Shown: positions 1-64,000 of the stretch, one piece after another | Layout of the letters: every line of letters starts with the position of its first letter | Position numbering within the stretch: the first letter of the stretch is position 1 | NCBI GenBank assembly: GCA_964640635.1 | Contig: CAZXFD010000001.1 | Span: forward strand, 248,306 to 312,305 | Reading direction: 5' to 3' | Length of the DNA stretch: 64,000 bases | Origin: an uncultured Gammaproteobacteria bacterium | GTDB lineage: Bacteria > Patescibacteriota > Patescibacteriia > UBA1558 > S5-K13 | Notes under the pieces: generated by a model | Told to the model about the DNA's origin: nothing | What the model saw: the letters and a program-made list of their open reading frames with translations, nothing else | Databases searched by the model: none | Made by a program: the position numbers and the translations under genes

Positions 1-768
1 ATTACCAAGTCTAATAGCTCTCATATTGGTTCCTGTTTTAGTATTGTTGAGATCTTGACAGCTTTATATTTTGAAATATTAAATATTAATCCAAATGATC
101 CTTATAATGAAAATAGGGATATTTTTGTTTTAAGCAAGGGACATGCAGCAGTCTCTCTTTACGCGACTTTAGCAGAGGCGGGGTTCATTTCAAAAGAAAG
201 GCTTAGTGAATATGCTCAAAACGGAAGTATTCTGTGTGGTCACATTATAAAGAAAAGCCTCCCTGGTATAGAAGTCTCGTCTGGTTCTTTAGGGCACGGA
301 CTTTCAATTGTAGCTGGAATGGCATGGGCTTCTAAAAAAAATAATGATAATAGAAAATTTTATTGTATTCTAGGAGATGGAGAGTGCAATGAAGGATCTG
401 TTTGGGAAGCCGTAATGTTTGCTACACAAAATAAATTAGATAATCTTACTATAATTATTGATTTTAATAATCAGCAAGGAATGGGAGATGCAACGAAAAT
501 TATTGATCAAACAAATATTTGTGAACGCTTAGATGCTTTTGGTTGTAATGCAAAAATTATTGATGGACATAGTTTTTTAGAAATATTAAAAGTATTTGAT
601 AAGAAGAATATAGAAAAACCGAGGGCTATCGTATTAAAAACTATAAAAGGTAAAGGTGTTTCATTTATGGAAAATTCAATAGATTGGCACTATAAGACTC
701 CAAATTCAGAACAGTATGAACTTGCAAAAAAAGAATTATTATCACAACAATCATGCGAAATACAATAA
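1..768 (+). CDS. Transketolase, N-terminal (TPP-binding) subunit; 5' partial, the frame is open from window base 1
   Basis: GDGECNEGSVWEA TPP-binding motif; GHAAVSLY; ~240 aa N-subunit length of split transketolases; the in-frame translation continues upstream of the first ATG to nt 1. Confidence 0.8.
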   Translation: MTKSNSSHIGSCFSIVEILTALYFEILNINPNDPYNENRDIFVLSKGHAAVSLYATLAEAGFISKERLSEYAQNGSILCGHIIKKSLPGIEVSSGSLGHGLSIVAGMAWASKKNNDNRKFYCILGDGECNEGSVWEAVMFATQNKLDNLTIIIDFNNQQGMGDATKIIDQTNICERLDAFGCNAKIIDGHSFLEILKVFDKKNIEKPRAIVLKTIKGKGVSFMENSIDWHYKTPNSEQYELAKKELLSQQSCEIQ

Positions 769-1685
769 TTAATGAAATTTATAAATCTGCAGAAAATAAT
801 CCAAATATAATCTTGCTTATAGCTGATTTAGGATATTCTGCTGTTGAAAAATTTATAGAAAAATTTCCAAATCAATTTTTAAATGTTGGAATAGCAGAAC
901 AAAACGCAATGGGCATAGCAGCAGGACTAGCACTAAGTGGGAAAAAAGTTTTTGTTTATAGTATTGTGCCCTTTGTTACAATGCGTTGTTTTGAACAAAT
1001 AAGAGTTGATATTTGCTACCAGAATTTGGACGTAACAATTATAGGTGTTGGTGCTGGGTTTGCTTATGGTACTTTAGGTGTTACTCATTATGGTTTAGAA
1101 GATATTTCCATTATGAGATCTTTACCAAATATGAAAATTATGTGCCCATCTGATCCATTAGAGACAAAATATATTTTTGAAAAAGTAATAAAAATAGGTG
1201 GACCTTCTTATATACGCATAAATAGGGGCGGAGAGCAGGAAATATATGATAAAGAAATTAATCAATCAATAATTAATAACCAAGAGATTATAAGGGTTAT
1301 AGGAGAAAAGGATGATGAAATTTCTATATTAGCTAGTGGAAATATATTAGGAGAGGCAAAAATAGCAGTAGATATTTTAAGAGAAAATAATATAAAAATA
1401 TCCCTTTACAGTTGCCCATTTATTAAACCAATGAATAAAAAAGAGTTATTATCAGAGATTAAAAATAAAAAAATAGTTTTTACCGTTGAAGAAAATACTA
1501 TTATTGGTGGTTTTGGCTCTTCAATTGCAGAATTTATAACAGAAGAAAATTTAAATATCGGATTAATAAGAATAGGGGTAAATGATGAGTATTGTAAGTT
1601 TATAGGTAAACAAGACTATATGAGAGATATAAATAATTTATCCAGTGATAAAATTATAAAAAATATAATCAAATATATTAATTAG
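753..1685 (+). CDS. Transketolase, C-terminal (pyrimidine-binding) subunit
   Basis: 310 aa; GIAEQNAMGIAAGLA motif; overlaps the upstream N-subunit gene (split tkt pair). Confidence 0.8.
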   Translation: MRNTIINEIYKSAENNPNIILLIADLGYSAVEKFIEKFPNQFLNVGIAEQNAMGIAAGLALSGKKVFVYSIVPFVTMRCFEQIRVDICYQNLDVTIIGVGAGFAYGTLGVTHYGLEDISIMRSLPNMKIMCPSDPLETKYIFEKVIKIGGPSYIRINRGGEQEIYDKEINQSIINNQEIIRVIGEKDDEISILASGNILGEAKIAVDILRENNIKISLYSCPFIKPMNKKELLSEIKNKKIVFTVEENTIIGGFGSSIAEFITEENLNIGLIRIGVNDEYCKFIGKQDYMRDINNLSSDKIIKNIIKYIN

Positions 1686-1686
1686 A

Positions 1687-2565
1687 ATGAAAATTTTTTT
1701 AACAGGCGGTAGTTCCTTTATAGGAAAAAATTTTATAGAGAAGTTCTCTAGAAAGTATGATTTATATTTTCCTACGCATCAGGAATTAAATTTAGAAGAT
1801 GCAGAATCTGTATTTAAATATTTAAAGGATAATTGTTTTGATATTGTATTACACGTGGCTAGCGCTGGAACAACTAGAAAAGATGTGGGGTTGTCAGATA
1901 TCTATTTTAAGAATCAAAAAATGTTTTTTAATTTAATTAGAGGAAAACAATTCTTTAATAGAATGGTTGTTATTGGTTCAGGAGCAGAATATGATAAAAG
2001 AAGAAGTATTATAGACATAGAAGAGGATCAATTTGATAATTTAATACCAATTGATCAATATAGTTTTTCAAAGTACTCAATGGCAAAATATGCTCAAAAC
2101 GTTGACTTCATTACACACTTAAGACCATTTGCTGTTTATGGCAAATATGAAGATTATCAAACTAGGTTTATATCAAATTCTATATGCAAAGCTCTTATGG
2201 ATTTACCAATTACAATAAAGCAAAATGTTTATTTTGATTATCTTTATATAAATGATTTTATAAATATATTAGATTATTTTATAGAAAATAATTCAAAGCA
2301 AATTTTTTACAATATTGCTAGAGGAAAAAAGATAGACTTGGTTTCTATTGCAAAGAAAATTTTATTAATAGTAAAAAAAGATTTGCCAATTATTATTAAT
2401 AAAGATGGATTGAATAATGAATATACTAGCAATATCAATAGATTAAAAGAAGAAATAAAAAATCTACAATACACTGATTTTGATAAGAGTATTGAAGATC
2501 TAATTTCTTATTATGAAAATATTTTACCACAATTAGATAAAGAATTATTTTTAAAAGATGTATAA
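1687..2565 (+). CDS. NAD-dependent sugar epimerase/dehydratase/reductase (SDR family)
   Basis: N-terminal Rossmann motif LTGGSSFIGKNF; the YxxxK region is compatible; sits inside a sugar operon. Confidence 0.65.
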   Translation: MKIFLTGGSSFIGKNFIEKFSRKYDLYFPTHQELNLEDAESVFKYLKDNCFDIVLHVASAGTTRKDVGLSDIYFKNQKMFFNLIRGKQFFNRMVVIGSGAEYDKRRSIIDIEEDQFDNLIPIDQYSFSKYSMAKYAQNVDFITHLRPFAVYGKYEDYQTRFISNSICKALMDLPITIKQNVYFDYLYINDFINILDYFIENNSKQIFYNIARGKKIDLVSIAKKILLIVKKDLPIIINKDGLNNEYTSNINRLKEEIKNLQYTDFDKSIEDLISYYENILPQLDKELFLKDV

Positions 2566-3877
2566 AAATATGAACAAAGAATTAAAAGAATTATTAACTA
2601 AAGAATATCAAGAAAAATTTCAGGAAAAAGATTTTATTCCAGGGGTGACTTCTATCCCTGTGTCTGGAAAGTCTTTTAATCAAGAAGAAATTATTTTAAT
2701 GACAGAAGCGGTTCTAGACGCCTGGTGGACAGAGGGTAGATTTACAGGTGAATTTGAAAGTAAATTTGCAAATTATTTTAATAAAAAATATTGCATTACA
2801 GTAAATTCTGGTTCTTCGGCAAATTTGCTCGCACTTACTGCACTATGTTCAAGTAAGATTTCTGAAGAAAAAAGATTGAATCCTGGTGATGAGGTTATTA
2901 CGGTTGCAGCAGGATTTCCAACAACAATAAATCCAATAATTCAAAATGGACTTATTCCAGTTTTTTGTGATGTTGAACTTCAGACATACAATATAGACAT
3001 TGAAGAAATAAAAAAAGCTATTAATTCAAAAACAAAAGCAATTTTTATTGCTCATACACTTGGTAATCCATACAATCTAAATGAAATTGTAAAAATATGT
3101 AGCGATAATAATTTATGGTTAATAGAGGATAATTGTGATGCGCTGGGATCAAAATTTGACAATAAATTAACAGGAACATTTGGACATATTTCTACATTTA
3201 GTTTTTATCCAGCCCATCATATTACGATGGGTGAGGGTGGTGCTATTGTAACTGATGATCTAATGCTAAATAAAATCATTAGGTCTTTACGTGATTGGGG
3301 AAGAGATTGTTGGTGTAAAACGGGTCATGATAATACATGCAAAAACAGATATAATTGGCAACTTGGAAATTTACCACTTGGCTATGATCATAAATATATT
3401 TATAGTGAGCTAGGTTATAATTTAAAAATTACAGAAATGCAAGGTGCTCTTGGCTTAGCACAAATGAATAAATTAGAAAGTTTCACAAATAAAAGAAAAG
3501 AGAATTTTAATCTTTTATATGATGGTCTAAAGCAATTTGAAGATTATTTTATACTTCCGCAAAAACATGAATTAGCTGATCCAAGCTGGTTTGGACTTCT
3601 TCTAACAATAAAAGACAATGTTAAATTTACCAGAACAGATATTCTAAGGTTTTTAGAGGAAAAGAAAATAGGAACAAGACTCCTTTTTGCTGGTAATATT
3701 ATTAAGCAACCGTATTTTGTTGATAATAAATTTAATTACAGAATTGTAGGAGATCTAAAAAATACAGATAAAATAATGAATGATACTTTTTGGATAGGAG
3801 TTTATCCCTTGATAAATGAAGAAATGATAAATTACACAATTAATTGTTTTAAAGATTTTACCCAGAAATATGAATAA
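2558..3877 (+). CDS. PMP-dependent sugar 3-dehydrase of the DegT/AHBA_syn family (E1/RfbH/ColD-like)
   Basis: 439 aa (RfbH is ~437). DegT-fold motifs are present. The position that normally holds the PLP lysine reads SFYPAHHITMGEGG (His instead of Lys), as in E1/ColD dehydrases. The Cys cluster RDCWCKTGHDNTC is compatible with the E1 [2Fe-2S] site. Confidence 0.6.
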   Translation: MYKNMNKELKELLTKEYQEKFQEKDFIPGVTSIPVSGKSFNQEEIILMTEAVLDAWWTEGRFTGEFESKFANYFNKKYCITVNSGSSANLLALTALCSSKISEEKRLNPGDEVITVAAGFPTTINPIIQNGLIPVFCDVELQTYNIDIEEIKKAINSKTKAIFIAHTLGNPYNLNEIVKICSDNNLWLIEDNCDALGSKFDNKLTGTFGHISTFSFYPAHHITMGEGGAIVTDDLMLNKIIRSLRDWGRDCWCKTGHDNTCKNRYNWQLGNLPLGYDHKYIYSELGYNLKITEMQGALGLAQMNKLESFTNKRKENFNLLYDGLKQFEDYFILPQKHELADPSWFGLLLTIKDNVKFTRTDILRFLEEKKIGTRLLFAGNIIKQPYFVDNKFNYRIVGDLKNTDKIMNDTFWIGVYPLINEEMINYTINCFKDFTQKYE

Positions 3878-4808
3878 TACAATTTTGAGCATATGTATTC
3901 CTACATATAATAGGGCGCAATATCTAAAGAAAACTCTTACTAGTATTGTTTCTCAATTTAAAAATGAAGATATTCGTAGACAAGTTGAAATTGTTATTTC
4001 TGACAATGCAAGTGAGGATAATACTAGGGAAGTGGTTGAAGAATTTAAAAATAGATTTGAAAATGTTAAATATTTTAGAAATAACAAAAATCTTGGTTTT
4101 GACAGAAATCTTTATAATGCAATAAGAAAGTCAGAAGGGCTTTTTTGTTGGACGCTAAATGATGACAAAATTTTGAATTCAAATGCACTTGATTACATGT
4201 TGAATATTTTAAAAAGCAATCAGACTATTGGATTTTTTTGTGTCAATCAAGATATCCCTTTTTCTGAAAGTAGGGAAAAAATATTTCAAAATGGAAATTA
4301 TTGGTTAAAAGAAATGGGCTTAACTGGTGGAAGATTGTCCCAGTGTATTTTAAAAAAAGATTGTATACCAACCGATGTTCAAAAATATTTTGGTAATTAT
4401 TGGTTTCATTTTTCAATTGCATTAGAAATAATAAAAGATAAGCCAGTCTTATTTATAAGGAATGTTTTAGAGAAAGACGATGATAATAGAATCTGTCGTT
4501 GGGCAGAAAATGGAGCTACGTTAACAGTTTTTATTGAGTTGAAAAATATTGTTAATAATTTAATAAATTTTGGATATGAACCAGAAGTAATTAAAGATAT
4601 TTGTACTAGTATGGCAAAGAATTTACCTAGACAGATGATTACCGCAAAAATTTATGGGTTAAAAATTAATTTTAAAGGATTGAGAATATTAATAAAGAAT
4701 TTTTATAAATACCCAATTTATTTGTTTATATCAATATTTATATTTTTTACTCCATCTTTTGTTTTTAAATTTTTGAAAAAAATGAAAAAGTTTTTAAATA
4801 ATAAATAA
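3870..4808 (+). CDS. Family 2 glycosyltransferase
   Basis: LSICIPTYNRAQYL ... ISDNASEDNT (GT-A DxD-type N-terminus); C-terminal TM segment. Confidence 0.7.
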   Translation: MNNTILSICIPTYNRAQYLKKTLTSIVSQFKNEDIRRQVEIVISDNASEDNTREVVEEFKNRFENVKYFRNNKNLGFDRNLYNAIRKSEGLFCWTLNDDKILNSNALDYMLNILKSNQTIGFFCVNQDIPFSESREKIFQNGNYWLKEMGLTGGRLSQCILKKDCIPTDVQKYFGNYWFHFSIALEIIKDKPVLFIRNVLEKDDDNRICRWAENGATLTVFIELKNIVNNLINFGYEPEVIKDICTSMAKNLPRQMITAKIYGLKINFKGLRILIKNFYKYPIYLFISIFIFFTPSFVFKFLKKMKKFLNNK

Positions 4809-4814
4809 AATCTT

Positions 4815-5870
4815 ATGAATAATGAATCTAAATTAGTGGTGTTTGATATTGATGTTCCTGAGCTTTTAAATAATAAAGTTTTTGATCCTAGTGAAGCAAC
4901 TAAGATAAGCCATACATATTTACCAACATGTTATTTATTCAATGAGGCTAAAAATAATGGTATTGATTTTATTACCCCAGATGTATATTTTAGTCTTTCA
5001 GAAAAACCTAAAAAAGTATTTATGATAACCCATTTAAAATCTACTTACACTAGTAAGCTCATAGAAGCAGGCGTTGTACCACTTATTTTAACATGCCAAG
5101 AATCGCCATTTATTGCAACTAGATTTTATATGGGGTTAAAAAAATATTCTGCTAAATTTAAGTATTCATTTGTTTTTTCTGGTATGAAAAAAATGCTTAG
5201 TAATAAAACTATTTATAAGCAGATGTTTTTTCCTGAATCATATAGTTCGATTAACGAAAACCCTTTGGATTATAAAGATAGGCTGTTTTTGGTTGTAATA
5301 AGTAGTGCAAAGGGTGTTGGAAGTTTGATAAAGTCTGTGTTATTAAAATTAATTTATGGATTTGGAGTCAAAGAGATTTATCCAGAAAGAAGAAGGTCTA
5401 TTAAGTTTTTTTCACAAAAACAAGGGTTTGACTTGTATGGTTTTGGTTGGGATAAAGCAAATTTCAAAGATTTAAAAAGAGAGGATATAGATAAATGTTA
5501 TCGTGGTACAGTTATAGATAAAGTTAAAACACTTAGTCAATATAAATTTGTTTTATGTTTTGAGAACGCTATTTTTCCAGGATATATTACTGAAAAGATT
5601 TTTGATCCAATGTTCGCTGGTTGTGTGCCAGTATATTTTGGTGCACCTGATATAGAAAAATATGTTGATAAGGAAGCTTTCATTAATTTTGCAAATTTTA
5701 AAAATTATGATGCTCTTTATGAATATTTATTAGTCATTGATGAAAATCAATACAATAATTATCTGAGTAATATAAAAAAATATTTAAACTCTGAAAATTA
5801 TAAAAAGTTCACTCAAGAATACTATGCTAAACAGTGCTTAGATATTATAACACAAGAATTTCAAAAATAA
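4815..5870 (+). CDS. GT10 alpha-1,3(/4)-fucosyltransferase-like glycosyltransferase
   Basis: The motif YKFVLCFENAIFPGYITEKIFD matches the alpha-1,3-FucT signature (FxLxFENSxxxxYxTEK) seen in H. pylori FutA and eukaryotic FUTs. Confidence 0.65.
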   Translation: MNNESKLVVFDIDVPELLNNKVFDPSEATKISHTYLPTCYLFNEAKNNGIDFITPDVYFSLSEKPKKVFMITHLKSTYTSKLIEAGVVPLILTCQESPFIATRFYMGLKKYSAKFKYSFVFSGMKKMLSNKTIYKQMFFPESYSSINENPLDYKDRLFLVVISSAKGVGSLIKSVLLKLIYGFGVKEIYPERRRSIKFFSQKQGFDLYGFGWDKANFKDLKREDIDKCYRGTVIDKVKTLSQYKFVLCFENAIFPGYITEKIFDPMFAGCVPVYFGAPDIEKYVDKEAFINFANFKNYDALYEYLLVIDENQYNNYLSNIKKYLNSENYKKFTQEYYAKQCLDIITQEFQK

Positions 5871-6811
5871 TGCCAAAAATTACAATAGCCATTACAACTT
5901 ACAACAGAAGGGAATATCTATTGAGTTCCATCAGGAGTATTTTAAATCAAGCATTCCAGGATTTTAAAATTATTGTTTTTGATAGTGGTAGTGACTATGA
6001 TATAGATAAATTTATCAAAGACTTTGATGATTCTAGAATATATTTAGAAAAGAGCTCAGAAAAAATAGATAGTTTCAATAATTTTAAAAGAGTTTTTAAT
6101 TTTGGATATGAATCAGAATATTTAATGGTTTTTCATGATGATGATGTTATGCATCCAAAACTTTTAGAAACAGAGGTTGGGATAATGGAAAGAAATAAGA
6201 GCTTAATTTGGGTTGGATCTGGATTATCTTTTGTCAGTGATAACTCTAAAATGAATTGTTTCAAGGATAAGTTAAGACTAAAACTTGAAGAAGTATATGA
6301 TACAAAAAATTTAATAAGATTGATTTTAAAAAACTTTCACTTAGCTTATGATAGTGTTGTGTATAGAGTTGTCTATATTGAAGATATAAGTCCGTTTTTT
6401 AAAAAATTTGACAAATGGAATGATAGGCCATTTTTAATTGAATTATCGAAAAAAGGGAAGGTAGCAATTACAAGAGAATCTCTTGTTAATTATAGAATAC
6501 ATAAAAATCAAGATTCACAGGGTAATAATAGTGATAAATTAATTTATTTAATAAATTTATTTAATTTTTATAAAGAAAACTTATCTGTTATTGAAAGCCC
6601 AGAAGATAAAAAGTTATTTTATTCTTGGTCTATTAATAATAGTATATTATCAGCTATCAGTTTTTCAGGAAGTTTTAAGGAATATATTAACTCAATAAAA
6701 GAATTTAAAAAACAAGAACTATTTAAATTTAGTTACGTTAATTTGAAAGGTTTAATTTATTTTATAAAAGCGTTATTTGTCTTAGTCAAAAGAGAATTTA
6801 TAAAAAAATAA
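5870..6811 (+). CDS. Family 2 glycosyltransferase
   Basis: MPKITIAITTYNRREYL ... VFDSGSDYD. The likely true start is the ATG at 5870, overlapping the upstream stop by 1 nt; the ORF track opens at 5834. Confidence 0.7.
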   Translation: MPKITIAITTYNRREYLLSSIRSILNQAFQDFKIIVFDSGSDYDIDKFIKDFDDSRIYLEKSSEKIDSFNNFKRVFNFGYESEYLMVFHDDDVMHPKLLETEVGIMERNKSLIWVGSGLSFVSDNSKMNCFKDKLRLKLEEVYDTKNLIRLILKNFHLAYDSVVYRVVYIEDISPFFKKFDKWNDRPFLIELSKKGKVAITRESLVNYRIHKNQDSQGNNSDKLIYLINLFNFYKENLSVIESPEDKKLFYSWSINNSILSAISFSGSFKEYINSIKEFKKQELFKFSYVNLKGLIYFIKALFVLVKREFIKK

Positions 6812-6820
6812 GTACTATTT

Positions 6821-7741
6821 ATGTCGTTAATAATTTTAACAAAATCTCCTATAATAAATATATTATCACTTGAATTTTATAAGAATATTATAAAGAGACT
6901 AACTTATCGTACACGTGGACCACAAGCAGTCATACAAAGCCTTATAACTGGCTTAGATGAGATAGGATTTGAATATAAACTAAATCCAAATATTCAAGGT
7001 ATTAACGAAAATTCTACTGTGTGGGTTAACGAGAGTATAGAAACATTAAAATTTGCTATTGGTTTAAAGAAGCTTAAAAGAATAAAAAAATTAATCGTAG
7101 GACCAAATATTGTTATAACGCCAGATGATAAAGATAAAATTATTCAAGATGACAACATAGATATTTGTTTGGTGCCATCACAATGGGTCAAAGATTTTTA
7201 TAGCTGTTTTGGGACAAATGAATTCAAGAATAGGTTAAAAATTTGGGCAGCGGGTGTGTTACTTAAAGAAATAATAGAAAATAGTGATGAATTATGTTTG
7301 GTTTACAAAAAAGATATAAATTATGAAGTTTTTAAAATGGTTGTAGATGAGTTGACAAAAAGAAATCTGAAATACAAAATCATAGAATATGGAAAATATA
7401 GGAGAGAGGATTATTTTAAGCTTTTAAATGAATCTAAATTCATGATTTATCTTCAAAGCATTGAGAGCCAAGGTATTGCGATGTTTGAGGCATGGGAAAG
7501 GGATGTTCCAACTTTAATTTATCTTAATAATACATATATAAACAAAAATGTTAGTATATTTGGGAATATCTCAGCTCCTTATTTAAGTAATCAATCAGGC
7601 ATGTTCTTTGACTATAATAATTTCAATCAAAAATTAGATCATTTAATTAATAATATTGATAATTTTCAACCGAGAGAATACATTAAACAAAACTTTACTA
7701 ATAAATTATGCGCAGAAAAGTTTTTAGAATTAATTAAATAA
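6821..7741 (+). CDS. Hypothetical protein (possible glycosyltransferase-like accessory protein)
   Basis: 306 aa ORF in an operon of GTs; no recognisable motif. Confidence 0.35.
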   Translation: MSLIILTKSPIINILSLEFYKNIIKRLTYRTRGPQAVIQSLITGLDEIGFEYKLNPNIQGINENSTVWVNESIETLKFAIGLKKLKRIKKLIVGPNIVITPDDKDKIIQDDNIDICLVPSQWVKDFYSCFGTNEFKNRLKIWAAGVLLKEIIENSDELCLVYKKDINYEVFKMVVDELTKRNLKYKIIEYGKYRREDYFKLLNESKFMIYLQSIESQGIAMFEAWERDVPTLIYLNNTYINKNVSIFGNISAPYLSNQSGMFFDYNNFNQKLDHLINNIDNFQPREYIKQNFTNKLCAEKFLELIK

Positions 7742-7749
7742 TTATATAA

Positions 7750-8478
7750 ATGAAAAATATTATTAAAAAAATAATTAAATTTATATTATTTCCATTTATT
7801 CTTTTTGATTATATAAAATTTTATAAGATAAAAGATAATCGTTTTATTTTTAATCTAAAAGATGCCTATCCTTGCATAAAAGATAAAACAATAAAAACAG
7901 GATTTGATAGGCATTATGTATATCATACTGCCTGGGCAGCTAGAAAAGTAAAAGAAATAAATCCTGAGTTTCACATTGATATTTCTTCAAGTTTATATTT
8001 TGCTAGTATTGTGTCTGCATTTATTCCAGTAAAATTTTATGATTATAGACCAGCAAATATAGAACTATCTAATATGGAGAGCTTATGTGGAAATTTAATG
8101 AGTTTGCCATTTGAAAGTAATAGTATTAGATCTCTGTCTTGTATGCATGTAGTAGAGCATATTGGTCTAGGTCGTTATGGGGATAAAATTGATTCATCTG
8201 GTGATTTAAAGGCTATAAATGAGTTAAAGAGAGTTTTGGCAGTGAATGGATCTTTATTGTTTGTAGTACCTATGGGAAAAACTTCTAAAATAGAATTTAA
8301 CGCTCATAGAATTTATATATTCAAACAAATAAAGGAATATTTTTCAGATTTAGAATTAAAAGAATTTTCTTTAATTCCAGAAAAAAATGGTTCCATAATA
8401 TATAATGTAACAGAAAGTGACGTAAATAAAGAAAATTATGCTTGTGGATGTTTTTGGTTTATAAAAAAAATCATATGA
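7750..8478 (+). CDS. SAM-dependent methyltransferase-like protein (DUF268-like)
   Basis: The pattern HYVYHTAWAARKV ... LPFESNSIRSLSCMHVVEHIGLGRYGD ... LAVNGSLLFVVPMG resembles DUF268 / class I MTase motif post-I/II regions. Confidence 0.45.
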   Translation: MKNIIKKIIKFILFPFILFDYIKFYKIKDNRFIFNLKDAYPCIKDKTIKTGFDRHYVYHTAWAARKVKEINPEFHIDISSSLYFASIVSAFIPVKFYDYRPANIELSNMESLCGNLMSLPFESNSIRSLSCMHVVEHIGLGRYGDKIDSSGDLKAINELKRVLAVNGSLLFVVPMGKTSKIEFNAHRIYIFKQIKEYFSDLELKEFSLIPEKNGSIIYNVTESDVNKENYACGCFWFIKKII

Positions 8479-9326
8479 CAACAATAAAACTAAAGGGTGG
8501 TCTTGGTAATCAATTATTTCAATATTCATTCGGAAGATTTTTGTCTATAAAAATAAATGAAGAGGTAAAATTGGATGCAAGTAGTTTAAGTGGTCCAAAA
8601 GACACGCCCAGAACTTATGCTCTAGATGTTTTTAACATTTATTTAAAAATGGCAACAAATATTGAAATTGAAAAAACTAAATATCCTTATGGTTTTTTAT
8701 CTAAGATTTTTAGAATTATCAATCAAAAGGTATTAAAAAGATATAATATTGGATATGATGAATATCTATTGAAATCAAGATCAAAATATTTTGAAGGATA
8801 TTTTCAAAGCTATAAATATTTAGATCCAATCAGAGATGTGTTGTTAACAGAAATTACTCTAAAAGAATCAATAGAAGATAAGTGTAAAGAAGTTTTAGAA
8901 AATATTAAAAAATCAAATTCAGTATCAATTCACATAAGACGTGGAGATTATGTAAATGATGAAAAAACAAAACAAGCTCATAATGTTTGTGATTTAGAAT
9001 ATTATAAAAAAGCTATTAATATTATTAATGACAAAATTGAAAATCCGGTATTTTTTATTTTTTCAGATGATATAAATTGGGTAAGGGAAAATTTGAAAAT
9101 AAATGCTGAAACTCATTATGTTTCAAATGAAGCCATAAAAGATTTTGAAGAACTTATCATTATGAGTAAATGTTATAATAATATTATTGCAAATTCTAGT
9201 TTTAGTTTTTGGGGTGCATGGCTTAATCAAAATGAAAATAAAATTGTTATTGCCCCAGGAAAATGGCACAATAAACTGGACTATGAATACAAAGACTTAT
9301 TACCAGGGTCATGGATAAAAATATAA
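8475..9326 (+). CDS. GT11 alpha-1,2-fucosyltransferase
   Basis: N-terminal IKLKGGLGNQLFQYSFG and HIRRGDY motifs are hallmark GT11 (FutC/WbsJ) signatures. The start is probably M at 8475; the track opens at 8442. Confidence 0.75.
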   Translation: MTTIKLKGGLGNQLFQYSFGRFLSIKINEEVKLDASSLSGPKDTPRTYALDVFNIYLKMATNIEIEKTKYPYGFLSKIFRIINQKVLKRYNIGYDEYLLKSRSKYFEGYFQSYKYLDPIRDVLLTEITLKESIEDKCKEVLENIKKSNSVSIHIRRGDYVNDEKTKQAHNVCDLEYYKKAINIINDKIENPVFFIFSDDINWVRENLKINAETHYVSNEAIKDFEELIIMSKCYNNIIANSSFSFWGAWLNQNENKIVIAPGKWHNKLDYEYKDLLPGSWIKI

Positions 9327-10108
9327 ACTATATGTCCAAAGTAAGTATCATAATAATCACATACAATAGAGAAGAATTTATCAAAGAAGCTATTGAAAGT
9401 GTTTTATTTCAATCATTTCGAGATTGGCAACTAATAATCATTGATGATGGATCAGATGACAAAACAAAAGAGCTTGTTAAGGAGTATTTAAATATAGGTC
9501 TTAATATCAAATATGTTAGAAATGAAAAAAGATTAGGTATTTCAAAGGCTAGAAATTTAGCATTATCGCTATGTGAAAGTAAATATATAGCGGTATTAGA
9601 TAGTGATGACCTGTGGTGTGATAGTGAAAAATTACAAAAACAAGTTGATTTTTTGGAAAAAAATAAAGAATATGCACTTGTTGCTACAAATGCAATTTTT
9701 ATAAATAATAGAGGAGAAAGCATTAAAAAATCAAATATAAGACTAACTGACAAAAATATACGAAAGTGTATTTTGTTAAGAAATCAATTTTTTCATTCAA
9801 GCGTAATGTTTAGAAATGATATTTTCAAAATTTTAAGTGGTTATGATGAAAGTTTAAAAATAGGTGAAGATTATGATTTGTTTTTAAGGATCGGTAAAAA
9901 ATATAAATTTGCCAACATAAAAGATTATTGTATTAAATATAGGGTTCACAATAATAGTATTTGTGTTTCAGATAAAATATGCGCATCGCATGATACTCAA
10001 AATATTATAAAAAAATATAGGACCTATTATCCTAATTATTTTTTTGCACTTATTAAATCTTATTTACGAATTCTTTTAGCTTATTTATCTAAATTTTTAT
10101 CCCGCTAA
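9311..10108 (+). CDS. Family 2 glycosyltransferase
   Basis: VSIIIITYNREEFI ... IIIDDGSDD ... LDSDD (DxD). The alternative start is 9332. Confidence 0.7.
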   Translation: MDKNINYMSKVSIIIITYNREEFIKEAIESVLFQSFRDWQLIIIDDGSDDKTKELVKEYLNIGLNIKYVRNEKRLGISKARNLALSLCESKYIAVLDSDDLWCDSEKLQKQVDFLEKNKEYALVATNAIFINNRGESIKKSNIRLTDKNIRKCILLRNQFFHSSVMFRNDIFKILSGYDESLKIGEDYDLFLRIGKKYKFANIKDYCIKYRVHNNSICVSDKICASHDTQNIIKKYRTYYPNYFFALIKSYLRILLAYLSKFLSR

Positions 10109-10140
10109 ACAATTAATCTGTTATCCTATTAAGCAATTAA

Positions 10141-11511
10141 TTACATTCCGCCTCCCTTGACGACCGCATCAATAGTTTTAAGTATAATAGAAATGTCGAG
10201 TGCGAGATTTCTATTTTTGATATAGTATAAATCGTATTCTAGTTTTTCTATTGCATCATCAATTGTGTTACCATAGGGATAGTTTATTTGAGCCCAGCCA
10301 GAAAGGCCTGGTTTTACAAGTAGTCTATGACTGTAGAAGGGGATTTCTTTTTCAAGAGACTCAATAAATTCTGGTCTTTCGGGGCGAGGACCGATAAGAC
10401 TCATATCGCCTTTTAGAATATTTATAAATTGTGGTATTTCATCTAATCTTGTTTTTCTTAAAAATTTTCCAAACTTTGTAATTCTGGAGTCATTTTTTGA
10501 TGCCCATTGTGCGCCATTTTTTTCTGCATTATCAATCATTGTTCTAAATTTCATTGCAAGAAAATTTTCTCCATTTTTTCCGGTTCTGTATTGTTTAAAA
10601 AATATTGGTCCACGAGAGCCAACCTTTATTCCAATAATTATGAAAGGAACTATTATAAGTGATAGTATTAGTAGAATGAATGTGAAGATTTTTTCAAAAA
10701 TATTTTTACCAAAATCAAATATGAATTTTTTATTTTCATTTAGATTGCTTATAAGCCACATTTGATTGATATTTTTAAGCACCACTTTGCCAAGATATTT
10801 TTCATAAAACTCTGTAGTTTTTATTACTTCTATTTTGAGATTAATACATTTTAAAAGTTTGCCAGATATATTATTGTCAAAAAGTAAATCATCGTCTATT
10901 ACAATGCTTTGAATTTTATTGTTTTCTAAATAGTCTTCTAGATTTTCAATACTTGTTTTTTCAATTAGATCTAGGTTAATATTATTTAAGGGATTAATGT
11001 ATGTTTTTATATTTAATTCAAGTTCCGGTTTTTGATTGATACTTTTTAATAAATCGGGGTTGTTTGTTATAACAAGAGAATTTTGTTGAATTTTGTATCT
11101 ATACAAAGCTTTATTTGCAAAAAATCTCCAAATATAAAAAAGAATTCCAAATATTAATATATTTAAAACAAGTATAGTTTTTGGAGTAATGATATTTTGA
11201 GGGGTTATATAAAAATACAAGACGCTAAGAAAGAAATTCATTATAGAAAAATTTATTATACTTACAATAATTTCATATTTATTTTTTATTATTTTATTTG
11301 TTTCATACAATCTTAATGCATACAATATAACAAGCCACATTATATAAAGAGTTGTAAAATATGGAATATGTTTGAAAAATAGATTGTCCGATATATTAAA
11401 ATTATATCTTATCAGGAGTGCTAAAAATAAAGCAAAATAGAGACATATTGTGTCCCCAGTAAAGAAAATTATTTTTTTAATTTTTAATTTTAGATCCGTG
11501 TCTAATGTCAT
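10141..11511 (-). CDS. Polyprenyl-phosphate hexose-1-phosphate transferase (bacterial sugar transferase, WbaP/EpsL family)
   Basis: 456 aa. N-terminal TM helices; the C-terminal catalytic domain reads GPRPE ... LLVKPGLSGWAQINYPYG, typical of the Bac_transf family. Confidence 0.75.
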   Translation of the reverse strand: MTLDTDLKLKIKKIIFFTGDTICLYFALFLALLIRYNFNISDNLFFKHIPYFTTLYIMWLVILYALRLYETNKIIKNKYEIIVSIINFSIMNFFLSVLYFYITPQNIITPKTILVLNILIFGILFYIWRFFANKALYRYKIQQNSLVITNNPDLLKSINQKPELELNIKTYINPLNNINLDLIEKTSIENLEDYLENNKIQSIVIDDDLLFDNNISGKLLKCINLKIEVIKTTEFYEKYLGKVVLKNINQMWLISNLNENKKFIFDFGKNIFEKIFTFILLILSLIIVPFIIIGIKVGSRGPIFFKQYRTGKNGENFLAMKFRTMIDNAEKNGAQWASKNDSRITKFGKFLRKTRLDEIPQFINILKGDMSLIGPRPERPEFIESLEKEIPFYSHRLLVKPGLSGWAQINYPYGNTIDDAIEKLEYDLYYIKNRNLALDISIILKTIDAVVKGGGM

Positions 11512-11683
11512 ATGCTAATTTTATCAAATTTATCTTATTTTTACTATATTTTTGGATATTTATCAATATTGAATATTTATGAAAAATATTATATTATAAT
11601 AGTATTAAAGATTAAAAATGTCAATCCCGTTTGGCGGGATAAGTTTCTTTAAGAACTATTTATATTTAAAAATAAAATTTTAT

Positions 11684-13003
11684 ATGTCAAATAAAAAAAT
11701 ATTATTATTTGTTTTTATTTTTTTCTTCCTTTTTGTATCAAAAAATGCTTTAGCTGAGATTACTTTTAATAATATTGAGGTTTTTGATATAGTGGATAGA
11801 ACGGCAAAGGTAAGATGGAATACCAGTCAAGAAACAAAAGGAGATGTTTATTACGGTGAAAATCAAAATAATCTAGATAGGTGGATGGGCTATAGCTTGT
11901 ATAGCATTCAACATGAAACCGTTTTAAGCGGGTTAGATGATGATAAAGATTATTATTATAAAATAGTAGCTACAAATTCTGCAGGAGAAACATCAGAGAC
12001 CTTTATTAATTCATTTAACACAGATAATATAGCAGACACAATAAGGCCAACTTTTTTAAATCAAGAAATAGTTCAGACAACATCAGATGCTGTTACTGTA
12101 TCTTGGGTAACTGATGAAGATACAAAGGCAGAGATTTGGTATGGCTTTGAAGATGATAGAGATAAAAAAGTTATTTACTCTGGTTATAAGAAAAATCATA
12201 TTTTACCAATTTATAAATTAGATAATGATTCAAGATACAGTTTGATGATAATAGCTGAAGATAGATCCAAAAATAAAACAGAAAGTAGAGTTTTGTTTTT
12301 TAACACATCAAGTGGTGATACTACTCATACGCTTGTTATTTCTAATATCAAGCCTCAGGGTCCAGGAGACCAAATGATAGGATTAAGAGATGCTAAAATT
12401 ACATGGAATACAAATTTCATAGCAAAAGGACTTCTTACATATGGAACAAGTGAAAATAGTTTAAATAAAAAGATTTATGTATCACCAGATAAGGCAACAG
12501 AACATATTGCTGTTTTATCTGGATTAGAACCAAATACAAGGTATTATTACAGGATTAAAGCCTATGAAAGTCTTTATAATAAAACCGCACAAACTGCAGT
12601 TTTAAATTTTACAACCAAAAATATCAAAACAAATTTGAAAACAGGAGATATAGTGAAGGGTTCTGGTCCAAAAGTATACATAATAAAAGGAAATAATAAA
12701 TATTCTATACCAAATGAAACGGTTTTTAATGCTTTAGGTTTGAAATGGTCATGGCTTGATGACGTTGATGATTCAAAATTGGCAGAATATAAAAATTTGG
12801 GAGATATTTCTTCTACTAAGCATCCAGATGGAGCACTCATAAAATATGATGGTAAATCAACTGTTTATGTTATTGAGGGTGGAAAGAAAAGACCAATACT
12901 AACAGCATCTGCCTTTAATAAGCTTGGATATGATTGGTCTAAGATTATAAACTTATCAAAGACTAGTAAATTCAAATATACAACTGGTAAAAATATTCAG
13001 TAA
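11684..13003 (+). CDS. Secreted protein with fibronectin-III-like repeats
   Basis: Signal peptide MSNKKILLFVFIFFFLFVSKNALA; four repeated modules of the form VxWxT...YGxxxxxL...GL.P.T.YYY(K/R)I (PAP-N/FN3-like). Confidence 0.5.
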   Translation: MSNKKILLFVFIFFFLFVSKNALAEITFNNIEVFDIVDRTAKVRWNTSQETKGDVYYGENQNNLDRWMGYSLYSIQHETVLSGLDDDKDYYYKIVATNSAGETSETFINSFNTDNIADTIRPTFLNQEIVQTTSDAVTVSWVTDEDTKAEIWYGFEDDRDKKVIYSGYKKNHILPIYKLDNDSRYSLMIIAEDRSKNKTESRVLFFNTSSGDTTHTLVISNIKPQGPGDQMIGLRDAKITWNTNFIAKGLLTYGTSENSLNKKIYVSPDKATEHIAVLSGLEPNTRYYYRIKAYESLYNKTAQTAVLNFTTKNIKTNLKTGDIVKGSGPKVYIIKGNNKYSIPNETVFNALGLKWSWLDDVDDSKLAEYKNLGDISSTKHPDGALIKYDGKSTVYVIEGGKKRPILTASAFNKLGYDWSKIINLSKTSKFKYTTGKNIQ

Positions 13004-13197
13004 ACAAAAAATATCTTATCTCAGATATTTCATAAAATTCGAAATTCAAACTTCTAAATTTAAAATTATTTTGGTACACTGCCGTGCTCTAACAACTATG
13101 TGCATACAATGTCCATAGGCTTTTTTAGGGTCTTTTTGATATTCTAAATTAGGCACATTAGTCATGGCTAAAATATTGCCCTAAGCACTATGTACCA

Positions 13198-13226
13198 TTG
13201 ACAATGTCAATTTAATATGATAATGT
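13198..13226 (+). promoter_or_regulatory. Sigma70-like promoter (TTGACA-17-TAATGT) in front of the 13272 ORF; the -35 lies in the palindrome TTGACAaTGTCAA
   Basis: Read directly from sequence, followed by a strong RBS AAGGAGG 6 nt before the ATG at 13272. Confidence 0.45.
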
Positions 13227-13271
13227 AATCTGTTAAATAATAACAAATAACTAAATTCTAAGGAGGATCAA

Positions 13272-13811
13272 ATGGACAATTTACTTATTATACTGTTAAA
13301 TCTCATATATGGATTCATTCCTTATGGGAAAAACATGGTATGTCTTTTTGGTGGAATAAACAAAAATGGGAGTGTCTACTCTCTAATTAGTTTATTCACT
13401 AAAGCAGAAAACGCCTATTCAATAATTAATATTTCTTCTGTGGTTAAAAACAATTTGTGGACTCTGCTCAATATATTGGGGTTCGCGAATGGATCAAGTG
13501 GAAACATACTATCGTTGATAAGTTTTGCAGCCGATGCAAAAAAGGAAATTAAAATTGCTTTTAGCGTTCTTGCTTTTTCTTCTGGAAATTTAAGAACATT
13601 TATTAACTTTGTTGGCATGGCAGACGAAAATATTGATGTTTATCTTTTTTCTTTCTTTGCGGCATCAACAAGTGTAAAAATAACGTTTTTCAGCTTTATT
13701 GCTATTGCCTTTAATTATGTAGAAGCAAAAATAAGCTTCTTTGCGATAGGACCAAAGGTAAAAGTTATTGTTGGGGCGTTGAGTTTAAGACAAAATTCGA
13801 ACATAGTGTAA
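13272..13811 (+). CDS. Hypothetical hydrophobic, low-complexity protein
   Basis: Strong promoter and SD upstream; the translation is Ser/Gly/Phe-rich with hydrophobic stretches; no homology recognised. Confidence 0.35.
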   Translation: MDNLLIILLNLIYGFIPYGKNMVCLFGGINKNGSVYSLISLFTKAENAYSIINISSVVKNNLWTLLNILGFANGSSGNILSLISFAADAKKEIKIAFSVLAFSSGNLRTFINFVGMADENIDVYLFSFFAASTSVKITFFSFIAIAFNYVEAKISFFAIGPKVKVIVGALSLRQNSNIV

Positions 13812-13834
13812 AATAATCGACCACGCTATTTAAA

Positions 13835-13866
13835 AGACTCGTTATAATTATGCGGGTCTTTTTTAT
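13835..13866 (+). terminator. Rho-independent terminator (AGACTCG-N11-CGGGTCT + T6)
   Basis: Hairpin followed by TTTTTT, downstream of the 13272 ORF. Confidence 0.4.
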
Positions 13867-13953
13867 TTCTCAAAAACAAAAAACACCTATTTCTAGGTAT
13901 TTCATGGTTCTCGCCACGACAAGGTGTTGAGGTCTCTTGAATCTCTCAAGGGG

Positions 13954-14028
13954 TGGTACCGCCACGGAGAATCGAACTCCGGTTACCAGGATGAGAACCT
14001 GACGTCCTAACCACTAGACGATGACGGC
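13954..14028 (-). tRNA. tRNA-Glu (anticodon CUC)
   Basis: Reverse complement GCCGTCATCGTCTAGTGGTTAGGACGTCAGGTTCTCATCCTGGTAACCGGAGTTCGATTCTCCGTGGCGGTACCA folds as a 75-nt cloverleaf. It has a 7-bp acceptor stem (2 G.U), a GTTCGATTC T-loop, the anticodon loop TTCTCAT, and an encoded CCA. Confidence 0.8.
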
Positions 14029-14039
14029 ATTAGAATAGT

Positions 14040-15056
14040 TTAGTACTTTTTGAATATTTTTTCAATATCACTAACCTTTTTTATACTAACCAACTCTTTT
14101 CTCATTTCTCTTGCATTTTCTTGGTTTTTTGTATAAAAGAGAAGATGTTTTCTCATTTCTACCATTCCATAATCATTACTAGATTTTTCAACTAATTTTG
14201 CATGAGATAGGGCAATTTTTTTTATTTGTGCCCAAGTTTTTTCTTTATATTTATTTTCTTTAAGATATTTTTTAATTTGATCAAATATCCAGGGTTTTCC
14301 ATAAACACCACGAGCAATGCCAACTCCATCAGCTTGAGTTAAAAATAGAGTTTTTTGTGCTTGTCCTGGATCATAGATATTTCCATTTGCTATTATAATA
14401 CCACTGAAATATTTTCTAACTTTTTTTATATAGTTATAATCAATTTCACCAGAAAAACCTTGTTCATAAGTTCTTCCGTGGATCATTATTGTAGAAACTC
14501 GTAAATCCTTAATTTTTTTTATTAGATCGATAGACTCAATAATATCTTTTTTACTTTTAACATCTAATTTTTTTGCTTTACAACTTTCTGCTTTTATAGA
14601 TTTTCTTACTTTTATTGAAACTGGTAAATCTGTATTATCACAAACTGTTTTAATAATTTTGTAACATAAATCTAAATCACGCATTAGAGTTGCACCACCT
14701 CCGTGACCAGCGACTTTTTTTGCCGGACATCCGAAATTGATATCAATTCCTGAAAAACCAAGTTTTGTGATTATTTGAGTAGCGCGTGCAAATTTTTCGG
14801 GATCTTTTCCAAATAGCTGGACTACAACAGGTTTTTCACCTTTAAGGATTTTTAACATATTATGAGTTTTTTTTGAATTGAAATGAAGACCGTCAGCAGA
14901 GATCATCTCAGTATAAACTACATCAGCTCCATTTTTTCGGCATATCGTACAGAACGCAGGATCTGTAATTCCTGCCATAGGAGCTAGTACTAAAATAGGC
15001 TTTCGCAGTGAAAGCCAGAAGTTTTTGGTATTAATTTGCGTTGTCTTTTGTATCAT
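14040..15056 (-). CDS. dus: tRNA-dihydrouridine synthase
   Basis: LVLAPMAGITDPAFCTICRKNGADVVYTEMISADGL ... FGCP; TIM-barrel FMN Dus signature. Confidence 0.8.
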   Translation of the reverse strand: MIQKTTQINTKNFWLSLRKPILVLAPMAGITDPAFCTICRKNGADVVYTEMISADGLHFNSKKTHNMLKILKGEKPVVVQLFGKDPEKFARATQIITKLGFSGIDINFGCPAKKVAGHGGGATLMRDLDLCYKIIKTVCDNTDLPVSIKVRKSIKAESCKAKKLDVKSKKDIIESIDLIKKIKDLRVSTIMIHGRTYEQGFSGEIDYNYIKKVRKYFSGIIIANGNIYDPGQAQKTLFLTQADGVGIARGVYGKPWIFDQIKKYLKENKYKEKTWAQIKKIALSHAKLVEKSSNDYGMVEMRKHLLFYTKNQENAREMRKELVSIKKVSDIEKIFKKY

Positions 15057-15069
15057 TTATTTTAATCTA

Positions 15070-15993
15070 TTAGTCCATCCACTTTTTATTTTTGAATACT
15101 GACAATATAAACAAAGTAAATGCTATCATGAGTCCTACTGCAAATAAAAATCCCCAAGGCTGTTTTTGGAAAGGTATAATATAATTCATACCAAAAGTAG
15201 AGGAAACAAGTGTCAGTGGCATGAGAGTTACAGAAATTATTGTGAGTGTTTTCATTATACTGTTTAATTTGAATGAAATTAGAGATTCATTTGTGTTGTG
15301 CAGTGCTTCAATATTTTCTTTTTGATTTTCAAGCATTTCCCAAATTTCCTTTGATTGTTCTAGTACGCTATCGAAATAAACAGACATATTCTTGTCATCT
15401 AATATCGAACTAGCTATAGAAGATAGTTTTTTCATTGTATTTTTGTGGGATTGGACACTTTTTCTAAAGTTTACAATATTTCTTTTGACAATTAATATTT
15501 CATTTACCATTTTTCTTTCTTGATGATTGAATATCTGGTTTTCAATATTTTGCATGTCTTGAGATATGTGGTTTAAAATAGGGAAACAATATTTTTGTAA
15601 CTCGGTAAGTAGTTGATACAATAAAAATGGAATACTCTTATTTAGATATTTTTCTCTTTCTGTTTCGTTTCTTTGACAAGTTTCAAATATTTTATTAATT
15701 GGATCTAATTTTTTATCGTTTAACGTTACTATGTAGTCATGTCCGATAAATATATCTACCTCTGATAATGATATTGCCCTTGTGTCTCTATCAAAGTATG
15801 GAAAATTCAAGACGATAAAGGCATAGTTATCATATTGTTCTATTTTTGCTCGCAAACTTATATTAAGACAATCATCTAAATTAAATGGATGAAATTGATA
15901 ATTGTGTCTCAAGTATTCAATAGATCCAAGATTTGGATTTGTTATATGTGTCCAAGTAAAGTTTTGTGTTTTTATTTTTTGTATTAAACCCAT
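15070..15993 (-). CDS. corA: Mg2+/Co2+ transporter CorA
   Basis: Two C-terminal TM helices with the GMN motif (STFGMNYIIPF); ~310 aa. Confidence 0.85.
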   Translation of the reverse strand: MGLIQKIKTQNFTWTHITNPNLGSIEYLRHNYQFHPFNLDDCLNISLRAKIEQYDNYAFIVLNFPYFDRDTRAISLSEVDIFIGHDYIVTLNDKKLDPINKIFETCQRNETEREKYLNKSIPFLLYQLLTELQKYCFPILNHISQDMQNIENQIFNHQERKMVNEILIVKRNIVNFRKSVQSHKNTMKKLSSIASSILDDKNMSVYFDSVLEQSKEIWEMLENQKENIEALHNTNESLISFKLNSIMKTLTIISVTLMPLTLVSSTFGMNYIIPFQKQPWGFLFAVGLMIAFTLFILSVFKNKKWMD

Positions 15994-16199
15994 GGTGTTA
16001 AGTTTTAAGTATAAAGTTTGAAGTTTGAGGCATGCGGTGTATTTTAAGTAATTAAGTATAGGGCTTGAAGTAAAAATTACTTTACTTCATTCTTCACACT
16101 TCATTCTTCATCACTTAACATTATATCATTGTAGTATATTACTTGCAAAATGTGATATAATATATTTAAGTAAAAATATAAAAATTTCATAGAAATAAT

Positions 16200-16703
16200 A
16201 TGCCTGATTTAAAAAATCCTCTTGAAAAAATATCACAAGAGCAATTAAAAAATTTAAATACTTCTTCAGAACAAAAAAGAGGAGAGACAATTCCTGTTAA
16301 AGAAAAAAATCAAGAAATACAAAATAATCAAATACAAACACAACAAGATCCCCCGTCTTCTATAAATCAACAAATTCAAGTCAAGCACAATGCGCAAGCA
16401 TCTTCTGTGGGTCAGGATGAATTGGCAAAAGAAATAGAGAATATCTTAGAGAGCGGATTAGAAAATCTTTATATGAAGATGCCTAAGGAAAAACAACTTC
16501 AATTTAGACAAAAAGGAGAAGAAGTAAGTAATAAAATAGCAATAATTTTAAAAGAGGTAAAAATTAAGACATCTAAAATTTTAAGCCTCATAATGTCATG
16601 GTTGTCTATTATTCCAGGAGTTAATAAATTTTTTATACGTCAAGAATCCAAGATAAAAACAGACAAGATTATAGCATTAAAAAATAAAAACCCACGTTTA
16701 TAA
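16200..16703 (+). CDS. Hypothetical protein (Q-rich N-terminus, C-terminal TM helix)
   Basis: ORF only. Confidence 0.35.
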   Translation: MPDLKNPLEKISQEQLKNLNTSSEQKRGETIPVKEKNQEIQNNQIQTQQDPPSSINQQIQVKHNAQASSVGQDELAKEIENILESGLENLYMKMPKEKQLQFRQKGEEVSNKIAIILKEVKIKTSKILSLIMSWLSIIPGVNKFFIRQESKIKTDKIIALKNKNPRL

Positions 16704-16748
16704 TTCGCTTTTAAATATAATAGCGAGGTAAATGAGGTAAGTAAAATT

Positions 16749-19256
16749 ATGAATTTATTTGATTTTAATCTTCAAATAGGGAATTTTTCAATCCCATTAT
16801 TGGTATTTTTGGTATTGTGTATTATGGGTTTGCTCATAATATTTTTTATTATTTATTTATTATTTAAAATTATTAATAAATCCAATACTAGTCCGTATTT
16901 TACTATCAAGCTTATTAGTGTAAAGGTTCCTAAATATGAAGATGTGAATTTTGCAAATTCTAATCAGAGTCAAGATACTATACAAAAAACTCAAGAACAA
17001 ATTGCTGTTGCTGAAAATTTATACAGTATTTTAGGTGGCATGAAAGCTCAAAAGGGATTAAAGGCAACTTTTGGTAAAAGAGATGATCATTTTTCATTGG
17101 AAATGGTTTTAAAAGACGGACTTATTAATTTTTATGTAGGAGTTCCAGAAAATAATTTGAATTTTTTCCAAGAACGTATTCATGCTATTTATCCACATGC
17201 AGAAATAGAATCTATTGACGATTATAATGTTTTTACTTCAGATGGTGTTACTTTGGGGGAGGTTTTGAAATTTAAAGAAAGTTTTATCTTTCCTTTAAAA
17301 ACTTATAAGAAATTAGAAGTAGATCCACTTGATTCTATTCTTAATTCGATGTCAAAAATAGGAGACAATGACTCTGTGGCTATTCAAATAGTTGCAAGAA
17401 GTGCGAATAAATCATGGCATAAAATATGTAGAAAATTCACTCAGAGCATTTCAAGGGGTAAAAATCTCAAAGAAGCAAAAATTGCTGCAGGACTTGAAAG
17501 TCCATGGGCAACATTTTTTTATGGTATTGGACAATTATTAGATACTATGAAAACAAACAAAGAAGAGAAACAAACACAACAACATCAGCCACTTTCTCAA
17601 ATGGAGACAGATATGATAAAAAATATTGAAGAGAAAAATTCAAAGGCGGGGCTTGATGTAAATATTAGAATTGTTGTAAATTCTCAAAACGAAGTAATAG
17701 CTAAAACATATTTAGATAATATAAGAAATTCTTTTTCTCAATATAATCTATATCAATATGGAAATCTTTTGGAGCGCGCAAAACAAAATAAAGATGAGCT
17801 TATAAATGATTTTATTTATAGAAGATTTAATGAATCTTATAGAATGATTTTAAATACCGAAGAACTTGCAAGTATTTATCATATGCCTCTTGCAACAACA
17901 GAAACTCCAAACGTTGCCTGGCTTGAAGCAAAAAGATCTGGTGCCCCAAGTAATATTCCTCAAGAAGGTCTTTTGTTAGGAAAAAATGTTTATAGAGACA
18001 AAGAAACTGTTATAAGAATAAAAGATAGAGATAGATTGCGTCATACATATATCATTGGTAAGTCAGGTACTGGTAAATCATATTTACAAGTAAATATGAC
18101 CATACAAGATATCAAAAATGGAGAAGGTGTTTGCGTTATTGATCCACATGGAGACTTGATTGAAGATATTTTGAAACATATTCCAAAAGAAAGGGCTGAG
18201 GATGTAATATTGTTTGACCCTTCAGATGTTGAGCGACCCATTGCTGTAAATATGCTTGAGTTTGAAACACAAGATCAAAAAACTTTTGTAATAAATGAAA
18301 TGATAAAGATTTTTGATAAATTATACGATCTTAAAGCAACAGGTGGACCGATATTTGAACAATACATGAGGAATACAATGCTTCTTGCAATGGAAGATGT
18401 TGAGTCTGGTTCGACTCTACTTGAAATTCCAAGAATTTTAGCAGATGAAGAATTTCGAAAATACAAACTTTCAAAATGTAAAGATTATTTGGTGTCTGAT
18501 TTTTGGCAAAAGCAAGCAGAGAAAGCTGGGGGAGAAGCAGCGCTTGCAAATATGGTTCCCTATATCACTAGCAAACTTACACCGTTTATTTCAAATGATA
18601 CAATAAGACCTATTATATCTCAGCAAAAAAGTTCTTTTAATTTTAGAAGTGTTATAGATGAAAGAAAAATTTTACTTATTAATCTAGCAAAAGGAAAAAT
18701 AGGTGAATTAAATAGTAGTCTTATTGGAATGGTATTTGTAGGAAAAATACTTATGGCAGCTTTGTCTCGTGCAAATATTGAAGATACAAAACGACATAAT
18801 TTTTATCTTTACATAGATGAGTTTCAAAACTTTATTACAGACAGTATTGCGGTTATATTGTCTGAGGCAAGAAAATATGGACTTGGCCTTATAATAGCGC
18901 ACCAGTATATTACCCAACTTGTAAACAAAGGAGATGAAACAATAAAAGACGCTGTTTTTGGTAATGCTGGAACATTCATAACATTTAGAATAGGAACAAA
19001 AGATGCTGAAACTGTTGTAAAACAATTCGCACCTGTATTTAATGAATTTGATCTTGTAAATGTTCCCGCTTACAACGCATATGTAAGACTACTAGTAGAC
19101 AATTATAATCCACCAGCATTTAGTATGAAAGTTGAATCCCGTATAGAGCCAACTCAAGATTATACAAAAGAAATAAAAGAATTGTCACGACTCAAATATG
19201 GAAAAGATAGAGAGCTTGTTGAATCTGAAATCAGAGAAAGAATGAAATTGATATAA
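16749..19256 (+). CDS. Membrane-anchored P-loop NTPase of the TraG/TraD/VirD4 (T4SS coupling-protein-like) / DUF87 class
   Basis: N-terminal TM helix; Walker A GKSGTGKS; Walker B LYIDEFQNF; IIAHQY motif; ~835 aa. Confidence 0.5.
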   Translation: MNLFDFNLQIGNFSIPLLVFLVLCIMGLLIIFFIIYLLFKIINKSNTSPYFTIKLISVKVPKYEDVNFANSNQSQDTIQKTQEQIAVAENLYSILGGMKAQKGLKATFGKRDDHFSLEMVLKDGLINFYVGVPENNLNFFQERIHAIYPHAEIESIDDYNVFTSDGVTLGEVLKFKESFIFPLKTYKKLEVDPLDSILNSMSKIGDNDSVAIQIVARSANKSWHKICRKFTQSISRGKNLKEAKIAAGLESPWATFFYGIGQLLDTMKTNKEEKQTQQHQPLSQMETDMIKNIEEKNSKAGLDVNIRIVVNSQNEVIAKTYLDNIRNSFSQYNLYQYGNLLERAKQNKDELINDFIYRRFNESYRMILNTEELASIYHMPLATTETPNVAWLEAKRSGAPSNIPQEGLLLGKNVYRDKETVIRIKDRDRLRHTYIIGKSGTGKSYLQVNMTIQDIKNGEGVCVIDPHGDLIEDILKHIPKERAEDVILFDPSDVERPIAVNMLEFETQDQKTFVINEMIKIFDKLYDLKATGGPIFEQYMRNTMLLAMEDVESGSTLLEIPRILADEEFRKYKLSKCKDYLVSDFWQKQAEKAGGEAALANMVPYITSKLTPFISNDTIRPIISQQKSSFNFRSVIDERKILLINLAKGKIGELNSSLIGMVFVGKILMAALSRANIEDTKRHNFYLYIDEFQNFITDSIAVILSEARKYGLGLIIAHQYITQLVNKGDETIKDAVFGNAGTFITFRIGTKDAETVVKQFAPVFNEFDLVNVPAYNAYVRLLVDNYNPPAFSMKVESRIEPTQDYTKEIKELSRLKYGKDRELVESEIRERMKLI

Positions 19257-19405
19257 AATTTATAAATATTAGTTTTCAAAAACAAAAAAATATTGTATAA
19301 TTATCTTGTATAAACAAAAATAAAACTGTGCACAAAAATAAATATAAAATAATTCAATCCAAAAACATATAAATTCATGTTGAGGTGAGATAAACAAAAA
19401 CAAAA

Positions 19406-20017
19406 ATGTTTAATAAAATAGATGAATTAAAAGACATTCTCTCTAATATAGAACTTGAACTAAATAAAGCAAAAATAATCTTTAATGAATTGGGAGTGGA
19501 TATTAATCCACCTTCTCATGATTTTTCTCGTATAGCACAATCAGTTGGATCTGAAAAAATAGATGGCGATAATAAAGTGGTTGAAGGAGTTTTTGATGGA
19601 GGACAGATGATAGGTCCTGATGGAAAAAAATATTCTATTCCTGCGAACTATTGTTCTAAGTCAAAACTTGTTGAAGGAGATATATTGAAACTCATTATCA
19701 AAAAAGACGGTAGCTTTGTTTATAAACAAATAGGTCCAGTAGAAAGAAAGAGAATAAAAGGAATCTTGATGAAGGACCCAATAACAGGAGAATTCAAAGT
19801 AAAAACTCAAGATAGATTTTATAAGATTTTGAAAGCCAGCGTTACTTATTTTCATGGTAATGATAATGACGAAGCAATAGTTTTGGTTCCACAAGATGGA
19901 GAGTCTATTTGGGCATCAGTAGAGAATATAATAGTTGGAAGTGGATCTAATTCTTCAAGACTTTTGGATAATACCCCATTTTTACAAGATGATGAGATCA
20001 ATGATTTGAGTTTATAA
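19406..20017 (+). CDS. Hypothetical protein
   Basis: ORF with a downstream terminator. Confidence 0.4.
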   Translation: MFNKIDELKDILSNIELELNKAKIIFNELGVDINPPSHDFSRIAQSVGSEKIDGDNKVVEGVFDGGQMIGPDGKKYSIPANYCSKSKLVEGDILKLIIKKDGSFVYKQIGPVERKRIKGILMKDPITGEFKVKTQDRFYKILKASVTYFHGNDNDEAIVLVPQDGESIWASVENIIVGSGSNSSRLLDNTPFLQDDEINDLSL

Positions 20018-20047
20018 TATTAATATATTTAGACTAAAATGAAAAAG

Positions 20048-20069
20048 ACCAAGCAATTTGGTTTTTTTT
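20048..20069 (+). terminator. Rho-independent terminator (ACCAA-gcaat-TTGGT + T8)
   Basis: Hairpin plus T-run. Confidence 0.55.
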
Positions 20070-20119
20070 GTTATTTGTTATAAAATATGTATAGTTGATA
20101 ATAACTAAACACCAATTAA

Positions 20120-21709
20120 ATGTCCAAAACTCTTTATAGAAAATATAGACCTCAAAAATTTGAAGAAATAATAGGTCAAGATCATATTAAAATTACCCTT
20201 CAGAATGAAATAGAAAATGGATCTATATCGCATGCCTATTTATTTTTTGGTCCAAGGGGTACTGGAAAAACAACACTTGCAAGGGTTTTTGCAAAGTCTA
20301 TAAATTGTAAAAATAAAAAGACATCAGAGCCTTGTAATGAGTGTGAGATTTGTACATCTATAAACAATGGAAACTTTTTGGATCTTATAGAAATAGATGC
20401 TGCTTCAAATCGTGGTATAAATGAAATTAGAGAATTGCGCGAAATGGCAAAATATTCCCCATCAAGAGGACAATATAAGGTTTTTATCATAGATGAAGCG
20501 CACATGCTTACTATAGAGGCTTTTAATGCACTTCTAAAAACCCTTGAAGAGCCACCAAAGCATGCAATTTTTATACTTGCAACGACAGAATTTCATAAAC
20601 TACCAACTACAATAATTTCTAGATGTCAAAAATTTGAATTTAAAGTAGTGGACCTTGATAAACTTAAAATGCATTTGAAAAATGTTTGTGATAAAGAAAA
20701 TATCAAAGTAGATGACGATGTAATTAGTCTTATTACAAAGCATTCTGGTGGATATGTCAGAGACGCCCTTTCAATGCTTGGCCAAGTGCTTGCTCTTTCT
20801 GAAGATAATAATGTAGATATGGCAACGGCAAGTCTTATTTTTCCAAAATCAAATATAGAAATTATAGTAGAACTTATTGATAATATATTGTTTCAGAAAT
20901 TTGATTTTGCCATAAGAGGTCTCAATAAAATAGTATCTTCCGGAATTGATTTGGAGTATTTCACAGAAGAGCTTATTAATTATCTAAGAAAAATAGTATT
21001 GATTAAGTTGTCTGGCGCTTCTCAAGATTATTTGTGGGACGTTGAAAAAGATATTGAAGAAAAAATTATAGAACAATCTGAACAACTAGATTTAAATATT
21101 TGGCAAGGCATTTTAGAAGAATTCTATAGTGCTTTTGAGCATTTAAAAAATGAAAGATTCAAACAACTTCCACTTGAAATAGCAATTGTTTCTCTAAAAA
21201 ATAAGTTTTTTACTACTAATAATAACGAAGATAGTTTTAAGGGTGGAGGAAATATATTTTCAAATAAGCTTAAACAAGAAAAAGAAAATAATAAAAAAAG
21301 TGATGAACAAGCAAATCATATAGAAACTAGTAATCAAACTACTTTAACTTGTTCCATAGATAGTATAGTAAAAATTTGGCCACAACTACTTATAAATCTT
21401 AAGGATTACAATCATTCCTTATCTGCCTTTGTAATGGTGGGACATCCGCTTAAAATTGATAAAGATAGAATAACTCTAGGATTTCAATATAAATTCCATT
21501 TAGACAGAATTCTGGATGATAAAAACAAAAAAATTATAGAAGAGATTTTATCAGGAATATTGAATGAAAAAATAAATATTGCTGGAGAAATAGATGATAA
21601 TTATGAAGAAAATCATAGGAAAATGATTAGGGTAGATAAAAAAGAAGATGTTGATGGGGGAATTATGGAAGATTTGATGCAAAACTTTGGGGGTGAGGTA
21701 GTTGGGTAA
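20120..21709 (+). CDS. dnaX: DNA polymerase III subunit gamma/tau
   Basis: YRKYRPQKFEEIIGQ ... HAYLFFGPRGTGKTT ... Cys4 zinc module CKNKKTSEPCNECEIC ... IIDEAHML. Confidence 0.9.
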   Translation: MSKTLYRKYRPQKFEEIIGQDHIKITLQNEIENGSISHAYLFFGPRGTGKTTLARVFAKSINCKNKKTSEPCNECEICTSINNGNFLDLIEIDAASNRGINEIRELREMAKYSPSRGQYKVFIIDEAHMLTIEAFNALLKTLEEPPKHAIFILATTEFHKLPTTIISRCQKFEFKVVDLDKLKMHLKNVCDKENIKVDDDVISLITKHSGGYVRDALSMLGQVLALSEDNNVDMATASLIFPKSNIEIIVELIDNILFQKFDFAIRGLNKIVSSGIDLEYFTEELINYLRKIVLIKLSGASQDYLWDVEKDIEEKIIEQSEQLDLNIWQGILEEFYSAFEHLKNERFKQLPLEIAIVSLKNKFFTTNNNEDSFKGGGNIFSNKLKQEKENNKKSDEQANHIETSNQTTLTCSIDSIVKIWPQLLINLKDYNHSLSAFVMVGHPLKIDKDRITLGFQYKFHLDRILDDKNKKIIEEILSGILNEKINIAGEIDDNYEENHRKMIRVDKKEDVDGGIMEDLMQNFGGEVVG

Positions 21710-21732
21710 TAAAAAAATATTATAAAATAAAA

Positions 21733-21760
21733 AGAGACATCTTATTCAGGTGTCTCTTTG
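21733..21760. terminator. Bidirectional hairpin terminator between convergent genes
   Basis: AGAGACA-N11-TGTCTCT flanked by A/T runs. Confidence 0.45.
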
Positions 21761-21778
21761 ATTGTTGGGAATTATGGT

Positions 21779-22288
21779 TTACTTTAGTACATTAGGTTTG
21801 TCAACTTTGATATGGCGATCATGTGGTCCATTTGGATTTTTTGGACCATTATCTTTTTTTTTCGGTTTGGGTGGAGGATCGATTTGTATAAGATCTTCCT
21901 CATCAAACGATTCTGTTTCACGAATATTTCCATTTTCATCTAATTTGTCAGGTTGAATAACATATCTGTTACCTGAACGTGCACGTTTCATACAGGCAAC
22001 TATGATACCAGTGAAGCCAGTAATAATGTGTCGAACCTTAACATTAAATTCAAAGGCATTCGGAGTTTCTATTACGGGTGGTATATCATTATCGGGTGGC
22101 GCAATAATTTGAAGCCCTGGACCACCCAACATTATACTTTCTGGTAATTTACCATCCTTTGTGACTTTGGGTTGTACTTCATATCGAATACAATCCCACA
22201 TATGTTCAATTCGGCCGACTACAACCCCCTCAAAGCCAGTCATTTTATGGCGCACTAGGGAATTGAATGGAATGATTTCTTGTTTCAT
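21779..22288 (-). CDS. Hypothetical protein with an internal tandem ~40-aa repeat and a Pro/Lys-rich tail
   Basis: Repeats VRHKMTGFEGVVVGRIEHMWDCIRYEVQP and VRHIITGFTGIIVACMKRARSGNRYVIQP. Confidence 0.4.
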   Translation of the reverse strand: MKQEIIPFNSLVRHKMTGFEGVVVGRIEHMWDCIRYEVQPKVTKDGKLPESIMLGGPGLQIIAPPDNDIPPVIETPNAFEFNVKVRHIITGFTGIIVACMKRARSGNRYVIQPDKLDENGNIRETESFDEEDLIQIDPPPKPKKKDNGPKNPNGPHDRHIKVDKPNVLK

Positions 22289-22410
22289 CTGTTCCTCCTG
22301 TTATTATTTTGAGAATATTTTATTATATAACTTATTAAGGAAAAGTCAAGTTGTTACAAAGTAAACAAAAAATAGAGTTTTAAACTCTATTTTTTTATGG
22401 CCATTAATAA

Positions 22411-22445
22411 AAAACCCGCAGATATTTTGCGGGTAATTTTTTATT
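22411..22445. terminator. Bidirectional rho-independent terminator (CCCGCA-N7-TGCGGG flanked by A6/T-run)
   Basis: Read directly from sequence. Confidence 0.55.
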
Positions 22446-22749
22446 TTAGACTAAAAGTAAAAGATGGTTCATAATTTTCATTATATCCAGGTTTGTCGTA
22501 TTTAACTGTCCAACCAACTGATCTGTAGACCTCTTCTATGTTTAACCAGCCTTGATTAGATATCTCTTCTTTTTTTAATCCCTTTTTTATCATTAGATCG
22601 ATAACATCTTTTTGTTTTATGTTAACTGAATGACCACACCATTGTTGAGCAATTAATTCATTGAACGATTCAAATACTTCATCAGGAAATATTTTGACTT
22701 TTGTTTCTGGTATTTCACTCGGTCTAATGGGCATTGTTTTGTTAGACAT
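22441..22749 (-). CDS. Hypothetical protein
   Basis: 102 aa ORF. Confidence 0.4.
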   Translation of the reverse strand: MSNKTMPIRPSEIPETKVKIFPDEVFESFNELIAQQWCGHSVNIKQKDVIDLMIKKGLKKEEISNQGWLNIEEVYRSVGWTVKYDKPGYNENYEPSFTFSLK

Positions 22750-22922
22750 TTTGTATACCTCCTAATATTATTATTGTAATTTGATAATAACATAATGATT
22801 TAAATAGTCAATTATCTTATGTTTACTATTTAATCTTTATATAGTATAATGTTGCTATCATTTAAGGATCGTTTGTTTTTATTAAAATTTCTGTATAATA
22901 TATTTTAATAATTAAAAAATAT

Positions 22923-22996
22923 TCGGGGATCGTCTAATGGTAGGACAACAGGTTCTGGTCCTGTTTATTGGAGTTCGAATCTCTATCCCCGAGCCA
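22923..22996 (+). tRNA. tRNA-Gln (anticodon CUG)
   Basis: TCGGGGATCGTCTAATGGTAGGACAACAGGTTCTGGTCCTGTTTATTGGAGTTCGAATCTCTATCCCCGAGCCA has a U1-A72 acceptor pair typical of bacterial tRNA-Gln, a TTCGAAT T-loop, the anticodon loop TTCTGGT and an encoded CCA. Confidence 0.85.
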
Positions 22997-23031
22997 TAAA
23001 AGAAACATTGTGAAAATCAGTGTTTTTTTGT

Positions 23032-24147
23032 TTATTGAAATGCTAGAATTGGAATATTATTGATGTGCTCAAACCCGATTGTGACACTATTGTGACAATT
23101 ATTATCCATTTGCTTACTTAATACACTTATTGCATCTGTTGTTGCAAGTGGTCCTAAATGAGAATATCTCATTGTAGTTTTAACATCAGAGTGTCCTAAT
23201 AATTCTTTAACGATAAGTATTGAAACTCCACTTTGAACTAAATGAGAAGCAAAAGTGTGTCTTAAAGCGTGCCAACCTATTCTTCTTAATCCTGCTAATT
23301 TACAAGCATCATGAAGTCCTTCTAGAGCCACACTGGAGGTATAAGGCTTTTCACCAACGTTTGGAAAGACTAAACCAGTTTTTATTGATCTGCTGTTCAA
23401 TAAATAAAAGAGTTGTGAAGCTAGTGGAACATATCTTATCTTATTACTTTTCGTACTTCCAATTAAGCCCCTAGTAATAGATCTTCTAACAATAATTTTT
23501 CTATTGTTGAGATCAATATCGCTCCAATCAAGAATAGCAAGCTCTCCAAATCTCAATCCAGTCATAGAGTCCATTAAAATCATCTCTTTTATCATCCCAT
23601 TAGACGCGAATAAAAGTGATGACAATTCTTCGTTGCTCAGAAAATCAAATTTCTGTGGAGGAACTTTTAATAGTCTCATTTTAGGTACCTTATTTATACA
23701 CTCCCATTCTTGGGCTGTCTTAAGACATTTACTTAGAATCGTTAGAAGATTATTTATTGTTTTTGGGTTTAGTTTTTCCGATAGCTTTTTTGCTTTAAAT
23801 TCTTCTATCTGCAATACGGTTATTTTATCTAAGTGTAATTTTCCAAAAAATGGAATTAAATGTCTATTAAGAGCATATCTCTTACTAGCTTGTTCAGATT
23901 CTTTGTTGTTATTTACAACATAGGTTTTGTGCCATTTTAGCGCAAATTCAGAAAATATAGGTGCCTTGGTATATTTCTCTATTTTCTCGATTATATCTTC
24001 ACCACGGGCTAATTTAGAGCGAATAATACCCTCATAAACCTTGGCTCCGGTAAAACTATTTTCTGGACTAGGCATTCTATGTCTTTGTCTATTAAACATG
24101 AAATCTATCCAATATTTATTTCCTCTTTTACGTATACTCATATTCAT
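23032..24147 (-). CDS. int: Tyrosine-type site-specific integrase
   Basis: C-terminal catalytic motifs GWHALRHTFASHLVQSG ... LLGHSDVKTTMRYSHL (R..HxxR..Y); N-terminal SAM-like domain; adjacent to the tRNA. Confidence 0.9.
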   Translation of the reverse strand: MNMSIRKRGNKYWIDFMFNRQRHRMPSPENSFTGAKVYEGIIRSKLARGEDIIEKIEKYTKAPIFSEFALKWHKTYVVNNNKESEQASKRYALNRHLIPFFGKLHLDKITVLQIEEFKAKKLSEKLNPKTINNLLTILSKCLKTAQEWECINKVPKMRLLKVPPQKFDFLSNEELSSLLFASNGMIKEMILMDSMTGLRFGELAILDWSDIDLNNRKIIVRRSITRGLIGSTKSNKIRYVPLASQLFYLLNSRSIKTGLVFPNVGEKPYTSSVALEGLHDACKLAGLRRIGWHALRHTFASHLVQSGVSILIVKELLGHSDVKTTMRYSHLGPLATTDAISVLSKQMDNNCHNSVTIGFEHINNIPILAFQ

Positions 24148-24353
24148 CTTGAGATTATTTTGACTTGAACATTATTCAAATAAGCCTCAACATCTTCTCG
24201 TTTAAATCTTAAGCTTCCACCTATTTTATAAAACTGAATTACTCTTTGATTTATCAGTCTATAAATAGTTGGTTTAGAAATACTTAAAAATTTAGCAAGA
24301 TCATCTGGCGTTAAAAATGGTTTATTTATAATATTGTTCGCATCGTCAATCAT
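24144..24353 (-). CDS. xis: Excisionase / AlpA-like helix-turn-helix DNA-binding protein
   Basis: 69 aa; LSISKPTIYRLINQRVIQFYKIGGSLRFKREDVEAYL (HTH_17 excisionase pattern); overlaps the int start by 4 nt. Confidence 0.7.
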   Translation of the reverse strand: MIDDANNIINKPFLTPDDLAKFLSISKPTIYRLINQRVIQFYKIGGSLRFKREDVEAYLNNVQVKIISR

Positions 24354-24379
24354 ATAAGTTGTTAAAGAACAATATTGAT

Positions 24380-24401
24380 GAGATAAATATATATTTATCT
24401 C
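24380..24401. promoter_or_regulatory. Perfect 22-bp palindrome GAGATAAATATATATTTATCTC upstream of xis-int (candidate operator)
   Basis: Read directly from sequence, 27 nt upstream of the xis start codon. Confidence 0.45.
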
Positions 24402-24449
24402 TAAGCAATATTATCCTATCATTTTTTGTTATTCATTTAAAGATACTTC

Positions 24450-24914
24450 TTATTTAGCTTCTTTCATTATTCGATAAATTTCTGATTCTGGTAAAAAACG
24501 ACTAAATATTTTTTCTATTCTTTTATTTGACTCTTCTCTTTTTCTAGCTAATTCTTCTGGATCTTCTTGGATTTGAATTTGTTGAATATAACTATCATTA
24601 AACATTCCAATTGATTTTCCGATCCAAATATTAGCATTTAATCTTACGTTTTCATTCTTAGACGATTCGGCTAAATGTTTTAAGTTTTTTAAAACGTAAT
24701 CTGAATTTAGCTCTAGAACATCGAACCTTCGTTGCAAATATATCTTAACCTTAGTTATTCTTAGCAATTTACTAGCATTAACAGCCGCAACTTCATCGCT
24801 CAGTGTTTGTCCATATACTTTTTTATATGCTTTAGTAGCATTGCGATTACAATTTATGTATTCTTCTGCAAAAACTAATTGCTTATCTATTTCTTTTGTT
24901 TTTGTTGTGTTCAT
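24450..24914 (-). CDS. Phage terminase small subunit-like protein (Terminase_2 family)
   Basis: KQLVFAEEYINCNRNATKAYKKVYGQTLSDEVAAVNASKLLRITKVKIYL matches the TerS N-terminal HTH consensus (KQxxFxxEY...NAT.A........A...AS.LL...V). Confidence 0.55.
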   Translation of the reverse strand: MNTTKTKEIDKQLVFAEEYINCNRNATKAYKKVYGQTLSDEVAAVNASKLLRITKVKIYLQRRFDVLELNSDYVLKNLKHLAESSKNENVRLNANIWIGKSIGMFNDSYIQQIQIQEDPEELARKREESNKRIEKIFSRFLPESEIYRIMKEAK

Positions 24915-25117
24915 TATCTTATTATTTGTTAATTGCTTGTTAAAATATTTTTAACAAACTAATTATGGCTTAAAATAGATATTATTTGTTATTTGTGGGA
25001 TGAACTTATTGTTTTCTACCAATAAGGAAAGATAGCTTCCTTGATTGATTCCGAAGGAATCAAGGTAGCTAGCTTATTAACTTGTTAATATATATATGTA
25101 TATTAAAAGTTAACAAG

Positions 25118-26254
25118 CTAGTTTTTGGTTGCTGGAAAATAATAATTTGCTTGTCCCTGTTTACCTACATCTAAAATTTCAGCATCTACTAATTCTTTAA
25201 ATGCCGACCTTAAATTACTATCTTTAATATCTGTTTGATTTAGTACGTCTCTAATTGTTAATCCAGAGACCTCTTTTAGCATCTCTAAAATCTTTTCTTT
25301 GGCCTCGTCGACTTTTTTTGTCTTTTCTTGAGCTTCTCCTAGAAATTCCCATCTTATTTTTTTTTCTGTGTCTATAATTCTAATCACCACCTTTTGCTGT
25401 AATTTTTTTGACGACCTTGCTTTTTCTTGTGAAATTGTTATATCTAAAGCATTTTCACCTTCTTCAGTTATAGAATTTTTTGATTCCAGTGCTAAATGAG
25501 AAGATGTTTTACTTACAATTTCTGAACTACCCCTCATTGAATTTTGACTTATTTTCTCTCCTTGATATGGCTTACGGTTATGGTGTGTAAAAATCACAGA
25601 AATTTTGGTTTGTCTGATTAACTCTAATAATTGACTTGTAATTTTTTTCATTTCTGTTGAACTATTTTCCTCTTTATCATGAATTGTAGTAAGGGTATCT
25701 AATATTATTACCCCGTAATTATTTTTTTGTATTTTGAGTACTAAATTATTGAAATCTTCAGGATCGTCAATTTTAAAATTCTGATCTATCATATAGTCTA
25801 AACCCGCTATGTTGTCATTCGCTATTTTTTGTAGTCTTAATGCAATTTCATTCTTGTTCATTTCGCCATCCACATAAAGCACTTTTGTTTTCTCTACTTC
25901 ATATTCCCCAAAGACTTTTTTTCCTTGGATTATTTGATATGCCATAATTAATACTAATAAAGATTTTCCGGCTCCAGACTGTGCAGAAATCGCTGTAATG
26001 CTTTCTTTGGGAATCAGTGGATTAATAATGAAATATTCCGGTTGAACTTTATATTTCATTAATTCTTGAGCAGTTGTAATAACAAAATCATTAGACTCAT
26101 CAATAATCTTTGATTCATCTTGTTGTTCAAATTTTGGAAATTTCATATCTTCTAATCTTGAAGTTTGTATATCATCCCAATTAGGAGCCTCAATCAATTT
26201 AATTTCTCCATCCATAGAACCTTTTGTTTCATTATTAGTCTCATTTGTTGGCAT
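25118..26254 (-). CDS. RecA-fold replicative ATPase (AAA_25/RepA-like) with a C-terminal winged-helix domain
   Basis: Walker A SAQSGAGKS; YVDGE; Walker B VIILDTLTT; FTHHNRK; C-terminal wHTH. Confidence 0.6.
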   Translation of the reverse strand: MPTNETNNETKGSMDGEIKLIEAPNWDDIQTSRLEDMKFPKFEQQDESKIIDESNDFVITTAQELMKYKVQPEYFIINPLIPKESITAISAQSGAGKSLLVLIMAYQIIQGKKVFGEYEVEKTKVLYVDGEMNKNEIALRLQKIANDNIAGLDYMIDQNFKIDDPEDFNNLVLKIQKNNYGVIILDTLTTIHDKEENSSTEMKKITSQLLELIRQTKISVIFTHHNRKPYQGEKISQNSMRGSSEIVSKTSSHLALESKNSITEEGENALDITISQEKARSSKKLQQKVVIRIIDTEKKIRWEFLGEAQEKTKKVDEAKEKILEMLKEVSGLTIRDVLNQTDIKDSNLRSAFKELVDAEILDVGKQGQANYYFPATKN

Positions 26255-26262
26255 ATTATTAT

Positions 26263-26565
26263 TTAGTTAATCGTCTTTATCGCAGATTCTTGAATATTTT
26301 TTTCTGCTATAGAATAATCTGCATTCAATTGACCATGTTTATTTATTTTATATCCAAAATCTAAAGAAGCTTTTATAAATGACTCTCTTGAAATATATCC
26401 GCCAAGAATATTCCCCATACTTTTTTCAACACAATGTTTTAGGTTTTGAGCAGTATATTTTTTATTAATATTTTTTTTTATTTTTACAAACTTTTGAAGC
26501 CATTCTTTACATAATTGAACTTCTTTTTCATTTATATATTTAATATCTAAATTTTTTATTTTCAT
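26263..26565 (-). CDS. Hypothetical protein
   Basis: 100 aa ORF within the element. Confidence 0.35.
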   Translation of the reverse strand: MKIKNLDIKYINEKEVQLCKEWLQKFVKIKKNINKKYTAQNLKHCVEKSMGNILGGYISRESFIKASLDFGYKINKHGQLNADYSIAEKNIQESAIKTIN

Positions 26566-26658
26566 ATTATTATTTTAATTTATAAACTTATAATGAGACT
26601 CATTCATGGCCCATGATTTTTGGGTAATGTGTAAATTCTAAAATTGTTTTTATGTGGT

Positions 26659-26928
26659 TTAAGTTTCATAAATCCTTGATTTAATTTCTTTTATTAAACT
26701 AAAAAATACTAGTGGTTCAACTAATAACTCTTTTTTCCAGAATCTATTGAGAATTATTTCCAGGTTTTTATCTATTTTGAAATAGAATATAGTCCTTTTA
26801 GGATTTTCTTTATCCATTTTTTCTATTTTGTAATTGAAGTAAGACAATACGACTATTGTATTAAAGTCCGTTGTTGAAAATAATTTTTTATTATTCATTA
26901 TTATGCTCATATAATTTTTTCCTTTCAT
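26659..26928 (-). CDS. Hypothetical protein
   Basis: 89 aa ORF. Confidence 0.3.
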   Translation of the reverse strand: MKGKNYMSIIMNNKKLFSTTDFNTIVVLSYFNYKIEKMDKENPKRTIFYFKIDKNLEIILNRFWKKELLVEPLVFFSLIKEIKSRIYET

Positions 26929-27046
26929 ATTAAAATTATATGCCTATATAGAAAGACAAAAAATTTGTTTAGATTCTAAACAAATCAAAAAAACGCTTAA
27001 TTTTATTAGCGTTTTTTTATATTTCTTTTATGGGTTTCTTTAGATT

Positions 27047-27787
27047 CTAAACAGTATACTTATTTTCTAATTTTTTATATTCTTCTTCGTTTTTTAATGT
27101 TTCTATGTGGATAACTTTTGTAATAGTATTCGCTCTCTTTTCTAATATAGAGGTTGGAGTAAAAATTTTATCACAATAGAATTTTAATCTTTTATTATAA
27201 TTAATACTCATTAATGTTTTGATGTTGCAATCTTTCAAAATATCTATATTAACGTCTTTATTTCTTATTTCTGCTAAATTATATAAGCTATCCGCCCAAC
27301 CCTTTTTATCATTAGCACTCATATTTCTTGGAAATATTGACGCATTCTTTATCTCGCCAATCACAATATATTTATATCCTTTGGAACCATCTTTAAATAT
27401 ATACAATTTCTTGATTTTGTTTTTCTCCTTTTCATCCATAATTTCTCTACATAATTTATTGAATTCGTTGCTTATATTAATTACATATTGATATGGGTAT
27501 TTAAAATACATTCCTAAATATTTACTAGGCACTAATTCATCTTCTTCTGAATTTGGCCTTACGCTTTGTAAAAATCCTGAATTTTTTAACTCATCCAAAG
27601 CTATAGGAAATAATGAATTCACAAAGCCGCTATTTTTCAATTCCTCGTCTTTAATTATTAAGTCTATTTGGTCAAATTTCTCATTTAGTGGGTGGTATTC
27701 ATAAAATGGGTCTGATTTTAAAGTTTTCAATTTAATCTTTAATAATCCAATTATAAACTTTTTGCCATCTTCAATATTGGTATTCAT
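27047..27787 (-). CDS. Hypothetical protein (internal DELKNSGF repeat)
   Basis: 246 aa ORF. Confidence 0.4.
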   Translation of the reverse strand: MNTNIEDGKKFIIGLLKIKLKTLKSDPFYEYHPLNEKFDQIDLIIKDEELKNSGFVNSLFPIALDELKNSGFLQSVRPNSEEDELVPSKYLGMYFKYPYQYVINISNEFNKLCREIMDEKEKNKIKKLYIFKDGSKGYKYIVIGEIKNASIFPRNMSANDKKGWADSLYNLAEIRNKDVNIDILKDCNIKTLMSINYNKRLKFYCDKIFTPTSILEKRANTITKVIHIETLKNEEEYKKLENKYTV

Positions 27788-28255
27788 ATATTTTTCATTT
27801 TAATCTTAATATATTTCTATAATATCTCTATTGCATAGGCTTGTAAACAATATATTGATTACCTAGGTGTTTTAACATATAATAAAAGAGCCAAACGATA
27901 GAAGAAATTTATAGGGATTTTAATAAAATCACAGCTTTTTGTGACATTCTCATTTGTGACAAGGATCGGGCATACCGACCAAAACACAAATGGGAATTCC
28001 TATGGATACCTTTTGTCGTTTGGCAGGTCGGGTGTCCGTTTTTGTTTATATAAATAAATTAAATAACTATGGAAATAAGACAAATGATAATTGCATTCAC
28101 GTGGATAATGTTTTGGGGATACGTTATTGCAAATATTAGTCATGCACAAAAAGAATCCAAGGTGTTTTATTGGCTTCTTTTAATCTCTATAATGATATCA
28201 TTAACAATTATTAAAATTTAAAAGCCACATAAATATTATAGGGTAAATTAATAAT

Positions 28256-29098
28256 ATGAAAAAAATATTACATTTTGATGATGAGTCAGTGTTGGGTAAT
28301 ATGTTTAAGTTAAAATTTGAAAAAGCTGGATTTATTGTTCAGTATTATGAAAAACTTCCAAAAGATGAAGAAGAATTTATTAATTTAGTCCTATCAGAAA
28401 ATCCAAATATTATTTTGACTGATATTATTCACCAAGGATTAGATGGATTTGAAATGACAGAAATATTAAAAGGTGATGATAGAACAAAAAACATTCCAAT
28501 TATTGCTTTTACAAACATGAATCAGGAAGAAGACATAAAAAGAGGCATTGATTTAGGAATGAGTGATTATATTGTTAACACAACAAAAATAGAGGAAATT
28601 GTCAGTAGAATAAACAACATAATAAATAATAAGATTTCTAAGAAACAAAAAACTATGAAGCAGATTCTAGACAAAACAATGGAGCTTATTGAATCTTCGA
28701 AGAGGACTATGGCGGCAAGATTTTGCAGTGGAGATGGGAGAAATGAAACTTTTGGTATTGATTTTGGTCCGATCACTCCAGAAATTGACTCGAATATGGC
28801 GGCAGAAGCCTATGGCTCAATAGGCATATATTTTTCTAAGAACAAAACGGATCGCAGTTTATCTGAAGGTCAATTTTGTTTAATATTAATGATGGGCGAA
28901 GATATAATGGTTGGATCATTTATTATTGCAAAACTTGGTGGAGAAGAAATGATAAATGAAATGAGAAAAAGAATTATAGACTTAAGAATTAAGAATGTTG
29001 GTGATAGGATAGATGGATTAGAAGAAGCTGTTTTACTAAAAGAAACAAACGATTATTTTGACCACTGTTTAAATTTTGGAAATAATTTAGCTAAGTAA
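28256..29098 (+). CDS. Orphan response-regulator receiver (REC) domain protein with an uncharacterised C-terminal domain
   Basis: The acidic pocket DDE and ILTDIIHQGLDGFEM ... IIAFT ... GMSDYIVN follow the CheY-like REC pattern; the ~150-aa C-terminal domain is unknown. Confidence 0.55.
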   Translation: MKKILHFDDESVLGNMFKLKFEKAGFIVQYYEKLPKDEEEFINLVLSENPNIILTDIIHQGLDGFEMTEILKGDDRTKNIPIIAFTNMNQEEDIKRGIDLGMSDYIVNTTKIEEIVSRINNIINNKISKKQKTMKQILDKTMELIESSKRTMAARFCSGDGRNETFGIDFGPITPEIDSNMAAEAYGSIGIYFSKNKTDRSLSEGQFCLILMMGEDIMVGSFIIAKLGGEEMINEMRKRIIDLRIKNVGDRIDGLEEAVLLKETNDYFDHCLNFGNNLAK

Positions 29099-29122
29099 TT
29101 TAAATTATTTAGTCATATTAGA

Positions 29123-30157
29123 ATGTACAATTATCTTAAACCAAAAGAATACTACGAAGATCTATATGATAAATTTACCGTAAAAAGATGCCTTGATCAT
29201 GAAAGATTCTTTTTAAAACAACAGATAGATCCAAATGATAAGGATGCTAAAGAAAAAGAAAGGGTCTTAAATGCAGCACTTGGGGTGTCTCTATATTTCA
29301 TAAAAGGATATAGATATAAAGAAAAAGAATCCACTATTCAAGAATGGATGAATAGAGATAAGGAGATTGATAGAAGATTGGAGGAAGCTATACTATATAA
29401 CGTAAAATGTCCTTTTTGTCACAGTGCTAATATGAGTCTAGAGTCTAAAGACGTGCTTGAAGAGCGTGTTTTATTTTTATATAAATGCGATGATTGCAAG
29501 AAAATAAGTTCTTTCAATGAATATGGTGAAAGAAAAACATTTGAATCAAGGTGTCCTAAATGTAACGATATATTAGAGGGTAAAGCGAAAAGAGAAAAAG
29601 ACAAAATAACATCTTATTATAAATGTCCTAGCTGTAATTATAAAGAAAAACCAGAGGTATATTTATTTAAAAATAAAAAGGAAGAAGATAACAGTTGGAA
29701 AAAATACAGAGAAATATGTTGTTTTAGCGAAATTAAGGGTAGAGAATTTATTGACGGAGAAATAAGATTAAAGGGTATGAGAGATCTTGTTGATGAAATA
29801 AAGACAATGGATGCTAACAAGGGGCTTTACGAAAGACTAGATAAATTAGAAAAATTAAATATTGCCAAACTAAAAGAACTATTAAATAAGTCTTTAGTAA
29901 AAAACAAATATACACAATTAAAATTTTCAGAACCTGAGATTGGTAAAGATGTCATTGTCAGCTTCAAAGTTCAAGACAACGACGCAGTAAGAGAAGAATA
30001 TGAAAGTAAAGATGAATTAAAAAAGACAATCAACGAAACACTTAAAAATACTAATTGGAGATTAATGAGTGATGGTGTTAATTATAGACTAGGCTTTTTA
30101 AGTGGGAGATTAAGAGGATATGAAAATAAGGACGATTTATTAAAGTTAGTGAAGTAA
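29123..30157 (+). CDS. Hypothetical protein with two Cys4 zinc ribbons
   Basis: Cys pairs CPFC...CDDC and CPKC...CPSC. Confidence 0.45.
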   Translation: MYNYLKPKEYYEDLYDKFTVKRCLDHERFFLKQQIDPNDKDAKEKERVLNAALGVSLYFIKGYRYKEKESTIQEWMNRDKEIDRRLEEAILYNVKCPFCHSANMSLESKDVLEERVLFLYKCDDCKKISSFNEYGERKTFESRCPKCNDILEGKAKREKDKITSYYKCPSCNYKEKPEVYLFKNKKEEDNSWKKYREICCFSEIKGREFIDGEIRLKGMRDLVDEIKTMDANKGLYERLDKLEKLNIAKLKELLNKSLVKNKYTQLKFSEPEIGKDVIVSFKVQDNDAVREEYESKDELKKTINETLKNTNWRLMSDGVNYRLGFLSGRLRGYENKDDLLKLVK

Positions 30158-30165
30158 AATTTATG

Positions 30166-30975
30166 CTATACATTAATTTGTTTATTCTTTATAATCACGG
30201 CACCATTTTCTTGGATTAATTTATTTACAGATAAAATTCTTTCTTTAAATTCATTTGGTTGACTTTCAAAACATTCTTGATAATCCTTGCTCCACTTTTC
30301 GATTAGTAGCATTGAAGCATTTTTGCCTATTTCATATAAATCTTCTGGGGATATAAATTTCAACTTAAAATTTGTAAGTTTCTCTAATTTTCTGGATTTA
30401 TTTTTTAGCATAGAATCCGAAATCTGCAATCCACGATCAACTGATAAAAAATGGGTCAAAGAATTTCTTAAATAACGCAATTCTTCTACGGTTATATTAT
30501 TTGCTCTTTCCTTATTTATTTGTACCCATTTATTATTTTTGTTGAGACAAAAATTGCCATAAAAGGATTTCCAGACTTTTTTATCTAAAGTTAATTTTCT
30601 GATTTCCGCTCCATCACTAATTTTATTTTCATAGGCAAATTCTAATCTCATTAATGTCTCTAGGTAAGCAAATAAAAATATCGCCTCTGATCGAACCGAA
30701 TTAACACCCATTAATTTTTCTGCGGTAGTGGTTGGATTCTCAGAAAGTGTGAATCTAAATTCGATTGAATTTTCTTTAAGTTTTTGAAAAAGTGCTTGTA
30801 TAAGTTTTAAATTTTCAGCATACTGTAGACCTATTTCCCATAGTTTTTTATTAAATCCTAAAATATCCTCAATCTCTTTTTCTATCTCCTGTAGAAAATT
30901 AACTATGGGCATCAAATTGGGAGAAATAACAATTTTCTTTCCATCAAAAACAATATGTGTATTTTGGTATTGCAT
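30166..30975 (-). CDS. Hypothetical protein
   Basis: 269 aa ORF. Confidence 0.4.
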   Translation of the reverse strand: MQYQNTHIVFDGKKIVISPNLMPIVNFLQEIEKEIEDILGFNKKLWEIGLQYAENLKLIQALFQKLKENSIEFRFTLSENPTTTAEKLMGVNSVRSEAIFLFAYLETLMRLEFAYENKISDGAEIRKLTLDKKVWKSFYGNFCLNKNNKWVQINKERANNITVEELRYLRNSLTHFLSVDRGLQISDSMLKNKSRKLEKLTNFKLKFISPEDLYEIGKNASMLLIEKWSKDYQECFESQPNEFKERILSVNKLIQENGAVIIKNKQINV

Positions 30976-31010
30976 ATTAATATTAAATAATTCTATTCTT
31001 TATAAGAATA

Positions 31011-33689
31011 TTACCTATTACCAAACAAATCAATTAATTGTTTAAAACTCGTTGGTTTATATTTATCCCACTCTTCTTGTTTAACATAAAGCATTTTATA
31101 TGAAATCTTTTTCTGTCTTTCGCTGGCGTCATCACACCATTGTGCTAATCTCTTTATTTTTTCAATATCATCTAAATCTTCCCTTCCTTTTGTTTCTACA
31201 ATATAAATTGTTTTATTATCTGGTTTCACAAAAAAATCTGGATAATAACTAGAAATTGCTCCGCTAGCATTTTTGTAGTCAATTTTAAAATGAATTTCAT
31301 AATAGTTTTTTGCAAAAGAAATTACATCATCCGCGGTTTCTAAAAAGTCTGCGAATTCTAATTCAAAATCACTATCGCCAACAATTTTATTAAAAACGCT
31401 TTTCTTTGGCAACAAATATTTTTTATCAGTAACTACAAATGGTCTAGCACTGCTTACTTTAAGATAGTTTTTTATTTCTGTATCACCAACATCTTGTACC
31501 GTTAAGTTATTTATTTCTTTTTTAAATGTTTCTACAATTGTTTTAACTGCTTCTAGTTCTGACAAATTTCTTAAAATATTTAAATCATTTAAATCAATAT
31601 TTTCATTAAACAAATGATTAATAATAAATTCTTTCACTTTACCAAATAAAATATCATAACAACCAAAAAGACGAAGTTCCTTCATTATCCTTTGTACGAA
31701 GAAACCGACAACACTTTGATAATTAGGTTCAATAAAAGTTTCTAAAATTGTTGTGTGGTGTATTTTATCGTCAATGACTTCTTTAAATACTATCTCTTTT
31801 TTTTCTGCTTCTGAAAACTGTTTTATTTTAATTTTCTCATGTTTAAAATTTGACGCATCTAACAAATTAAGATTTTTATATTCTCTTTGTATTCTTGGCG
31901 TTAATACTGGTAATTCTATATCCAAATTTTCAATATCTTTTTTTACATTTTCTGTATCAACTTCAATAACAGTTGGTGTAATTGGAGAACCACTACGATC
32001 CATTTTTCTTTTTTCCAACTCAACGCCTTCTGCTTTTATAGATTCAACGAACTCCATAAACGCAGGAGTTCCAATAACACTCACATATTCTTCTACGTCT
32101 TGACCAAAAAACATTCTTCTAAGACCACGTCCTAAAGTTTGCTCTGGCAATATTTTTGAATCAGATCCATATGGACGCAAACCAACTATTGTAGTTACAT
32201 TTTTCACATCCCAACCTTCTTTCAACATAAGAACGGATACGATTACTTTATACGGACTTTCTGAACTATCTATGTTATTAGCTTGCTTTCTCAATTCTTC
32301 AAGTTCTTCTTTGCTTTTTCCAGAAACACTTTCGGAAATTTCACCGCTTTGATTTGTGTGAATTGTTAAGACACAACCCTTTAATTTAGGGTAATGTTTT
32401 TCTAAAAATTCAGCTACATCATCGCAATTTCTAGTATTATCTGCCATTATAAATAAAATTGATTTTTTACCGGTTGGTTTTAATTCTTTATATGTCTTTT
32501 CCCATTCTTCAACTCCTAGTCTTATAAAATCTTCGTATTTTTCTGCAAAAAGAGAACTTTGTTTTTCTTGAAGTTTGGCTCTACTTGCTTGATCTGGTAA
32601 AACTGGATTTTTTACAACGCCTTGATGTATTGCTTCAACCAATGGATAATCCGAAACTGTTTGAACAAAAATTTCACCCCTATTGTTTTTTGGCGTTGCG
32701 GTTACATCAATCTGTAATGCTAATTTTTTATCTTTTTGTAATAATTTATTGTGTATATCTTCAATAGATTTAAACCAAGCCATTTTTGGATCGTGTATAT
32801 GATGAGCTTCGTCGTTTATAACCATGAGTTCATCGACGTCTCTGACTATTTCCCCCAAGTCTACTTTTGAATCATTTGTTTTTCCAACTACTTTATTGCC
32901 AAGAAAATAATCTGATGTATCTTCATCTTCAAAGCTTGATTCATTTATACTACCCTCATACACTCTATGAATATTTGTAAGAAAAATATTTCCAGATTTT
33001 GAAATCGTGCCAACTTCATCTTGTAAATGAAGTTTAATTTGAAAATCATCTTGCCAATTTTGTCCGCAATAACCATTATCAGGCAAAATAGGATCTTCAT
33101 AAAATATTTTTAATCCCTCGAAGTCATTTTTTATTCTATCTAAAACAATGATATTTGGAGTTATTAATAAAAAGTTTTTTGAAAGTTCTGAGTTTTCTTC
33201 ATATAGTTTATGAAAATAAGACCATGCTAAAATCAAACTCATTACTTTTGTTTTTCCTGCACCTGTAGCCATTTTAACAACAAAACGAAGCCAATCCTCT
33301 GTAAACATATTAGGGCTTACTCTACCTAACTTATCGAATTTAATTAAATCATATTTGTTTTCAACTTTTTCTACATCATAAAGCCAAATAATTGTTTCCA
33401 CTGCTTCTCTTTGTGCAAAATAATACTGAAAGGAAATACTTGTTCCGTCTTTAATAAAAATAGTGTGCGGTTCTTTAAACCACCAATTTAATAAAGCTTT
33501 TGAAGTTTCACTTGCCCCACTATAATCATTCTTTCTCCATTCATCTATTCTTTCTCTTAATTCTGGAACGAATGGTGGTAAAAGTTTTTCATATCCTTTT
33601 TCACGTAAATCTTCATCTGCAGGAAACCATCTAATAGATGGCTCTAGTATTTGAAACTTATCTTTTGGAAAATCTTTATGTAATGCCAT
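31011..33689 (-). CDS. res: Type III restriction enzyme Res subunit (SF2 helicase + C-terminal PD-(D/E)XK nuclease)
   Basis: Walker A MATGAGKTKV; DEAH box VINDEAHH; helicase motif VI; C-terminal YIVETKGRE (ExK). Confidence 0.8.
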   Translation of the reverse strand: MALHKDFPKDKFQILEPSIRWFPADEDLREKGYEKLLPPFVPELRERIDEWRKNDYSGASETSKALLNWWFKEPHTIFIKDGTSISFQYYFAQREAVETIIWLYDVEKVENKYDLIKFDKLGRVSPNMFTEDWLRFVVKMATGAGKTKVMSLILAWSYFHKLYEENSELSKNFLLITPNIIVLDRIKNDFEGLKIFYEDPILPDNGYCGQNWQDDFQIKLHLQDEVGTISKSGNIFLTNIHRVYEGSINESSFEDEDTSDYFLGNKVVGKTNDSKVDLGEIVRDVDELMVINDEAHHIHDPKMAWFKSIEDIHNKLLQKDKKLALQIDVTATPKNNRGEIFVQTVSDYPLVEAIHQGVVKNPVLPDQASRAKLQEKQSSLFAEKYEDFIRLGVEEWEKTYKELKPTGKKSILFIMADNTRNCDDVAEFLEKHYPKLKGCVLTIHTNQSGEISESVSGKSKEELEELRKQANNIDSSESPYKVIVSVLMLKEGWDVKNVTTIVGLRPYGSDSKILPEQTLGRGLRRMFFGQDVEEYVSVIGTPAFMEFVESIKAEGVELEKRKMDRSGSPITPTVIEVDTENVKKDIENLDIELPVLTPRIQREYKNLNLLDASNFKHEKIKIKQFSEAEKKEIVFKEVIDDKIHHTTILETFIEPNYQSVVGFFVQRIMKELRLFGCYDILFGKVKEFIINHLFNENIDLNDLNILRNLSELEAVKTIVETFKKEINNLTVQDVGDTEIKNYLKVSSARPFVVTDKKYLLPKKSVFNKIVGDSDFELEFADFLETADDVISFAKNYYEIHFKIDYKNASGAISSYYPDFFVKPDNKTIYIVETKGREDLDDIEKIKRLAQWCDDASERQKKISYKMLYVKQEEWDKYKPTSFKQLIDLFGNR

Positions 33690-33693
33690 AAAA

Positions 33694-35421
33694 TTATTTT
33701 TTCAACCATTGAAATATATCATTAAAATTAGATTTAGTTTTTTTATTGAATTTATCAATACTATTTTTAGAAAACTTAATATCCTCTAAGAATAATCTTG
33801 CAAGTAATTCTTTTTTTCTATCTTTTGCAATTTCAGAATTTGCCTTATTATAGGAATGACGCTCTTTTAAAATATACTTATTAAAATCGGTTTTGTAAAA
33901 TAAGTCTTCTACGCCCTCAAAGCCATCTAATTTTTTGATAGTTCTGCTTAAATCGTCTTCGTTATATGGAAAAAAATATTTTACAATATCCCTATAAACA
34001 CTTTTGCCCTCCTTACCATCATCAAAGATAACTTTAAATTTTACTCCCCAACCAATTAAAATACTTATTAGTGGGCGTATATTTTTTACACCACAAGCAG
34101 GAATAAATAGATAATCTTCTTTTATGTCAAGCAACTTTTTAAACGCCTGGAGATAATATTGATCCGTTATTCCTTCCACTACAATACAAGTTTTACTTGT
34201 ATCAATGATCTGGCCAAAATAACTGATACCCATTGCTGTGATTATTGGAGATAGAGCATCCTTACTTGCACCCTCTTTTGATGATGCAAATTGAGCAATG
34301 TTATTTATTTTAGTCCCACCATCCTTCATTTGAAAAATGAGTCTAATTCTTAATAATTCATCATCATTAACTCCAATAAGTGATGGATTGTGTGTGGTAT
34401 ATAAAATTTGCATCCCTTTTTTAGCAAGCTCCTCTAATACAACCTTTACATTTTTTTGAGCAGTCTCATGTAAGCCCTGCCCCGGCTCATCTATTAAAAG
34501 AATATAGTTATTGAAATTTTTATTTTCAACTCCAAGAGCTTTTAATCTAAGCATAAAAGCATTAAACCATTGAAACCCCTTGCTTTTTTGTTCCATAAAC
34601 AGAGGTATTCCATCTTCTCTATGAATAAGAAACTCTACTCTTGACTCTTCATTGTTTGGAATAAGATTAATATCAAAACGATATTTATCTTCAATGCCGT
34701 CAATTCTCTTTTGAGTCCAGTAAGTATTGAGATCTAGTTCTGCCATTTTTTCAATTGAATTTTTAATTGTACTTCTCTCTTGGGGAGTTTTATTCATCAC
34801 TTCTTTAAAATTCACATCAAAAATTTGTTGAAAATCTTGGACTGCTTGGTTAGATTCTATATTTGCTATATTTATTTCACCCGGCAGTAAATTAGAAAAC
34901 GAATCGTACATTATAAATTCTGGCAATAAATTTATAACATGAGACACCACAGTATCTAAAAATTCTTCTTTAGCTTTCAAAATTGCTTTTTCATGTTCTT
35001 CTCCCTCACTATCTATTCCTTGAGATAAATCAATTTTTGAAATTATCTCTTCCATTTTCAAAACACTTTCATCAGAAATATAAATATCCCCAGACTCTTC
35101 ATCTGAAGTTCCGCTTCTATAACAAGTGACTACTTTAAGTTCTTTTATAGTTTTATTTATTCTATCATCTTCTGAATTATAATCTTTATTTTCAAAACAA
35201 AAGATACACGTAATCTTAGGTTCCGAGTTAATTCTTTTAGAGAGCTTAATAAATTTTTCATCTGGGCCATTTTTAAAATAATTTAAAGCCTCTAGTATTG
35301 CACTCTTACCAGCTTCATTTTGTCCAGCAAGAACGGTTATATTATCTTTTTCTGAGAGATGACATACACCAGAGTTGATAATGGATTTTACATGCTCAAT
35401 TTGAAAGGATTGTAGTCTCAT
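33694..35421 (-). CDS. OLD-family ATP-dependent nuclease (ABC-type ATPase + C-terminal Toprim)
   Basis: Walker A GQNEAGKS; Q-loop/signature SKGFQW; Walker B ILLIDEPGQGLH; H-loop YTTHN; Toprim-like CIVVEGITDQYY and VIFDDGKEGK. Confidence 0.7.
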   Translation of the reverse strand: MRLQSFQIEHVKSIINSGVCHLSEKDNITVLAGQNEAGKSAILEALNYFKNGPDEKFIKLSKRINSEPKITCIFCFENKDYNSEDDRINKTIKELKVVTCYRSGTSDEESGDIYISDESVLKMEEIISKIDLSQGIDSEGEEHEKAILKAKEEFLDTVVSHVINLLPEFIMYDSFSNLLPGEINIANIESNQAVQDFQQIFDVNFKEVMNKTPQERSTIKNSIEKMAELDLNTYWTQKRIDGIEDKYRFDINLIPNNEESRVEFLIHREDGIPLFMEQKSKGFQWFNAFMLRLKALGVENKNFNNYILLIDEPGQGLHETAQKNVKVVLEELAKKGMQILYTTHNPSLIGVNDDELLRIRLIFQMKDGGTKINNIAQFASSKEGASKDALSPIITAMGISYFGQIIDTSKTCIVVEGITDQYYLQAFKKLLDIKEDYLFIPACGVKNIRPLISILIGWGVKFKVIFDDGKEGKSVYRDIVKYFFPYNEDDLSRTIKKLDGFEGVEDLFYKTDFNKYILKERHSYNKANSEIAKDRKKELLARLFLEDIKFSKNSIDKFNKKTKSNFNDIFQWLKK

Positions 35422-37532
35422 ATGTTTATTTCTATTACTTTAGTCGTATCATTACCAAAAATATCAATAACTTTTATTGCTATTTTTGTTTTGCCTTTTG
35501 GCATTTCTTTTGGAGCTGAAACAAGTTCTAAATTTCGATCTTTTTTAGTTCTAAAAGATTGCCATTCATTTTCAAAAATATAATTTCCCGTCCATTGTTC
35601 TTTTTCTTCTTGAGTTTTTTCATCAATTATTCGAATAATTTCTTTTTTGCTTTCAAAATTAAAATCAATAGACCAATAATCAATCCAATCAGTCCATTTT
35701 TTTGTTAAAATTTCTCTTTCGATAATATCTGTATTTTTATCTTTAGATATTTTTATAACTTGACCATTTTCGATAAGAATTTTACTTCCGCCAGCTTTCA
35801 ATGCTTCTTCTACTTCTCCGGTATTGTCTTGATTATAAAAAACACTAAAATCTGTTAATTCAATTGAGACATCCTTAACATTACCACGACCTTTTATAAT
35901 TGGCTTAACTTCAATATAGGCTATATCATAAAACTTTACCTGTCCTTTCTCTACGGCTTTTTTATCAAAAACTTCTCTTGGTATTACTTTGAATTGAATA
36001 TCTAATCCTTGTTTTTTAGTTTCTTCAAAATCTAATCCCATTTCATAATCAAATCCAAGAACATCCGCTTTTGTAATTCCTTTTTCTTTACATTCTTTAA
36101 TTATCTCATCTAAAAAATTGCTTGTAATAGGTGTATCTATTTGTCCTACAGCTACGAGTCTATCTCTTTTTTTACCAACAAAAAAATTGAACGAGTCTAC
36201 TAGTTCGGCTTTATAAGCAGATAAGATAAGTCTTATAAATTCTTTTTCTTTATTTTCTTTTTGAATTCTTTTTTCTTCTTCTCTTAAATTTTCATTTATA
36301 GTTAAAAATTTTTCTCTTTCATATTTTCCAATATTTAAAATTTCAAATGCTCTGAAATTTTTACCTTGTTTTTTTAATTCTCTTTGAACACCAATCATTC
36401 TTTTACGGGTAGTGTGAATAGAAAATTTACCCAAATCTGAACCAATCCATTTCCTACCTAACTTTTCTGCAACCGCCAATGTAGTTCCGGAACCAACAAA
36501 AAAATCAGCTATAAGATCTCCTTCGTTAGAGGATGCTTTAATAATTCTTTCCATTAATGCTTGTGGTTTTTGGGTAGGATATCCTATGTGTTCTGGTAGA
36601 GCGTGAAACACTTGGACAACATTATTTTCTTTTCTATCCAACCACGTCCAAACATCATCTGCCTTTCTACCCTCATCAGCATAATATCTAGTCGCGTTGT
36701 TATTTCCAGACATTCTATATTTTCTACCATCTTTATCAATTAGAGGGTAAATTTTTTCGTCTTTGACCAATAGTCTAATTGCATTATAGATATTTTGATT
36801 TTTAGTTTTAGTGTAAACTAAAATATTATCGTGTTTTTTTGCAAAACCCTTTAGTGGTGCTGTCCCGGCTTGATAATGCCAGATTAATTCATTGAGAAAA
36901 TTATCTTTTCCAAAAATTTCGTCTAATATCAGTCTAATAAAACTATTTACCCTCCAGTCACAGTGAACATAGATTGTTCCATCAGAAGCAAGTAAGTCGT
37001 ACATTAATTTTAATCTCTCATAAATCATGGCCACAAAACTATCCATGCCCCTTCCCCACGTATCTCTAAATGCAATCTCTTCAATCACTGATGGTTTTTT
37101 AGTAAAAGATTCTTCACCAATTTCAATATCCATAGAAAAATCTGCTCCAACATCAAATGGTGGATCAATATAAATAAGTTTTAATCCATCTTCAGCTTCA
37201 ATTTGTTTTCTGAGTGGACCATTTTTTAATGATGATAAAATTAATTTATTATCTCCCCAAATAAGTTTATTTGTCCATCCTTGAATTTGTCTTCCAGATG
37301 TATCAAAAATAGAACTTTGTAAATTCATAGTTTCCTCACTTCTTGGCTCATCAATATTTTCTATTGTTTGAAATGGTAATACGATATTTTCTACCTCATC
37401 AGTTTTGCCATTCCATAAAAGCTCAACTTCTCTATTATCATCAAACAGTAAAAATCTATACTTTTCCGGTAGTGGTTTTCCAACTTCTAGATATTTTATA
37501 ATATCTCGTTTTTCGTTATCTGTTAGTTGCAT
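35418..37532 (-). CDS. mod: Type III-like N6-adenine/N4-cytosine DNA methyltransferase (beta-class Mod)
   Basis: Motif IV IYIDPPF precedes motif I FFVGSGTT (beta order); 704 aa; the stop/start overlaps the next gene by 4 nt. Confidence 0.8.
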   Translation of the reverse strand: MQLTDNEKRDIIKYLEVGKPLPEKYRFLLFDDNREVELLWNGKTDEVENIVLPFQTIENIDEPRSEETMNLQSSIFDTSGRQIQGWTNKLIWGDNKLILSSLKNGPLRKQIEAEDGLKLIYIDPPFDVGADFSMDIEIGEESFTKKPSVIEEIAFRDTWGRGMDSFVAMIYERLKLMYDLLASDGTIYVHCDWRVNSFIRLILDEIFGKDNFLNELIWHYQAGTAPLKGFAKKHDNILVYTKTKNQNIYNAIRLLVKDEKIYPLIDKDGRKYRMSGNNNATRYYADEGRKADDVWTWLDRKENNVVQVFHALPEHIGYPTQKPQALMERIIKASSNEGDLIADFFVGSGTTLAVAEKLGRKWIGSDLGKFSIHTTRKRMIGVQRELKKQGKNFRAFEILNIGKYEREKFLTINENLREEEKRIQKENKEKEFIRLILSAYKAELVDSFNFFVGKKRDRLVAVGQIDTPITSNFLDEIIKECKEKGITKADVLGFDYEMGLDFEETKKQGLDIQFKVIPREVFDKKAVEKGQVKFYDIAYIEVKPIIKGRGNVKDVSIELTDFSVFYNQDNTGEVEEALKAGGSKILIENGQVIKISKDKNTDIIEREILTKKWTDWIDYWSIDFNFESKKEIIRIIDEKTQEEKEQWTGNYIFENEWQSFRTKKDRNLELVSAPKEMPKGKTKIAIKVIDIFGNDTTKVIEINI

Positions 37533-37883
37533 ATTGATTAATGTTTAGATATATTAATATGTTTAATAATCTCACATTTTAAGGCAAAAATCAATTTAAA
37601 AAACATCCCTGAAAATTAAGGATGTGTTTTTCTTATATCTCTAGAGATGCCATATGTAACTCAAAAAACTTTTTCAAAAGTCAGGGGTCAATTTAATCGA
37701 CGGGGGGTGGTCAACTCTATCAATATTGTTAGTGTCACATTGTGACACTATTGTGCCTAAGAGTTGACCCTCCATCTTAAAACTGATAATATTTAATCAC
37801 AATTGATAAGTTATATTTCTAGCATTTAAGAGGCTTTTATAAACTTTACACAGTATTAATCAATCATTATTAAAATAGCTTAC

Positions 37884-37932
37884 ACAGGTTCTGGTCCTGT
37901 TAATCTAGGTTCGATTCCTAGTCCCCGAGCCA
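37884..37932 (+). repeat. attR: partial diverged copy of the tRNA-Gln 3' half (anticodon stem through CCA)
   Basis: ACAGGTTCTGGTCCTGTTAATCTAGGTTCGATTCCTAGTCCCCGAGCCA; the T-stem carries compensatory changes relative to the intact tRNA. Confidence 0.8.
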
Positions 37933-38189
37933 CTATATTTAAAACTAGCTCCGTGCTATAATTGAATTTAGTTTTTAATCTTAAATAATCAATATTATGT
38001 ACAAAAAGAAAAAGGTAGCAAAAAGAAAGCATAGAAAAAATGCTGGTAAGGAAATTACAAATCTTAGAAATAGATAATTAAAAATATTTTTAAATATAAA
38101 TGACTGGGGTTGTTTCTGGTCATTTTTTATTTACGTGAATACAAAAAAGTTGTATAATAATATTGTTTTAATAATTAAAATAAAAACAA

Positions 38190-38399
38190 ATGCACAGATT
38201 AAACGCATTAGATTTCCTAGCTCTTATACTAGTTATAGTTGGGGCGCTAAATTGGGGAATGGTTGGGCTATTTAATTTAAACGTAGTATCAACTATTTTT
38301 GCTGATATGAACTTTGTAAGCAATTTGATATATGTATTGGTTGCTTCAGCTGGGCTATACTTATTGATAATGCTTGGCAAATTCAATAGAAAAAAATAA
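38190..38399 (+). CDS. DUF378 family small membrane protein
   Basis: LALILVIVGALNWGMVGLF is the characteristic DUF378 pattern. Confidence 0.6.
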   Translation: MHRLNALDFLALILVIVGALNWGMVGLFNLNVVSTIFADMNFVSNLIYVLVASAGLYLLIMLGKFNRKK

Positions 38400-38415
38400 A
38401 CATATTCATTCTATT

Positions 38416-38455
38416 AAAAAAGTCGTCTAGATGTTCATCTGACGACTTTTTATTT
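38416..38455 (+). terminator. Rho-independent terminator (AAGTCGTC-N13-GACGACTT + T-run)
   Basis: Read directly from sequence. Confidence 0.55.
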
Positions 38456-38545
38456 TACATCAAGAAAACAGTTATAAGTCAATATTCATTTTATTAGTAA
38501 TATGATAAAATATATAAATAATTGATACAATAAAATATTAGCAAT

Positions 38546-38857
38546 ATGAATAAGCTATTTAAACAATCTATTCTGTATTCTGTGTCAGCGCTTGCTTATA
38601 TTGTTTTAGTTGCCTTTTTTATGAATAATGCTTCAAGGTTGTTTGGAAATGATGATAAAGGTATCATGGCGCCAATAGCGGTTTTACTATTACTAGTTTT
38701 GTCAGTTTCAGTTATGGGGGTGCTCATGTTTGGCAAGGCAGTATTAATGTATTTAGACAACAACAAGAAAGATGCTGTAAAGCTTGTGATTTATAATATA
38801 ATAAGCTTATTTATAATCACGATAATATATTTTGGAATATTATTTTTGATTAAATAA
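38546..38857 (+). CDS. Small membrane protein (3 TM), hypothetical
   Basis: Hydrophobic ORF. Confidence 0.35.
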   Translation: MNKLFKQSILYSVSALAYIVLVAFFMNNASRLFGNDDKGIMAPIAVLLLLVLSVSVMGVLMFGKAVLMYLDNNKKDAVKLVIYNIISLFIITIIYFGILFLIK

Positions 38858-38858
38858 A

Positions 38859-39341
38859 ATGTTGGATATAGAAATAGTTACAATAGGTAGTGTTAAAGAA
38901 AAATGGATTAAGGAAGGAATCCAAGAATATTTGAAGCGTCTTAAGCCTTATGCGAGGATAAGAGTTATTGAATTAAAGGCAGAAGCATTTGGAAACACCC
39001 AAAAAGAAAAAGCAAAAAGTATTGAAAGTCAGAAAATAGTAGAATTCTTACAAAAAGAAACTGAAGCACAAATATATTTTCTTGATGAATATGGAAAAAA
39101 TCCCAATTCAAAGGAATTTGGATCAATGATTGATAAAATACCAAATAAAATAATATTTGTAGTAGCCGGCGCTTTAGGCTATGATAGAGATATATTGGAA
39201 AATAAATCCGCGCCATGGCGGGACAAGCAGACTATCTCTCTATCAAATATGACATTAACTCATGAAATGGCAAGACTTGTGTTATTAGAACAGATTTATA
39301 GGGGAATTTGTATTGCGAAAGATAAAAAATACCATTATTAA
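38859..39341 (+). CDS. rlmH: 23S rRNA (pseudouridine1915-N3)-methyltransferase RlmH (SPOUT)
   Basis: 160 aa; IEIVTIGSVKEKWIKEGIQEYLKRLKPY N-terminus; C-terminal KYHY; typical RlmH/YbeA length. Confidence 0.8.
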   Translation: MLDIEIVTIGSVKEKWIKEGIQEYLKRLKPYARIRVIELKAEAFGNTQKEKAKSIESQKIVEFLQKETEAQIYFLDEYGKNPNSKEFGSMIDKIPNKIIFVVAGALGYDRDILENKSAPWRDKQTISLSNMTLTHEMARLVLLEQIYRGICIAKDKKYHY

Positions 39342-39458
39342 TTTGCTATTTAAAATTTGGTAATTTTCAAATGATTTATTATTGATATATTTTCAATTAA
39401 AAATTGATAAATAATCAATCAATTATAAATAAAAAATAATAAATAATTAATAAAACGT

Positions 39459-40199
39459 ATGTATTTCTTCATTGGAATTGTCGTATTTATTATTCTTGCT
39501 TCAATAAAGCAGATAAATCAATACGAAAGAGGTGTAAAATTTGGTTTGGGTAAATTTATTGGAATTATGGAGCCGGGCTGGAGACTTGTGATTCCTGTAT
39601 TTCAATCATATCAAAAAATAGATATGAGAATAAAGGCGGTTGATGTTCCAGATCAAGAAGCTATTACAAAAGACAATATCTCAGTAAAAGTAAATGCAGT
39701 TATCTATTACAAAGTAAGTCATGCTGAAAAAGCTATTATAGAAGTAGAAAACTTTTATTATGCAGTAAGTCAGCTTGCTCAGACAACAATGAGAAATGTA
39801 GTAGGAGAAGTAAATCTTGACGAATTATTATCAGGAAGAGAAGCAATTGCTGAGAAAATTAGATTAATAGTTGATAAAGCATCTGATGTTTGGGGAATTC
39901 AAGTGGATTCAGTAGAGCTAAAGGATGTAACCTTACCAGAAGAAATGAAAAGAGTTATAGGAAAACAAGCAGAGGCTGAAAGAGAAAAAAGATCTGTAAT
40001 TATCAAGGCAGAGGGAGAAGTAATAGCCGCTGAAAATCTTGCAAAAGCAGCAACAACTTTATCATCTTCCGATGGTGCGCTACATCTGCGAACGCTTTCT
40101 ACAATAAATGATGTAAGTTCTGATCAATCAAATACAATTGTTTTTGCCTTACCACTAGAGGTCCTTCGTGCTTTTGAGAGAATTGGAAAGAAAGAATAA
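39459..40199 (+). CDS. SPFH/band-7 (stomatin/prohibitin-like) membrane protein
   Basis: N-terminal TM helix followed by an SPFH domain (INQYERGVKFGLGKF ... DNISVKVNAVIYYKV). Confidence 0.8.
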   Translation: MYFFIGIVVFIILASIKQINQYERGVKFGLGKFIGIMEPGWRLVIPVFQSYQKIDMRIKAVDVPDQEAITKDNISVKVNAVIYYKVSHAEKAIIEVENFYYAVSQLAQTTMRNVVGEVNLDELLSGREAIAEKIRLIVDKASDVWGIQVDSVELKDVTLPEEMKRVIGKQAEAEREKRSVIIKAEGEVIAAENLAKAATTLSSSDGALHLRTLSTINDVSSDQSNTIVFALPLEVLRAFERIGKKE

Positions 40200-40611
40200 T
40201 TAACCTTTGATTTAACAAAAATTACGATAGTATTATCATAAATGTTTATAGTTAATAAAACTTAATATTAATCAAAAAAATATGAACATGGAAATGCCAG
40301 GTTTTGATACAATTCCTAAGCAGGAAAAATAATTAAATCAAGAGGATGAAAAGCTTTTTTATAGAATTGCCTATAAAAGTCTTCTAACTGGTGTAACAGG
40401 AGAAGGAAAGTATCAGGTGGGAGAAGACGCAATATCTTTGGGTGAACTTCAGGACATTGTTAAAAAAAGAAATAAAAAGCATAATGGAAAAATAGAGTAT
40501 TGGGTTGAATCAATAACGGCAAGCGATCTTGATAAACAATTAGCAAATCAAGCAAAAACTTTAGAAGATAAAATTGATTCTGATAAAATAGTCTGATTTT
40601 AAAATAATCAT

Positions 40612-40640
40612 AAAAAACCGTGTTAATTCACGGTTTTTTG
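40612..40640. terminator. Bidirectional terminator (ACCGTG-ttaatt-CACGGT flanked by A6/T6)
   Basis: Read directly from sequence. Confidence 0.55.
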
Positions 40641-40735
40641 TTTGATAAAAAATTTAAAGGAATTTCTCATTATTTATTTGACTTTTCAAGAAATTATAGT
40701 AGTATAAAAGGCAATATATTTAAAAGGGAGGAAAG

Positions 40736-40879
40736 ATGCCACCACTATGTCCTTATCCTGGAATGACAGATTATTCCGCTAATTGGTGTCGTAATTGTGA
40801 GTTTAGAGAAAAGTGTAAAAAAAAGAGGCAAACAAAGCGAAGATTTCGTAGAAGAAAACGAAATAGAAACAAAGGATAG
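40736..40879 (+). CDS. Small (47 aa) Cys-rich, extremely basic peptide
   Basis: Strong SD AGGGAGG; MPPLCPYPGMTDYSANWCRNCEFREKCKKKRQTKRRFRRRKRNRNKG. Confidence 0.35.
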   Translation: MPPLCPYPGMTDYSANWCRNCEFREKCKKKRQTKRRFRRRKRNRNKG

Positions 40880-40888
40880 GAGAGTTTA

Positions 40889-41053
40889 ATGTCTGTTTGT
40901 GTATTTTATATCAACTGCATGTATAATAGAAAATGCGAAATTGGTAGATATTATTCACACGATCCTCATAAACAAAGTATTGTTTCAAGGTCTGTTCGTA
41001 AAAAAAGTAAGAAAAATCGCAAAAGAAGATTTGAAAAAAGTCGAAGATCTTAA
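40889..41053 (+). CDS. Small (54 aa) Cys-rich basic peptide, paralogue-like of 40736 ORF
   Basis: SD GGAG; MSVCVFYINCMYNRKCEIGRYYSHDPHKQ...KKSKKNRKRRFEKSRRS. Competes with the different-frame track ORF 40899-41135. Confidence 0.3.
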   Translation: MSVCVFYINCMYNRKCEIGRYYSHDPHKQSIVSRSVRKKSKKNRKRRFEKSRRS

Positions 41054-41323
41054 GTATTTATATTCCGTCAGGTTAACTCATCTGACGGTTTTTTTATTGA
41101 TTTTTGGGCTATTGTCTGATAAGCTATTCATATAATAAATTGTCAATACAACCCCTATATAACAAATAGGTGGTCGTTTGGGGTTATAATAACAAATTAC
41201 CAATGACAAATTTCAAATCAAGTTTAAATATCAAATGATTAATGACAAATATTTTTTGAAATTTGAAATTTAGGCTTTGAAATTGATTTGATATTGGAAA
41301 TTTGATATTTGAAATTAAACAGT

Positions 41324-43234
41324 ATGTCATTATTCAAACTACATTCATCATTTAAACCTGCTGGTGATCAACCAGAGGCGATATTAAAACTCAAAAAAGG
41401 TCTTGAGAAAGGTTTTGATTTTCAGACACTAATGGGTGTAACAGGAAGTGGTAAGACATTTACGGTAGCAAATATTATATCAGAGCTTGATAAGCCAGTT
41501 CTTGTAATTGCACCAAATAAATCATTAGCAGCTCAGCTTTATCGTGAATACAAAAACTTTTTTCCTGAAAATGCGGTGCATTATTTTGTATCATATTATG
41601 ACTATTATCAGCCAGAAGCATATTTGCCAATCACCGATACTTATATTGATAAAGAAGCGATGATAAATCAGGAAATTGATAAACTTCGTCATGGTGCTAC
41701 AACGGCACTTTCAACAAGACGCGACGTAATAATAGTTGCATCCGTCTCTTGCATATACAATCTTGGAGTTCCTGAGAATTATCAAGAATCATCAATTCAT
41801 CTTGAAACAAATCAGGTTATTACACGAGCCGATTTAATATTTCAACTTATCAAAATTCATTTTGAAAGAACAAATGGGGTTTTAACTCGTGGCCAATTTA
41901 GAATAAGAGGCAATGTTTTTGAAATAAAACCAATGAATGAAGATATTACCTATAGAATAGAGCTAGAAGATCAAATAATACAAGATATTAATATAGTAGA
42001 TAATGTATCTCAAAATATTTTGGAAAACTTAAATGAGATACTGATATTTCCTCCCAAACATTTCATATCATCGGCTCCTCAAACAATGGAGGCTATAAAA
42101 AATATAAAAAGTGAATTAAAAGAAAGACTAGCTTATTTTAAAAGAAATAAATTATATCTTGAAGCAGAGAGAATTGAAAGACGCACAAAATATGACATTG
42201 AAATGATGAAATCAATTGGCTATTGTCATGGGATAGAAAATTACTCTCGTCATTTATCTGGAAAGCTTGCAGGAGAAGCACCCGACTCTCTTTTGGCATA
42301 TTTTCCCAAAGTTGATGGAAAACCAGATTTTCTTACAATAATAGACGAATCACATATTGCAGTTCCACAAATTGGTGGAATGTATGCAGGTGATAAAAGT
42401 AGAAAACAGAATCTTGTTCAATATGGTTGGAGACTTCCATCAGCGCTTGATAATAGACCCCTTAGATTTACTGAATTTAGAGCTCGTGTTGGACAGGTTA
42501 TTTTCACAACAGCAACGCCAGGAAAGTTTGAAGTAGAGAATTCAAAGGTCGTTATAGAGCAAATTATACGTCCTACAGGGCTTATTGATCCAGAAGTTGA
42601 AATAAGACCCGTCTTTGATAAAAAGCGCAATAGAAGCCAAATAAATGACATAATGGATGAGATAGAAAGACTTGCAAAAAAGAATGAAAGAACTATTGTT
42701 AATACTCTTACAAAAAAACAAGCAGAGGACTTACATGCATATTTGACAGAAAGAAAGTTTAGATCAAATTATGTTCACTCTGATGTAAAAACATTTGAAA
42801 GAAATGAGATATTAAAAAACTTTCGTCTTGGAAAATTTGATGTGTTAATTGGAGTAAATTTACTTCGTGAAGGGCTTGATTTACCAGAAGTAACTCTTGT
42901 CGCAATTTTAGACGCAGATCGTGAAGGATTTCTAAGATCAGAGACATCACTAATGCAGACAATGGGTCGTGCAGCTAGAAATGTAAAAGGAAAAATAATT
43001 CTTTATGCTGATGAAACAACTGACTCAATGAAAAAGGCAATAAAAGAAGTAGAGCGTCGTAGAAAAAAACAAATTGAATATAATACGAAGTACAATATAA
43101 CGCCAAAGACTATTAAAAAAGATATTGAAGATTTCTTGGATATTTCAACTGAAGATGATAGAAATGTCAAATTACAAATGTCAAATATCAAATCAATATC
43201 AAAGATTAAAAAATCAAAAGTCAAAAGAATTTGA
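41324..43234 (+). CDS. uvrB: Excinuclease ABC subunit B
   Basis: [20 protein letters not shown] ... GVTGSGKT ... helicase motifs; C-terminal UVR-domain-like tail. The true start is the ATG at 41324; the track opens at a TTG at 41309. Confidence 0.95.
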
Positions 43235-43262
43235 AATTAAATAATTTGATATTTGGATTTGA

Positions 43263-43293
43263 TTTGACATTGGATATTGGAAATTTGTAATTA
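43263..43293 (+). promoter_or_regulatory. Sigma70-like promoter for uvrA (TTGACA-17-GTAATT/TAATTA) embedded in TTTGAAATT-type repeats
   Basis: Read directly from sequence. Confidence 0.4.
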
Positions 43294-43301
43294 ATACATA
43301 T

Positions 43302-45800
43302 ATGAACGAACAAATTATAATAAAGGGTGCTCGGATGCATAATCTAAAAAATATAGATTTAGAAATTCCGCACAATAAATTAACAGTAATAACTGGACTC
43401 TCTGGTAGCGGGAAGTCATCTCTTGCTTTTGATACAATTTTTGCTGAAGGGCAACGTCAATATGTTGAGTCATTGTCTCCTTATATGAGACAATTTTTGG
43501 GTCAGAAAAAACCCGCTGATGTAGATGAAATAATAGGACTTGCTCCATCAATTTCTATTGATCAAAAAGCTTTATCACACAATCCCAGATCTACAGTTGG
43601 AACACTTACTGATATTTATGATTACTTGAGAATTCTTTATGCAAGAGTTGGTGAAGTGTTTTGTCCATTATGTGGAACAAAAATAGAAAAATTATCTCTT
43701 GAGGAAATGATAGATATAATTATTTCTAAAAAAGTAGGTGATAAAGATTTCGCAGTAATACTTTCTCCAATAGTAATGGATAGAAAAGGAGAATATTATC
43801 AAATGCTTTATGATTATCTAAAACTTGGATACGGTGAAGCAAGAATCGACGGTGAGATGAAGTCACTTCGAGAAAAAGTAATTATTTCTCCTACTAAAAA
43901 ACATAGTATTGATCTAGTTGTAGATAAAGTATTGCTAAGCGATGAAACACGACTTTTTGAAGCTGTAGAAAATTCGCTTGCATATAGTAAAGGACTTGTA
44001 ATAGTTCAGATAAATGATGAAGAATTTTTGTTATCCTCAAACTGGACTTGTCCAAATGATAATTTCTCATTTCCAGAAGTAGAGCCAAGATTATTTTCAT
44101 TTAATTCTCCACACGGTGCTTGCACACAATGTTTTGGACTTGGAAAAGTAGGATTTAAAGGAAAAATATGTGATAAGTGTCATGGATTAAGACTAAGAGA
44201 TGAAGCATTATCTGTGCGAATAAACAAAAAAAATATTGCAGAAGTCTGTAATCTTACAATAGATAAAGCAGTAGACTTTTTCAAATCTTTTCAGAATAAA
44301 ATGACAAAGCGTCAAACTGAGATTGCAGACCTTGTAGTAAAGCAAATTATAAATAGATATGAATTTTTGCTAAAAGTAGGGCTTCATTATTTGAGCCTTG
44401 ATAGAGAAGCAGAAACACTATCCGGTGGAGAAGCACAGCGTATAAGATTGTCATCGCAAATTGGATCTCATTTGTCTCGTACTCTTTATGTGCTTGATGA
44501 GCCTACAATAGGACTTCATGAAAGAGATACTGACAAATTGATTGAAACCTTAAAAGCGCTACGCGACAAAAACAACACTGTAATAATAGTTGAACACGAC
44601 GAGAGAACAATACTTGAATCAGACTATTTTGTAGATCTTGGACCTCTTGCAGGAGTTCACGGTGGAGAAGTAGTAGCAATTGGAGATACTCTTGATCTAA
44701 TAGACTCTAAGAATAAGAAGTTCGACAAATCTTTGACCCTTCAATATTTAAGAGGTACAAGAAAAATAGAATTACCTGCACATAGACGAGATAAAAATAA
44801 AGGCTCGCTAAAAATAGTAGGAGCAAAAGCAAATAATCTAAAGGGAATAAATGTTGAAATTCCACTTGGTCGTATGATTGGTATTACTGGAGTTTCAGGA
44901 AGTGGTAAGTCATCACTTATCTATGATGTGCTTTATAAAAATATCATTAAGATACAACATAGACCTACAAAACCAAATTTAGAAAATGTGAAAGAAATAA
45001 AAGGGCTTGAGTATGTTGATAAGCTAGTAATTATAAATCAATCACCAATAGGACGAACTCCGAGATCAAATCCAGCAACATACACTGGAATATTTTCACC
45101 TATCAGAGAATTCTTTGCAGAACTTCCTGAGTCCCGTGAAAGAGCATACACATTATCTCGTTTTTCATTCAATCGCGCAGGTGGAAGATGTGAAGCGTGC
45201 TCAGGTGCAGGGTTTAATCTTATAGAAATGCATTTCTTGCCACCAGTACTTGTAGAGTGTGAAGTATGTCATGGAAGAAGATTCAATCGTGAAACACTTC
45301 AAGTAAAATACAAAAATCATAGCATTGCTGAGGTGTTAGACCTGACAATTGATGAGGCATACAAACTTTTTGATGGAAATTATTATATTACTGATAAACT
45401 AAAAGTTCTAATAGAAGTGGGACTAGGGTATTTGAAATTAGGACAATCTGCGACAACTCTTTCAGGTGGAGAAGCTCAGCGTATAAAACTCGCAAAAGAG
45501 CTTACAAATACACTTGGAAAACGCACATTATACTTGTTGGATGAGCCAACAACAGGACTTCATTATCATGATATTGAATTATTGCTTCACGTGCTAAACA
45601 AACTTGTAGAACGTGGGAACACAATTCTGATTATTGAGCATAATTTGCATGTTATAAAATCAATGGATTATATAATAGATCTTGGTCCTGATGGTGGAGA
45701 AAATGGAGGAAGGGTGATTGCTTATGGAACACCAGAGGAAATAGCAAATAATAGTAAAAGTGTTACGGGAGAATATTTGAAGCCGTACTTAAAGAAATAG
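43302..45800 (+). CDS. uvrA: Excinuclease ABC subunit A
   Basis: Two ABC modules ([10 protein letters not shown]; LSGGEAQR x2) and zinc modules CxxC; 832 aa. Confidence 0.95.
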
Positions 45801-45950
45801 TTATTGGCATAAGCACTAAATACGAAATATGAAGCACGAAACAATATTGAAATCAGAAATTTGAAATTATAAACCGTTTGAATTTTATGATTTAAGTATT
45901 TGAGATTTGTTTCGAATTTCGATATTATAATTTAGTGCTTCTTTCTAAAG
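45801..45950. repeat. MITE-like 150-bp insertion with terminal inverted repeats, flanked by duplicated uvrA 3' ends
   Basis: Terminal inverted repeats AAGCACTAAAT at 45811-45821 and ATTTAGTGCTT at 45930-45940. The uvrA 3' end GGrGAATATTTGAAGCCGTAyTTAAAGA at 45768-45795 is duplicated at 45951-45978, and both copies end in a stop codon. Confidence 0.45.
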
Positions 45951-46071
45951 GGGGAATATTTGAAGCCGTATTTAAAGAGGTAAAAACTATATTGCTTTTT
46001 AAAACAAAAGTTGTAAAATAAATACAAAGGCCGTAAAAGGCTTTTTTATTTAACTAAAAAATATCCAATGT

Positions 46072-46698
46072 ATGTTAGTTTTCATAGATGATTCTGGAGA
46101 CCCAGGATTTAAAATAGAAAAAGGCTCCACACCATATTTTGTTATTTCCATGGTTATATTTGACGATAATCTAGAAGCAGAAAAAACGGCTATTGCTATT
46201 AAAGAATTAAAAAGAAAAATACATTTTAGTGAAAATACTGAATTTAGATTTTTTAAAACGAGTTCAATTAATAAGAAGAAATTTTTAAATGTTATTAATG
46301 ATTTTAAATTTCGTGTTAGGTGTTTGGTCGTTGATAAATCTCTTATAAAAAGTCGGGAACTAAAACAAAATAAAAATTCTTTTTATTCATATTTCATTAA
46401 AGAGGTTTTGAGAAATAATAATGATACAATCTTAAACGCAAAAATAAAAATTGACGGCAGTGGCGACAGGATATTTAGACAAAATTTTCTTACATATTTA
46501 AGAAAAGAATTAAATTTAAGAGATAAAATCATAATGAAGCAATGTAAGATGATTGATTCAAAAAAAGATGTATTAATACAAATGGCTGACATGGTAGCTG
46601 GTAGTATAAATAGATTTTATAATAATGATAAAAAAGATAATATTATTTATAAAAATATAATAAAAAAGCACATAGAGGATGAGTGGAAATTCAAGTAA
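46072..46698 (+). CDS. DUF3800 family protein
   Basis: N-terminal MLVFIDDSGDPGF (DUF3800 hallmark) and QMADMVAG C-terminal motif. Confidence 0.6.
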   Translation: MLVFIDDSGDPGFKIEKGSTPYFVISMVIFDDNLEAEKTAIAIKELKRKIHFSENTEFRFFKTSSINKKKFLNVINDFKFRVRCLVVDKSLIKSRELKQNKNSFYSYFIKEVLRNNNDTILNAKIKIDGSGDRIFRQNFLTYLRKELNLRDKIIMKQCKMIDSKKDVLIQMADMVAGSINRFYNNDKKDNIIYKNIIKKHIEDEWKFK

Positions 46699-46705
46699 TA
46701 AAAAA

Positions 46706-46726
46706 ACCTCCTAAAAAGGAGTTTTT
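46706..46726 (+). terminator. Rho-independent terminator (CTCCT-aaaa-AGGAG + T5)
   Basis: Read directly from sequence. Confidence 0.5.
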
Positions 46727-46953
46727 CCAACCACGTCTCTATACTAGTTGTCCTAGTCACGCCACCATCCGGTGACAGTTCAAGATACAGGTTTATGTAA
46801 TTACATTATATCTTACGTAAGATAGCTTGTCAATAACCCTTTAAATAAAGGGTATTTTATATATAAATTATTCGTATAATTAGTACCATTGGTATATTGG
46901 CATTGTATGTTCATTCGTATAATTGCTTTTTAGCTTAAAAAATGGGAAAATAG

Positions 46954-47748
46954 ATGTATGATTTTTATCTTTTTTATATGCAATTACTTTTTAATACAGA
47001 ATTAGCAAATAACTATAACAGTGCGTCTCAGAAAATAAGAATTTTAACAGAGAATTGGGTTGATAATCATATTTTTTGTCCAAATTGTGGAAATTTGAGT
47101 ATTGATAAATATCCAAATAATCAGCCAGTAGCTGATTTTTATTGTTTTAATTGCAATGAAGATTATGAATTAAAGAGTAAAAAAGATACTATTGGAAACA
47201 AAATTGTAGATGGTGCCTATAAGACAATGATTGAAAGATTGAAAAGTAATAATAATCCAAATTTTTTCTTTTTAAATTATGGTTTAACAAATTTTGAAGT
47301 AATAAATTTTTTGGTTATTCCAAAACATTTTTTTATTCCAAGTATTATTGAAAAAAGAAAACCACTTTCAAATACAGCGCAACGCGCTGGTTGGGTTGGG
47401 TGTAATGTTATTCTTAAAAATATTCCTGAGACTGGAAAGATATTTTTTGTTCGCGATAAACAAATTGAGAAAAAAGAAAATGTTTTATCTAATTGGAAGA
47501 AAACATTATTTTTAAGAGAAGAAAATGAAATTCCTACAAAAGGTTGGTTACTAGATATAATGCGATGTCTTGATAAAATAAACAAAAAAGAATTTACACT
47601 TGATGATGTATATATCTTTGAAAATGAATTAAGTAAATTACACTCAGATAATAAACATATAAAAGATAAAATTAGACAACAATTACAAATTCTAAGAGAT
47701 AAAAATTATTTAGATTTTGTATCTCGTGGTTATTATAAAATGAATTAA
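46954..47748 (+). CDS. PD-(D/E)XK restriction endonuclease-like protein, DpnI/Dam-replacing-family-like, with an embedded Cys4 zinc ribbon
   Basis: The motifs CPNCG...VADFYCFNCNEDYELKSKK give D-x11-E-x-K spacing inside a Cys4 ribbon. The C-terminal KIRQQLQILRDK resembles the DpnI wH domain. Similarity is recalled from memory, not searched. Confidence 0.45.
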   Translation: MYDFYLFYMQLLFNTELANNYNSASQKIRILTENWVDNHIFCPNCGNLSIDKYPNNQPVADFYCFNCNEDYELKSKKDTIGNKIVDGAYKTMIERLKSNNNPNFFFLNYGLTNFEVINFLVIPKHFFIPSIIEKRKPLSNTAQRAGWVGCNVILKNIPETGKIFFVRDKQIEKKENVLSNWKKTLFLREENEIPTKGWLLDIMRCLDKINKKEFTLDDVYIFENELSKLHSDNKHIKDKIRQQLQILRDKNYLDFVSRGYYKMN

Positions 47749-47773
47749 ATGATAAACTTAAAAATTTTAAATA

Positions 47774-48190
47774 ATGTTAGATAATAATTTTCAATACAAA
47801 TCTGATTATAAATATTATTTAGATAAATTAGCAAATGGAGACGAAATTTTATTTAAAAAGAAATTTTTAAAACTTTTTGATTTTAGAGAGCCGATAGTAA
47901 AAAGAAAAGAGTTCAATAAAATAAGAAATAAAGTATTTAAAGAATTGGTTAGTAAGTACGGCAAAAGATGTCAATTAAATTTATCTCCAAATTGTGGAAA
48001 AGTTGAATTATTTGATGTTGATCATTTTATTCCACTTTCAACTAATGTCTTAAACAAAGAATTAAGACATTTACAAGCAGAAAAAGGACACAAAGTAAAA
48101 AGTCAAAGCTTTGGTTCAAATGATATTTCAAATTTAAGAATTGCTTGTAAAAAATGTAATAGCTTTAAAAAGCATAGAATCTTTTTGTAA
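47774..48190 (+). CDS. HNH endonuclease
   Basis: CxxC ... DVDHFIPLS ... N ... CKKCNSFKKHR (HNH with zinc-ligating Cys pairs). Confidence 0.6.
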   Translation: MLDNNFQYKSDYKYYLDKLANGDEILFKKKFLKLFDFREPIVKRKEFNKIRNKVFKELVSKYGKRCQLNLSPNCGKVELFDVDHFIPLSTNVLNKELRHLQAEKGHKVKSQSFGSNDISNLRIACKKCNSFKKHRIFL

Positions 48191-48366
48191 GTTTATAACC
48201 CACATGAAAATTAAAAAACTACTATACCTAATTCCATTAATACTATTCGGTATTTTTGTATTTATATATGGCGGATATGATGATAGTCCTGGTGCACAAG
48301 GATTGGGATTATTATTCGTGATTCTCGGGATTGTAGGGATAGTGAAGAAAAAGAAAAATAAATAAA

Positions 48367-48933
48367 TTATTTTTTATTGTTTCTATCGCAATCCCAATTT
48401 CTGGGGTTGTTTTTTATATATTCACGAATATTGTATAAATCCAGTTCTGTATGAATAATGTGTTCGTAATATGATTTTTGCCAACGAAAATATATTGCGT
48501 GATTTACCAAATTGATTTTTTTGGATGAAAACGTTTTAAATCCCCGAATCATTTCAAATAATGAATATTTTTTGTATCCCGTAGAGGCGGGTTTGTAACT
48601 CGCCTCTGAGATGGGTTGTAAACCCATCTCTACGTGGTTCGTGTGGCGAATACGTTTTATTTGTATTATCCCGTGGAAATGATTCGGCATTATTACATAC
48701 GAATCCAAAATACAATTTTTATAATGATTTGGTAAATCGCGCCAGCAATGTTTCACAATATACCCATATTTATTCAATGTCATTTTTCCATCTATGATTT
48801 CACCAAAACAATTAACCATATTTTTGGTACAAATAGTAACAAAATAAAAACCAGGATCAGAATAATCCCAGTATTTAAGACGAGTAGATTCAATTCTATA
48901 TTTATTTTTAAACAAAATAAGGTCCTTGTTCAT
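48367..48933 (-). CDS. tnpA: IS200/IS605-family HUH Y1 transposase (RAYT-like)
   Basis: HUH motif IMPNHFHGIIQI; catalytic-Tyr region SYYEHIIH...Y; helix FEMIRGFKTFSSKKIN; carries an atypical ~20-aa in-frame insertion encoded by two hairpins. Confidence 0.6.
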   Translation of the reverse strand: MNKDLILFKNKYRIESTRLKYWDYSDPGFYFVTICTKNMVNCFGEIIDGKMTLNKYGYIVKHCWRDLPNHYKNCILDSYVIMPNHFHGIIQIKRIRHTNHVEMGLQPISEASYKPASTGYKKYSLFEMIRGFKTFSSKKINLVNHAIYFRWQKSYYEHIIHTELDLYNIREYIKNNPRNWDCDRNNKK

Positions 48934-49018
48934 AAATTTGCTTTTCTATTTGTATATTATTATTTCTAATTTATATGTCAATATGGTCAAAAAATAGGAT
49001 TTATTATAATATTAATCC

Positions 49019-50179
49019 ATGACTAAACTAAAAGACAAAATAAAAAATATACCCCAGAAACCCGGCATATACTTTTTTCTAGACAAGAATAAAACCATTC
49101 TTTATGTTGGTCGTGCAATATCACTTAAAAATAGAATTTCTCAATATTTTCAAAAAAACATTGATATAAGAATTGCTGAAATGATTTCTCTTGCCCATGA
49201 TATTAAATTCATTGAAACAGAAAATTTATTAGAAGCAATAATACTAGAGGCAAAAAATATCAAGAAATATTGGCCAAAGTATAATATCAAAGACAAAGAC
49301 AATAGATCTTTTATTTACATCGCAATTGATAAAAATAGTGATTATCCAAAAGTTAAATTAATAAGACAGCGAGAACTAGATAAATTTCCTATAAATAAAT
49401 TTGCAGTCTTTGGTCCTTATCAATCTTTATATTTAATTCAAAATGCACTAAAAATTATTAGACGCATATTTCCATATAGTACTTGCGTACCAAATAATGG
49501 CAAACCTTGTTTTGATTATCAAATAGGATTATGCCCAGGAACTTGTATTGGTGAAATTAGTAAAAAGAATTATAAAAAGAATATTTCTAATATTATTTTG
49601 TTTTTGTCAGGTGAAAAAACTCGTCTCTTAAAAAAATTAATGAAAGAAGATCCAGAAAAAGCAAAATTTTTAAAACATATTCAAGATGTATCGTTATTAA
49701 CAAATGAAAATGATATAAATTTAAAAATTAACAGAATTGAAGGTTATGATATTAGTCATTTTGCTGGAAAAGAATCGTATGGCTCAATGGTTGTTTTTGA
49801 AAATGGTCAGGCAAATAAAAATGAATATAGATTATTTAAGATAAAAACTGCTCCTGCAAGTGACGATGAAAGAGCACTCGAGGAAGTTATTTCAAGAAGA
49901 TTGAATCATCACGAGTGGCAAAGCCCCGATTTTATTATGATAGATGGTGGCAAACCACAAGTTGATTATATAAGCAAACTATTTAAGGGTATAAATATAA
50001 ACATTCCTATCGTTGGAATTTCAAAATATGATAATGATAGATTGGTTTATGGAACAGGTATGAGTAAAAGTATCAAGGAATTATGTGAAAATATTAAATC
50101 AACACTACTAAAGACTCGAGAAGAAGCACATAGATTTGCAAATAAAGGAAGAAAAAATAGTTTTGGAAAGAGGAAATAA
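49019..50179 (+). CDS. uvrC: Excinuclease ABC subunit C, compact form (GIY-YIG + Cys motif + endonuclease core; no HhH tail)
   Basis: GIY-YIG PGIYFFLDKNKTILYVGRAISLKNRISQYF; Cys motif CVPNNGKPCFDYQIGLCPGTC; RIEGYDISHFAG ... IMIDGGKPQ ... EEAHRFA; ends 386 aa. Confidence 0.8.
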   Translation: MTKLKDKIKNIPQKPGIYFFLDKNKTILYVGRAISLKNRISQYFQKNIDIRIAEMISLAHDIKFIETENLLEAIILEAKNIKKYWPKYNIKDKDNRSFIYIAIDKNSDYPKVKLIRQRELDKFPINKFAVFGPYQSLYLIQNALKIIRRIFPYSTCVPNNGKPCFDYQIGLCPGTCIGEISKKNYKKNISNIILFLSGEKTRLLKKLMKEDPEKAKFLKHIQDVSLLTNENDINLKINRIEGYDISHFAGKESYGSMVVFENGQANKNEYRLFKIKTAPASDDERALEEVISRRLNHHEWQSPDFIMIDGGKPQVDYISKLFKGININIPIVGISKYDNDRLVYGTGMSKSIKELCENIKSTLLKTREEAHRFANKGRKNSFGKRK

Positions 50180-50210
50180 AAAATGCTCTGGATTGCTCCA
50201 GAGCTATTGT

Positions 50211-50900
50211 TTATCTTATTCTTATAATCATAAATTCCCCATGAAGCATAAATATACCTCTTGCCATTGGAATTTTCTCATCATTGGGCCAATTTACATA
50301 AACTCTATCATCTTTTTCTAAAGAATTTGTGTAGACGAAAGAATTTTTTGGCAACTTGATTTGAAGCACTTTTGATAAACAGCATAGTATGTATTTAATA
50401 ACGGATGCTTCCGGTATTTTTTCATCATTTTCCAACATTGATATTTTATCAAAACAAGATTCTCCAATTACTTCTGGAGTTTTTCTGACTAACATCCAAC
50501 ATGATTCCGATATGTGTGAAATATCCTCAAATCTATAGTCATAGAACATCTCCCTATCAGAATCTTTCAAATAAGGCATGAGTATATGAGTCTCCTTTAA
50601 GCTCTCAAGATCCTTAATTTGAGGAATCTTAGTAAGTCTTTCCATGTCGTCTAAATGTGGATCCAAATTAAGGGCTATAATCACATCCGATATTGATATG
50701 AAATTTTCGCCCATTATCTTTTTCGCATCTAGCTCATCCGACGTTAATTCATGGCCCTTGGTTTGGGCCATATTAACTATTTTTTGAGCCAATTCTTTTG
50801 ACTCGACGACCCTTGATGCGAGCTCTTCATCAAATCCCAGTCTAGTTAAGGTTTTCACTACTTTAGCCCAAGTATGGAATGGTATTGGTTTGCCATTCAT
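50211..50900 (-). CDS. Hypothetical protein; locally higher-GC cargo of an insertion flanked by duplicated uvrC 3' ends
   Basis: 229 aa ORF. It lies between two diverged ~70-nt copies of the uvrC terminus, at 50109-50179 and 51000-51071. Confidence 0.4.
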   Translation of the reverse strand: MNGKPIPFHTWAKVVKTLTRLGFDEELASRVVESKELAQKIVNMAQTKGHELTSDELDAKKIMGENFISISDVIIALNLDPHLDDMERLTKIPQIKDLESLKETHILMPYLKDSDREMFYDYRFEDISHISESCWMLVRKTPEVIGESCFDKISMLENDEKIPEASVIKYILCCLSKVLQIKLPKNSFVYTNSLEKDDRVYVNWPNDEKIPMARGIFMLHGEFMIIRIR

Positions 50901-51193
50901 GGCGGACCTCCTGCTTATTTAATTTTATAGTTACATATTAACAGTTTATTTTAAAAATACAAGATTAAATTACAATGTGAAAACATTAAACCAATACCAC
51001 TAAAAACTCATAAAGAAGCACATAAATTTGCAAATAGAGGAAGAAAAAATAATTTTAGAAAGAGAAAATAAAATCGCCTCTCAGGTCATCCTGAGTTTAT
51101 CTCAGGATCTCAATGAGAATGCAATTACAATGAGATCCCGAAACAAGTTCGGGATGACAGGTGAAGAGAGAATTGTAGACGATTTTTGTCTAT

Positions 51194-51493
51194 TTAATCA
51201 AAGTCTTTATAAAATAAATCAATCCAATTTGGATTATTTTTTTCAATCACATTTATTTTCCAATCCCTGTGCCAATTCTTTAATTGCTTTTCTCGCTCAA
51301 TAGCATTTCTTGGGTTATTAAAACCCTCGTAGTAAACTAATTTATCAATATTATATTTTGATGTAAAACCTTTATTTATTTTATCTTTGTGTTCAATTAT
51401 CCTTCTGTATAAATCGTTTGTAATACCAATATATAAAACACCACATTTTCTGTTTGTCAAAATATAAACAAAATATGTTTTATCGCTTTTCAT
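51194..51493 (-). CDS. Stand-alone GIY-YIG nuclease family protein
   Basis: YFVYILTNRKCGVLYIGITNDLYRRIIEH ... ; 99 aa. Confidence 0.75.
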   Translation of the reverse strand: MKSDKTYFVYILTNRKCGVLYIGITNDLYRRIIEHKDKINKGFTSKYNIDKLVYYEGFNNPRNAIEREKQLKNWHRDWKINVIEKNNPNWIDLFYKDFD

Positions 51494-51545
51494 ATTAATA
51501 TCTTATTATTTTCCAATAGAATGTCAATAATGTTATAATAATGTT

Positions 51546-52136
51546 ATGATTTTAGATCAGATTTTATCATTTTTACTTTTATATAAATATTTTGCGTTAT
51601 TTCTAATAACTTTTTTTGCATCTCTGACAAATCTTACGCCAGCAAGTCCATCACTTATTGCTTCTGGCTCTTTTGTCGCCGCGGGATACTTAAATTATTG
51701 GCAAGTAATTGTATTTGGATTTTTAGGAACAGTATTAGGAGATATTACAGCTTATTTTCTTTCTTATTATTATAGTAAAGAAATATTGATGAAAATTGGA
51801 TTTAAGAAAATTTTAAACTCCAAAAGTTTTTCAAAGGTAGAAATATTATTTGAAAAAAATTCCGGGAAAACAATATTTCTAAGTCGCTTTTTTCTTACTA
51901 GTTTTGGTCCTATTGTAAATTTGATAGCTGGATTATCAAAAATAAGTTTCAAAAAATTTATTGTCTGTGACTTATTAGGGGAGTTAATATATGTGTTTTT
52001 ACTTACAGGAATAGGATATTTATTTGCAGATAATTGGAAATATGTATCAAGCTTATTTTCTTATGCAAGTAATATTTTAATAATATTATTCATTTTTATA
52101 GTAATTATATATTTTCATAGAAAAAAGCTATTTTAA
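51546..52136 (+). CDS. DedA/TVP38-family membrane protein
   Basis: Multi-TM 196 aa protein; LGTVLGDITAYFL region typical of DedA. Confidence 0.55.
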   Translation: MILDQILSFLLLYKYFALFLITFFASLTNLTPASPSLIASGSFVAAGYLNYWQVIVFGFLGTVLGDITAYFLSYYYSKEILMKIGFKKILNSKSFSKVEILFEKNSGKTIFLSRFFLTSFGPIVNLIAGLSKISFKKFIVCDLLGELIYVFLLTGIGYLFADNWKYVSSLFSYASNILIILFIFIVIIYFHRKKLF

Positions 52137-52155
52137 AAATAGCAGATTAGCATAT

Positions 52156-52184
52156 TTGACAAAGTTTTATGAGCATAGTATAAA
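52156..52184 (+). promoter_or_regulatory. Sigma70-like promoter TTGACA-17-TATAAA upstream of the 52216 gene
   Basis: Consensus hexamers; followed by SD AAGGAGG. Confidence 0.45.
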
Positions 52185-52215
52185 TATCCATTGAATTAAA
52201 TTCAAGGAGGAAAAA

Positions 52216-52515
52216 ATGCAAAATCATGAATTTATCATGGGAAACTATTACATGTTTATTTTCCCATACGGTGTCCTTAATAGACCAGACGTAATCGTAG
52301 AAATGCCCACTCTTATTTATGAAAAAGAATTATTATTTCATTTTTTGTATAACTACAAATCTGAGGGGGAATTTGTTAAAAAAGAAGATATTCTTGCTGT
52401 CGGAGATAAAGATAATGGAACCGTAGAAATTAAGGGATGGGGTGGTAAATACACAATTCTAAATCAAGAATTATTTGATAAGTATGTTGTTGATGGAATA
52501 ATACAATTAAAATAA
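52216..52515 (+). CDS. Hypothetical protein
   Basis: Strong SD, terminator downstream. Confidence 0.4.
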   Translation: MQNHEFIMGNYYMFIFPYGVLNRPDVIVEMPTLIYEKELLFHFLYNYKSEGEFVKKEDILAVGDKDNGTVEIKGWGGKYTILNQELFDKYVVDGIIQLK

Positions 52516-52548
52516 ATTGGCAACGTAGATCATAATTAAGACAATTAG

Positions 52549-52572
52549 GCAGTTCTAAGAACTGCTTTTTTA
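52549..52572 (+). terminator. Rho-independent terminator (GCAGTTCT-aa-GAACTGC + T7)
   Basis: Read directly from sequence. Confidence 0.6.
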
Positions 52573-52692
52573 TTTAGCTATGTTTGGAAAATCCCGGTTA
52601 TATGCTATAATATCTCTAGCAATCAGTAATCGGCTATTAGCTTTTAGGAGTTAATGGCTGAATACTGAATGCCTATATAATAATTAAGCTAT

Positions 52693-52950
52693 GTGGCTAA
52701 GCGACTACATAGCTATGAAGCTAATAATATGGAACAATACTTAATACAAAATCAATGGATTTTCATTTTGCTTATGTTTTGGATATTGCCATGGAAGGGT
52801 GTAGCACTATGGCGTAGTGCAAAACTTAATAAAAAGGCATGGTTTATATCACTTTTGATTATAAATACACTTGGAATATTAGAAATATTATATATTTTCG
52901 TATTTAGCAAGGCAAAGAAGTCTCAAGACACGAGTCTTAATCAATTATAG
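52693..52950 (+). CDS. Small membrane protein, hypothetical
   Basis: Two predicted TM segments; the start is uncertain (alternative M at 52729). Confidence 0.3.
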   Translation: MAKRLHSYEANNMEQYLIQNQWIFILLMFWILPWKGVALWRSAKLNKKAWFISLLIINTLGILEILYIFVFSKAKKSQDTSLNQL

Positions 52951-52951
52951 A

Positions 52952-53344
52952 ATGCAACGCATTATAATCGCTTCTGGCCCCGTTATAGTAGAAAACAATA
53001 AAGCTCTCCTTGTAAAACATAAGGATAGCTTTTTTAAATTCTGTGGTGGTACTGTCAAAAAAACAGAAAACTTTATCAAATCAGCACAAAGAGAGGCAAA
53101 AGAAGAGCTCGGTATAAAAATTTCATTATTAGATAACACTCCATTTATAATGTATTCAAAAAAAGAAATAGATGGCATAGATTATGACGTTATACTCGTT
53201 CATTACCTAGCAAGTAGAGTCGGCGATATAAAACCAGGAAGTGACATAAAAGAATGGGCATGGATAGACATAGATAAGCTTGAAGAATTTGAACTTGCAC
53301 CAAATATTATTCCAACCCTCAAACATTTTAACTTTTTAAAATAA
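52952..53344 (+). CDS. NUDIX hydrolase
   Basis: Nudix box GGTVKKTENFIKSAQREAKEELGI (GX5EX7REUXEEXGU). Confidence 0.75.
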   Translation: MQRIIIASGPVIVENNKALLVKHKDSFFKFCGGTVKKTENFIKSAQREAKEELGIKISLLDNTPFIMYSKKEIDGIDYDVILVHYLASRVGDIKPGSDIKEWAWIDIDKLEEFELAPNIIPTLKHFNFLK

Positions 53345-53349
53345 AAACT

Positions 53350-53616
53350 ATGACAACAATAAAACCAGAGGAAGCAAAGATTATCGGAGAACAACTTGCT
53401 ATAGATTGGTTGAAATTTGATTTAGAACAATTTACAAAAGGAATGAATGTAGAATTAGAACATGGAACTCGTGACCCTCACACCAATGTAACTAGTGACG
53501 ACTACCTAATAACTGGAAAAATTGCTCTAGCACATCTAAATGAATTCCCAGATTATTATGACAGGCTAGAAAAAATGGAAGAAGAGGCAGAAAAGTATTG
53601 GAATAATAAAAAATAA
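53350..53616 (+). CDS. Hypothetical protein
   Basis: 88 aa ORF. Confidence 0.4.
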   Translation: MTTIKPEEAKIIGEQLAIDWLKFDLEQFTKGMNVELEHGTRDPHTNVTSDDYLITGKIALAHLNEFPDYYDRLEKMEEEAEKYWNNKK

Positions 53617-53632
53617 TTTTTAAAACAAATAT

Positions 53633-54103
53633 ATGAAGACATTGATTATATATTACTCAAGAACAGGACTTACAAAAAAGTTAGCAAATAGTATAAAGGA
53701 AAAATTAGAGGACTGCGATATAGAAGAGATAAAAACCAAGACAAATCGTCTAGGGGCAATACAATATTTAATTTGTGGAAAAGAAGCAATGCAAGAAAAA
53801 ATTACAAATATTGAAAATACTAATTATGATCCAGCAAATTATGATTTAATTATCTTAGGAACTCCTATTTGGGCATTTAATATTTCTTCGCCACTGAGAA
53901 CTTATATAGAAAAAAATAAAAACTCTTTTAAAAATGTTTTTGCATTTTTCACACAAGGATCATCTGGTGCAGATAAGGCCATTATTAGGCTTCAAAAATT
54001 GTTAGACAAAAACATATCAACACACCTTGCTTTAACGAGCAAAGAAGTCGCAAAAAGTCAATATCAAAACAAGCTAGATGAATTTTTGAAAAATATAATT
54101 TAA
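53633..54103 (+). CDS. Flavodoxin-like fold protein
   Basis: MKTLIIYYSRTGLTKKLA N-terminus typical of flavodoxin / NAD(P)H-dependent FMN reductase family. Confidence 0.5.
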   Translation: MKTLIIYYSRTGLTKKLANSIKEKLEDCDIEEIKTKTNRLGAIQYLICGKEAMQEKITNIENTNYDPANYDLIILGTPIWAFNISSPLRTYIEKNKNSFKNVFAFFTQGSSGADKAIIRLQKLLDKNISTHLALTSKEVAKSQYQNKLDEFLKNII

Positions 54104-54174
54104 AAATACAATCAAAAGAGTATTATTTATTATTTACTCTTTTTTGTTTTTCAAAAAAATGTTAAAATATATTT

Positions 54175-54576
54175 ATGTGGAATAAAAAAAAGAAAAAAAG
54201 TTTTAATATTTGGTTTTATATTGTAAACATTTGGACATTTGTATTCATCACTGTTATAATTTTGGATTTTTTAAATCACAATAGTCTAGAAGAATTTATA
54301 AACATAGCGGGATTTATTTACATTGGAGTTTTGGCAATATATTCAGGTGATAAAGAATTTGATAGATGGAACAAAATACAAATGGGAAATAGAAGGGGAG
54401 AGTTCTATGCAATTTTGTGGACTATACTTATTATATCTATAATTGGTTGGGACTTTGTTCTCGATAGAGGATATGAAATGCCAACAAGTGTTATATCTTC
54501 CTATACCGCAGTGCTTACAATTTTAGCTATTACTCAAAAATCTAAAAATCTATATACTCAAAAAAAGAAAAGATAG
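54175..54576 (+). CDS. Hypothetical membrane protein
   Basis: 4 predicted TM helices. Confidence 0.35.
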   Translation: MWNKKKKKSFNIWFYIVNIWTFVFITVIILDFLNHNSLEEFINIAGFIYIGVLAIYSGDKEFDRWNKIQMGNRRGEFYAILWTILIISIIGWDFVLDRGYEMPTSVISSYTAVLTILAITQKSKNLYTQKKKR

Positions 54577-54770
54577 CTTAAAATCACATTCCTTTTCAAA
54601 AGAATATTGAATTATAATCTCACAAAATAGAAGCAATGTGAGATTTTTTAAAACAAAAAGAAATGAATCGAATAACTCATTGACAAAGGATTAAAAATGT
54701 GCTAATTTTACATGTTAAATGTATTTTTGTGCTACAATAAAAATATATAATATATAACAATAAAAATACA

Positions 54771-56651
54771 ATGATATTCAACCGTTCAAAAAAAATAAAG
54801 ATAACAATACTAATTTTAGTAGTTTTTTGTGTTTTATATACCATATGGCTTGCTTTGGTACCAGTAAAAAATATATTAGCACTTAGTAATGAAAGCTATG
54901 ACTTGGTAAAGACTATAAATACGGACATTGATGAAGGCAACTTTGTTGCTCTCAATAAAGATGTTTATAAAATAAGAGAAAGAGTTGGACTTATAAAGAA
55001 TAATTTAGAATTTTTTGGATTTGTGAAAATAATGCCTTTTTTTGGAGATAAGTATAAAAAAGCAATGACTTCCATAAATGACGTTGAGGTGATATGTGAT
55101 AGCGTAAATACTATACTTGAATCTTCAAGAGACATGGGTCAATTAAACAAAGACAATATATTGATTAGTTTTTTAAATAATCCAGAGGAGTTTAAAAAAA
55201 TTAGTACTAGCTTCAACAATATATCATCAAATATTTATGAATTCAGTGATCTTTTTAACCTTAGCAACAAAGACTTTGTTCAAAATGTAAATTTACTTGC
55301 AAAAATTCTCAAAGTAAGTGAGCCTATAAGTCCAAATATTTTAGACATAATAGGACACAATGGACAAAGAAGATATCTATTGTTATTTCAAAACAACACA
55401 GAATTACGTGCTAGTGGTGGATTTATAGGAACATATGGAATCATAACCCTAGAAAATGGCAAGGTAAAAAATATTTATATAGATGATATTTATCATTTAG
55501 ATGTTCAATCTATTGGAAAATTGAAAAATCAGATGCCAGAGCCAATAAAAAAATATTTGAAAACAGAGGAATGGTATATGAGAGATTGCAATTGGCAGAT
55601 CAACTTTCCTGACGCAGCTCGTGATTGTCTCAGCTTATATGAGCAAGAAGTGAAAAACTTAGATAATAAAAATCCAGATAATGTTGATATTTACAACAAC
55701 AATCAGGGCAATATTGATGGAATTATAGCGTTAAACCCAGATCTTGTCGGAGAAGCATTGAAAATTATAGGTGATCAAGAAATAAGTGGAATTATGTTTG
55801 ATGGACAAAATTTTACAGATGATTTACAAAAGGCAGTAGAACTTTATTACAAAGAAAGAGGAGTAAGTCATTGGGATAGAAAAAATATTATAAGAGACTT
55901 GGCAAAAAATATATTGGAAGATTTGAAAAAATCAAATACTTATCAATATGGAAAACTTACAGATCTTGTGATAGAAAAATTAGAAAACAAAGATATTATT
56001 TTATATAGTAAAAATGAAGAGTTACAAAACAAATTAAGTTCTGCCGGCTGGACTGGAGAAGTAAAGAATTTCAGCGGAGATTATATAATGCTTGTAGATA
56101 GCAATCTAGCAAGTTTTAAATCTGATCAATTTATAGATAGAACTGTAAATTATCAGCTTACAAAGAACAAAGAAAACAATTTGATAGCAAAAGTTTCTAT
56201 TACATACAAACATAATGGAGGCTTTTCATGGAACTCAACGAAATATAGAGACTACGTTAGACTACTTGTGCCAAGTGGATCTGAGTTTATAAAAGTTACT
56301 GGATTTACAAATGACGAAAACAGTGATGAAATAATCCTTGACAAATCTGAAATGTATGGTAAGGTATCATATGGTTCGTTTATTAGTATAGATCCAAAAA
56401 CCTCAAAAACCCTTATTTTTGAGTATAAATTACCTGATTACGTTAAAGAACAGATCAAAAATAAGGAATATAAGCTTTATATTCAGAAGCAATCTGGAGT
56501 AAAGAACTTGTATTATATAATAAATGCAAACTTTGATGAGGATTTTAGAAAATTAAAAATAAACACCGATTCGATAATAGATAGTAACGTTTTTTCTGTA
56601 ATTGCAAAAAAGGCAATATCAAAAGACACTATAATAGAAATGAATTGGTAA
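54771..56651 (+). CDS. DUF4012 domain-containing protein (membrane-anchored, extracytoplasmic)
   Basis: N-terminal TM; LLLFQNNTELRASGGFIGTYGIITLENGKV is the DUF4012 core. Confidence 0.6.
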   Translation: MIFNRSKKIKITILILVVFCVLYTIWLALVPVKNILALSNESYDLVKTINTDIDEGNFVALNKDVYKIRERVGLIKNNLEFFGFVKIMPFFGDKYKKAMTSINDVEVICDSVNTILESSRDMGQLNKDNILISFLNNPEEFKKISTSFNNISSNIYEFSDLFNLSNKDFVQNVNLLAKILKVSEPISPNILDIIGHNGQRRYLLLFQNNTELRASGGFIGTYGIITLENGKVKNIYIDDIYHLDVQSIGKLKNQMPEPIKKYLKTEEWYMRDCNWQINFPDAARDCLSLYEQEVKNLDNKNPDNVDIYNNNQGNIDGIIALNPDLVGEALKIIGDQEISGIMFDGQNFTDDLQKAVELYYKERGVSHWDRKNIIRDLAKNILEDLKKSNTYQYGKLTDLVIEKLENKDIILYSKNEELQNKLSSAGWTGEVKNFSGDYIMLVDSNLASFKSDQFIDRTVNYQLTKNKENNLIAKVSITYKHNGGFSWNSTKYRDYVRLLVPSGSEFIKVTGFTNDENSDEIILDKSEMYGKVSYGSFISIDPKTSKTLIFEYKLPDYVKEQIKNKEYKLYIQKQSGVKNLYYIINANFDEDFRKLKINTDSIIDSNVFSVIAKKAISKDTIIEMNW

Positions 56652-56658
56652 TAATTTT

Positions 56659-57522
56659 ATGACAAATATAACAAGAACAGAAAACTTAATAGATAAAATA
56701 GTAGAAAGTAAATATTTTGTTTTGTTTGTGATTTCTATTTTTCTTGTTGTCTCAATAATACTTACAAGTTTACAAAAAAAAGAATACTCTTCTCAAGCTA
56801 GAGTTTTGATAATTCAAGATCAAGAACAAAAAATTGACGCTTATATTGCCTCAAAAGCATCTGAGAGTATTGCAAAAAATCTAAAAAAAGCATTATCAAG
56901 TTCTTCTTTTAGAAATAAGGTATTAGAAAATTTTTCAGACGCAAATACAAACTTTTCAAATTCAAGTGAAAAAGCAAGAAGAAAGCAATGGATTAAAACA
57001 CTAAATGTAAAACTGTTGCCAAATAGTTCTATATTAGAAATAACAGCATACAATGAATCCCCTGTATTTTCTGAAAAATTATTAAATAATGTTTTACTTA
57101 GTCTATTAGAAAATCATCAATCTTATCATGGCGGTGGTGCTTCAATTAATTTACAAATTATTGATTATCCACTTACATCAAGATATGCCGTCAAACCAGA
57201 TTGGGTTTTAAACTTAATATTGAGTATCATTTTGGGATTATTTTTTAGTGCAAGTATAATAAGTTTTTTCCCAAACAAAGCTTATAATTTAAATTACTTA
57301 CTTTACCCAAAGAAAAAAAGGGCTAAACAAATTCAAGAAACAAAAAAAATCTTTGAAACTTCAAGTCCAAATGAATTTGAAAAAAAAGAGCCACAAAGCA
57401 CAAATATTTATCAAAACTTATCAGAAGAAATAAAAAGAGATGCGGCTGGTGATATAGATATTGTATATGAAATAAAGAATAAAGTTCTAGATAACGATCA
57501 CTACCTAAGAAAAAAGGAATAA
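56659..57522 (+). CDS. Wzz-like polysaccharide co-polymerase (chain-length determinant) candidate
   Basis: TM helix, then a ~170-aa extracytoplasmic domain, then a second TM helix; fits PCP topology, with weak motif similarity only. Confidence 0.35.
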   Translation: MTNITRTENLIDKIVESKYFVLFVISIFLVVSIILTSLQKKEYSSQARVLIIQDQEQKIDAYIASKASESIAKNLKKALSSSSFRNKVLENFSDANTNFSNSSEKARRKQWIKTLNVKLLPNSSILEITAYNESPVFSEKLLNNVLLSLLENHQSYHGGGASINLQIIDYPLTSRYAVKPDWVLNLILSIILGLFFSASIISFFPNKAYNLNYLLYPKKKRAKQIQETKKIFETSSPNEFEKKEPQSTNIYQNLSEEIKRDAAGDIDIVYEIKNKVLDNDHYLRKKE

Positions 57523-57609
57523 TTTTTCGTCAGATTTGAAGTATATTGAATTTGCCGAAAAAGCAAAAATAAAAAAGTAAATTGAAATATATTATCTAGG
57601 AGGATAATA

Positions 57610-59193
57610 ATGAAAAAGATTTTTATAATCTTCGCTTTACTACTTGTTGCATTTTCATTCATGTATGCCTATGATTGGCCTACTATGAATAAACCCCACC
57701 CAACTCATGGTCAAAATGTTTTAAGAACGTTTGGGGACAATATCAGGTTTGGACACAATCGCGGAGACTTACCAGACTCTGTAGCAATCAGAATGGTGAG
57801 AAAATGGATAGGCAATGACGTCGAGTTTTTCACCGTCCCCTATGGTTATAAGTTCATGGGATGGATGTATTATGGAAAGATTAACGCAAGTACTCCCCGG
57901 GTGATAGATGGCCCAATATACATGAAAATTACCGCCGTTTATGATAGTTTGGGAAACATTGTCAGGCAAAATCCAAGAGGAGTTCCTATATATTGCAAGA
58001 TAGTAAAAGACACCTTGAGATATGAAGAAAGTCCAAATGTAATAAACGAGTGGATTAGAAGAAACAATCTCTCGGGATATGTTAATAACTCAATGATGGA
58101 TCTGGAATATACATTTATGTATTTCGGACCTGGCTATGCCAATTCTCCGCAATGCTCAAATGTATGTCTAGGCATAAAACTTGTGCCTAGAAGAGAAATC
58201 CGAATAATCAGAGAACCTTATCCAGTTCCAGTTCCAGTTTATCGAGACTCTGTAAGAACAATCAGAATTGAAGTTCCATCAGAGTCTTTTTCTCCAGAAA
58301 TAGAAGTTGATGGCTGGATGAACTCGTCGTTTACCCAGCTTTACAGACCTCTCGCAGACTCTGTTTATACCCCTGGCATGATTTCATACAATATTACCCG
58401 AAACTACAACGCTAAACAGTCATTCGACTTACTTGGTGGGGCTAGGGTAAGAATGTCCATTTCGGACAATTACAATTGTTATGGAGAAATCGGCGGTGGC
58501 GCAAAAGACGGAGTGGGAGAAATATATGCAAAAATTGGATTAAGACACCTATGGGAAACATCCCTCGGAACTTTTTCAATCGGAGCGGATATCAATCCTC
58601 AATGGTGGCAATTTGTCTATTGGACCTATAGAAAATTCAATATCATAAGCCCAACTCAATATTCTATTGAGTCTAGACAACATAAACCCTGGGTTGAAGG
58701 AATCAATCTTGGAGCTGAGTTGAAGCTTGCTGGAGAAAACAGCTATGCCCTCGTTCATGGATCTTTCGATCCTAGAGCCTGGAATAATGCGTTTGGCCTA
58801 GAGGCTAAAACAGAAGGAAGCTTCTATGGATCTTTATTGGGCAATTATCAATATTTCAGCCCAGATAAGTTCGTAGATGCAGATTCCTTGGTTTTTAAGC
58901 CGAAGAGAAATAATTATTTGGCTGAGGCTAAGCTTGGATTTCGTGTTAAAAAATCTGACTCCGGCAACACCTTCGTCTTTATCGATGGTAGAATGGATCA
59001 TCAAGAGATCCAACAACCTCGAGTCGATGGACATCCGTATTTATACAAGTATATACGGACCGATATAGGCGCTGGCGTACAATTTCCATTTTACTGGGAC
59101 AACGCTCAAGTCATACTGACCTATGTCGACATCAAAGATGGCGACTGGAAAAATTACGGCTGGTGCTTGCGAATCGTATGGAACATCTTTTAA
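57610..59193 (+). CDS. Secreted hypothetical protein
   Basis: Signal peptide MKKIFIIFALLLVAFSFMYA; SD GGAGGA. Confidence 0.4.
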   Translation: MKKIFIIFALLLVAFSFMYAYDWPTMNKPHPTHGQNVLRTFGDNIRFGHNRGDLPDSVAIRMVRKWIGNDVEFFTVPYGYKFMGWMYYGKINASTPRVIDGPIYMKITAVYDSLGNIVRQNPRGVPIYCKIVKDTLRYEESPNVINEWIRRNNLSGYVNNSMMDLEYTFMYFGPGYANSPQCSNVCLGIKLVPRREIRIIREPYPVPVPVYRDSVRTIRIEVPSESFSPEIEVDGWMNSSFTQLYRPLADSVYTPGMISYNITRNYNAKQSFDLLGGARVRMSISDNYNCYGEIGGGAKDGVGEIYAKIGLRHLWETSLGTFSIGADINPQWWQFVYWTYRKFNIISPTQYSIESRQHKPWVEGINLGAELKLAGENSYALVHGSFDPRAWNNAFGLEAKTEGSFYGSLLGNYQYFSPDKFVDADSLVFKPKRNNYLAEAKLGFRVKKSDSGNTFVFIDGRMDHQEIQQPRVDGHPYLYKYIRTDIGAGVQFPFYWDNAQVILTYVDIKDGDWKNYGWCLRIVWNIF

Positions 59194-59210
59194 ACCAAAG
59201 GAGGAAAAAG

Positions 59211-60197
59211 ATGAAAATATTCATGTTTATGGTTTGCCTAATCTTGGTCACCATGACTCTTATGTCGTGTGCGCCAAAAACTACAGAGGCAATAGTTCAA
59301 GAACAGCTGGGACAAATGGAGTTCATACTCAAGAACTCTAGCAATAAAAGCATTCCTACAGCCCCAAATAATGCAGAGACTTACATCTCCGGCACAATTA
59401 ATGGAGGTACTTCTGCACAGTATGATTCTTTACGGTTTGTTGGTTATTGGGGAAGCCCAATTACTGTCAATATCAATGTCAGCACTGGCAGAAAAAATAT
59501 CAAGTGCTGGTATAAACAAGATGAGAGGTATGTGCGGTTTTATCCATCAATGACAATGAAAGTGGTAACTCCTGAACATACAACATATATAGATTTACTA
59601 CATGTTGTTGTAAGAGACACACTCTTATCTGATCAAACCGGATATTCGTCACATATGTATTATGATATGGCAACTGAATTTATATTATCATTCAATCAGT
59701 ATGGATTAACGGTTAATCCACTTGAGAATTCAGCGCCATTTGTCAATACAAAAATCGAATATTCCGGCATTGCAGACCCGGCTATTCCCTGGCCAGATGG
59801 AGTCAATGCCTCTACATACAACGAAATTGGTTCTAGTGTTGTAGCTGGAGAACAACTATACATTATTTCAACCTACAACGATCTTCGTGGAGATCGAAAA
59901 ATTCCAATGAGCTATAATAGCACAACTGGAAAATGGGAATTTGAATTTCCCTATCTTCCAACTGCTGGCATGAATTTCAGAATTGAGAAGGCAAGTGGTC
60001 AGCCCTTATTTATGGGCGTAAGACTTATAACCCCACTCGGTTCTGTATCTTGTTACAACATTCATTACTTCCCAGATTCATCTGGGCAAAACACATGGAT
60101 GTTATTTGAAGCATCCTTGGTAAATGGAATTCCTCATATTCCATATCCAGGGGTAAATCAATTACTAAACATTCTTCAGTTGATCATAGGAGAATAA
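59211..60197 (+). CDS. Putative lipoprotein, hypothetical
   Basis: SD AAGGAGG; signal peptide with lipobox LMSC. Confidence 0.4.
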   Translation: MKIFMFMVCLILVTMTLMSCAPKTTEAIVQEQLGQMEFILKNSSNKSIPTAPNNAETYISGTINGGTSAQYDSLRFVGYWGSPITVNINVSTGRKNIKCWYKQDERYVRFYPSMTMKVVTPEHTTYIDLLHVVVRDTLLSDQTGYSSHMYYDMATEFILSFNQYGLTVNPLENSAPFVNTKIEYSGIADPAIPWPDGVNASTYNEIGSSVVAGEQLYIISTYNDLRGDRKIPMSYNSTTGKWEFEFPYLPTAGMNFRIEKASGQPLFMGVRLITPLGSVSCYNIHYFPDSSGQNTWMLFEASLVNGIPHIPYPGVNQLLNILQLIIGE

Positions 60198-60198
60198 A

Positions 60199-60627
60199 AT
60201 GAAGAAAATCATAATACTCGTCGCCTTACTTGTCGCAACAATAATGTTAAACGCTCAGATGCCTTCTGCGATGCAGATTACAACTTCCACGGACGGAACG
60301 TACAATATCGAGTACACAGTCCCATACGGACCTCGTTTCTCGGTCAATCCAGTCGTGGGTAGACAAAAATCCATTGGCAACGTAGCGCTCGATCAAATTC
60401 CAAATATTGAGAGCATTACACCGGTGTTAGTCATTTTTAAAACCAATGATGCAATTCCGGGAACTATAGACATGGAATCAAGAAAGATCACGTTTTCCGG
60501 AATCCAAGCGTCTGCCATCACTGGCAACGTTTGGAACATTGCATTTTTTGGAACCGATAATAATTATTGGCTCCACGGGTTGCAATATCCAGGGAAAGAC
60601 AAAAAACACCGAGGGTTTAAATTCTAA
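60199..60627 (+). CDS. Small secreted hypothetical protein
   Basis: Signal peptide; SD GGAGAA. Confidence 0.4.
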   Translation: MKKIIILVALLVATIMLNAQMPSAMQITTSTDGTYNIEYTVPYGPRFSVNPVVGRQKSIGNVALDQIPNIESITPVLVIFKTNDAIPGTIDMESRKITFSGIQASAITGNVWNIAFFGTDNNYWLHGLQYPGKDKKHRGFKF

Positions 60628-60649
60628 GCCCTCTACAAATAACAATGAA

Positions 60650-60686
60650 CCCCATCCGGTCGAATGACTTGATGGGGCTTTTTTTA
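60650..60686 (+). terminator. Rho-independent terminator (CCCCATC-N14-GATGGGG + T7)
   Basis: Read directly from sequence. Confidence 0.6.
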
Positions 60687-60696
60687 TTATTAGCGA

Positions 60697-60832
60697 GTTA
60701 GCTACTTAGTCTCGTAGCTTCTTAGATAAATACACAGATCAAACGACTACGAAACTACGAAGCTAAGCATCTAAACCAGCTACGTAGCTAAATAACTAAG
60801 TAGCTAACCAACTACGCAACTAAGTAGCTAAT
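60697..60832. repeat. Short-repeat array rich in CTAAGTAGCTAAC (three copies, one inverted) plus the 12-bp palindrome AGCTACGTAGCT
   Basis: Copies at 60697-60709 (inverted), 60796-60808 and 60820-60832; palindrome at 60778-60789. Confidence 0.5.
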
Positions 60833-62158
60833 ATACACCCACATAATCCAAAGAAGTGATGTAGAATCCAGTATATTATCTACAGAAGAAATCATAAATA
60901 TTATTAAAATCCCAATAAAAGAAATAAGATATTTTTTATCTTTACTGTGCAAAAATTTCTGTAGAATGATTCTTAATGTTTGAATTATTAAGTTTAAATA
61001 TAAAATTAGACCAATAATCCCAAGTTCTATAACTAAACGAAGATAGTCATTGTGAGCATAGGTGCTTTCATAAACATCCTTAATTTGTTTTTCGCGAAGT
61101 GTTTTGTATGAATCAATTCCATAGCCGATAATAGGAGAGTCATAAATATAACTTGTCATTTCTTGCCACATTTTATTTCTCCATTGCCATGAAGATAAAG
61201 TAGTTTCAGAGGTCGTAAGACGTCTTACAAATTTTATATCATTAAAATCATAATATTTTAAGGGTGTGTAATTAACAGTTACAACAAACAAAAATAATAA
61301 TGTACACAAGGCTAATATGTATTTTGGAAATTTTTTTAATTTATAAATAATAAGTAGTGCAAATATAAGAACTGATGCTCCTATCCAAACACTTCTTGTA
61401 AGAGTAAATAACATAAGAAATAATGTTGTAATTAAGTAGACAAACAACATTTTTTTGTAGTTTTTATTTTGTTCGTGCTGATATTGAATAAAAAACACAA
61501 AGAAGAAAAAAAACAAATTAAATGCATATGCATTTGGATGAGCAAATGTTCCATAGACTCTGCTCATATTTTCTTGACCTATGAATCCACGACTTGATAA
61601 AACTTGATAAATTCCAAATGCTATCGGCAAAATAGAAGATATAAAAATTGTTTTTATAAGATATCCCTTTTTTTCTTTGTATACGGAAAAATAAAAATAA
61701 GATACAAAATATAAAAAATATACTCCAACTAACCTCGTTAACATCCTAATGGAGTCTGAAAAATTTACAGTATATATCAAGCTACAACTTGCACACAGTA
61801 TAAAAAGTGTCCAGGGCCAAAATAGAGGAGTCTTTCTTAGTGTTATTTTTTCTTTCAAAATAATATAAATTGCCCATATTATTATCAAGACACCTAGAAT
61901 AGAAGAAAAATTAAGTTGCGTGATATTCAATATATCAATAAAAATATTTTCAGTATATACGTCAGTAGAGGCTCTTATTACAAGAATAAAAAGCATCCCA
62001 TAGTATGGTTTTAGTATAAAAAGAGGAATAAGAAGACATATTATAAGAACTCCAAGGCTTGATATAAGATCTATTTTTGTAAATATAATAAAAAACATTG
62101 TTGATACAAACAATATTCCTTCAAAAACTATAAAGATAAGATTTTTATTTAACTTCAT
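60812..62158 (-). CDS. O-antigen ligase / polymerase family membrane protein (Wzy_C)
   Basis: ~12 TM helices; periplasmic-loop motif TYAHNDYLRLVIELGIIG (Wzy_C/O-antigen ligase signature). Confidence 0.6.
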   Translation of the reverse strand: MKLNKNLIFIVFEGILFVSTMFFIIFTKIDLISSLGVLIICLLIPLFILKPYYGMLFILVIRASTDVYTENIFIDILNITQLNFSSILGVLIIIWAIYIILKEKITLRKTPLFWPWTLFILCASCSLIYTVNFSDSIRMLTRLVGVYFLYFVSYFYFSVYKEKKGYLIKTIFISSILPIAFGIYQVLSSRGFIGQENMSRVYGTFAHPNAYAFNLFFFFFVFFIQYQHEQNKNYKKMLFVYLITTLFLMLFTLTRSVWIGASVLIFALLIIYKLKKFPKYILALCTLLFLFVVTVNYTPLKYYDFNDIKFVRRLTTSETTLSSWQWRNKMWQEMTSYIYDSPIIGYGIDSYKTLREKQIKDVYESTYAHNDYLRLVIELGIIGLILYLNLIIQTLRIILQKFLHSKDKKYLISFIGILIIFMISSVDNILDSTSLLWIMWVYISYLVA

Positions 62159-62290
62159 AACATTTATTCTAATGAAAAAAAAGGGTTTTGTAAATGATTT
62201 AGAGGCTCAACCTTCGAGGTTGAACAACCTCGAAGGTTGAATGTATTTATCTATTGACAACTTCCTAATTCTGTTATAATATAACATATT

Positions 62291-63547
62291 ATGAATATAC
62301 TAATAATAAACAAATTTTATAAGACAAAAGGCGGTGTAGAGCGTCATATTCTTGATTTACAGAGACTTTTAGAACAAAATGGGCATAATGTGCTTATTTT
62401 TGCAACTCGTGATAACAGCACAATTTCAAGCCGATTTATCAAATATTTCCCTAAATATAGAGATTTTTCAAAAGATGCTAGTTTATGGTCGAATATCATC
62501 TCTTTATTTTCTTTTTTTATAAACTTTGAAGCAGTAAGAAAACTTAAAAAACTTATAAGAGAAAACAAAATTGACATTGCTCATGTTCACAATATTTATC
62601 ATCACTTGAGCCCTGCAATACTTAAGGTTTTAAAAAACAACAACATACCTATTGTAATGACTCTTCATGATTATAAACTGATTTGTCCAAATTATAGCTT
62701 ATTTGATTTTCAGACTAATAAGATATGTGAAAAATGTAAAAATGGTAACTATTTCAATTGTTACAGAAACAAATGTATTCAAAACTCCCATGCAAAAAGT
62801 TTTGTCGCAACTCTTGAAATGTATTTTCAGCAAAGATTTTTTCCATACTCAAAATTAGTTGATACATTTATTGCTCCAAGTAAATTTATAAAAAACAAAT
62901 TTTTAGAGTTTAATTTTCCAAATAAAAATATAGAACAAGTTTATAATTTTACCAAATTACAGAATAATACATTTGAAACAAAAGATTATTTCTTGTTTTT
63001 TGGAAGACTTTCAAAAGAAAAAGGATTACAACAATTTATTGAAACACTTTCCAATTTAAAAAGAGATTTTAATTTTTATATAGTGGGATCCGGTCCAGAA
63101 GAAAAAAGTCTCAAAAATTTAGTAAGAAATCTAAAATTAGAAGATAAAATAAAGTTTTTAGGATTTTTTGGAGACGACAGACAAGGTAAATTAGAAATAC
63201 TTATAAACGAAGCAAAATTTATAGTAGTTCCAAGTCTATGGTATGAAAATTGTTCTCTATCCATACTTGAATCTATGGCAAAATCAAAGCTAGTTTTCGC
63301 ATCAAATATTGGTGGAAATTCAGAGCTTATAGAAGATAATAAAGCAGGTATTCTATTCGATATTTATGACAAAAATGATGCTATTGACAAACTTACAAAA
63401 ATAATGGATAATAAAGAGTTAATTAAAGAAATCTCTAACAACGCAAAAGAAAGGGTAAGACAAGAATTTAATAGTGATATCTATTACTCAAAACTAATCA
63501 ATATTTACAACGATCTAATAAATAACAACCTGAAAGCTGGTAGCTGA
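62291..63547 (+). CDS. GT4 (GT-B) glycosyltransferase
   Basis: C-terminal GT4 E-x7-E region (ESMAKSKLVFASNIGGNSELIEDNKAGILF). Confidence 0.7.
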   Translation: MNILIINKFYKTKGGVERHILDLQRLLEQNGHNVLIFATRDNSTISSRFIKYFPKYRDFSKDASLWSNIISLFSFFINFEAVRKLKKLIRENKIDIAHVHNIYHHLSPAILKVLKNNNIPIVMTLHDYKLICPNYSLFDFQTNKICEKCKNGNYFNCYRNKCIQNSHAKSFVATLEMYFQQRFFPYSKLVDTFIAPSKFIKNKFLEFNFPNKNIEQVYNFTKLQNNTFETKDYFLFFGRLSKEKGLQQFIETLSNLKRDFNFYIVGSGPEEKSLKNLVRNLKLEDKIKFLGFFGDDRQGKLEILINEAKFIVVPSLWYENCSLSILESMAKSKLVFASNIGGNSELIEDNKAGILFDIYDKNDAIDKLTKIMDNKELIKEISNNAKERVRQEFNSDIYYSKLINIYNDLINNNLKAGS

Positions 63548-63559
63548 AGGCTGAAAGCT

Positions 63560-64000
63560 ATGCGTATCGCTTATATAGGACAAAAAGGTATCCCAATGAA
63601 ACAAGGTGGCATAGAAGCTCACGTTGAAAATCTTTCTATTGAAATGGCAAGTCGTGGCAATGATGTATTTGTTTACACAAGACCAAGTTATACAGATAAA
63701 AAATTAAAGAAATATAGTGGCATAAACTTAATAAGTATTCCAAGCATCCACACAAAACATTTAGATGCTATAAGTCATACATTTTTTTGCTCTATTCATG
63801 TCTGTTTTCAAAAATACGATATCATTCACTATCATGGAGTTGGTCCATCTCTACTTAGTTTTATCCCAAGGATTTTTTCAAAATCAAAAATAATAGGAAC
63901 TTTTCATTGCCAAGATAGATATCATAAAAAATGGGGTATTATTGCAAAATTTTTCTTGAGCTTAGGAGAGTATGCTGTATGTAAGTTTCCTCATCAAACA
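63560..64000 (+). CDS. GT4 glycosyltransferase, 3' partial (runs off the window)
   Basis: MRIAYIGQKGIPMKQGGIEAHVENLSIEMASRGNDV N-terminal GT4 pattern; not in the ORF track because no stop falls in the window. Confidence 0.55.
   Translation, partial: MRIAYIGQKGIPMKQGGIEAHVENLSIEMASRGNDVFVYTRPSYTDKKLKKYSGINLISIPSIHTKHLDAISHTFFCSIHVCFQKYDIIHYHGVGPSLLSFIPRIFSKSKIIGTFHCQDRYHKKWGIIAKFFLSLGEYAVCKFPHQT

Follow-up and report, generated by a model that had tools for sequence, protein, structure and literature searches.

Positions 1-11511 of the window, by which we mean the whole 64-kb stretch of DNA analysed, carry a glycan locus that may build a rare, yersiniose-like, C4-branched 3,6-dideoxyhexose. 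In this reading, to which we assign a probability of about 0.5 from sequence comparisons, a two-subunit transketolase-like enzyme and an SDR oxidoreductase take the roles of YerE and YerF, and the GT10 and neighbouring GT2 glycosyltransferases are tied to the sugar. A first-pass annotation had proposed a dideoxy, possibly branched sugar. Given a genuine E1 enzyme and the location of the transketolase pair in a conserved sugar-nucleotide cassette, it is reasonable to predict a dideoxy and probably C-branched product.

Organization of the operon

The locus is predicted to belong to a tightly packed, Wzx-dependent operon for a surface glycan, approximately 15 kb long and from a member of the Patescibacteria (CPR), and to make up its 3' three-quarters. 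Its eleven co-directional genes have junction spacings of -16 to +9 nt (Table 1); the first-pass annotation counted twelve, but the twelfth, encoding the phosphotransferase, lies on the opposite strand. The GT10, GT11, E1-type 3-dehydrase, split transketolase, SDR and priming phosphotransferase genes were all recovered where that annotation had placed them, with profile scores far above chance. The first gene is clipped by the window edge, and the operon is therefore incomplete in the window; the full-length gene (275 aa) is present on L001/L002. Identical Logan contigs extend the locus upstream, which gives the gene order HTH_17, Wzx, RfbF, RfbG, (window edge), TkN, TkC, SDR, E1, GT2, GT10, GT2, GT-B-like, DUF268 methyltransferase, GT11 and GT2, followed by the convergent phosphotransferase. 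On these contigs, RfbF scored 260 bits with TIGR02623, below the cutoff of 300, and RfbG scored 458 bits with TIGR02622 (cutoff 278).

Table 1. Predicted features of the glycan locus, with positions in the window.
Feature	Position	Strand	Profile match or remark
Transketolase-like N (ThDP/PP-domain) subunit (TkN)	1..768	+	PF00456 109 bits; residues 21-275 of 275 inside window
Transketolase-like C (Pyr + C-terminal domain) subunit (TkC), altered acceptor site	753..1685	+	PF02779 (Transket_pyr) 103.5 bits, PF02780 (Transketolase_C) 64 bits
Extended SDR oxidoreductase, proposed branch-carbonyl reductase (YerF-like role)	1687..2565	+	PF01370 80 bits; TGGSSFIG and YSFSK
E1/RfbH-type PMP, [2Fe-2S] CDP-4-keto-6-deoxyglucose 3-dehydrase (E1)	2570..3877	+	NF011936, 3bcx; called start 2570
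GT2 glycosyltransferase (GT2a)	3870..4808	+	PF00535 92 bits
GT10-family glycosyltransferase, CPR-centred subfamily	4815..5870	+	PF00852 68.2 bits, C-terminal domain only
GT2 glycosyltransferase (GT2b)	5870..6811	+	PF00535 53 bits
306-aa protein, probably divergent GT-B (GT4-like) glycosyltransferase	6821..7741	+	via homologues
DUF268-type SAM methyltransferase	7750..8478	+	PF03269 50 bits (vs 25); Methyltransf_11
GT11-family glycosyltransferase (alpha-1,2-fucosyltransferase family), conserved CPR core module	8475..9326	+	PF01531 145 bits
GT2 glycosyltransferase (GT2c), last operon gene	9311..10108	+	PF00535 124 bits
Polyprenyl-phosphate hexose-1-phosphate transferase (large PGT)	10141..11511	-	PF02397 (Bac_transf) 218 bits

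Predicted pathway to a branched dideoxyhexose

As assigned by equivalog models, RfbF would form CDP-glucose and RfbG would convert it to CDP-4-keto-6-deoxyglucose, and these two upstream enzymes are predicted to complete the pathway to CDP-4-keto-3,6-dideoxyglucose. E1 would generate this last intermediate by removing the 3-hydroxyl group, with an electron donor encoded outside the locus. A regular expression for the ferredoxin motif and inspection of Pfam gene tables revealed no gene for an E3 reductase, either in the window or at any of the 87 loci checked, which leaves the E1 step incomplete. The E1 protein scored 685.7 bits with the NCBIfam RfbH equivalog NF011936 (cutoff 423) and matched the Yersinia E1 structure 3bcx with E=1.6e-162. 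Its His216, the first His of AHHIT, aligns with His220 of 3bcx, the position that is changed to Lys in 3bb8, and Cys189, Cys247, Cys249 and Cys257 form a C-X57-C-X-C-X7-C cluster. This bears out the earlier recognition of a DegT-fold enzyme with His for Lys and a Cys cluster as an E1-type 3-dehydrase.

Both transketolase-like subunits have their best solved relative in the split transketolase of Carboxydothermus hydrogenoformans (TkN with 6yak, E=1.8e-65; TkC with 6yaj, E=4.5e-50). TkN keeps the GDG...N motif, the conserved transketolase His residues (SSH, KGH, CGH, WHY) and the ThDP and donor-site residues. In TkC, GVGAGFAYGTLGVTHY stands where canonical transketolase has THAGLTVGEDGASHQ; the phosphate-binding His (E. 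coli H461) is replaced by Gly and the Asp that binds the acceptor 2-hydroxyl (D469) by Leu, substrate roles that are established in transketolase enzymology. The altered motif is present in all 80 GTDB relatives. These substitutions would fit a non-phosphorylated acceptor without a hydroxyl group beside the carbonyl, and we conclude from the sequence that the pair is a neofunctionalised transketolase.

This ThDP enzyme would add a two-carbon unit to the C4 ketone and so turn it into a tertiary alcohol. Dihydroxyethyl ('active glycolaldehyde') from a ketose phosphate or hydroxypyruvate is the most likely unit, and a pyruvate-derived acetyl equivalent is less likely. The SDR would then act like YerF and reduce the carbonyl of the added side chain, and the expected product is a CDP-activated, yersiniose-like C4-branched 3,6-dideoxyhexose, possibly with a 4-C-(1,2-dihydroxyethyl) branch. 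The SDR has no close relative in the PDB or NCBIfam (best NCBIfam match 38 bits), and its homologues (34-51% identity) in L004-L007, L024, L089, L091 and L093 occur together with either a transketolase pair or a YerE-like enzyme. The Transketolase_N, Transket_pyr, Transketolase_C and PF01370 matches agree with the first-pass assignment of a two-subunit transketolase and an SDR reductase to one operon.

Conservation of the cassette

The order RfbF-RfbG-TkN-TkC-SDR-E1 is identical in four other CPR lineages (L004, L005, L006/L007 and L024), with protein identities of 46-71%, and the same six functions are present in a Bacteroides MAG (L075). A His-type 3-dehydrase occurs within 10 kb in 18 of the 80 GTDB loci with relatives of the window transketolase, and in a neighbour-joining tree all seven members of the window transketolase's own clade are linked to E1. 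All loci found to combine E1 and the transketolase are from MAGs. The closest metagenomic relative of the GT10 gene lies in a locus (L089) with a 4,6-dehydratase, a nucleotidyltransferase, a His-type 3-dehydrase, a ThDP enzyme and an SDR 41% identical to that of the window, followed in window order by GT10, GT2b and a homologue of the 306-aa protein. The best PDB match of its ThDP enzyme is the characterised YerE-like JanthE (8rph, 399 bits). This pattern is repeated with YerE-like enzymes in L091 and L092, and with transketolase pairs in L093, L005 and L008. Transketolase pair and YerE-like enzyme coexist in three loci (L004, L015 and L067) and are therefore not simply interchangeable. In other branches of the transketolase-like family the neighbours are Lys-type aminotransferases, or an aldo-keto reductase and three LicD genes (L038), which indicates that the family has more than one use.

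Alternative roles for the transketolase pair and the SDR

It is rather unlikely, in our estimate, that the locus makes a plain 3,6-dideoxyhexose, with the SDR acting as a C4 ketoreductase of the abequose/paratose synthase kind to give an unbranched CDP product, and with the transketolase pair doing another job, such as the supply of a separate substituent or precursor. If the SDR were such a ketoreductase, no ketone would remain for branching. RfbF, RfbG and E1 are indeed the classical upstream steps, and classical rfb loci close with an SDR some 280-300 aa long; the LicD context and the co-occurrence of the pair with YerE-like enzymes also suit a separate role. However, the SDR fits no known reductase model, and its homologues are also found with YerE-like enzymes, beside which one would expect a reductase of the YerF type. 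CPR loci strictly keep the order TkN-TkC-SDR-E1, and the altered acceptor site points to a new acceptor.

Far less probable is that the pair is the housekeeping pentose-phosphate transketolase of the organism, merely co-located, a possibility already named in the first-pass annotation. The window holds no second transketolase and the best solved relative is a true split transketolase, but synteny with RfbF, RfbG, SDR and E1 is kept across CPR lineages and other phyla, start and stop codons run into each other inside the operon, two canonical substrate-binding residues are gone family-wide, and both subunits stay far under the cutoffs of the NCBIfam models for transketolase. The pair might instead stand in for E3, by oxidising a ketose-derived dihydroxyethyl-ThDP and passing two electrons to the E1 [2Fe-2S] cluster. 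In the search described above, no E3-like gene turned up at any locus with both E1 and the transketolase, and in other enzymes the carbanion/enamine intermediates of ThDP can serve as reductants. Yet E3 is equally absent from an E1 locus with a YerE-like enzyme (L092), transketolase pairs also stand beside ColD-type dehydrases without an Fe-S cluster (L093, L010 and L071) and beside aminotransferases, and the E1 homologue SpnQ relies on general cellular reductases. We consider this substitution for E3 highly improbable as well.

Glycosyltransferases and the question of fucosylation

The GT2, GT10, GT2 and GT-B-like block travels with branching modules and probably installs the branched sugar or builds around it, with GT10 as the most consistent partner. 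At every one of the seven loci with the window's GT10 subfamily, a His-type 3-dehydrase is accompanied by a ThDP enzyme (transketolase pair in four, YerE-like in three). Downstream of the cassette, L005-L007 carry homologues of GT2a (52% identity), and a GT2b homologue directly follows GT10 in L089, L091, L092 and L093. The 306-aa protein has no Pfam, NCBIfam or PDB match of its own; homologues of it in L089, L091, L092 and L095 give weak matches to Glycos_transf_1 (27 bits against 26.4 in L091), and it is probably a divergent GT-B (GT4-like) glycosyltransferase.

The DUF268 methyltransferase, GT11, GT2 and phosphotransferase block constitutes a conserved CPR core-assembly module. The order methyltransferase, GT11, GT2 and convergent phosphotransferase is kept in L094 and L095 without deoxysugar genes, a GT2c homologue follows GT11 in both, and a methyltransferase homologue adjoins GT11 in L092 (65% identity) and L095. 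The phosphotransferase passes the general EPS_sugtrans model TIGR03025 (354 vs 295 bits) and falls below the WbaP (172 vs 403) and WcaJ (296 vs 411) models. The proposed divergent, WbaP-type priming transferase is a priming transferase, but it is not WbaP-specific, and its gene is not divergent but convergent with the operon, tail-to-tail. On the minus strand, positions 11624-11596 hold a promoter-like TTGACA-17-TATTAT.

The first-pass annotation predicted a fucosylated, Lewis/H-like glycan relevant to host mimicry. For this to hold, GT10 and GT11 would have to be true alpha-1,3 and alpha-1,2 fucosyltransferases supplied with GDP-fucose from elsewhere, with a Lewis/H-like glycan beside the dideoxy sugar, which we regard as improbable. 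Both proteins do pass their profile searches, at family level only, and keep the family nucleotide-sugar motifs. The GT10 match covers residues 235-335 (gathering score 23.9), where the CFENAIFPGYITEK stretch aligns with the Y246/E249/K250 region of the H. pylori FucT (2nzw, E=1.6e-15), and GT11 carries both GGLGNQLFQYSFG (GGLGNQLFQY) and HIRRGDY. All characterised GT10 enzymes are, to our knowledge, GDP-fucose transferases, and we know of no precedent for a CDP-D-sugar donor in this family. GT11 has approximately 8000 relatives, NCBI uses the name 'alpha-1,2-fucosyltransferase' for relatives of it, and the two GT11 enzymes tested accepted only GDP-linked L-sugars (PMC11987014); a GDP-L-sugar donor for GT11 would have to be supplied from elsewhere in the genome, and gmd/fcl could sit beyond the 64-kb window.

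Against this stands, as the annotation itself had noted, the absence of gmd/fcl from the window, confirmed by tblastn with E. coli Gmd and Fcl and by Pfam scans of its other large ORFs, which revealed no GDP-fucose genes. Nor do these genes occur within 10 kb at any of the seven GT10-subfamily loci or at both GT11 loci examined. GT10 is instead tied to the 3-dehydrase and ThDP enzyme, and GT11 to a module that also occurs without deoxysugar genes. The N-terminal acceptor domain of GT10 has no match in Pfam or in the 2nzw comparison, and a type-1 or type-2 LacNAc acceptor can therefore not be inferred. The 299 GT10 relatives are mostly from CPR, and the close relatives are all environmental Patescibacteria MAGs. 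The partners of these CPR bacteria are presumably other microbes, and nothing therefore points to mimicry of animal Lewis antigens. The analysis supports neither fucosylation nor a Lewis/H-like disguise.

Comparison with known systems

Characterised fucosyltransferases share with the window proteins the C-terminal nucleotide-sugar motif of GT10 (FEN...Y.TEK) and the HxRRxD motif of GT11. The N-terminal acceptor domain of the window GT10 is unrelated to that of known GT10 enzymes, and its context is a CDP-deoxysugar branching module and not GDP-fucose synthesis.

The C. hydrogenoformans split transketolase has the same two-chain architecture and ThDP motifs as the window pair, but it is a bona fide transketolase with H...GEDG.SHQ at the site where the window protein has G...GTLG.THY. 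The Salmonella/Yersinia rfb (ddh) clusters (RfbF-G-H-I with RfbJ/RfbS) have RfbF, RfbG and RfbH orthologues in common with the operon, with the E1 His and Cys cluster intact. The window locus, however, lacks RfbI/E3 and a recognisable abequose/paratose synthase, and the transketolase-like pair sits between RfbG and RfbH.

The yersiniose A pathway of Yersinia pseudotuberculosis (DdhA-D/E1-E3, YerE and YerF) follows the same route from CDP-glucose through the 4,6-dehydratase and E1 to CDP-4-keto-3,6-dideoxyglucose, after which a ThDP enzyme and a reductase follow in the same operon. The analogy with yersiniose drawn in the first-pass annotation is thus apt in function but not in homology, since YerE belongs to the acetolactate-synthase-like decarboxylase superfamily (PMC12247030), whereas the window enzyme is of the two-subunit transketolase superfamily. 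Its likely donor is a ketose or hydroxypyruvate (dihydroxyethyl unit), where YerE uses pyruvate; the window locus is without an E3 gene, and it belongs to a CPR bacterium, whereas the Yersinia pathway serves a Gram-negative pathogen that makes LPS. Sister CPR loci carry a homologous SDR and, in the position that the transketolase pair occupies here, a true YerE-like enzyme.

By architecture and context, the pair can be likened to the split-gene transketolases of the miharamycin and amipurimycin pathways in Streptomyces, for which transfer of a hydroxyacetyl group onto keto sugars has been proposed (PMC12247030). These are likewise two-subunit transketolase-family enzymes located beside keto-sugar-forming enzymes, with a keto-sugar acceptor proposed. 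They belong to nucleoside-antibiotic clusters and their role is still a proposal, whereas the window pair is part of an operon for a cell-surface glycan, in which E1 acts in a CDP-hexose pathway.

Organization of the glycan operon

Every feature named in the first-pass annotation of this region was recovered in the ORF listing and profile searches, which placed eleven closely packed genes, with junctions of −16 to +9 nt, on the plus strand from 1 to 10108 (see table). The window starts inside the first of these genes. Exact-protein look-ups retrieved Logan contigs identical to the window sequence (L001 and L002), on which the operon reaches further upstream, in the order HTH_17 gene, Wzx flippase, 262-aa nucleotidyltransferase, 373-aa dehydratase and the full 275-aa N-terminal subunit of the transketolase-like enzyme (TkN). 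The dehydratase passed the CDP-glucose 4,6-dehydratase (RfbG) equivalog TIGR02622 (458 against a cutoff of 278), and the best match of the nucleotidyltransferase was glucose-1-phosphate cytidylyltransferase (RfbF, CDP-glucose synthase; TIGR02623, 260 bits, below the cutoff of 300). Homologues of the 306-aa protein matched Pfam families weakly, and its AlphaFold model, made without alignment, was discarded (pLDDT 39.7). A promoter scan, with 102 sites against 99 expected, was uninformative in this AT-rich DNA.

Features of the glycan gene sets in the window
Feature	Position	Strand	Basis
TkN, transketolase N-terminal (ThDP) subunit	from window start, cut by edge	+	profile search
TkC, transketolase Pyr/C-terminal subunit	753-1685	+	profile search
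Extended SDR	1687-2565	+	profile search
DegT-fold protein (E1/RfbH)	2570-3877	+	profile search; called start 2570
GT2 (GT2a)	3870-4808	+	profile search
GT10	4815-5870	+	profile search
GT2 (GT2b)	5870-6811	+	profile search
306-aa protein without family assignment	6821-7741	+	
DUF268 methyltransferase	7750-8478	+	profile search
GT11	8475-9326	+	profile search
GT2 (GT2c)	9311-10108	+	profile search
Bac_transf phosphoglycosyltransferase	10141-11511	-	PF02397
Wzz-like chain-length determinant (second glycan set)	56659-57522		
Wzy_C/O-antigen-ligase-family protein (second glycan set)	60812-62158	-	
GT4 (second glycan set)	62291-63547		

The priming phosphotransferase had been described as divergent and of the WbaP type, and neither description held. 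The gene lies on the minus strand and is thus convergent with the operon. Its product has the architecture of a large phosphoglycosyltransferase, with an N-terminal membrane domain and a Bac_transf domain (PF02397, 218 bits) at residues 269-452 of 456. It passed the generic exopolysaccharide sugar transferase model TIGR03025 (EPS_sugtrans; 354 bits against 295). The WbaP-specific model TIGR03022 scored 172 against a cutoff of 403, and WbaP specificity was rejected on this score; WcaJ scored higher (296), also under its cutoff of 411. Divergent from this gene, a 461-aa protein (11618-13003) with a signal-peptide-like N terminus and repeated FN3/purple-acid-phosphatase-N-like domains may be a surface protein.

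The E1-type 3-dehydrase

From its sequence, the DegT-fold protein is unambiguously an E1 (RfbH-type) 3-dehydrase. It matched PF01041 with 325 bits, the RfbH equivalog NF011936 with 685.7 bits (cutoff 423) and the crystal structure of Yersinia E1 (3bcx) with E=1.6e-162. The proposed replacement of the PLP-binding lysine by histidine was borne out, as His216 (AHHIT) aligned to His220 of 3bcx, in the column where the H220K variant 3bb8 has lysine. The [2Fe-2S] motif C-X57-C-X-C-X7-C is likewise intact (Cys189, 247, 249 and 257), and this HCCCC pattern was kept in all E1-type homologues. The CDP-glucose synthase and CDP-glucose 4,6-dehydratase that an E1/RfbH system requires upstream are encoded on the identical upstream contigs. 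With RfbF, RfbG and E1 present, all of the classical pathway leading to CDP-4-keto-3,6-dideoxyglucose is covered apart from the E3 reductase.

No ORF with the plant-type ferredoxin motif C-x4-C-x2-C...C plus RxYS, expected of a dedicated E3 (AscD/RfbI type), was found in the window and 87 loci, by a regular-expression search crude enough for a divergent reductase to escape. Neither were Fer2, FAD_binding_6 or NAD_binding_1/FNR-type Pfam families present in the gene tables of the loci inspected, nor 4Fe-4S ferredoxins within the window. The absent partner bears on the E1 system and not on the family membership of E1 itself. It is not fatal to that system, because SpnQ, a homologue of E1, is served by general reductases of the cell.

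The transketolase-like pair

TkN contains the motifs GDGECNEG, IIDFNN, SSH, KGH, CGH and WHY, and the C-terminal subunit TkC contains AEQN with Glu49; the ThDP motif, the activating glutamate and the histidine residues are thus kept. In an alignment to the split transketolase of C. hydrogenoformans (6yaj), the canonical THAGLTVGEDGASHQ is replaced in TkC by GVGAGFAYGTLGVTHY, which places Gly100 and Leu108 at the positions of E. coli His461 and Asp469. The family is marked by G.G[GA]G..YG.LG.[ST]H where the canonical enzymes have H...GEDG.[ST]HQ, and the same loss of His and Asp was seen in all 80 best GTDB relatives. In transketolase, His461 binds the substrate phosphate and Asp469 the C2-hydroxyl of the acceptor. 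Judged by these residues, the changes in TkC fit a non-phosphorylated acceptor without a hydroxyl beside the carbonyl and would therefore suit a 3-deoxy-4-keto sugar nucleotide, an acceptor of that kind.

TkC homologues occurred mostly in CPR MAGs. The cassette RfbF-RfbG-TkN-TkC-SDR-E1 was found in the same order in four other CPR lineages, with 46-71% protein identity (L004, Magasanikbacteria; L005; L006/L007; L024, Buchananbacteria), and all six genes were present in a Bacteroides MAG (L075). In a GTDB scan with one genome per species, from which the best 80 relatives of the pair were retained, a His-type 3-dehydrase was encoded within 10 kb in 18 of the 80, with the full Cys cluster in 15-16 of those 18; about 23 further loci carried Lys-type DegT aminotransferases. 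A neighbour-joining tree placed the window transketolase in a clade of seven members, all of them E1-linked (7/7), and showed a separate large Clostridia clade with aldo-keto reductase, transketolase pair and three LicD genes. In its representative L038 (Ruminococcus flavefaciens 007c, 7351-14390), the pair lies between a small phosphoglycosyltransferase with the aldo-keto reductase and the three LicD phosphotransferases; this setting suggests a different role, possibly in polyol-phosphate synthesis. In a Bdellovibrionales MAG (L071, 700-10900), the neighbours of the pair are a ColD-type His dehydrase and a true Gmd, the latter sharing 55% identity with E. coli Gmd; this context suggests that GDP-linked 4-keto-3,6-dideoxy sugars may be substrates of the family too.

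Two of the cassette loci carry additional genes. In L004, four further genes separate RfbG from the pair (2462-7189): they encode an acetaldehyde dehydrogenase, a 4-hydroxy-2-oxovalerate aldolase of the DmpG type, a ThDP enzyme like YerE and an aminotransferase, and are reminiscent of long-chain branching of the erwiniose or caryophyllose type. Radical-SAM enzymes of the B12-binding kind, each about 650 aa long, are encoded downstream of E1 in L004 (15032-16933) and directly after it in L005 (11145-13097), and may carry out further sugar modification, for example C-methylation. All E1-plus-transketolase loci found are MAGs.

Loci of the GT10 subfamily

A metagenome scan with the window GT10 yielded only two loci; the more informative, L089, proved decisive and carries the nearest metagenomic relative of this GT10 (45% identity). 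Its gene order is 4,6-dehydratase, nucleotidyltransferase, His-type but Cys-less (ColD-like) 3-dehydrase, 603-aa TPP_enzyme_N/M/C protein, SDR (41% identical to the window SDR) and GT10; the GT10, the GT2b and the homologue of the 306-aa protein follow one another as in the window. The best PDB match of the ThDP enzyme of L089, with 399 bits against 264 for the next, was 8rph, the structure of JanthE, which has been characterised as YerE-like (PMC12188165). A further three relatives of GT10 were picked for long contigs only: L091 (Doudnabacteria) and L092 encode YerE-like enzymes with His-type dehydrases, and in L093 the SDR, TkN, TkC and a His-type dehydrase lie directly ahead of GT10 and a GT2. 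A 3-dehydrase and a ThDP enzyme thus accompany this GT10 subfamily, which has about 300 members, in 7/7 loci (window, L005, L008 of Omnitrophota, L089 and L091-L093), the ThDP enzyme being the transketolase pair in four and a YerE-like enzyme in three. A tblastn search with the L089 protein detected no YerE-like (TPP_enzyme_N/M/C) gene in the window.

Fucosyltransferase-family proteins

Both putative fucosyltransferases passed the Pfam thresholds and carried the motifs previously quoted. GT10 matched PF00852 (68.2 bits against 23.9) in the C-terminal nucleotide-sugar domain only, where the FEN...Y.TEK motif aligned to the Y246/E249/K250 region of H. pylori FucT (2nzw; YITEK covered). GT11 matched PF01531 (145 bits against 23.9) and has HIRRGDY (HxRRxD). 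The family memberships are real as judged by profile, and membership does not settle donor specificity. As the first-pass annotation had noted, the window has no gmd or fcl: E. coli Gmd and Fcl gave no tblastn hit, and scanning the remaining large ORFs against Pfam led to the same result. The same two genes were found in 0/7 loci with this GT10 subfamily, and GDP-sugar genes were also absent from L094 and L095, two loci with close GT11 relatives. The proposed Lewis/H-like epitope could not be inferred, because GT10 has an acceptor domain unrelated to those already known and all relatives are environmental Patescibacteria.

That GT10 and the following GT2 travel with the branching modules suggests that they install, or act beside, a branched sugar. 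Counting against GT10 as such a transferase, the characterised GT10 enzymes known to us use only GDP-fucose. GT11 looks like a member of a conserved CPR core-glycan assembly set, because the order methyltransferase or DUF268, GT11, GT2 and convergent phosphotransferase is kept in L094 and L095, which lack dehydrase and ThDP genes; L095 also has the HTH_17-Wzx leader. L092 joins the GT10/branching and GT11 modules as the window does. In tests of two GT11 enzymes, WbgN and FUT2, the donors GDP-L-fucose, GDP-L-colitose and GDP-L-galactose were accepted and UDP- and ADP-sugars were not (PMC11987014). The window GT11 may thus truly transfer a GDP-linked L-sugar, provided that one is synthesised by genes elsewhere in the genome.

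Other features of the window

A second glycan gene set at 54771-63547, 45 kb from the operon, comprises a DUF4012 protein and the three genes listed in the table, and may supply polymerase or ligase functions for the operon. Within this interval, the GC content at 57610-60197 is about 40%, compared with about 28% on average in the window; the two large ORFs there (527 and 344 aa) have 0 Pfam matches, and the segment may represent foreign DNA or else an unusual gene. At 22923-27787, a tRNA (22923-22993) precedes genes for a tyrosine integrase, the small subunit of a terminase and an AAA_25 protein, an arrangement that resembles a mobile element, or what is left of a prophage, inserted at a tRNA gene. 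The minus strand carries clustered defence genes at 31011-37532; their products are the Res subunit of a type III restriction system, which includes an endonuclease domain, an AAA_15/TOPRIM protein of the OLD family and a DNA methylase of the N6/N4 type. At 46072-47748, a DUF3800 protein comes before an Rfam RNA motif, DUF3800-IX (52.9 bits; minus strand, 46725-46793), and a restriction enzyme of the methyl-directed, DpnI-like kind. An 835-aa protein (16749-19256) has TrwB/TraG-type type IV secretion coupling-protein domains, and L093 has a similar gene close to its GT10 locus.

Proposed function and alternatives

The most economical reading of the operon is that TkN/TkC and the SDR would be functional analogues of the yersiniose branching enzyme YerE and its reductase YerF. 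We give even odds (about 0.5) to the corresponding model, deduced from gene content and active-site residues, in which the pair and the SDR make a yersiniose-like C4-branched sugar. The transferred unit would probably be dihydroxyethyl, because TkN is transketolase-like, and reduction would then leave a 4-C-(1,2-dihydroxyethyl)-type branch.

The pair is not a bona fide transketolase: the concern that a housekeeping enzyme merely happened to be co-located is rejected on the conserved synteny of the cassette and the active-site changes in TkC. A role as surrogate for the missing E3 is rejected as well, as the pair also accompanies Fe-S-free ColD-type dehydrases and aminotransferases. The SDR could be a plain C4 reductase; NCBIfam and PDB comparison gave no characterised close relative of it. 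A clean displacement of YerE by the transketolase is weakened by three loci (L004, L015 and L067) that carry both the pair and a YerE-like enzyme, so that the two enzyme types are not simply interchangeable. In such loci they may produce two sugars from one intermediate or act sequentially. Returning to branching by the pair and the SDR, we tentatively extend the proposal, at odds clearly short of even, to a joint one: that this large, phylum-spanning two-subunit transketolase-like family comprises NDP-keto-sugar C-branching enzymes of surface glycans that work in parallel to the YerE-like enzymes and here make a hitherto undescribed 4-C-(dihydroxyethyl)-3,6-dideoxyhexose, and that the CPR-centred GT10 clade is a branched dideoxy sugar transferase and not a fucosyltransferase.

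Significance and comparison with known systems

To our knowledge, the only enzymes known to C-branch deoxysugars of surface glycans with the help of ThDP are those of the YerE type. The searches made found no paper on transketolase-like pairs in E1-type surface-glycan loci and nothing relevant on transketolase in 3,6-dideoxyhexose, O-antigen or rfb loci, or on CPR fucosyltransferases. As a lead the gene content is clear and can be tested: it points to new branching chemistry and to a GT10 clade that carries the wrong name, with functions predicted from sequence. If the cassette works as proposed, transketolase-type sugar branching would be widespread in the envelope glycans of CPR, Bacteroidota, Acidobacteriota, Omnitrophota and Proteobacteria, and would represent a new biocatalyst class for tertiary alcohols with a hydroxylated side chain. 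'Fucosyltransferase' (GT10) annotations in uncultured bacteria could then hide other deoxysugar transferases, and our data temper the over-reading of Lewis-antigen mimicry from family names alone.

According to a 2025 review, YerE-like enzymes belong to LPS, and ketone-accepting transketolases are unproven candidates, in 13 Streptomyces antibiotic clusters only (PMC12247030). Among the systems it covers, split-gene transketolases have been proposed, without proof, for hydroxyacetyl addition to keto sugars in miharamycin/amipurimycin biosynthesis (PMC12247030). In yersiniose A formation, YerE adds a pyruvate-derived two-carbon unit to CDP-3,6-dideoxy-4-keto-glucose and YerF carries out the reduction (PMC12247030). 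The window resembles the YerE/YerF system in that a ThDP enzyme and a reductase are encoded together with a 3-dehydrase, as TkN-TkC-SDR-E1 after RfbF-RfbG. It differs in that its ThDP enzyme belongs to the transketolase superfamily and is not acetolactate-synthase-like (DC), so that it may work alike without being a member. The locus would thus operate like a yersiniose-type pathway while standing outside the YerE family.

Follow-up and report, generated by a model that had tools for sequence, protein, structure and literature searches.

A family of PICI-like candidate phage satellites with a conserved core and variable anti-phage cargo, represented in a Patescibacteria genome

Results

We analysed a 64,000-nt stretch of DNA (hereafter referred to as the window) and found that it carries a 14.9-kb site-specific integrative element in a tRNA-Gln gene. 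Both the integration and the membership of the island in a recurrent family with a fixed helicase-TerS-AlpA-Int core are solid. The family, which had not been described before, consists of PICI-like candidate phage satellites in which the core is conserved and the anti-phage cargo varies. The most likely reading of the island itself is that of a PICI-type phage satellite. The host is an ultra-small Patescibacteria (CPR) bacterium, as the first-pass annotation had considered; the best named relatives of its UvrB come from a 'Patescibacteria group bacterium' (88%) and Falkowbacteria (76–77%). No paper linking satellites or PICIs with Patescibacteria was found in the literature searched, within which the earlier statement that such elements are essentially undescribed there holds.

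Boundaries and attachment sites

An intact tRNA-Gln(CUG) gene occupies 22923–22996 on the plus strand (ARAGORN; Rfam tRNA, 56.5 bits). A repeat search revealed that its 3′ portion recurs as a 49-nt direct repeat (22948–22996 and 37884–37932; 80% identity) with a spacing of 14,936 nt. The copies are identical in the first 18 nt (ACAGGTTCTGGTCCTGTT) and the last 11 nt (TCCCCGAGCCA). The 18-mer (22948–22965 and 37884–37901, plus strand), which is the complete anticodon stem-loop, thus brackets 14.9 kb with its two copies. The middle 20 nt correspond to the T-arm, where the copies differ yet keep the stem (CTAGG/CCTAG in the displaced copy and TGGAG/CTCTA in the intact gene). The intact gene is the regenerated target on the attL side, whose bases 3′ of position 22965 appear to be island-supplied, and its 18-nt core is the probable crossover region. 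The displaced 3′ half (37884–37932, plus strand) constitutes attR. This half is probably the one that the host originally had, as suggested by the tRNA-Gln 3′ half of a sister strain, which matches attR at 44 of 49 positions and the 3′ half of the intact gene at 41 of 49. These results uphold the earlier delimitation of the island by a regenerated tRNA-Gln and a displaced fragment. A chance match or a tandem tRNA pseudogene is ruled out as the source of the repeat, since the layout of int beside a tRNA gene, with a displaced tRNA fragment 8.7–11.2 kb away, recurs in related islands.

Two TTGTGACA repeats lie within the 3′ end of int (23079–23097, plus strand), ~115–130 bp from the core, and all five copies of this motif in the window fall within the island. 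An exact 16-mer, TTGTGACACTATTGTG, is present ~115–150 bp inside both ends; its right-arm copy follows an inverted TGTCACA (37733–37755, plus strand), ~130–150 bp from the attR core. The TTGTGACA repeats are candidate arm-type binding sites for Int (or Xis). A related island, L035, has its own doubled motif at the matching place, two copies of TTTAGTCATC that together form a 22-mer, which is found again near the opposite end of L035. The closest relative, L034, has a doubled TGGCCACAAT at the position equivalent to that of the TTGTGACA pair.

The proposed comparison with an empty site succeeded in part. In the sister strain (93.7% nucleotide identity), DnaX, tRNA-Gln and DUF378 are adjacent and the island is absent from between the flanking genes that the two strains share, but the site is rearranged and its tRNA-Gln inverted; it therefore represents an absence polymorphism and not a clean empty site. 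The island was present in every contig of this exact strain that reaches the tRNA-Gln, and neither an attP nor a clean attB junction was seen in those contigs or at the rearranged sister site. A host type IV coupling protein is encoded 4 kb from the island, at 16749–19256.

Core genes

All 13 island genes are intact. Their order agrees with that given in the first-pass annotation: int, AlpA/Xis, TerS, AAA_25, three small or orphan genes, REC, Zn-ribbon, an orphan and Res-OLD-Mod. Its functional calls were likewise borne out by our profile searches, namely a tyrosine integrase with an overlapping AlpA/Xis gene beside the tRNA, a TerS-like 154-aa protein, a RepA-like AAA_25 ATPase, a Type III/OLD module at the far end and an absence of structural phage genes. 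The integrase (371 aa; 23032–24147, minus strand) matched Pfam Phage_integrase (1.2e-30), with a SAM-like N domain, and phrog_1 (2.4e-61), and its catalytic R...HxxR...Y signature is legible in the translation (GLRFGEL, HALRH and RYSHL). The AlpA/Xis-type HTH protein (69 aa; 24144–24353, minus strand) matched HTH_17 (7.8e-17) and phrog_66 (3.7e-9), which is labelled 'excisionase and transcriptional regulator'; the stop of its gene and the start of int share 4 nt.

The small terminase subunit (TerS, 154 aa; 24450–24914, minus strand) scored 36.6 bits against Pfam Terminase_2, above the cut-off of 26.1 bits, and matched phrog_51 (1e-12). The top PDB match of its family profile was 3zqp (SF6 TerS; E 0.01). 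With its AF2 model (pLDDT 75.5), the top three Foldseek matches in the PDB were all small terminases, the DNA-binding domain aligning at TM 0.80–0.81. Its relatives in viral contigs are encoded immediately upstream of TerL and portal. No helper phage was identified; the closest phage TerS proteins showed only 31–46% identity over the N-terminal DNA-binding domain.

The replicative helicase (378 aa; 25118–26254, minus strand) matched AAA_25 (4.4e-28). It is of the RepA type (DnaB-like), as its family profile matched RSF1010 RepA (PDB 1g8y; 1.2e-13), and its C-terminal winged-helix domain gave weak wHTH Pfam matches. PHROG primase/helicase families aligned to the helicase part only. Relatives at 36–40% identity are PrimPol+AAA_25+PriCT_1 fusions, and no relative above 36% identity appeared in a scan of IMG/VR viral contigs. 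The helicase gene and terS are separated by a spacer of 203 bp (24915–25117), which has TTAACAAG/CTTGTTAA inverted pairs around AT-rich DNA and a GC-richer hairpin. The window has five TTAACAAG copies, three of them in this spacer. The spacer length is conserved (184–203 bp), and the same motif also occurs in L037, L120, L111 and L034. These features make the spacer a candidate origin of replication, or perhaps a pac site.

Neither a primase domain nor a capsid-size-redirection/remodelling gene was found in the island. Capsid, portal, tail and lysis families were not detected among the ten non-R-M proteins (Pfam and PHROGs) and the three R-M/OLD proteins (Pfam and PADLOC).

Control region and accessory genes

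The int-ward operon begins with a gene for an orphan 246-aa protein (27047–27787, minus strand), which had no Pfam, PHROG or PADLOC match and an unusable AF2 single-sequence model (pLDDT 36). Its positional counterparts in related islands are orphans of 213–299 aa, with little or no similarity and equally matchless. Between this gene and the helicase gene are those for a DUF5659 protein (89 aa; 26659–26928, minus strand; Pfam 1.1e-8), conserved upstream of the helicase in L034, L126, L123, L124 and L125 (jackhmmer), and for a 100-aa protein with no assigned function (26263–26565, minus strand), conserved in L034 (56% identity).

The divergent control region (27819–27883) contains back-to-back promoter-like sites, which are consensus matches only (TTTACA-17-TATTAT on the minus strand and TTGATT-17-TATAAT on the plus strand). 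It is followed by a strongly structured leader RNA (27890–28046, plus strand; MFE −62.7 kcal/mol, z −7.67); none of 200 shuffles was equally stable, and the opposite strand folds more weakly (−47.9). The RNA is a long interrupted hairpin, the apical loop of which, CGGGCAUACCGACC (27967–27980), is complementary to the 3′ tail, GGUCGGGUGUCCG (28026–28038), preceding a U-run. Two further TTGTGACA copies lie inside it, at 27939 and 27954. Homologues in L034 and L126 retain the fold with different stem sequences, and the loop-tail duplex was more stable than shuffles in all five RNAs. The window RNA had no Rfam match, and the model of the orphan sRNA motif LOOT (RF03000) gave no hit to it even at E 10. 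LOOT RNAs are found in the divergent control region of related islands (L037, 55.6 bits; L120, 50.5 bits; L035, 45.6 bits, below the cut-off of 46.4 bits). They share with the window RNA its position and the loop-tail complementarity, and the tails are alike (GUCGGGxGACC, then a U-run), but they consist of three hairpins, whereas the window RNA is one long branched hairpin.

Downstream, translation gives a hydrophobic 50-aa ORF (28069–28221, plus strand), which may not be a real gene because it is not conserved in L034. It lies between the RNA and the gene for a receiver-domain (REC) protein (280 aa; 28256–29098, plus strand; Response_reg 2e-13), the C-terminal half of which is uncharacterised; the L034 counterpart (510 aa; 60% identity) is at the equivalent position, 6494–8026. 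A 344-aa Zn-ribbon protein (29123–30157, plus strand) has repeated CxxC motifs, with sub-threshold Zn-ribbon Pfam matches only and no PHROG or PADLOC match, and an orphan 269-aa protein (30166–30975, minus strand) matched nothing in Pfam, PHROGs or PADLOC.

Defence operon

The far end is occupied by a minus-strand operon. Mod (35418–37532), the Type III methyltransferase, matched N6_N4_Mtase (1.9e-44) and PADLOC MTase_III (2e-111). Res (31011–33689), with an SF2 helicase and a C-terminal PD-(D/E)xK-type endonuclease, matched ResIII (4.3e-17), RE_endonuc (3.7e-5) and PADLOC REase_III (1.6e-20). The gene between them encodes an OLD-family ATPase-TOPRIM nuclease (33694–35421; AAA_15 5.2e-14, OLD-like_TOPRIM 3.2e-6 and PADLOC Old 2.2e-24). 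Mod and Res thus match Type III R-M profiles, and the middle protein shares the ATPase and TOPRIM architecture of stand-alone OLD nucleases (P2 Old type). Unlike in either of these systems, the OLD gene interrupts the mod-res pair, sharing 4 nt with mod and stopping 4 nt short of res; its best plasmid homologue stands alone, without R-M neighbours. Gabija was rejected because a UvrD-like partner is absent.

A family of related islands

We found 41 homologues of the AAA_25 protein, of which those with names derive mostly from Patescibacteria/Falkowbacteria MAGs. The order helicase-TerS-AlpA-Int is found in 12 loci: the window island, L037, L008, L111, L112, L114, L115 (partial), L117 (partial), L119, L120, L121 and L126. 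Across these loci the TerS slot is constant, with helicases diverged to 36–58% identity. In L034 (81% identity for both int and AlpA), the slot is filled by an unrelated 222-aa orphan, and L035 lacks TerS. Where the sequence runs past int, a tRNA gene comes next on the opposite strand, within ~60 bp or less, except in L035; no tRNA gene was called there, the target being a tRNA-Glu anticodon-stem-loop sequence. Four tRNAs serve as targets in the family: Gln, Glu, Ala (L120) and Gly (L126). As delimited by the displaced tRNA fragments, the islands measure 8.7 kb in L120, 11.2 kb in both L126 and L035, and 14.9 kb in the window island, so that members with both ends visible span 8.7–15 kb. The defence cargo differs among all longer loci examined: Type III R-M and OLD in the window island, MmeI/Eco57I-type R-M and T5orf172 in L034, Mrr in L035, Type I R-M in L037, DUF3800/PDC-M04 in L120, and a MORC-like ATPase, Schlafen and a Panacea toxin-antitoxin in L126.

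Discussion

The earlier reading of the island as a PICI-like satellite is supported by its core genes, TerS and defence cargo, but not by the gene order, which differs from that of canonical PICIs. Published definitions (PMC10085698) give PICIs five core components, of which the island has four, and its size falls in the range set for PICIs. Like PICIs of the SaPI and EcCICFT073 types, it combines a site-specific integrase, an AlpA-type regulator/excisionase, its own replicon and a TerS without TerL, lacks structural and lysis genes, measures ~9–15 kb and has an accessory region with anti-phage systems. This likeness is one of gene content, size and published definition. The island differs in the placement of terS, which sits between alpA and the replication gene (int-alpA-terS-rep) and not at the far end, in having a RepA/DnaB-like helicase without a primase domain as its replication protein, in lacking a capsid-morphogenesis gene and in the large structured RNA of its control region. 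The host phylum also sets it apart, since >99.9% of detected PICIs are from Proteobacteria or Firmicutes (PMC10085698, SatelliteFinder definitions).

An alternative that we regard as unlikely, though the strongest of those considered, is that the island is a plasmid-like or mobilisable integrative element that moves without phages, e.g. by natural transformation or host type IV secretion machinery, and that its TerS-like protein has been recruited to regulation through DNA binding or to a partition-like role. Helicases of the RepA type are typically found on plasmids, and that of the island is of the RSF1010 RepA type; the coupling protein near the island, the TerS-less L034 and L035, and the lack of an identified helper also fit this view. 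Against it, no relaxase, oriT-associated or T4SS genes were detected in the window island or related islands, the TerS slot is kept in 12 loci despite the divergence of the helicases, and similarity searches of viral contigs gave Terminase_2 proteins that are bona fide TerS, encoded beside TerL. The sizes and the defence hotspot, moreover, suit satellites (PMC10085698, PMC9122126).

That the island is a decayed prophage remnant, stripped of structural genes and now an immobile defence island, is improbable. The phage-type integrase, Xis and TerS beside a tRNA, with no structural genes, would be expected of such a remnant, but the genes are all intact, with int and alpA/xis still overlapping, and the helicase relatives above 36% identity are missing from viral contigs. 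The compact core, with its direct repeats and paired arm-type sites intact, recurs at four tRNAs in many genomes, a pattern that independent prophage decay would not create. The suggested compositional contrast did not materialise: in k-mer composition and GC content, the interval is like its flanks, as it would be if ordinary chromosome lay between a tRNA and its tandem pseudogene. This last explanation is scarcely credible, being contradicted by the integrase and Xis genes adjoining the tRNA, the exact 16-mer at both ends, the same anatomy at other tRNAs across the family and the sister strain without the interval.

For the favoured phage satellite, we propose the following life cycle, in which dependence on a helper phage is probable. 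Int, guided by the doubled arm-type repeats (TTGTGACA) ~115–150 bp inside each end, would recombine the tRNA gene with an attP core that mimics its anticodon stem-loop; the gene would stay functional because the island carries its own tRNA 3′ portion. AlpA/Xis and Int would excise the island upon a signal, presumably helper-phage infection or induction, and the attP junction of the circle would read …ATTATTAAAATAGCTTAC|ACAGGTTCTGGTCCTGTT|TATTGGAGTTCGAATC…. The helicase may use its winged-helix tail to load at the iteron-bearing spacer that directly follows the helicase gene, and then replicate the circle, while priming would fall to the host, the helper phage or one of the orphan genes. The island TerS would pair with the large terminase of the helper and in this way direct the packaging of island DNA into helper capsids. 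As long as the island is integrated, the Mod-OLD-Res operon would guard the cell, and thereby the island, against other phages. The divergent control region, with its structured leader RNA and the receiver-domain protein gene, may be the switch.

Other known elements share parts of this design. The anatomy is exactly that of tRNA-integrated genomic islands as defined for Islander (PMC4383910), where a tyrosine integrase splits a tDNA, the island restores it, and the regenerated gene and the displaced fragment mark the ends; this generic class is silent on replication, packaging and cargo. PICMI, the minimalist satellites of Vibrionaceae, resemble the island in reduced gene content and absence of capsid-remodelling genes (PMC10803314), but have another host and an integration site other than a tRNA. 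P4 itself integrates in a tRNA and relies on the cos sites of its helper, not on TerS. P4-like satellites have an integrase and an AlpA-like protein in common with the island, in which none of the genes forming the P4 core (psu, delta, sid, epsilon and alpha primase) was detected. A hotspot of anti-phage systems is a known satellite trait, found in P4-like satellites as in the island (PMC9122126). The self-control RNA of P4 pairs with complementary leader sites, terminating transcription (as summarised in PMC4825925), and the loop-tail complementarity of the island RNA recalls this design as a possible and purely structural analogy.

Ends of the island

ARAGORN called two tRNA genes in the window, and one of them, tRNA-Gln(CTG) at 22923-22996 (+; Rfam match of 56.5 bits), lies at the integrase-proximal end of the island. 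The longest direct repeat of the region is a 49-nt pair at 22948-22996 and 37884-37932, with 80% identity and a spacing of 14,936 nt, in which 18 nt at the start (ACAGGTTCTGGTCCTGTT) and 11 nt at the end (TCCCCGAGCCA) are identical. The 18-nt core that the first-pass annotation had reported as recurring in a partial tRNA copy 14.9 kb away was thus recovered without a mismatch. It comprises the anticodon stem (ACAGG/CCTGT) and the 7-nt loop with CTG in its centre, and the divergent stretch between the two copies is the T-arm, where pairing is possible in the far copy (CTAGG/CCTAG) and in the intact gene (TGGAG/CTCTA) alike. This anatomy is the one expected for a tyrosine integrase that crosses over in the anticodon loop, with the element supplying its own 3′ part of the tRNA, and the anticodon loop is accordingly the probable crossover site. 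The Islander definition (PMC4383910) takes a regenerated tRNA gene and a displaced fragment as the marks of island ends; here, the two form the terminal direct repeats, and a tyrosine integrase gene lies between them. The predicted junctions are …GGTAGGACA/ACAGGTTCTGGTCCTGTT/AATCTAGGTTCGATTCCTAG… for attB and …ATTATTAAAATAGCTTAC/ACAGGTTCTGGTCCTGTT/TATTGGAGTTCGAATCTC… for attP.

Shorter repeats accompany the ends. An exact 16-mer, TTGTGACACTATTGTG, was found 115-150 bp inward from each of them, and all five copies of the octamer TTGTGACA in the 64-kb window fall within the element (expected number for the whole window, 1.9). We regard the TTGTGACA repeats as candidate arm-type sites for Int or Xis. 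Related islands have similar arrangements: L034 carries a doubled motif of its own, TGGCCACAAT, at the same place, and an exact 22-mer (a doubled 10-mer) of L035, present at the 3′ end of int and again near the far end, parallels the TTGTGACA repeats.

Gene content

Thirteen ORFs occupy the interval between the tRNA-Gln copies; all 13 proteins were searched against Pfam and the ten non-R-M proteins against PHROGs. Beside the tRNA lies a tyrosine integrase gene (23032-24147, -; Pfam Phage_integrase, 1.2e-30; phrog_1, 2.4e-61), with a 4-nt overlap to an HTH_17 AlpA/Xis gene (24144-24353, -; Pfam, 7.8e-17; phrog_66, ‘excisionase and transcriptional regulator’), as had been read from the sequence. 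On the same strand are the genes for a small terminase, TerS, of the Terminase_2 family (24450-24914), an AAA_25 helicase (25118-26254; Pfam, 4.4e-28), a 100-aa protein conserved in L034 (26263-26565), a DUF5659 protein (26659-26928; Pfam, 1.1e-8) and a 246-aa protein (27047-27787). The last, encoded by the first gene of the int-ward operon, has no Pfam, PHROG or PADLOC match; its counterparts in five other islands are likewise orphans, and its single-sequence AlphaFold model (pLDDT 36) is unusable. The plus strand encodes a receiver-domain (REC) protein (28256-29098; Pfam, 2e-13) and a zinc-ribbon protein with sub-threshold matches only (29123-30157). A 269-aa orphan without matches (30166-30975, -) separates the latter from the defence genes described below.

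No island protein matched capsid, portal, tail, holin, head-tail connector, lysis or relaxase families (Pfam for all 13, PHROGs for ten), which bears out the earlier statement that capsid, portal and tail genes are missing. There was also no Pfam or PHROG match to a capsid-morphogenesis gene in the island, where the orphan genes could hide one.

A family of related islands in Patescibacteria

The island is flanked by ordinary chromosomal genes (DnaX, SPOUT methyltransferase, Band-7, UvrB and UvrA), and genetic code 11 gives long ORFs. Among the named relatives of UvrB, the best are from ‘Patescibacteria group bacterium’ (88%) and Candidatus Falkowbacteria (76-77%), in line with the Patescibacteria-type host considered earlier; the named homologues of the island helicase are mostly from the Patescibacteria and Falkowbacteria groups as well.

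We then set loci around helicase homologues, taken from genomes and metagenomes, against the window. The order helicase-TerS-AlpA-Int was found in 12 loci including the window's own island, namely L037 (= L007/L038/L113), L008, L111, L112, L114, L119, L120, L121, L126 and the partial L115 and L117, with helicase identities to the window of 36-58%. All loci whose sequence runs beyond int have a tRNA gene there, on the opposite strand and no more than about 60 bp away, except L035, where ARAGORN called none. The target is tRNA-Gln(CTG) in the window, L034, L111 and L112, tRNA-Glu(CTC) in L037, L114 and L119, tRNA-Ala(TGC) in L120 and L121, and tRNA-Gly(TCC) in L126. Displaced tRNA fragments give island sizes of 8.7 kb for L120 and 11.2 kb for L126. 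At one end of L035 we found an 18-mer identical to the anticodon stem-loop of tRNA-Glu, with a one-mismatch copy 11.2 kb away. The closest relative is L034 (int 81%, AlpA 81% and helicase 58% identity); in L034 and L035 the TerS slot holds unrelated orphan genes. The more distant loci L124, L125 and L130 are without the TerS-Int block. These comparisons of gene order and sequence show the island to be a member of a Patescibacteria-wide family. The IMG/VR scan returned no helicase relative above 36% identity, so islands of this family are not being collected as viruses.

The second tRNA gene of the window, tRNA-Glu(CTC) at 13954-14028 (-), is of the type targeted in L037, L114 and L119 and is unoccupied in the window's genome.

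Small terminase, helicase and candidate origin

The 154-aa protein proposed earlier as TerS-like scored 36.6 bits with Terminase_2 against a curated cut-off of 26.1 and matched phrog_51 at 1e-12. As a single sequence searched with phmmer against the PDB it found nothing; small terminases were reached only by the family profile and the fold search. A profile from the nine closest TerS homologues had the SF6 small terminase (3zqp) as its top PDB match (E 0.01), and an AlphaFold model built on the homologue alignment (pLDDT 75.5) retrieved small terminases as the top three Foldseek matches in the PDB, with TM-scores of 0.80-0.81 on the DNA-binding domain. In IMG/VR, relatives of the island TerS are encoded directly upstream of TerL and portal genes. 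The search for a helper phage, suggested by the first-pass annotation, did turn up phage TerS proteins in the IMG/VR scans, but all are distant (31-46% identity over the N-terminal domain) and no helper was identified.

A 4.6-kb IMG/VR viral contig, L190 (UViG_3300014208_000897), encodes TerS followed by TerL at 2175-4479 and shares its metagenome of origin (3300014208) with the related island L038. The TerS of L190 is 33% identical to that of L038, and 33-44% identical over the N-terminal domain to the island TerS proteins. By these values L190 is a weak lead to a helper phage rather than a match.

The AAA_25 family profile matches the RepA replicative helicase of plasmid RSF1010 (PDB 1g8y; 1.2e-13), which upholds the RepA-like assignment. 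Homologues at 36-40% identity are PrimPol-AAA_25-PriCT fusions, and the island protein therefore corresponds to the helicase portion of a primase-helicase, followed by a weak winged-helix tail. Pfam and PHROGs revealed no primase domain in this RepA/AAA_25 helicase with its wHTH; where PHROG primase-helicase families match it, they cover the helicase part alone.

The helicase and terS genes are separated by a 203-bp spacer (24915-25117), in which inverted CTTGTTAA/TTAACAAG pairs flank AT-rich DNA at both spacer ends and which also holds a GC-richer hairpin. Three of the five TTAACAAG copies of the window are inside it. Both the spacer length (184-203 bp) and the TTAACAAG motif recur in L037, L120, L111 and L034, and L126, with the most divergent helicase, has a different repeat there. 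In SaPIs, the origin lies in a region with iterons that directly follows the replication gene. We infer that the helicase-terS spacer is a candidate replication origin; the alternative is a pac site.

Phage satellite or phage-independent replicon

The end repeats and the comparison across loci show that the island is an integrative element that targets a tRNA gene, has paired repeats at its ends, and combines a conserved replication/TerS/excision/integration core with a variable defence slot. Its existence and mobility are close to certain. That it is a phage satellite is, in our judgement, more likely than not. On such a course of events, AlpA would act as excisionase and activator, the helicase would load at the TTAACAAG spacer, TerS would redirect the TerL of a helper to island DNA, and the leader RNA together with the REC protein would form the switch.

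The main rival is that the island is an integrative replicon that does not depend on a phage. The plasmid type of its helicase and the existence of TerS-less relatives (L034 and L035) fit such a replicon, as does the presence of a type IV coupling protein gene on the chromosome 4 kb upstream; yet 12 loci keep TerS at one fixed position, and no relaxase was recognised in the island. More broadly, no relaxase, oriT or type IV secretion genes were detected within the element by Pfam and PHROGs, so that it does not qualify as an ICE or IME. The chromosomal coupling protein, the sole T4SS-type gene product recognised, is TrwB/VirD4-like (with DUF8128) and is encoded at 16749-19256 (+).

Among known satellites, the phage-inducible chromosomal islands (PICIs) offer the closest comparison to the satellite reading. 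SatelliteFinder defines their core as int, a regulator (alpA, merR or stl homologue), a primase-replicase, a capsid-morphogenesis gene, found mostly in proteobacterial PICIs, and terS (PMC10085698). The island has an integrase, a regulation module (HTH_17, phrog_66) and a small terminase; if its helicase is counted as the replication gene, it carries four of the five components (int, alpA, replication gene and terS), no forbidden genes, and a size in the range. By gene content it would correspond to a ‘Type B’ PICI, which has four of the five (PMC10085698). The canonical PICI order, however, is int - regulator - pri/rep - (capsid) - terS, with terS last (PMC10085698), whereas the order int-alpA-terS-rep is kept across the island family. 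The island departs from PICIs also in its helicase type, the lack of a primase domain and of a capsid-remodelling gene, its RNA-rich control region and its host phylum. The PICI-like organisation proposed initially thus holds for the presence of int, alpA and terS, and for the replication gene if a helicase without a primase domain is counted, but not for gene order or for a capsid-morphogenesis gene. The P4 core genes psu, delta, sid, epsilon and alpha had no PHROG or Pfam match in any island protein, and the island is therefore not P4-like.

Patescibacteria (CPR) are a very large, mostly uncultured bacterial branch whose members have tiny genomes and live epibiotically; little is charted of their mobile elements, and CRISPR and other defences seem to be sparse in them. 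The searched literature contained no paper linking satellites with Patescibacteria or CPR, in accordance with the initial view that satellites are essentially undescribed there. The conserved and easily recognised core (RepA-helicase, TerS, AlpA and Int, beside a tRNA) predicts that CPR phages are themselves parasitised. This would not be conceptually surprising; it would open a large, neglected phylum to satellite biology.

Defence cargo

The far end of the island holds the Type III/OLD module announced by the first-pass annotation, and both PADLOC and Pfam recognised its three genes: res (31011-33689, -; REase_III, 1.6e-20; Pfam ResIII and RE_endonuc), the OLD gene (33694-35421, -; Old, 2.2e-24; Pfam AAA_15 plus OLD-like TOPRIM) and mod (35418-37532, -; MTase_III, 2e-111; Pfam N6_N4_Mtase). 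The Mod methyltransferase and the Res helicase-nuclease of a Type III R-M system share one operon (31011-37532, -), and the OLD gene sits between them, overlapping mod by 4 nt and ending 4 nt before res. Gabija was considered and rejected: the GajA profiles were weaker than the Old profile, and no GajB-like UvrD helicase is adjacent. We found no description of a Mod-OLD-Res arrangement in the searched literature and no plasmid precedent through the best OLD homologue, the best plasmid homologue being a stand-alone gene.

The region beyond the core was different in every longer locus examined. In place of the Type III R-M and OLD genes of the window, we found MmeI/Eco57I-type R-M with T5orf172 proteins in L034, Mrr in L035, Type I R-M in L037, DUF3800 (PADLOC candidate system PDC-M04; 2e-61) in L120, and a MORC-like GHKL ATPase, Schlafen/AlbA_2 and a SocA/Panacea toxin-antitoxin pair in L126. 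As six islands carry six different defence systems, the cargo slot can be mined for new anti-phage genes, with the fixed core as an anchor beside a slot of high turnover. P4-like satellites and P2-like phages act as hotspots of anti-phage systems (PMC9122126), and the variable slot of the island family resembles them in this behaviour.

Control region and its structured RNA

The region 27788-28255 separates the int-ward operon from the divergent REC gene and contains back-to-back promoter-like sites, 27819-27847 (-) and 27855-27883 (+). Just past the plus-strand site starts an RNA (27890-28046, +) that is predicted to fold as a long interrupted hairpin (MFE -62.7 kcal/mol, z -7.67; none of 200 shuffles was as stable). 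The weaker fold of the opposite strand (-47.9) speaks for an RNA transcribed in the direction of REC. The apical loop of this RNA (27967-27980) is the complement of its 3′ tail (28026-28038), just ahead of a U-run (about 28039-28046). The RNA matched no Rfam family, and the LOOT model (RF03000) gave no match at E <= 10 on 27850-28080.

Homologues of this RNA (type 1) occupy the same place and orientation in L034 (8038-8200, -) and L126 (6672-6812, -). Their stems covary; the closing stems share the architecture and differ in sequence (GCCAAACGA/UCGUUUGGC in the window, GCAUAACCACA/UGUGGUUAUGC in L034 and GCUUAACCACAA/UUGUGGUUAAGC in L126). At the same position, L035, L037 and L120 hold a different RNA, LOOT (RF03000, Rfam), at 7682-7787 (+) in L037 (55.6 bits), 6215-6338 (+) in L120 (50.5 bits) and 8455-8574 (-) in L035, where the score of 45.6 bits is below the cut-off of 46.4 that the other two exceed. 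LOOT thereby gains a genomic context, the control region of tRNA-integrated, TerS-bearing Patescibacteria islands; an orphan motif and a new analogue are placed in a defined regulatory setting, and the function of the RNA becomes testable.

In each RNA type, the apical loop of the main hairpin finds its complement in the 13 nt that precede the terminal U-run; covariation and G-U pairs occur in this match (CGGGCAUACCGACC / GGUCGGGUGUCCG in the window, GGGGCGUUUCGACC / GGUCGAGCGUCCC in L126, GGUCUUCUGAC / GUCGGGAGACC in L035 and GGUCUUCUGAC / GUCGGGGGACC in L037). In a duplex test, the apical loop was the best partner of the tail in all five RNAs, at -17 to -20 kcal/mol compared with -11 to -12 ± 2 for shuffles, of which 0 to 6 in 300 reached the observed value. 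When the three type-1 RNAs were aligned with MAFFT and passed to RNAalifold, the outer stems were mis-registered and only the inner helix was recovered; the structural argument therefore rests on the individual folds and the duplex test.

By geometric reasoning, with only one nucleotide between hairpin and tail, the long hairpin and the loop-tail helix cannot coexist. The leader RNA would consequently either alternate between two folds as a switch or offer its loop to a partner in trans, a hypothesis for which satellite P4 provides the nearest known analogy: as summarised in PMC4825925, the CI RNA of P4 pairs with complementary sites in its own leader, leading to premature termination. Extra copies of the loop or tail sequence, as in the multiple targets of P4, were not found elsewhere in the window.

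A wider proposal, which we consider unlikely as a whole, is that the island founds a widespread, Patescibacteria-specific satellite family whose choice between integration and induction is RNA-based, through loop-tail pairing in a LOOT-type leader. The loop displayed on the leader's long hairpin would pair with the tail that immediately precedes the leader's own U-run, and termination of transcription would depend on this pairing, whether in cis or, between copies, in trans, much as with the P4 CI RNA. If so, the orphan LOOT motif would acquire a function, and there would be a nested parasitism of phage, satellite, epibiotic bacterium and the bacterium's own host.

The octamer TTGTGACA also occurs at 27939-27946 and 27954-27961 (+), within the leader RNA/promoter region, so that Int or AlpA/Xis, whichever binds the att arms, may act there too. 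Between the leader RNA and the REC gene, a strongly hydrophobic ORF of 50 aa (28069-28221, +), not conserved in L034, may encode a small membrane peptide or may be no gene.

Occupancy of the tRNA-Gln site and composition

Exact-protein look-ups of four flanking genes retrieved no contigs but those of the window's own strain, which stem from three runs within a single study; each contig that reaches tRNA-Gln carries the island. The Logan contig L001 (run SRR10083294) ends at 12849, equivalent to window position 22968, inside the tRNA and 3 nt past the core; this end is suggestive only, of mixed occupied and empty sites in the sample or of a mere assembly break.

A sister strain, represented by L180 (GCA_964636855.1), is 93.7% identical to the window across 7.7 kb, up to the end of dnaX. 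There, DnaX is followed by tRNA-Gln, a 26-aa ORF, a 188-aa gene and DUF378; in the window, the displaced tRNA fragment is directly followed by the same 26-aa ORF and DUF378. The sister strain thus lacks the island and the adjoining 169-aa and 102-aa genes, and has the 188-aa gene in their stead. Its tRNA-Gln is inverted relative to dnaX, and a 12-nt piece of the tRNA 5′ end, CGATCCCCGAAT, is duplicated 60 bp away, so that the locus is rearranged and not a clean attB. The comparison with an empty tRNA-Gln site that had been proposed therefore yielded a strain without the island, but no clean empty site. The rearranged stretch covers L180 9836-10221, corresponding to window 21733-23035 and 37884-38076. 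From this comparison, the tRNA-Gln locus is a rearrangement hotspot. Counted from the sequences, the 3′ half of the L180 tRNA matches the displaced half of the window at 44 of 49 positions and the 3′ half of the intact gene at 41 of 49, which fits the displaced half being the original host sequence.

The check for a compositional contrast with the flanks that had been proposed gave no signal: at 0.118, the island's tetranucleotide distance from the remainder of the window falls within the values for equal-sized chromosomal windows (0.078-0.13), and its GC content is also in range. Composition hence neither supports nor refutes mobility.

Other loci in the window

Outside the island, a second small defence-like locus (46072-47748) consists of a DUF3800 gene (46072-46698), a DUF3800-IX RNA (RF02968; 46725-46793, -; 52.9 bits) and a gene for a DpnI-family methyl-dependent restriction enzyme (46954-47748). 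In composition, a single part of the window deviates, 57610-60627 (+), with a GC content of 0.37-0.40 against about 0.28 and a tetranucleotide distance reaching 0.22-0.30; it contains three consecutive orphan ORFs of 527, 344 and 142 aa, without a Pfam match, and may be recently acquired DNA.

Follow-up and report, generated by a model that had tools for sequence, protein, structure and literature searches.

The window analyzed here (64,000 nucleotides of contig CAZXFD010000001.1, with positions counted from its first letter) contains, at the distal end of an island of 14.9 kb integrated at tRNA-Gln, three consecutive minus-strand genes in the order mod, OLD and res. The outer two encode the methyltransferase and the restriction subunit of a Type III restriction-modification (R-M) system, and the gene between them encodes an OLD-family nuclease. 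The GC content is 29%, and the source names of the homologs are those of Patescibacteria/CPR. The features of the island and the operon are the following.

22923-22996, plus strand: intact tRNA-Gln(CTG), the proximal att site of the island (ARAGORN, Rfam, repeat D1)
23032-24147, minus strand: tyrosine integrase of the island (Pfam Phage_integrase, 1.2e-30, and Phage_int_SAM_3)
24450-24914, minus strand: small-terminase-like gene, for maintenance of the island (Pfam Terminase_2, 8.5e-9)
25118-26254, minus strand: AAA_25 replicase/helicase-like ATPase, for maintenance of the island (Pfam AAA_25, 4.4e-28)
30166-30975, minus strand: orfx, a helical protein of 269 aa, 35 nt downstream of res
31011-33689, minus strand: res, Type III restriction subunit, 892 aa (Pfam, PADLOC, NCBIfam, motifs)
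33694-35421, minus strand: OLD-family nuclease, 575 aa (Pfam, PADLOC, PDB sequence and fold matches)
35418-37532, minus strand: mod, Type III beta-class N6/N4 DNA methyltransferase, 704 aa (Pfam, PADLOC, PDB)
37533-37625, minus strand: region upstream of mod (terminator scan and sequence)
37884-37932, plus strand: 49-nt repeat of the 3' part of tRNA-Gln(CTG), from the anticodon arm to the acceptor end, the distal att site (alignment)

The coordinates given for the three genes in an earlier, sequence-only reading of this DNA match the ORFs of the window exactly, and the shared strand and tight packing described there are borne out by the junction sequences and by the conservation of the arrangement. 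The stop codon of mod and the start codon of the OLD gene share the sequence ATGA, in agreement with the reported 4-nt overlap, but the spacer between the OLD gene and res, reported as 5 nt, is 4 nt long (TAA-TTTT-ATG). Given this overlap with mod and the 4 nt to res, i.e., the virtual absence of intergenic space, the OLD gene is probably transcribed together with the R-M genes and is possibly coupled to them in translation as well. Upstream of mod, the terminator scan detected a terminator-like hairpin (37625-37603) that ends the upstream transcript; between the hairpin and mod lies an AT-rich leader of ~70 nt, which presumably contains the promoter of the operon. A scan for sigma-70 promoters is uninformative in such AT-rich DNA (64 sites versus 53.7 +/- 6.7 expected), and weak terminator-like matches inside the genes were disregarded on account of their poor T-tails. 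The GC content (0.297) and GC3 (0.212) of the OLD gene are the same as those of mod, res and the chromosome, which rules out a recent insertion of a gene with foreign composition.

The assignment of the flanking genes to Type III mod and res holds at the level of both motifs and profiles. In Mod, the DPPF motif at residue 123 precedes FVGSG at residue 345, which is the order of motif IV before motif I characteristic of the beta class. The protein matches the profiles N6_N4_Mtase (Pfam, 1.9e-44) and MTase_III (PADLOC, 2e-111) and, among PDB sequences, EcoP15I Mod (4zcf, 1e-17) and H. pylori Mod (6k0w). Comparison of 57 orthologs revealed a hypervariable target-recognition region at residues ~200-320, where conservation is 20-47% versus 70-89% elsewhere. 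Res, encoded downstream of mod as membership in Type III requires, contains the SF2 helicase motifs GAGKT (143), DEAH (293) and QTLGRGLRR (517; motif VI) and a C-terminal PD-(D/E)xK nuclease domain with PD at residues 817-818 and ETK, the ExK motif, at 832-834. It matches ResIII (4e-17) and RE_endonuc (3.7e-5) in Pfam and REase_III in PADLOC (1.6e-20); the match to the NCBIfam model of the BPTD_3080-family restriction endonucleases (2e-85) is under that model's cutoff. A PDB sequence search with Res matched no solved Res structure, so that this divergent protein cannot be linked to EcoP15I Res by sequence. Biochemically, Type III systems are characterized by ATP-dependent cleavage, for which two unmethylated sites in inverse orientation are needed, and by hemimethylation through Mod. 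Also considered, and set aside, were the Type III systems with an extra ATPase (Murray et al. 2021, PMC8259958): in these, the third gene encodes an SF2 helicase and is located 5' of mod, as opposed to an OLD gene between mod and res.

The product of the middle gene combines an N-terminal ABC ATPase domain (residues 1-~360) with a C-terminal Toprim domain (residues ~409-470) and a helical extension. The ATPase is complete, with Walker A (GQNEAGKS, K39), Q-loop, signature-like motif, Walker B (LLIDEPGQGLH, D311/E312) and H-loop (TTHN, H344), and the Toprim domain contains the motifs VVEGITD (E416/D420) and FDDGKEGK (D467/D468). All the motifs from which an OLD-like identity had been proposed are thus present, and the Pfam profiles concur: AAA_15 (5e-14) covers residues 1-349 over the complete profile, AAA_21 matches with 1e-12, and OLD-like_TOPRIM (3e-6) exceeds its gathering score over residues 409-467 (28 bits versus a cutoff of 23.2), which makes the protein an ABC ATPase-Toprim fusion. 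The PADLOC Old model matches the protein with 2e-24, and the PADLOC AriA models align with its ATPase part alone (1.6e-16). Among PDB sequences, the best match is the OLD protein from Thermus scotoductus (TsOLD, 6p74; 3e-4). A Foldseek search initiated with the AF2 model (pLDDT 85) retrieved TsOLD at the top (E 3e-13), followed by the retron-Eco8 OLD and GajA, all aligned over the full length; the fold is confirmed by these matches, with a class 1 protein as the best one and GajA lower in the list, and the TM-scores against solved OLD proteins are low (0.35-0.40).

In an alignment of 118 homologs that span 40-100% identity, K39, Q237, S280, G282, D311, E312, H344, E416, D420, G444, D467, E505, D506, K537 and R542 are invariant, and this invariance of ATPase and Toprim residues implies purifying selection for OLD activity. 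E416, G444 and D467 align to the VEG..D and HDE motifs of TsOLD (6p74), but the DxD motif reads D467-D468-G469, with the second Asp off the standard position and D468 present in 89 of the 118 homologs. In BpOLD, the second DxD Asp, the metal-B ligands and the catalytic Lys are D457, E404, T506/E508 and K562 (PMC6755086); the invariant D420, E505/D506 and K537 of the window protein are candidate equivalents of the metal-B and catalytic residues, assigned by order and spacing as opposed to coordinate superposition. The protein appears to be full-length; because the second DxD Asp is off its canonical place, nuclease activity is no more than likely.

None of the contexts that the sequence-only reading listed for OLD proteins, namely a solitary gene, a pair with a UvrD helicase, a retron or PARIS, fits the locus, as that reading had itself maintained. 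Class 1 OLD proteins are defined as products of single genes that are not located beside other defense genes (PMC10568477). The window protein resembles class 1 proteins such as P2 Old, which DNA structures activate as a tRNase (10.64898/2026.07.10.737580), and TsOLD (6p74) in that it is a single chain consisting of an ABC ATPase and a Toprim domain, has a length near that of P2 Old and belongs to a family with many solitary members. It differs from them in being encoded in an operon with R-M genes, between mod and res (more distant family members do stand alone), in its identity of ~13% to TsOLD and in the DDG reading of the DxD motif. PARIS similarly couples an ABC ATPase sensor (AriA) to a Toprim effector (AriB), and its anti-restriction trigger would fit an R-M-linked role; PARIS, however, consists of two genes whose products form an AriA6:AriB3 complex, whereas here both domains are fused in one 575-aa ORF, and the adjacent genes are those for Mod and Res, not an AriB-like Toprim gene. 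The reverse transcriptase domain expected of a retron was not detected in the neighboring ORFs, and an Rfam scan of the window at gathering thresholds yielded only two tRNAs and a DUF3800-IX RNA, with no msr/msd. HEC-04, an ABC ATPase-Toprim fusion embedded in Hma, is a validated defense protein that requires Walker A and the Toprim E/D/D residues (10.1101/2024.01.29.577857); the window protein, by contrast, scores best with the PADLOC Old model, and the HEC-04 model is absent among the 25 best PADLOC matches listed for it.

The resemblance to Gabija (the class 2 OLD protein GajA together with GajB) requires closer consideration given that in both cases an OLD-family nuclease is encoded beside a helicase-containing protein. 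The sequence-only reading had suggested that the OLD protein borrows the helicase of Res, so that the two would assemble into an ATPase-nuclease/helicase complex resembling Gabija, the SF2 Res standing in for the UvrD-like GajB, and all three proteins would make up a single new system. The presence of GajA among the top structural matches is in line with such a machine; class 1 OLD, not GajA, is nevertheless the best match in both sequence and fold. What defines the class 2 proteins is a helical insert in Toprim together with a partner of the UvrD/PcrA/Rep kind (PMC10568477), and there is no SF1 helicase here: among the seven neighboring ORFs scanned (27047-37532), none contains a UvrD domain, and the neighbors are a methyltransferase and the SF2 ResIII/DEAH protein.

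A survey of gene neighborhoods identified the mod-OLD-res triplet in at least six further lineages of Patescibacteria and Omnitrophota, each with the ATGA overlap, so that at least seven lineages, the window included, share this arrangement. Identities to the window proteins are as follows.

L005: Mod 65%, OLD 68%, Res 69%; ATGA overlap
L007: Mod 67%, OLD 52%, Res 75%; ATGA overlap
L126: Mod 64%, OLD 68%, Res 69%; ATGA overlap
L128: Mod 60%, OLD 65%, Res 65%; ATGA overlap
L130: Mod 59%, OLD 66%, Res 66%; ATGA overlap
L131: Mod 71% (partial), OLD 59%, Res 74%; ATGA overlap

The operon in L126 is flanked by serine recombinases. Recurrence with an identical 4-nt overlap in this many lineages indicates that the three genes did not come together by chance. 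Of the 7 lineages sampled in the OLD clade closest to the window (at least 59% identity), 6 carry Type III triplets, and the divergence of OLD, Mod and Res is similar across the triplets; a functionally coupled three-gene system would be expected to show both of these features as well. In the plasmid and phage collections, only distant relatives were found (at most 32% identity), with no triplet on cultured plasmids, and the two plasmid loci that we inspected are both solitary.

The metagenomic relatives of Res (more than 467, the best one 91% identical), of which the best 80 loci were surveyed with ORFs called by a simple in-house caller, place the triplet in a broader perspective. Among 71 relatives with Res 74-91% identical to that of the window, mod and res are adjacent in 31, and the remaining 40 carry co-directional inserts in the same slot. 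The inserts comprise 72 ORFs in 40 unrelated protein clusters; 39 cluster representatives were scanned, and the domains detected are of the defense type, namely SIR2+HerA, SLFN (Schlafen)/AlbA_2, GmrSD, NYN, HEPN, DUF3800/PDC-M04, YhcG, HNH and PLD, and several representatives have no Pfam match. Candidate families of the PDC-M and PDC-S series, which come from the embedding study of Payne et al. (10.1101/2024.01.29.577857), are also present in the slot. The boundaries are precise: in cargo-free relatives, the Mod C-terminus VIEVNI and its stop codon are followed by tact and the ATG of res, and in the window, VIEINI is followed by the ATGA of the OLD gene and, at the other end of that gene, by TAA, TTTT and the ATG of res, so that the OLD gene occupies exactly the 4-5 nt spacer that otherwise divides mod from res. 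The flanks of the slot are conserved (75-83% for the Mod C-terminus, 86% for the Res N-terminus) and would therefore provide the homology for cassette exchange. As judged from these comparisons, the mod-res junction is a slot for exchangeable accessory defense genes that in the window is filled by OLD, a co-directional gene between core genes that also occur without it.

These observations count heavily against a dedicated module that would have OLD make use of the helicase of Res. The recurrence of the same gene order and tight translational packing in seven or more lineages would be compatible with a composite machine, as would the location of OLD directly upstream of the helicase-nuclease gene in Type I as well as Type III loci, but Res orthologs 87-91% identical to that of the window belong to operons that lack OLD or carry unrelated cargo, and the OLD family is also found with helicase-free Type II systems and alone. 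We accordingly regard a joint OLD-Res machine as highly improbable.

The genomic contexts of the OLD family, examined in a sample of 41 GTDB loci with ORFs from the same simple caller, are indeed varied. In five loci, OLD is nested in Type I operons with the order hsdM-hsdS-OLD-hsdR (L021, L023, L024, L031, L042), at the hsdS-hsdR junction, the place that prrC has in the EcoprrI locus; in others, it follows Type II pairs (L001/L006, L010) or Type IIG enzymes (L032, L033, L045), or stands alone next to housekeeping genes (L004/L015, L132 and others). Linkage to R-M genes was seen in at least 14 of 39 GTDB loci; OLD is operonic with R-M genes of four types, with overlaps or gaps of 3-17 nt. In the OLD tree, the R-M contexts are scattered, and one Type II context is nested within the Type III clade. 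Because the mod-res slot holds unrelated inserts and the OLD family is also associated with Type I, Type II and Type IIG systems or is solitary, we favor, with a probability of about 0.65, the interpretation that the locus is a Type III R-M operon carrying OLD as an autonomous, exchangeable second-line defense cargo in a variable slot.

In both Type I and Type III loci, the OLD gene immediately precedes that of the helicase-nuclease subunit, a hint that it is not just a passive hitch-hiker, and a second interpretation makes OLD a dedicated sentinel of the R-M system, latent on Mod2Res until an anti-restriction factor disables the enzyme, or else sensing DNA mimics directly, and then cleaving tRNA or DNA to abort infection. 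The paradigm of such a guardian is PrrC (PMC12707154), encoded in the EcoprrI Type Ic hsd locus, which, like the related RloC, is an ABC ATPase-nuclease suicide effector and is encoded co-directionally inside an R-M operon; its activation follows the inhibition of EcoprrI by Stp (PMC12707154). Two ABC-Toprim systems, PARIS and Gabija, have the anti-restriction protein Ocr as a trigger. The likeness of the window protein to PrrC is one of genomic analogy (an embedded ABC ATPase gene just upstream of that for the R subunit), and the effector is Toprim, as opposed to the anticodon-nuclease domain of PrrC, in a Type III host system. Tight operonic association with four R-M types, the R-M linkage in 14 of 39 GTDB loci and in 6 of 7 lineages of the closest clade, the location at the hsdS-hsdR junction and the co-divergence of the triplet as a unit are all compatible with a guardian role. 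Weighed against these are the many solitary family members beside housekeeping genes and the association of one orthologous family with R-M systems of unrelated architecture (HsdR complexes, MvaI/BcnI-type and MutH-unrelated Type II, Type IIG fusions, Type III), which makes it hard to envisage a single OLD surface that binds all these partners. Furthermore, the slot accepts 40 unrelated cargo clusters, and therefore position alone is no evidence of coupling. A generic sensor of anti-restriction DNA mimics would fit all the observations but is functionally equivalent to an autonomous sensor. On balance, we consider a guardian role possible but doubtful. Even more tentatively, R-M-embedded OLD proteins in general could represent a fifth OLD context, that of dedicated guardians latent on, or co-assembled with, the downstream Res or HsdR and firing a Toprim tRNase or DNase when anti-restriction factors disable restriction. 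If so, the PrrC principle would extend to Type III systems and Toprim effectors, and the mod-res junction of a widespread groundwater/CPR Type III family would be an unexplored hotspot of guardian-type and novel defense genes, several of them without detectable domains.

At the other extreme, OLD, like the rest of the cargo, might be a pure hitch-hiker, stabilized and spread by the mobility of R-M systems and by their post-segregational killing, neither aiding restriction nor depending on it and possibly playing no current defense role in this host. The extreme diversity of the slot cargo, which turns over among near-identical Res backbones, the location of the operon on a tRNA-integrated island and the serine recombinases around the L126 operon could all be explained in this way. 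The catalytic residues that are invariant in the 118 homologs, with the purifying selection this implies, argue otherwise, as does the fact that the annotatable cargo is defense-type and not a random assortment of genes; we consider this explanation unlikely.

Under the preferred interpretation of OLD as autonomous second-line cargo, Mod2Res would provide the first line by cutting unmethylated invader DNA, and OLD would act as an effector of the abortive-infection type. The ABC ATPase domain could keep the Toprim nuclease off until it encounters a phage-derived cue, which, if P2 Old, Gabija and PARIS are a guide, would be aberrant or replicating phage DNA or an anti-defense protein; Toprim would then cut tRNA or DNA, resulting in arrest of the infected cell. 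Placement among the R-M genes would ensure co-expression and co-transfer and would not require physical cooperation with Res. The alternative offered in the sequence-only reading, an extra abortive-infection or anti-anti-restriction layer, is the better of its two proposals, and can be viewed as a variant of PrrC in EcoprrI, of PARIS and of guilt-by-embedding. What looked to it like an undescribed composite defense module is a real and conserved triplet, but one that represents the known nesting of defense genes in restriction operons.

Embedding of co-directional defense genes in multi-gene defense systems, with ABC ATPases as the commonest embedded family, has been described by Payne et al. 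(10.1101/2024.01.29.577857), and embedded ABC-ATPase defenses and the guardian logic are discussed in that work and in PMC12707154. In the literature that we searched, surveys of embedding extend to Hma, BREX, DISARM and Type I R-M, with Type III not covered; the present case extends the nesting of accessory immunity genes to Type III. A precisely bounded slot, i.e., the 4-5 nt mod-res spacer, with at least 40 cargo clusters in an abundant environmental Type III family is a resource for guilt-by-embedding analysis. The habitual operonic association of one orthologous family with four R-M types contradicts the working definition of class-1-like OLD proteins as solitary and offers a route to testing the activators (e.g., anti-restriction factors) and the substrate of single-chain OLD proteins. 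Current concepts are thereby extended and none is overturned.

The island that carries the operon has the organization typical of tRNA-integrated elements, with the integrase 36 nt from the 3' end of the intact tRNA-Gln, a distal repeat of the 3' part of the tRNA and housekeeping flanks (dnaX upstream; rlmH, SPFH and uvrB downstream). The att sites form the direct-repeat family D1 (80% identity, spacing 14,936 nt), and a 25-nt sub-pattern of the tRNA fragment has no further occurrence in the window and none in 100 shuffles. The terS-like and AAA_25 genes suggest a PICI/satellite-like island. Downstream of res, orfx is the probable fourth gene of the operon and a second R-M passenger, with no homologs in the 80 surveyed Res loci. 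In this helical protein, R170-N171-x3-H175 is invariant and resembles the Rx4-6H motif of all-helical HEPN domains, which makes orfx a candidate HEPN RNase. Thus, this reduced genome of the Patescibacteria type is a documented case of defense cargo carried by a satellite-like island integrated at a tRNA gene, together with a second R-M passenger family containing a HEPN-type motif.

Three minus-strand ORFs lie exactly where the sequence-only reading of this DNA had placed a Type III R-M operon with an OLD-family ATPase-nuclease gene between mod and res:

35418-37532, minus strand: mod, Type III methyltransferase subunit (Mod), ORF of 704 aa
33694-35421, minus strand: OLD-like gene, ORF of 575 aa
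31011-33689, minus strand: res, Type III restriction subunit (Res), ORF of 892 aa

The mod stop codon and the OLD start codon share 4 nt (ATGA), again as claimed; the OLD stop codon is followed by TTTT and the res ATG, a gap of 4 nt and not the 5 nt given earlier. All motifs quoted for the three proteins are present. Profile searches with Mod identified Pfam N6_N4_Mtase (1.9e-44) and the PADLOC Type III methyltransferase (2e-111), and a sequence search of the PDB matched EcoP15I Mod (1e-17). Res is matched by ResIII (4e-17), by RE_endonuc in the C-terminal part (3.7e-5) and by the PADLOC Type III REase profile (1.6e-20); a PDB sequence search with Res returned no solved structure. Across 57 orthologs, the centre of Mod (aa ~200-320; window 36570-36930) is hypervariable, with 20-47% conservation versus 70-89% elsewhere. 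A target-recognition domain of a Type III enzyme would be expected to vary in this way, and the pattern fits a family in which such domains are allelic and specificities numerous. The GC and GC3 of the OLD gene are those of mod, res and the chromosome. The three, and probably four, genes would be co-transcribed from an AT-rich leader downstream of a hairpin at 37603-37625.

For the middle protein, profile searches agree with the earlier domain calls: AAA_15 is matched over the whole profile (5e-14), AAA_21 is also matched, OLD-like_TOPRIM scores 28 bits against a cutoff of 23.2, and the PADLOC Old profile (2e-24) is accompanied by weaker AriA, AbiLi, GajA and PtuA matches on the ATPase part. 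The top PDB sequence match is 6p74, the class 1 OLD of Thermus scotoductus, with which the Toprim VEG..D and D-acidic motifs align. With an AlphaFold2 model built from 34 homologs (mean pLDDT 85), Foldseek ranked 6p74 first (E 3e-13) and then the retron-Eco8 OLD and GajA, all in full-length alignments. Among 118 homologs (40-100% identity), the ATPase residues Walker A K39, Q237, S280/G282, Walker B D311-E312 and H-loop H344 and the Toprim residues E416, D420, G444, D467, E505, D506, K537 and R542 are invariant; by order and spacing, they match the metal-A, metal-B and lysine residues defined in the Burkholderia pseudomallei OLD (PMC6755086). The second Asp of the canonical DxD motif is displaced (D467-D468-G469), D468 being present in 89 of the 118. 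With both sets of residues kept, the alternative of a generic AAA_21 ATPase or a protein lacking Toprim residues thus fails, and the middle protein looks like an active OLD-family enzyme. It is a member of the OLD family that lies outside context classes 1-4, none of which fits, in line with the claim that no described OLD context applies.

More than 330 homologs of this OLD protein were detected, mostly in Patescibacteria-type metagenome bins, and the order mod-OLD-res, for which the first reading had proposed a neighborhood survey, recurs in the following loci, each with the ATGA overlap and an OLD-res spacer of 2-4 nt (Mod/OLD/Res identity to the window):

L005, Paceibacterota: 65/68/69%
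L007, Omnitrophota: 67/52/75%
L126 and L127, metagenome: 64/68/69%
L128 and L129, metagenome: 60/65/65%
L130, metagenome: 59/66/66%
L131, metagenome: 71 (Mod partial)/59/74%

Judged by these comparisons, the triplet is a genuine arrangement of long standing that moves across phyla. In L126, the triplet lies between two direct-orientation copies (82-2665 and 12292-14755) of a module of HTH_36 and a large serine recombinase, suggesting that the same operon also travels on another kind of mobile element. The res gene of L130 is apparently frameshifted near its 5' end (7737-7890): MALHPKFP... follows directly after OLD and the called gene begins 150 nt further, so that Res may be inactivated in this locus or the assembly may be wrong here.

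A metagenome scan with Res yielded more than 467 relatives, of which the best 80 (L046-L125; 74-91% identical to the window Res) were examined; both mod and res are visible in 71 of these loci. In 31 of the 71, mod directly adjoins res, reading '...VIEVNI* tact ATG', and in the other 40 the two genes are separated by 1-5 co-directional ORFs. These 72 insert ORFs fall into 40 sequence clusters and include no OLD homolog; L096 has one, but upstream of mod. Domain scans of cluster representatives identified a SIR2+HerA pair (L095), Schlafen/AlbA_2-HATPase_c_4 proteins (L115, L117), GmrSD (L124), a YhcG/DUF1016 PD-(D/E)xK protein (L118), DUF3800 (PADLOC candidate PDC-M04A), NYN, RiboL-PSP HEPN, HNH and PLD proteins, and the PADLOC candidates PDC-S02, PDC-S13 and NsnA; several representatives had no match at all in these scans. 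In the closest Res relatives (91% identity; Mod up to 87%), the junction is empty or filled by something other than OLD. Conservation is high on both sides of the junction, at 75-83% for the Mod C-terminus and 86% for the Res N-terminus. Since the mod-res junction is empty or holds unrelated inserts in relatives, it behaves as an exchangeable cargo site, filled to the nucleotide by the window's OLD gene. At the level of gene order, the core Type III family is shown to occur with or without OLD, the alternative cargo being of defence type where it can be annotated. Four slot ORFs of 376-452 aa with no Pfam domain or spurious coiled-coil matches (L067, 885-2243; L113, 6051-7241; L099, 6869-7999; L072, 6835-7998) are, by their embedding, candidate new defence genes.

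The region downstream of res is highly variable in the same relatives as well (36 clusters in 46 loci), with defence-type genes such as UvrD (2 nt past res in L062 and L064), AAA_13, NERD, AAA_15 with an OLD-like Toprim, PIN_12, SIR2_2 and DUF6602; the operon would have a further site for cargo at its 3' end. Elsewhere in the window, a DUF3800-IX RNA motif (Rfam) was detected at 46725-46793 on the minus strand (52.9 bits against a gathering score of 36.8); because DUF3800 proteins (PDC-M04A) are among the commonest slot cargos in related loci, the window may hold another DUF3800-type defence-candidate locus.

The contexts of the OLD family were surveyed in 41 loci of GTDB species representatives, 39 of them distinct, and 14 of the 39 are R-M-linked. 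OLD is nested in the order hsdM-hsdS-OLD-hsdR with overlaps of 4-8 nt in L021 and L023, belongs to further Type I operons in L024, L031, L042 and L013 and is convergent to one in L017. It follows a methyltransferase and MvaI/BcnI-type REase pair by 3 nt (L001/L006), comes after an EcoRI-type methyltransferase and a GmrSD/HNH protein (L010) and overlaps the end of Eco57I/MmeI-type Type IIG enzymes (L032, L033, L045). L031, L042, L032 and L033 come from cultured Flavobacterium. One homolog sits in a conjugative element, and the remaining annotated loci adjoin housekeeping genes (ribonucleotide reductase, DnaE, Mfd, UvrB, the his operon, ftsZ). A neighbor-joining tree intersperses the R-M contexts with solitary members; it places one Type II case within the Type III clade and a solitary member as the sister of that clade. 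As far as these contexts and the tree tell, the family is shown to be autonomous in distribution, without a tie to Type III systems. Class 1 OLD genes have been defined as solitary and away from defence genes (PMC10568477), which the R-M-linked members of this family contradict.

The earlier proposal of a Gabija-like composite, with OLD borrowing the Res helicase, is disfavored and seems very improbable because near-identical Res proteins occur without OLD and OLD is found with helicase-free R-M systems. The main rival explanation is that OLD serves the R-M system as a true guardian in the PrrC sense; the R-M enrichment of the family, the placement of OLD immediately before the gene for the helicase-nuclease subunit in Type I and Type III loci and the co-divergence of the triplet genes argue for it, whereas the diverse R-M partners and the many solitary members argue against it, and we regard it as possible, if rather unlikely. 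We favor, with a probability of roughly 0.65, an autonomous second-line effector embedded for co-expression and co-transfer. This inference draws on P2 Old, whose tRNase activity is switched on by DNA structures (10.64898/2026.07.10.737580), together with PARIS and Gabija, which are both triggered by Ocr, and with HEC-04, an embedded fusion of ABC and Toprim domains that has been validated (10.1101/2024.01.29.577857). Under such a scheme, Mod2Res would restrict unmethylated DNA, and OLD would act independently, its ABC ATPase holding the Toprim nuclease latent until a phage cue; the activated nuclease would then cut tRNA or DNA, leading to cell arrest. Embedding would provide co-expression and co-transfer.

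The locus belongs to the Type III R-M systems and carries embedded cargo. Embedding is already known, and a review (PMC12707154) covers PrrC in EcoprrI, the anti-restriction sensor PARIS, and guardian systems; we found no survey of Type III systems for embedding in the searchable literature. The only three-gene Type III variant that a literature search returned has an SF2 helicase gene 5' of mod (PMC8259958), in contrast to the OLD gene between mod and res in the window. Of the suggested undescribed composite defence module, the genuine arrangement, conserved in relatives, stands, but as an extension of a principle already established rather than as a new category of system. Two leads of moderate value are the R-M-associated OLD clade and the cargo slot, which is highly polymorphic in this environmentally abundant Type III family.

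The surroundings of the operon include the following features:

22923-22996: intact tRNA-Gln(CTG)
23032-24147: tyrosine integrase gene (1.2e-30), adjoining the tRNA
24450-24914: small-terminase-like gene
25118-26254: AAA_25 ATPase gene
30166-30975, minus strand: ORF of 269 aa, 35 nt downstream of res and co-directional with it
37884-37932: 49-nt direct repeat of the 3' part of tRNA-Gln(CTG), just upstream of mod

The repeats are flanked on the outside by dnaX at one end and by rlmH, an SPFH gene and uvrB at the opposite end. Given the tRNA repeat upstream of mod and the integrase at the intact tRNA, the R-M/OLD operon is cargo of a satellite-like island of 14.9 kb integrated at the tRNA (22923-37932), at whose distal end it lies; the island resembles a PICI/satellite-like element, here in a Patescibacteria-type genome. 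The 269-aa ORF has no match in Pfam, PADLOC or NCBIfam and has 134 homologs; all three that were looked up immediately follow other R-M systems (a Type IIG enzyme; a methyltransferase with a MutH-like REase; a methyltransferase with a probable REase). It is probably a second, unnamed R-M passenger, and its family is a HEPN-like candidate. This passenger family and the satellite-like island in a CPR-type genome are further leads of moderate value. Two island genes at 28256-30157 are on the plus strand, opposite to the operon: one encodes a stand-alone response-regulator receiver whose 160-aa C-terminal region matches nothing in Pfam, and the other a protein of 344 aa that contains several CxxC motifs resembling zinc ribbons and is weakly matched by Lar and Zn_ribbon.
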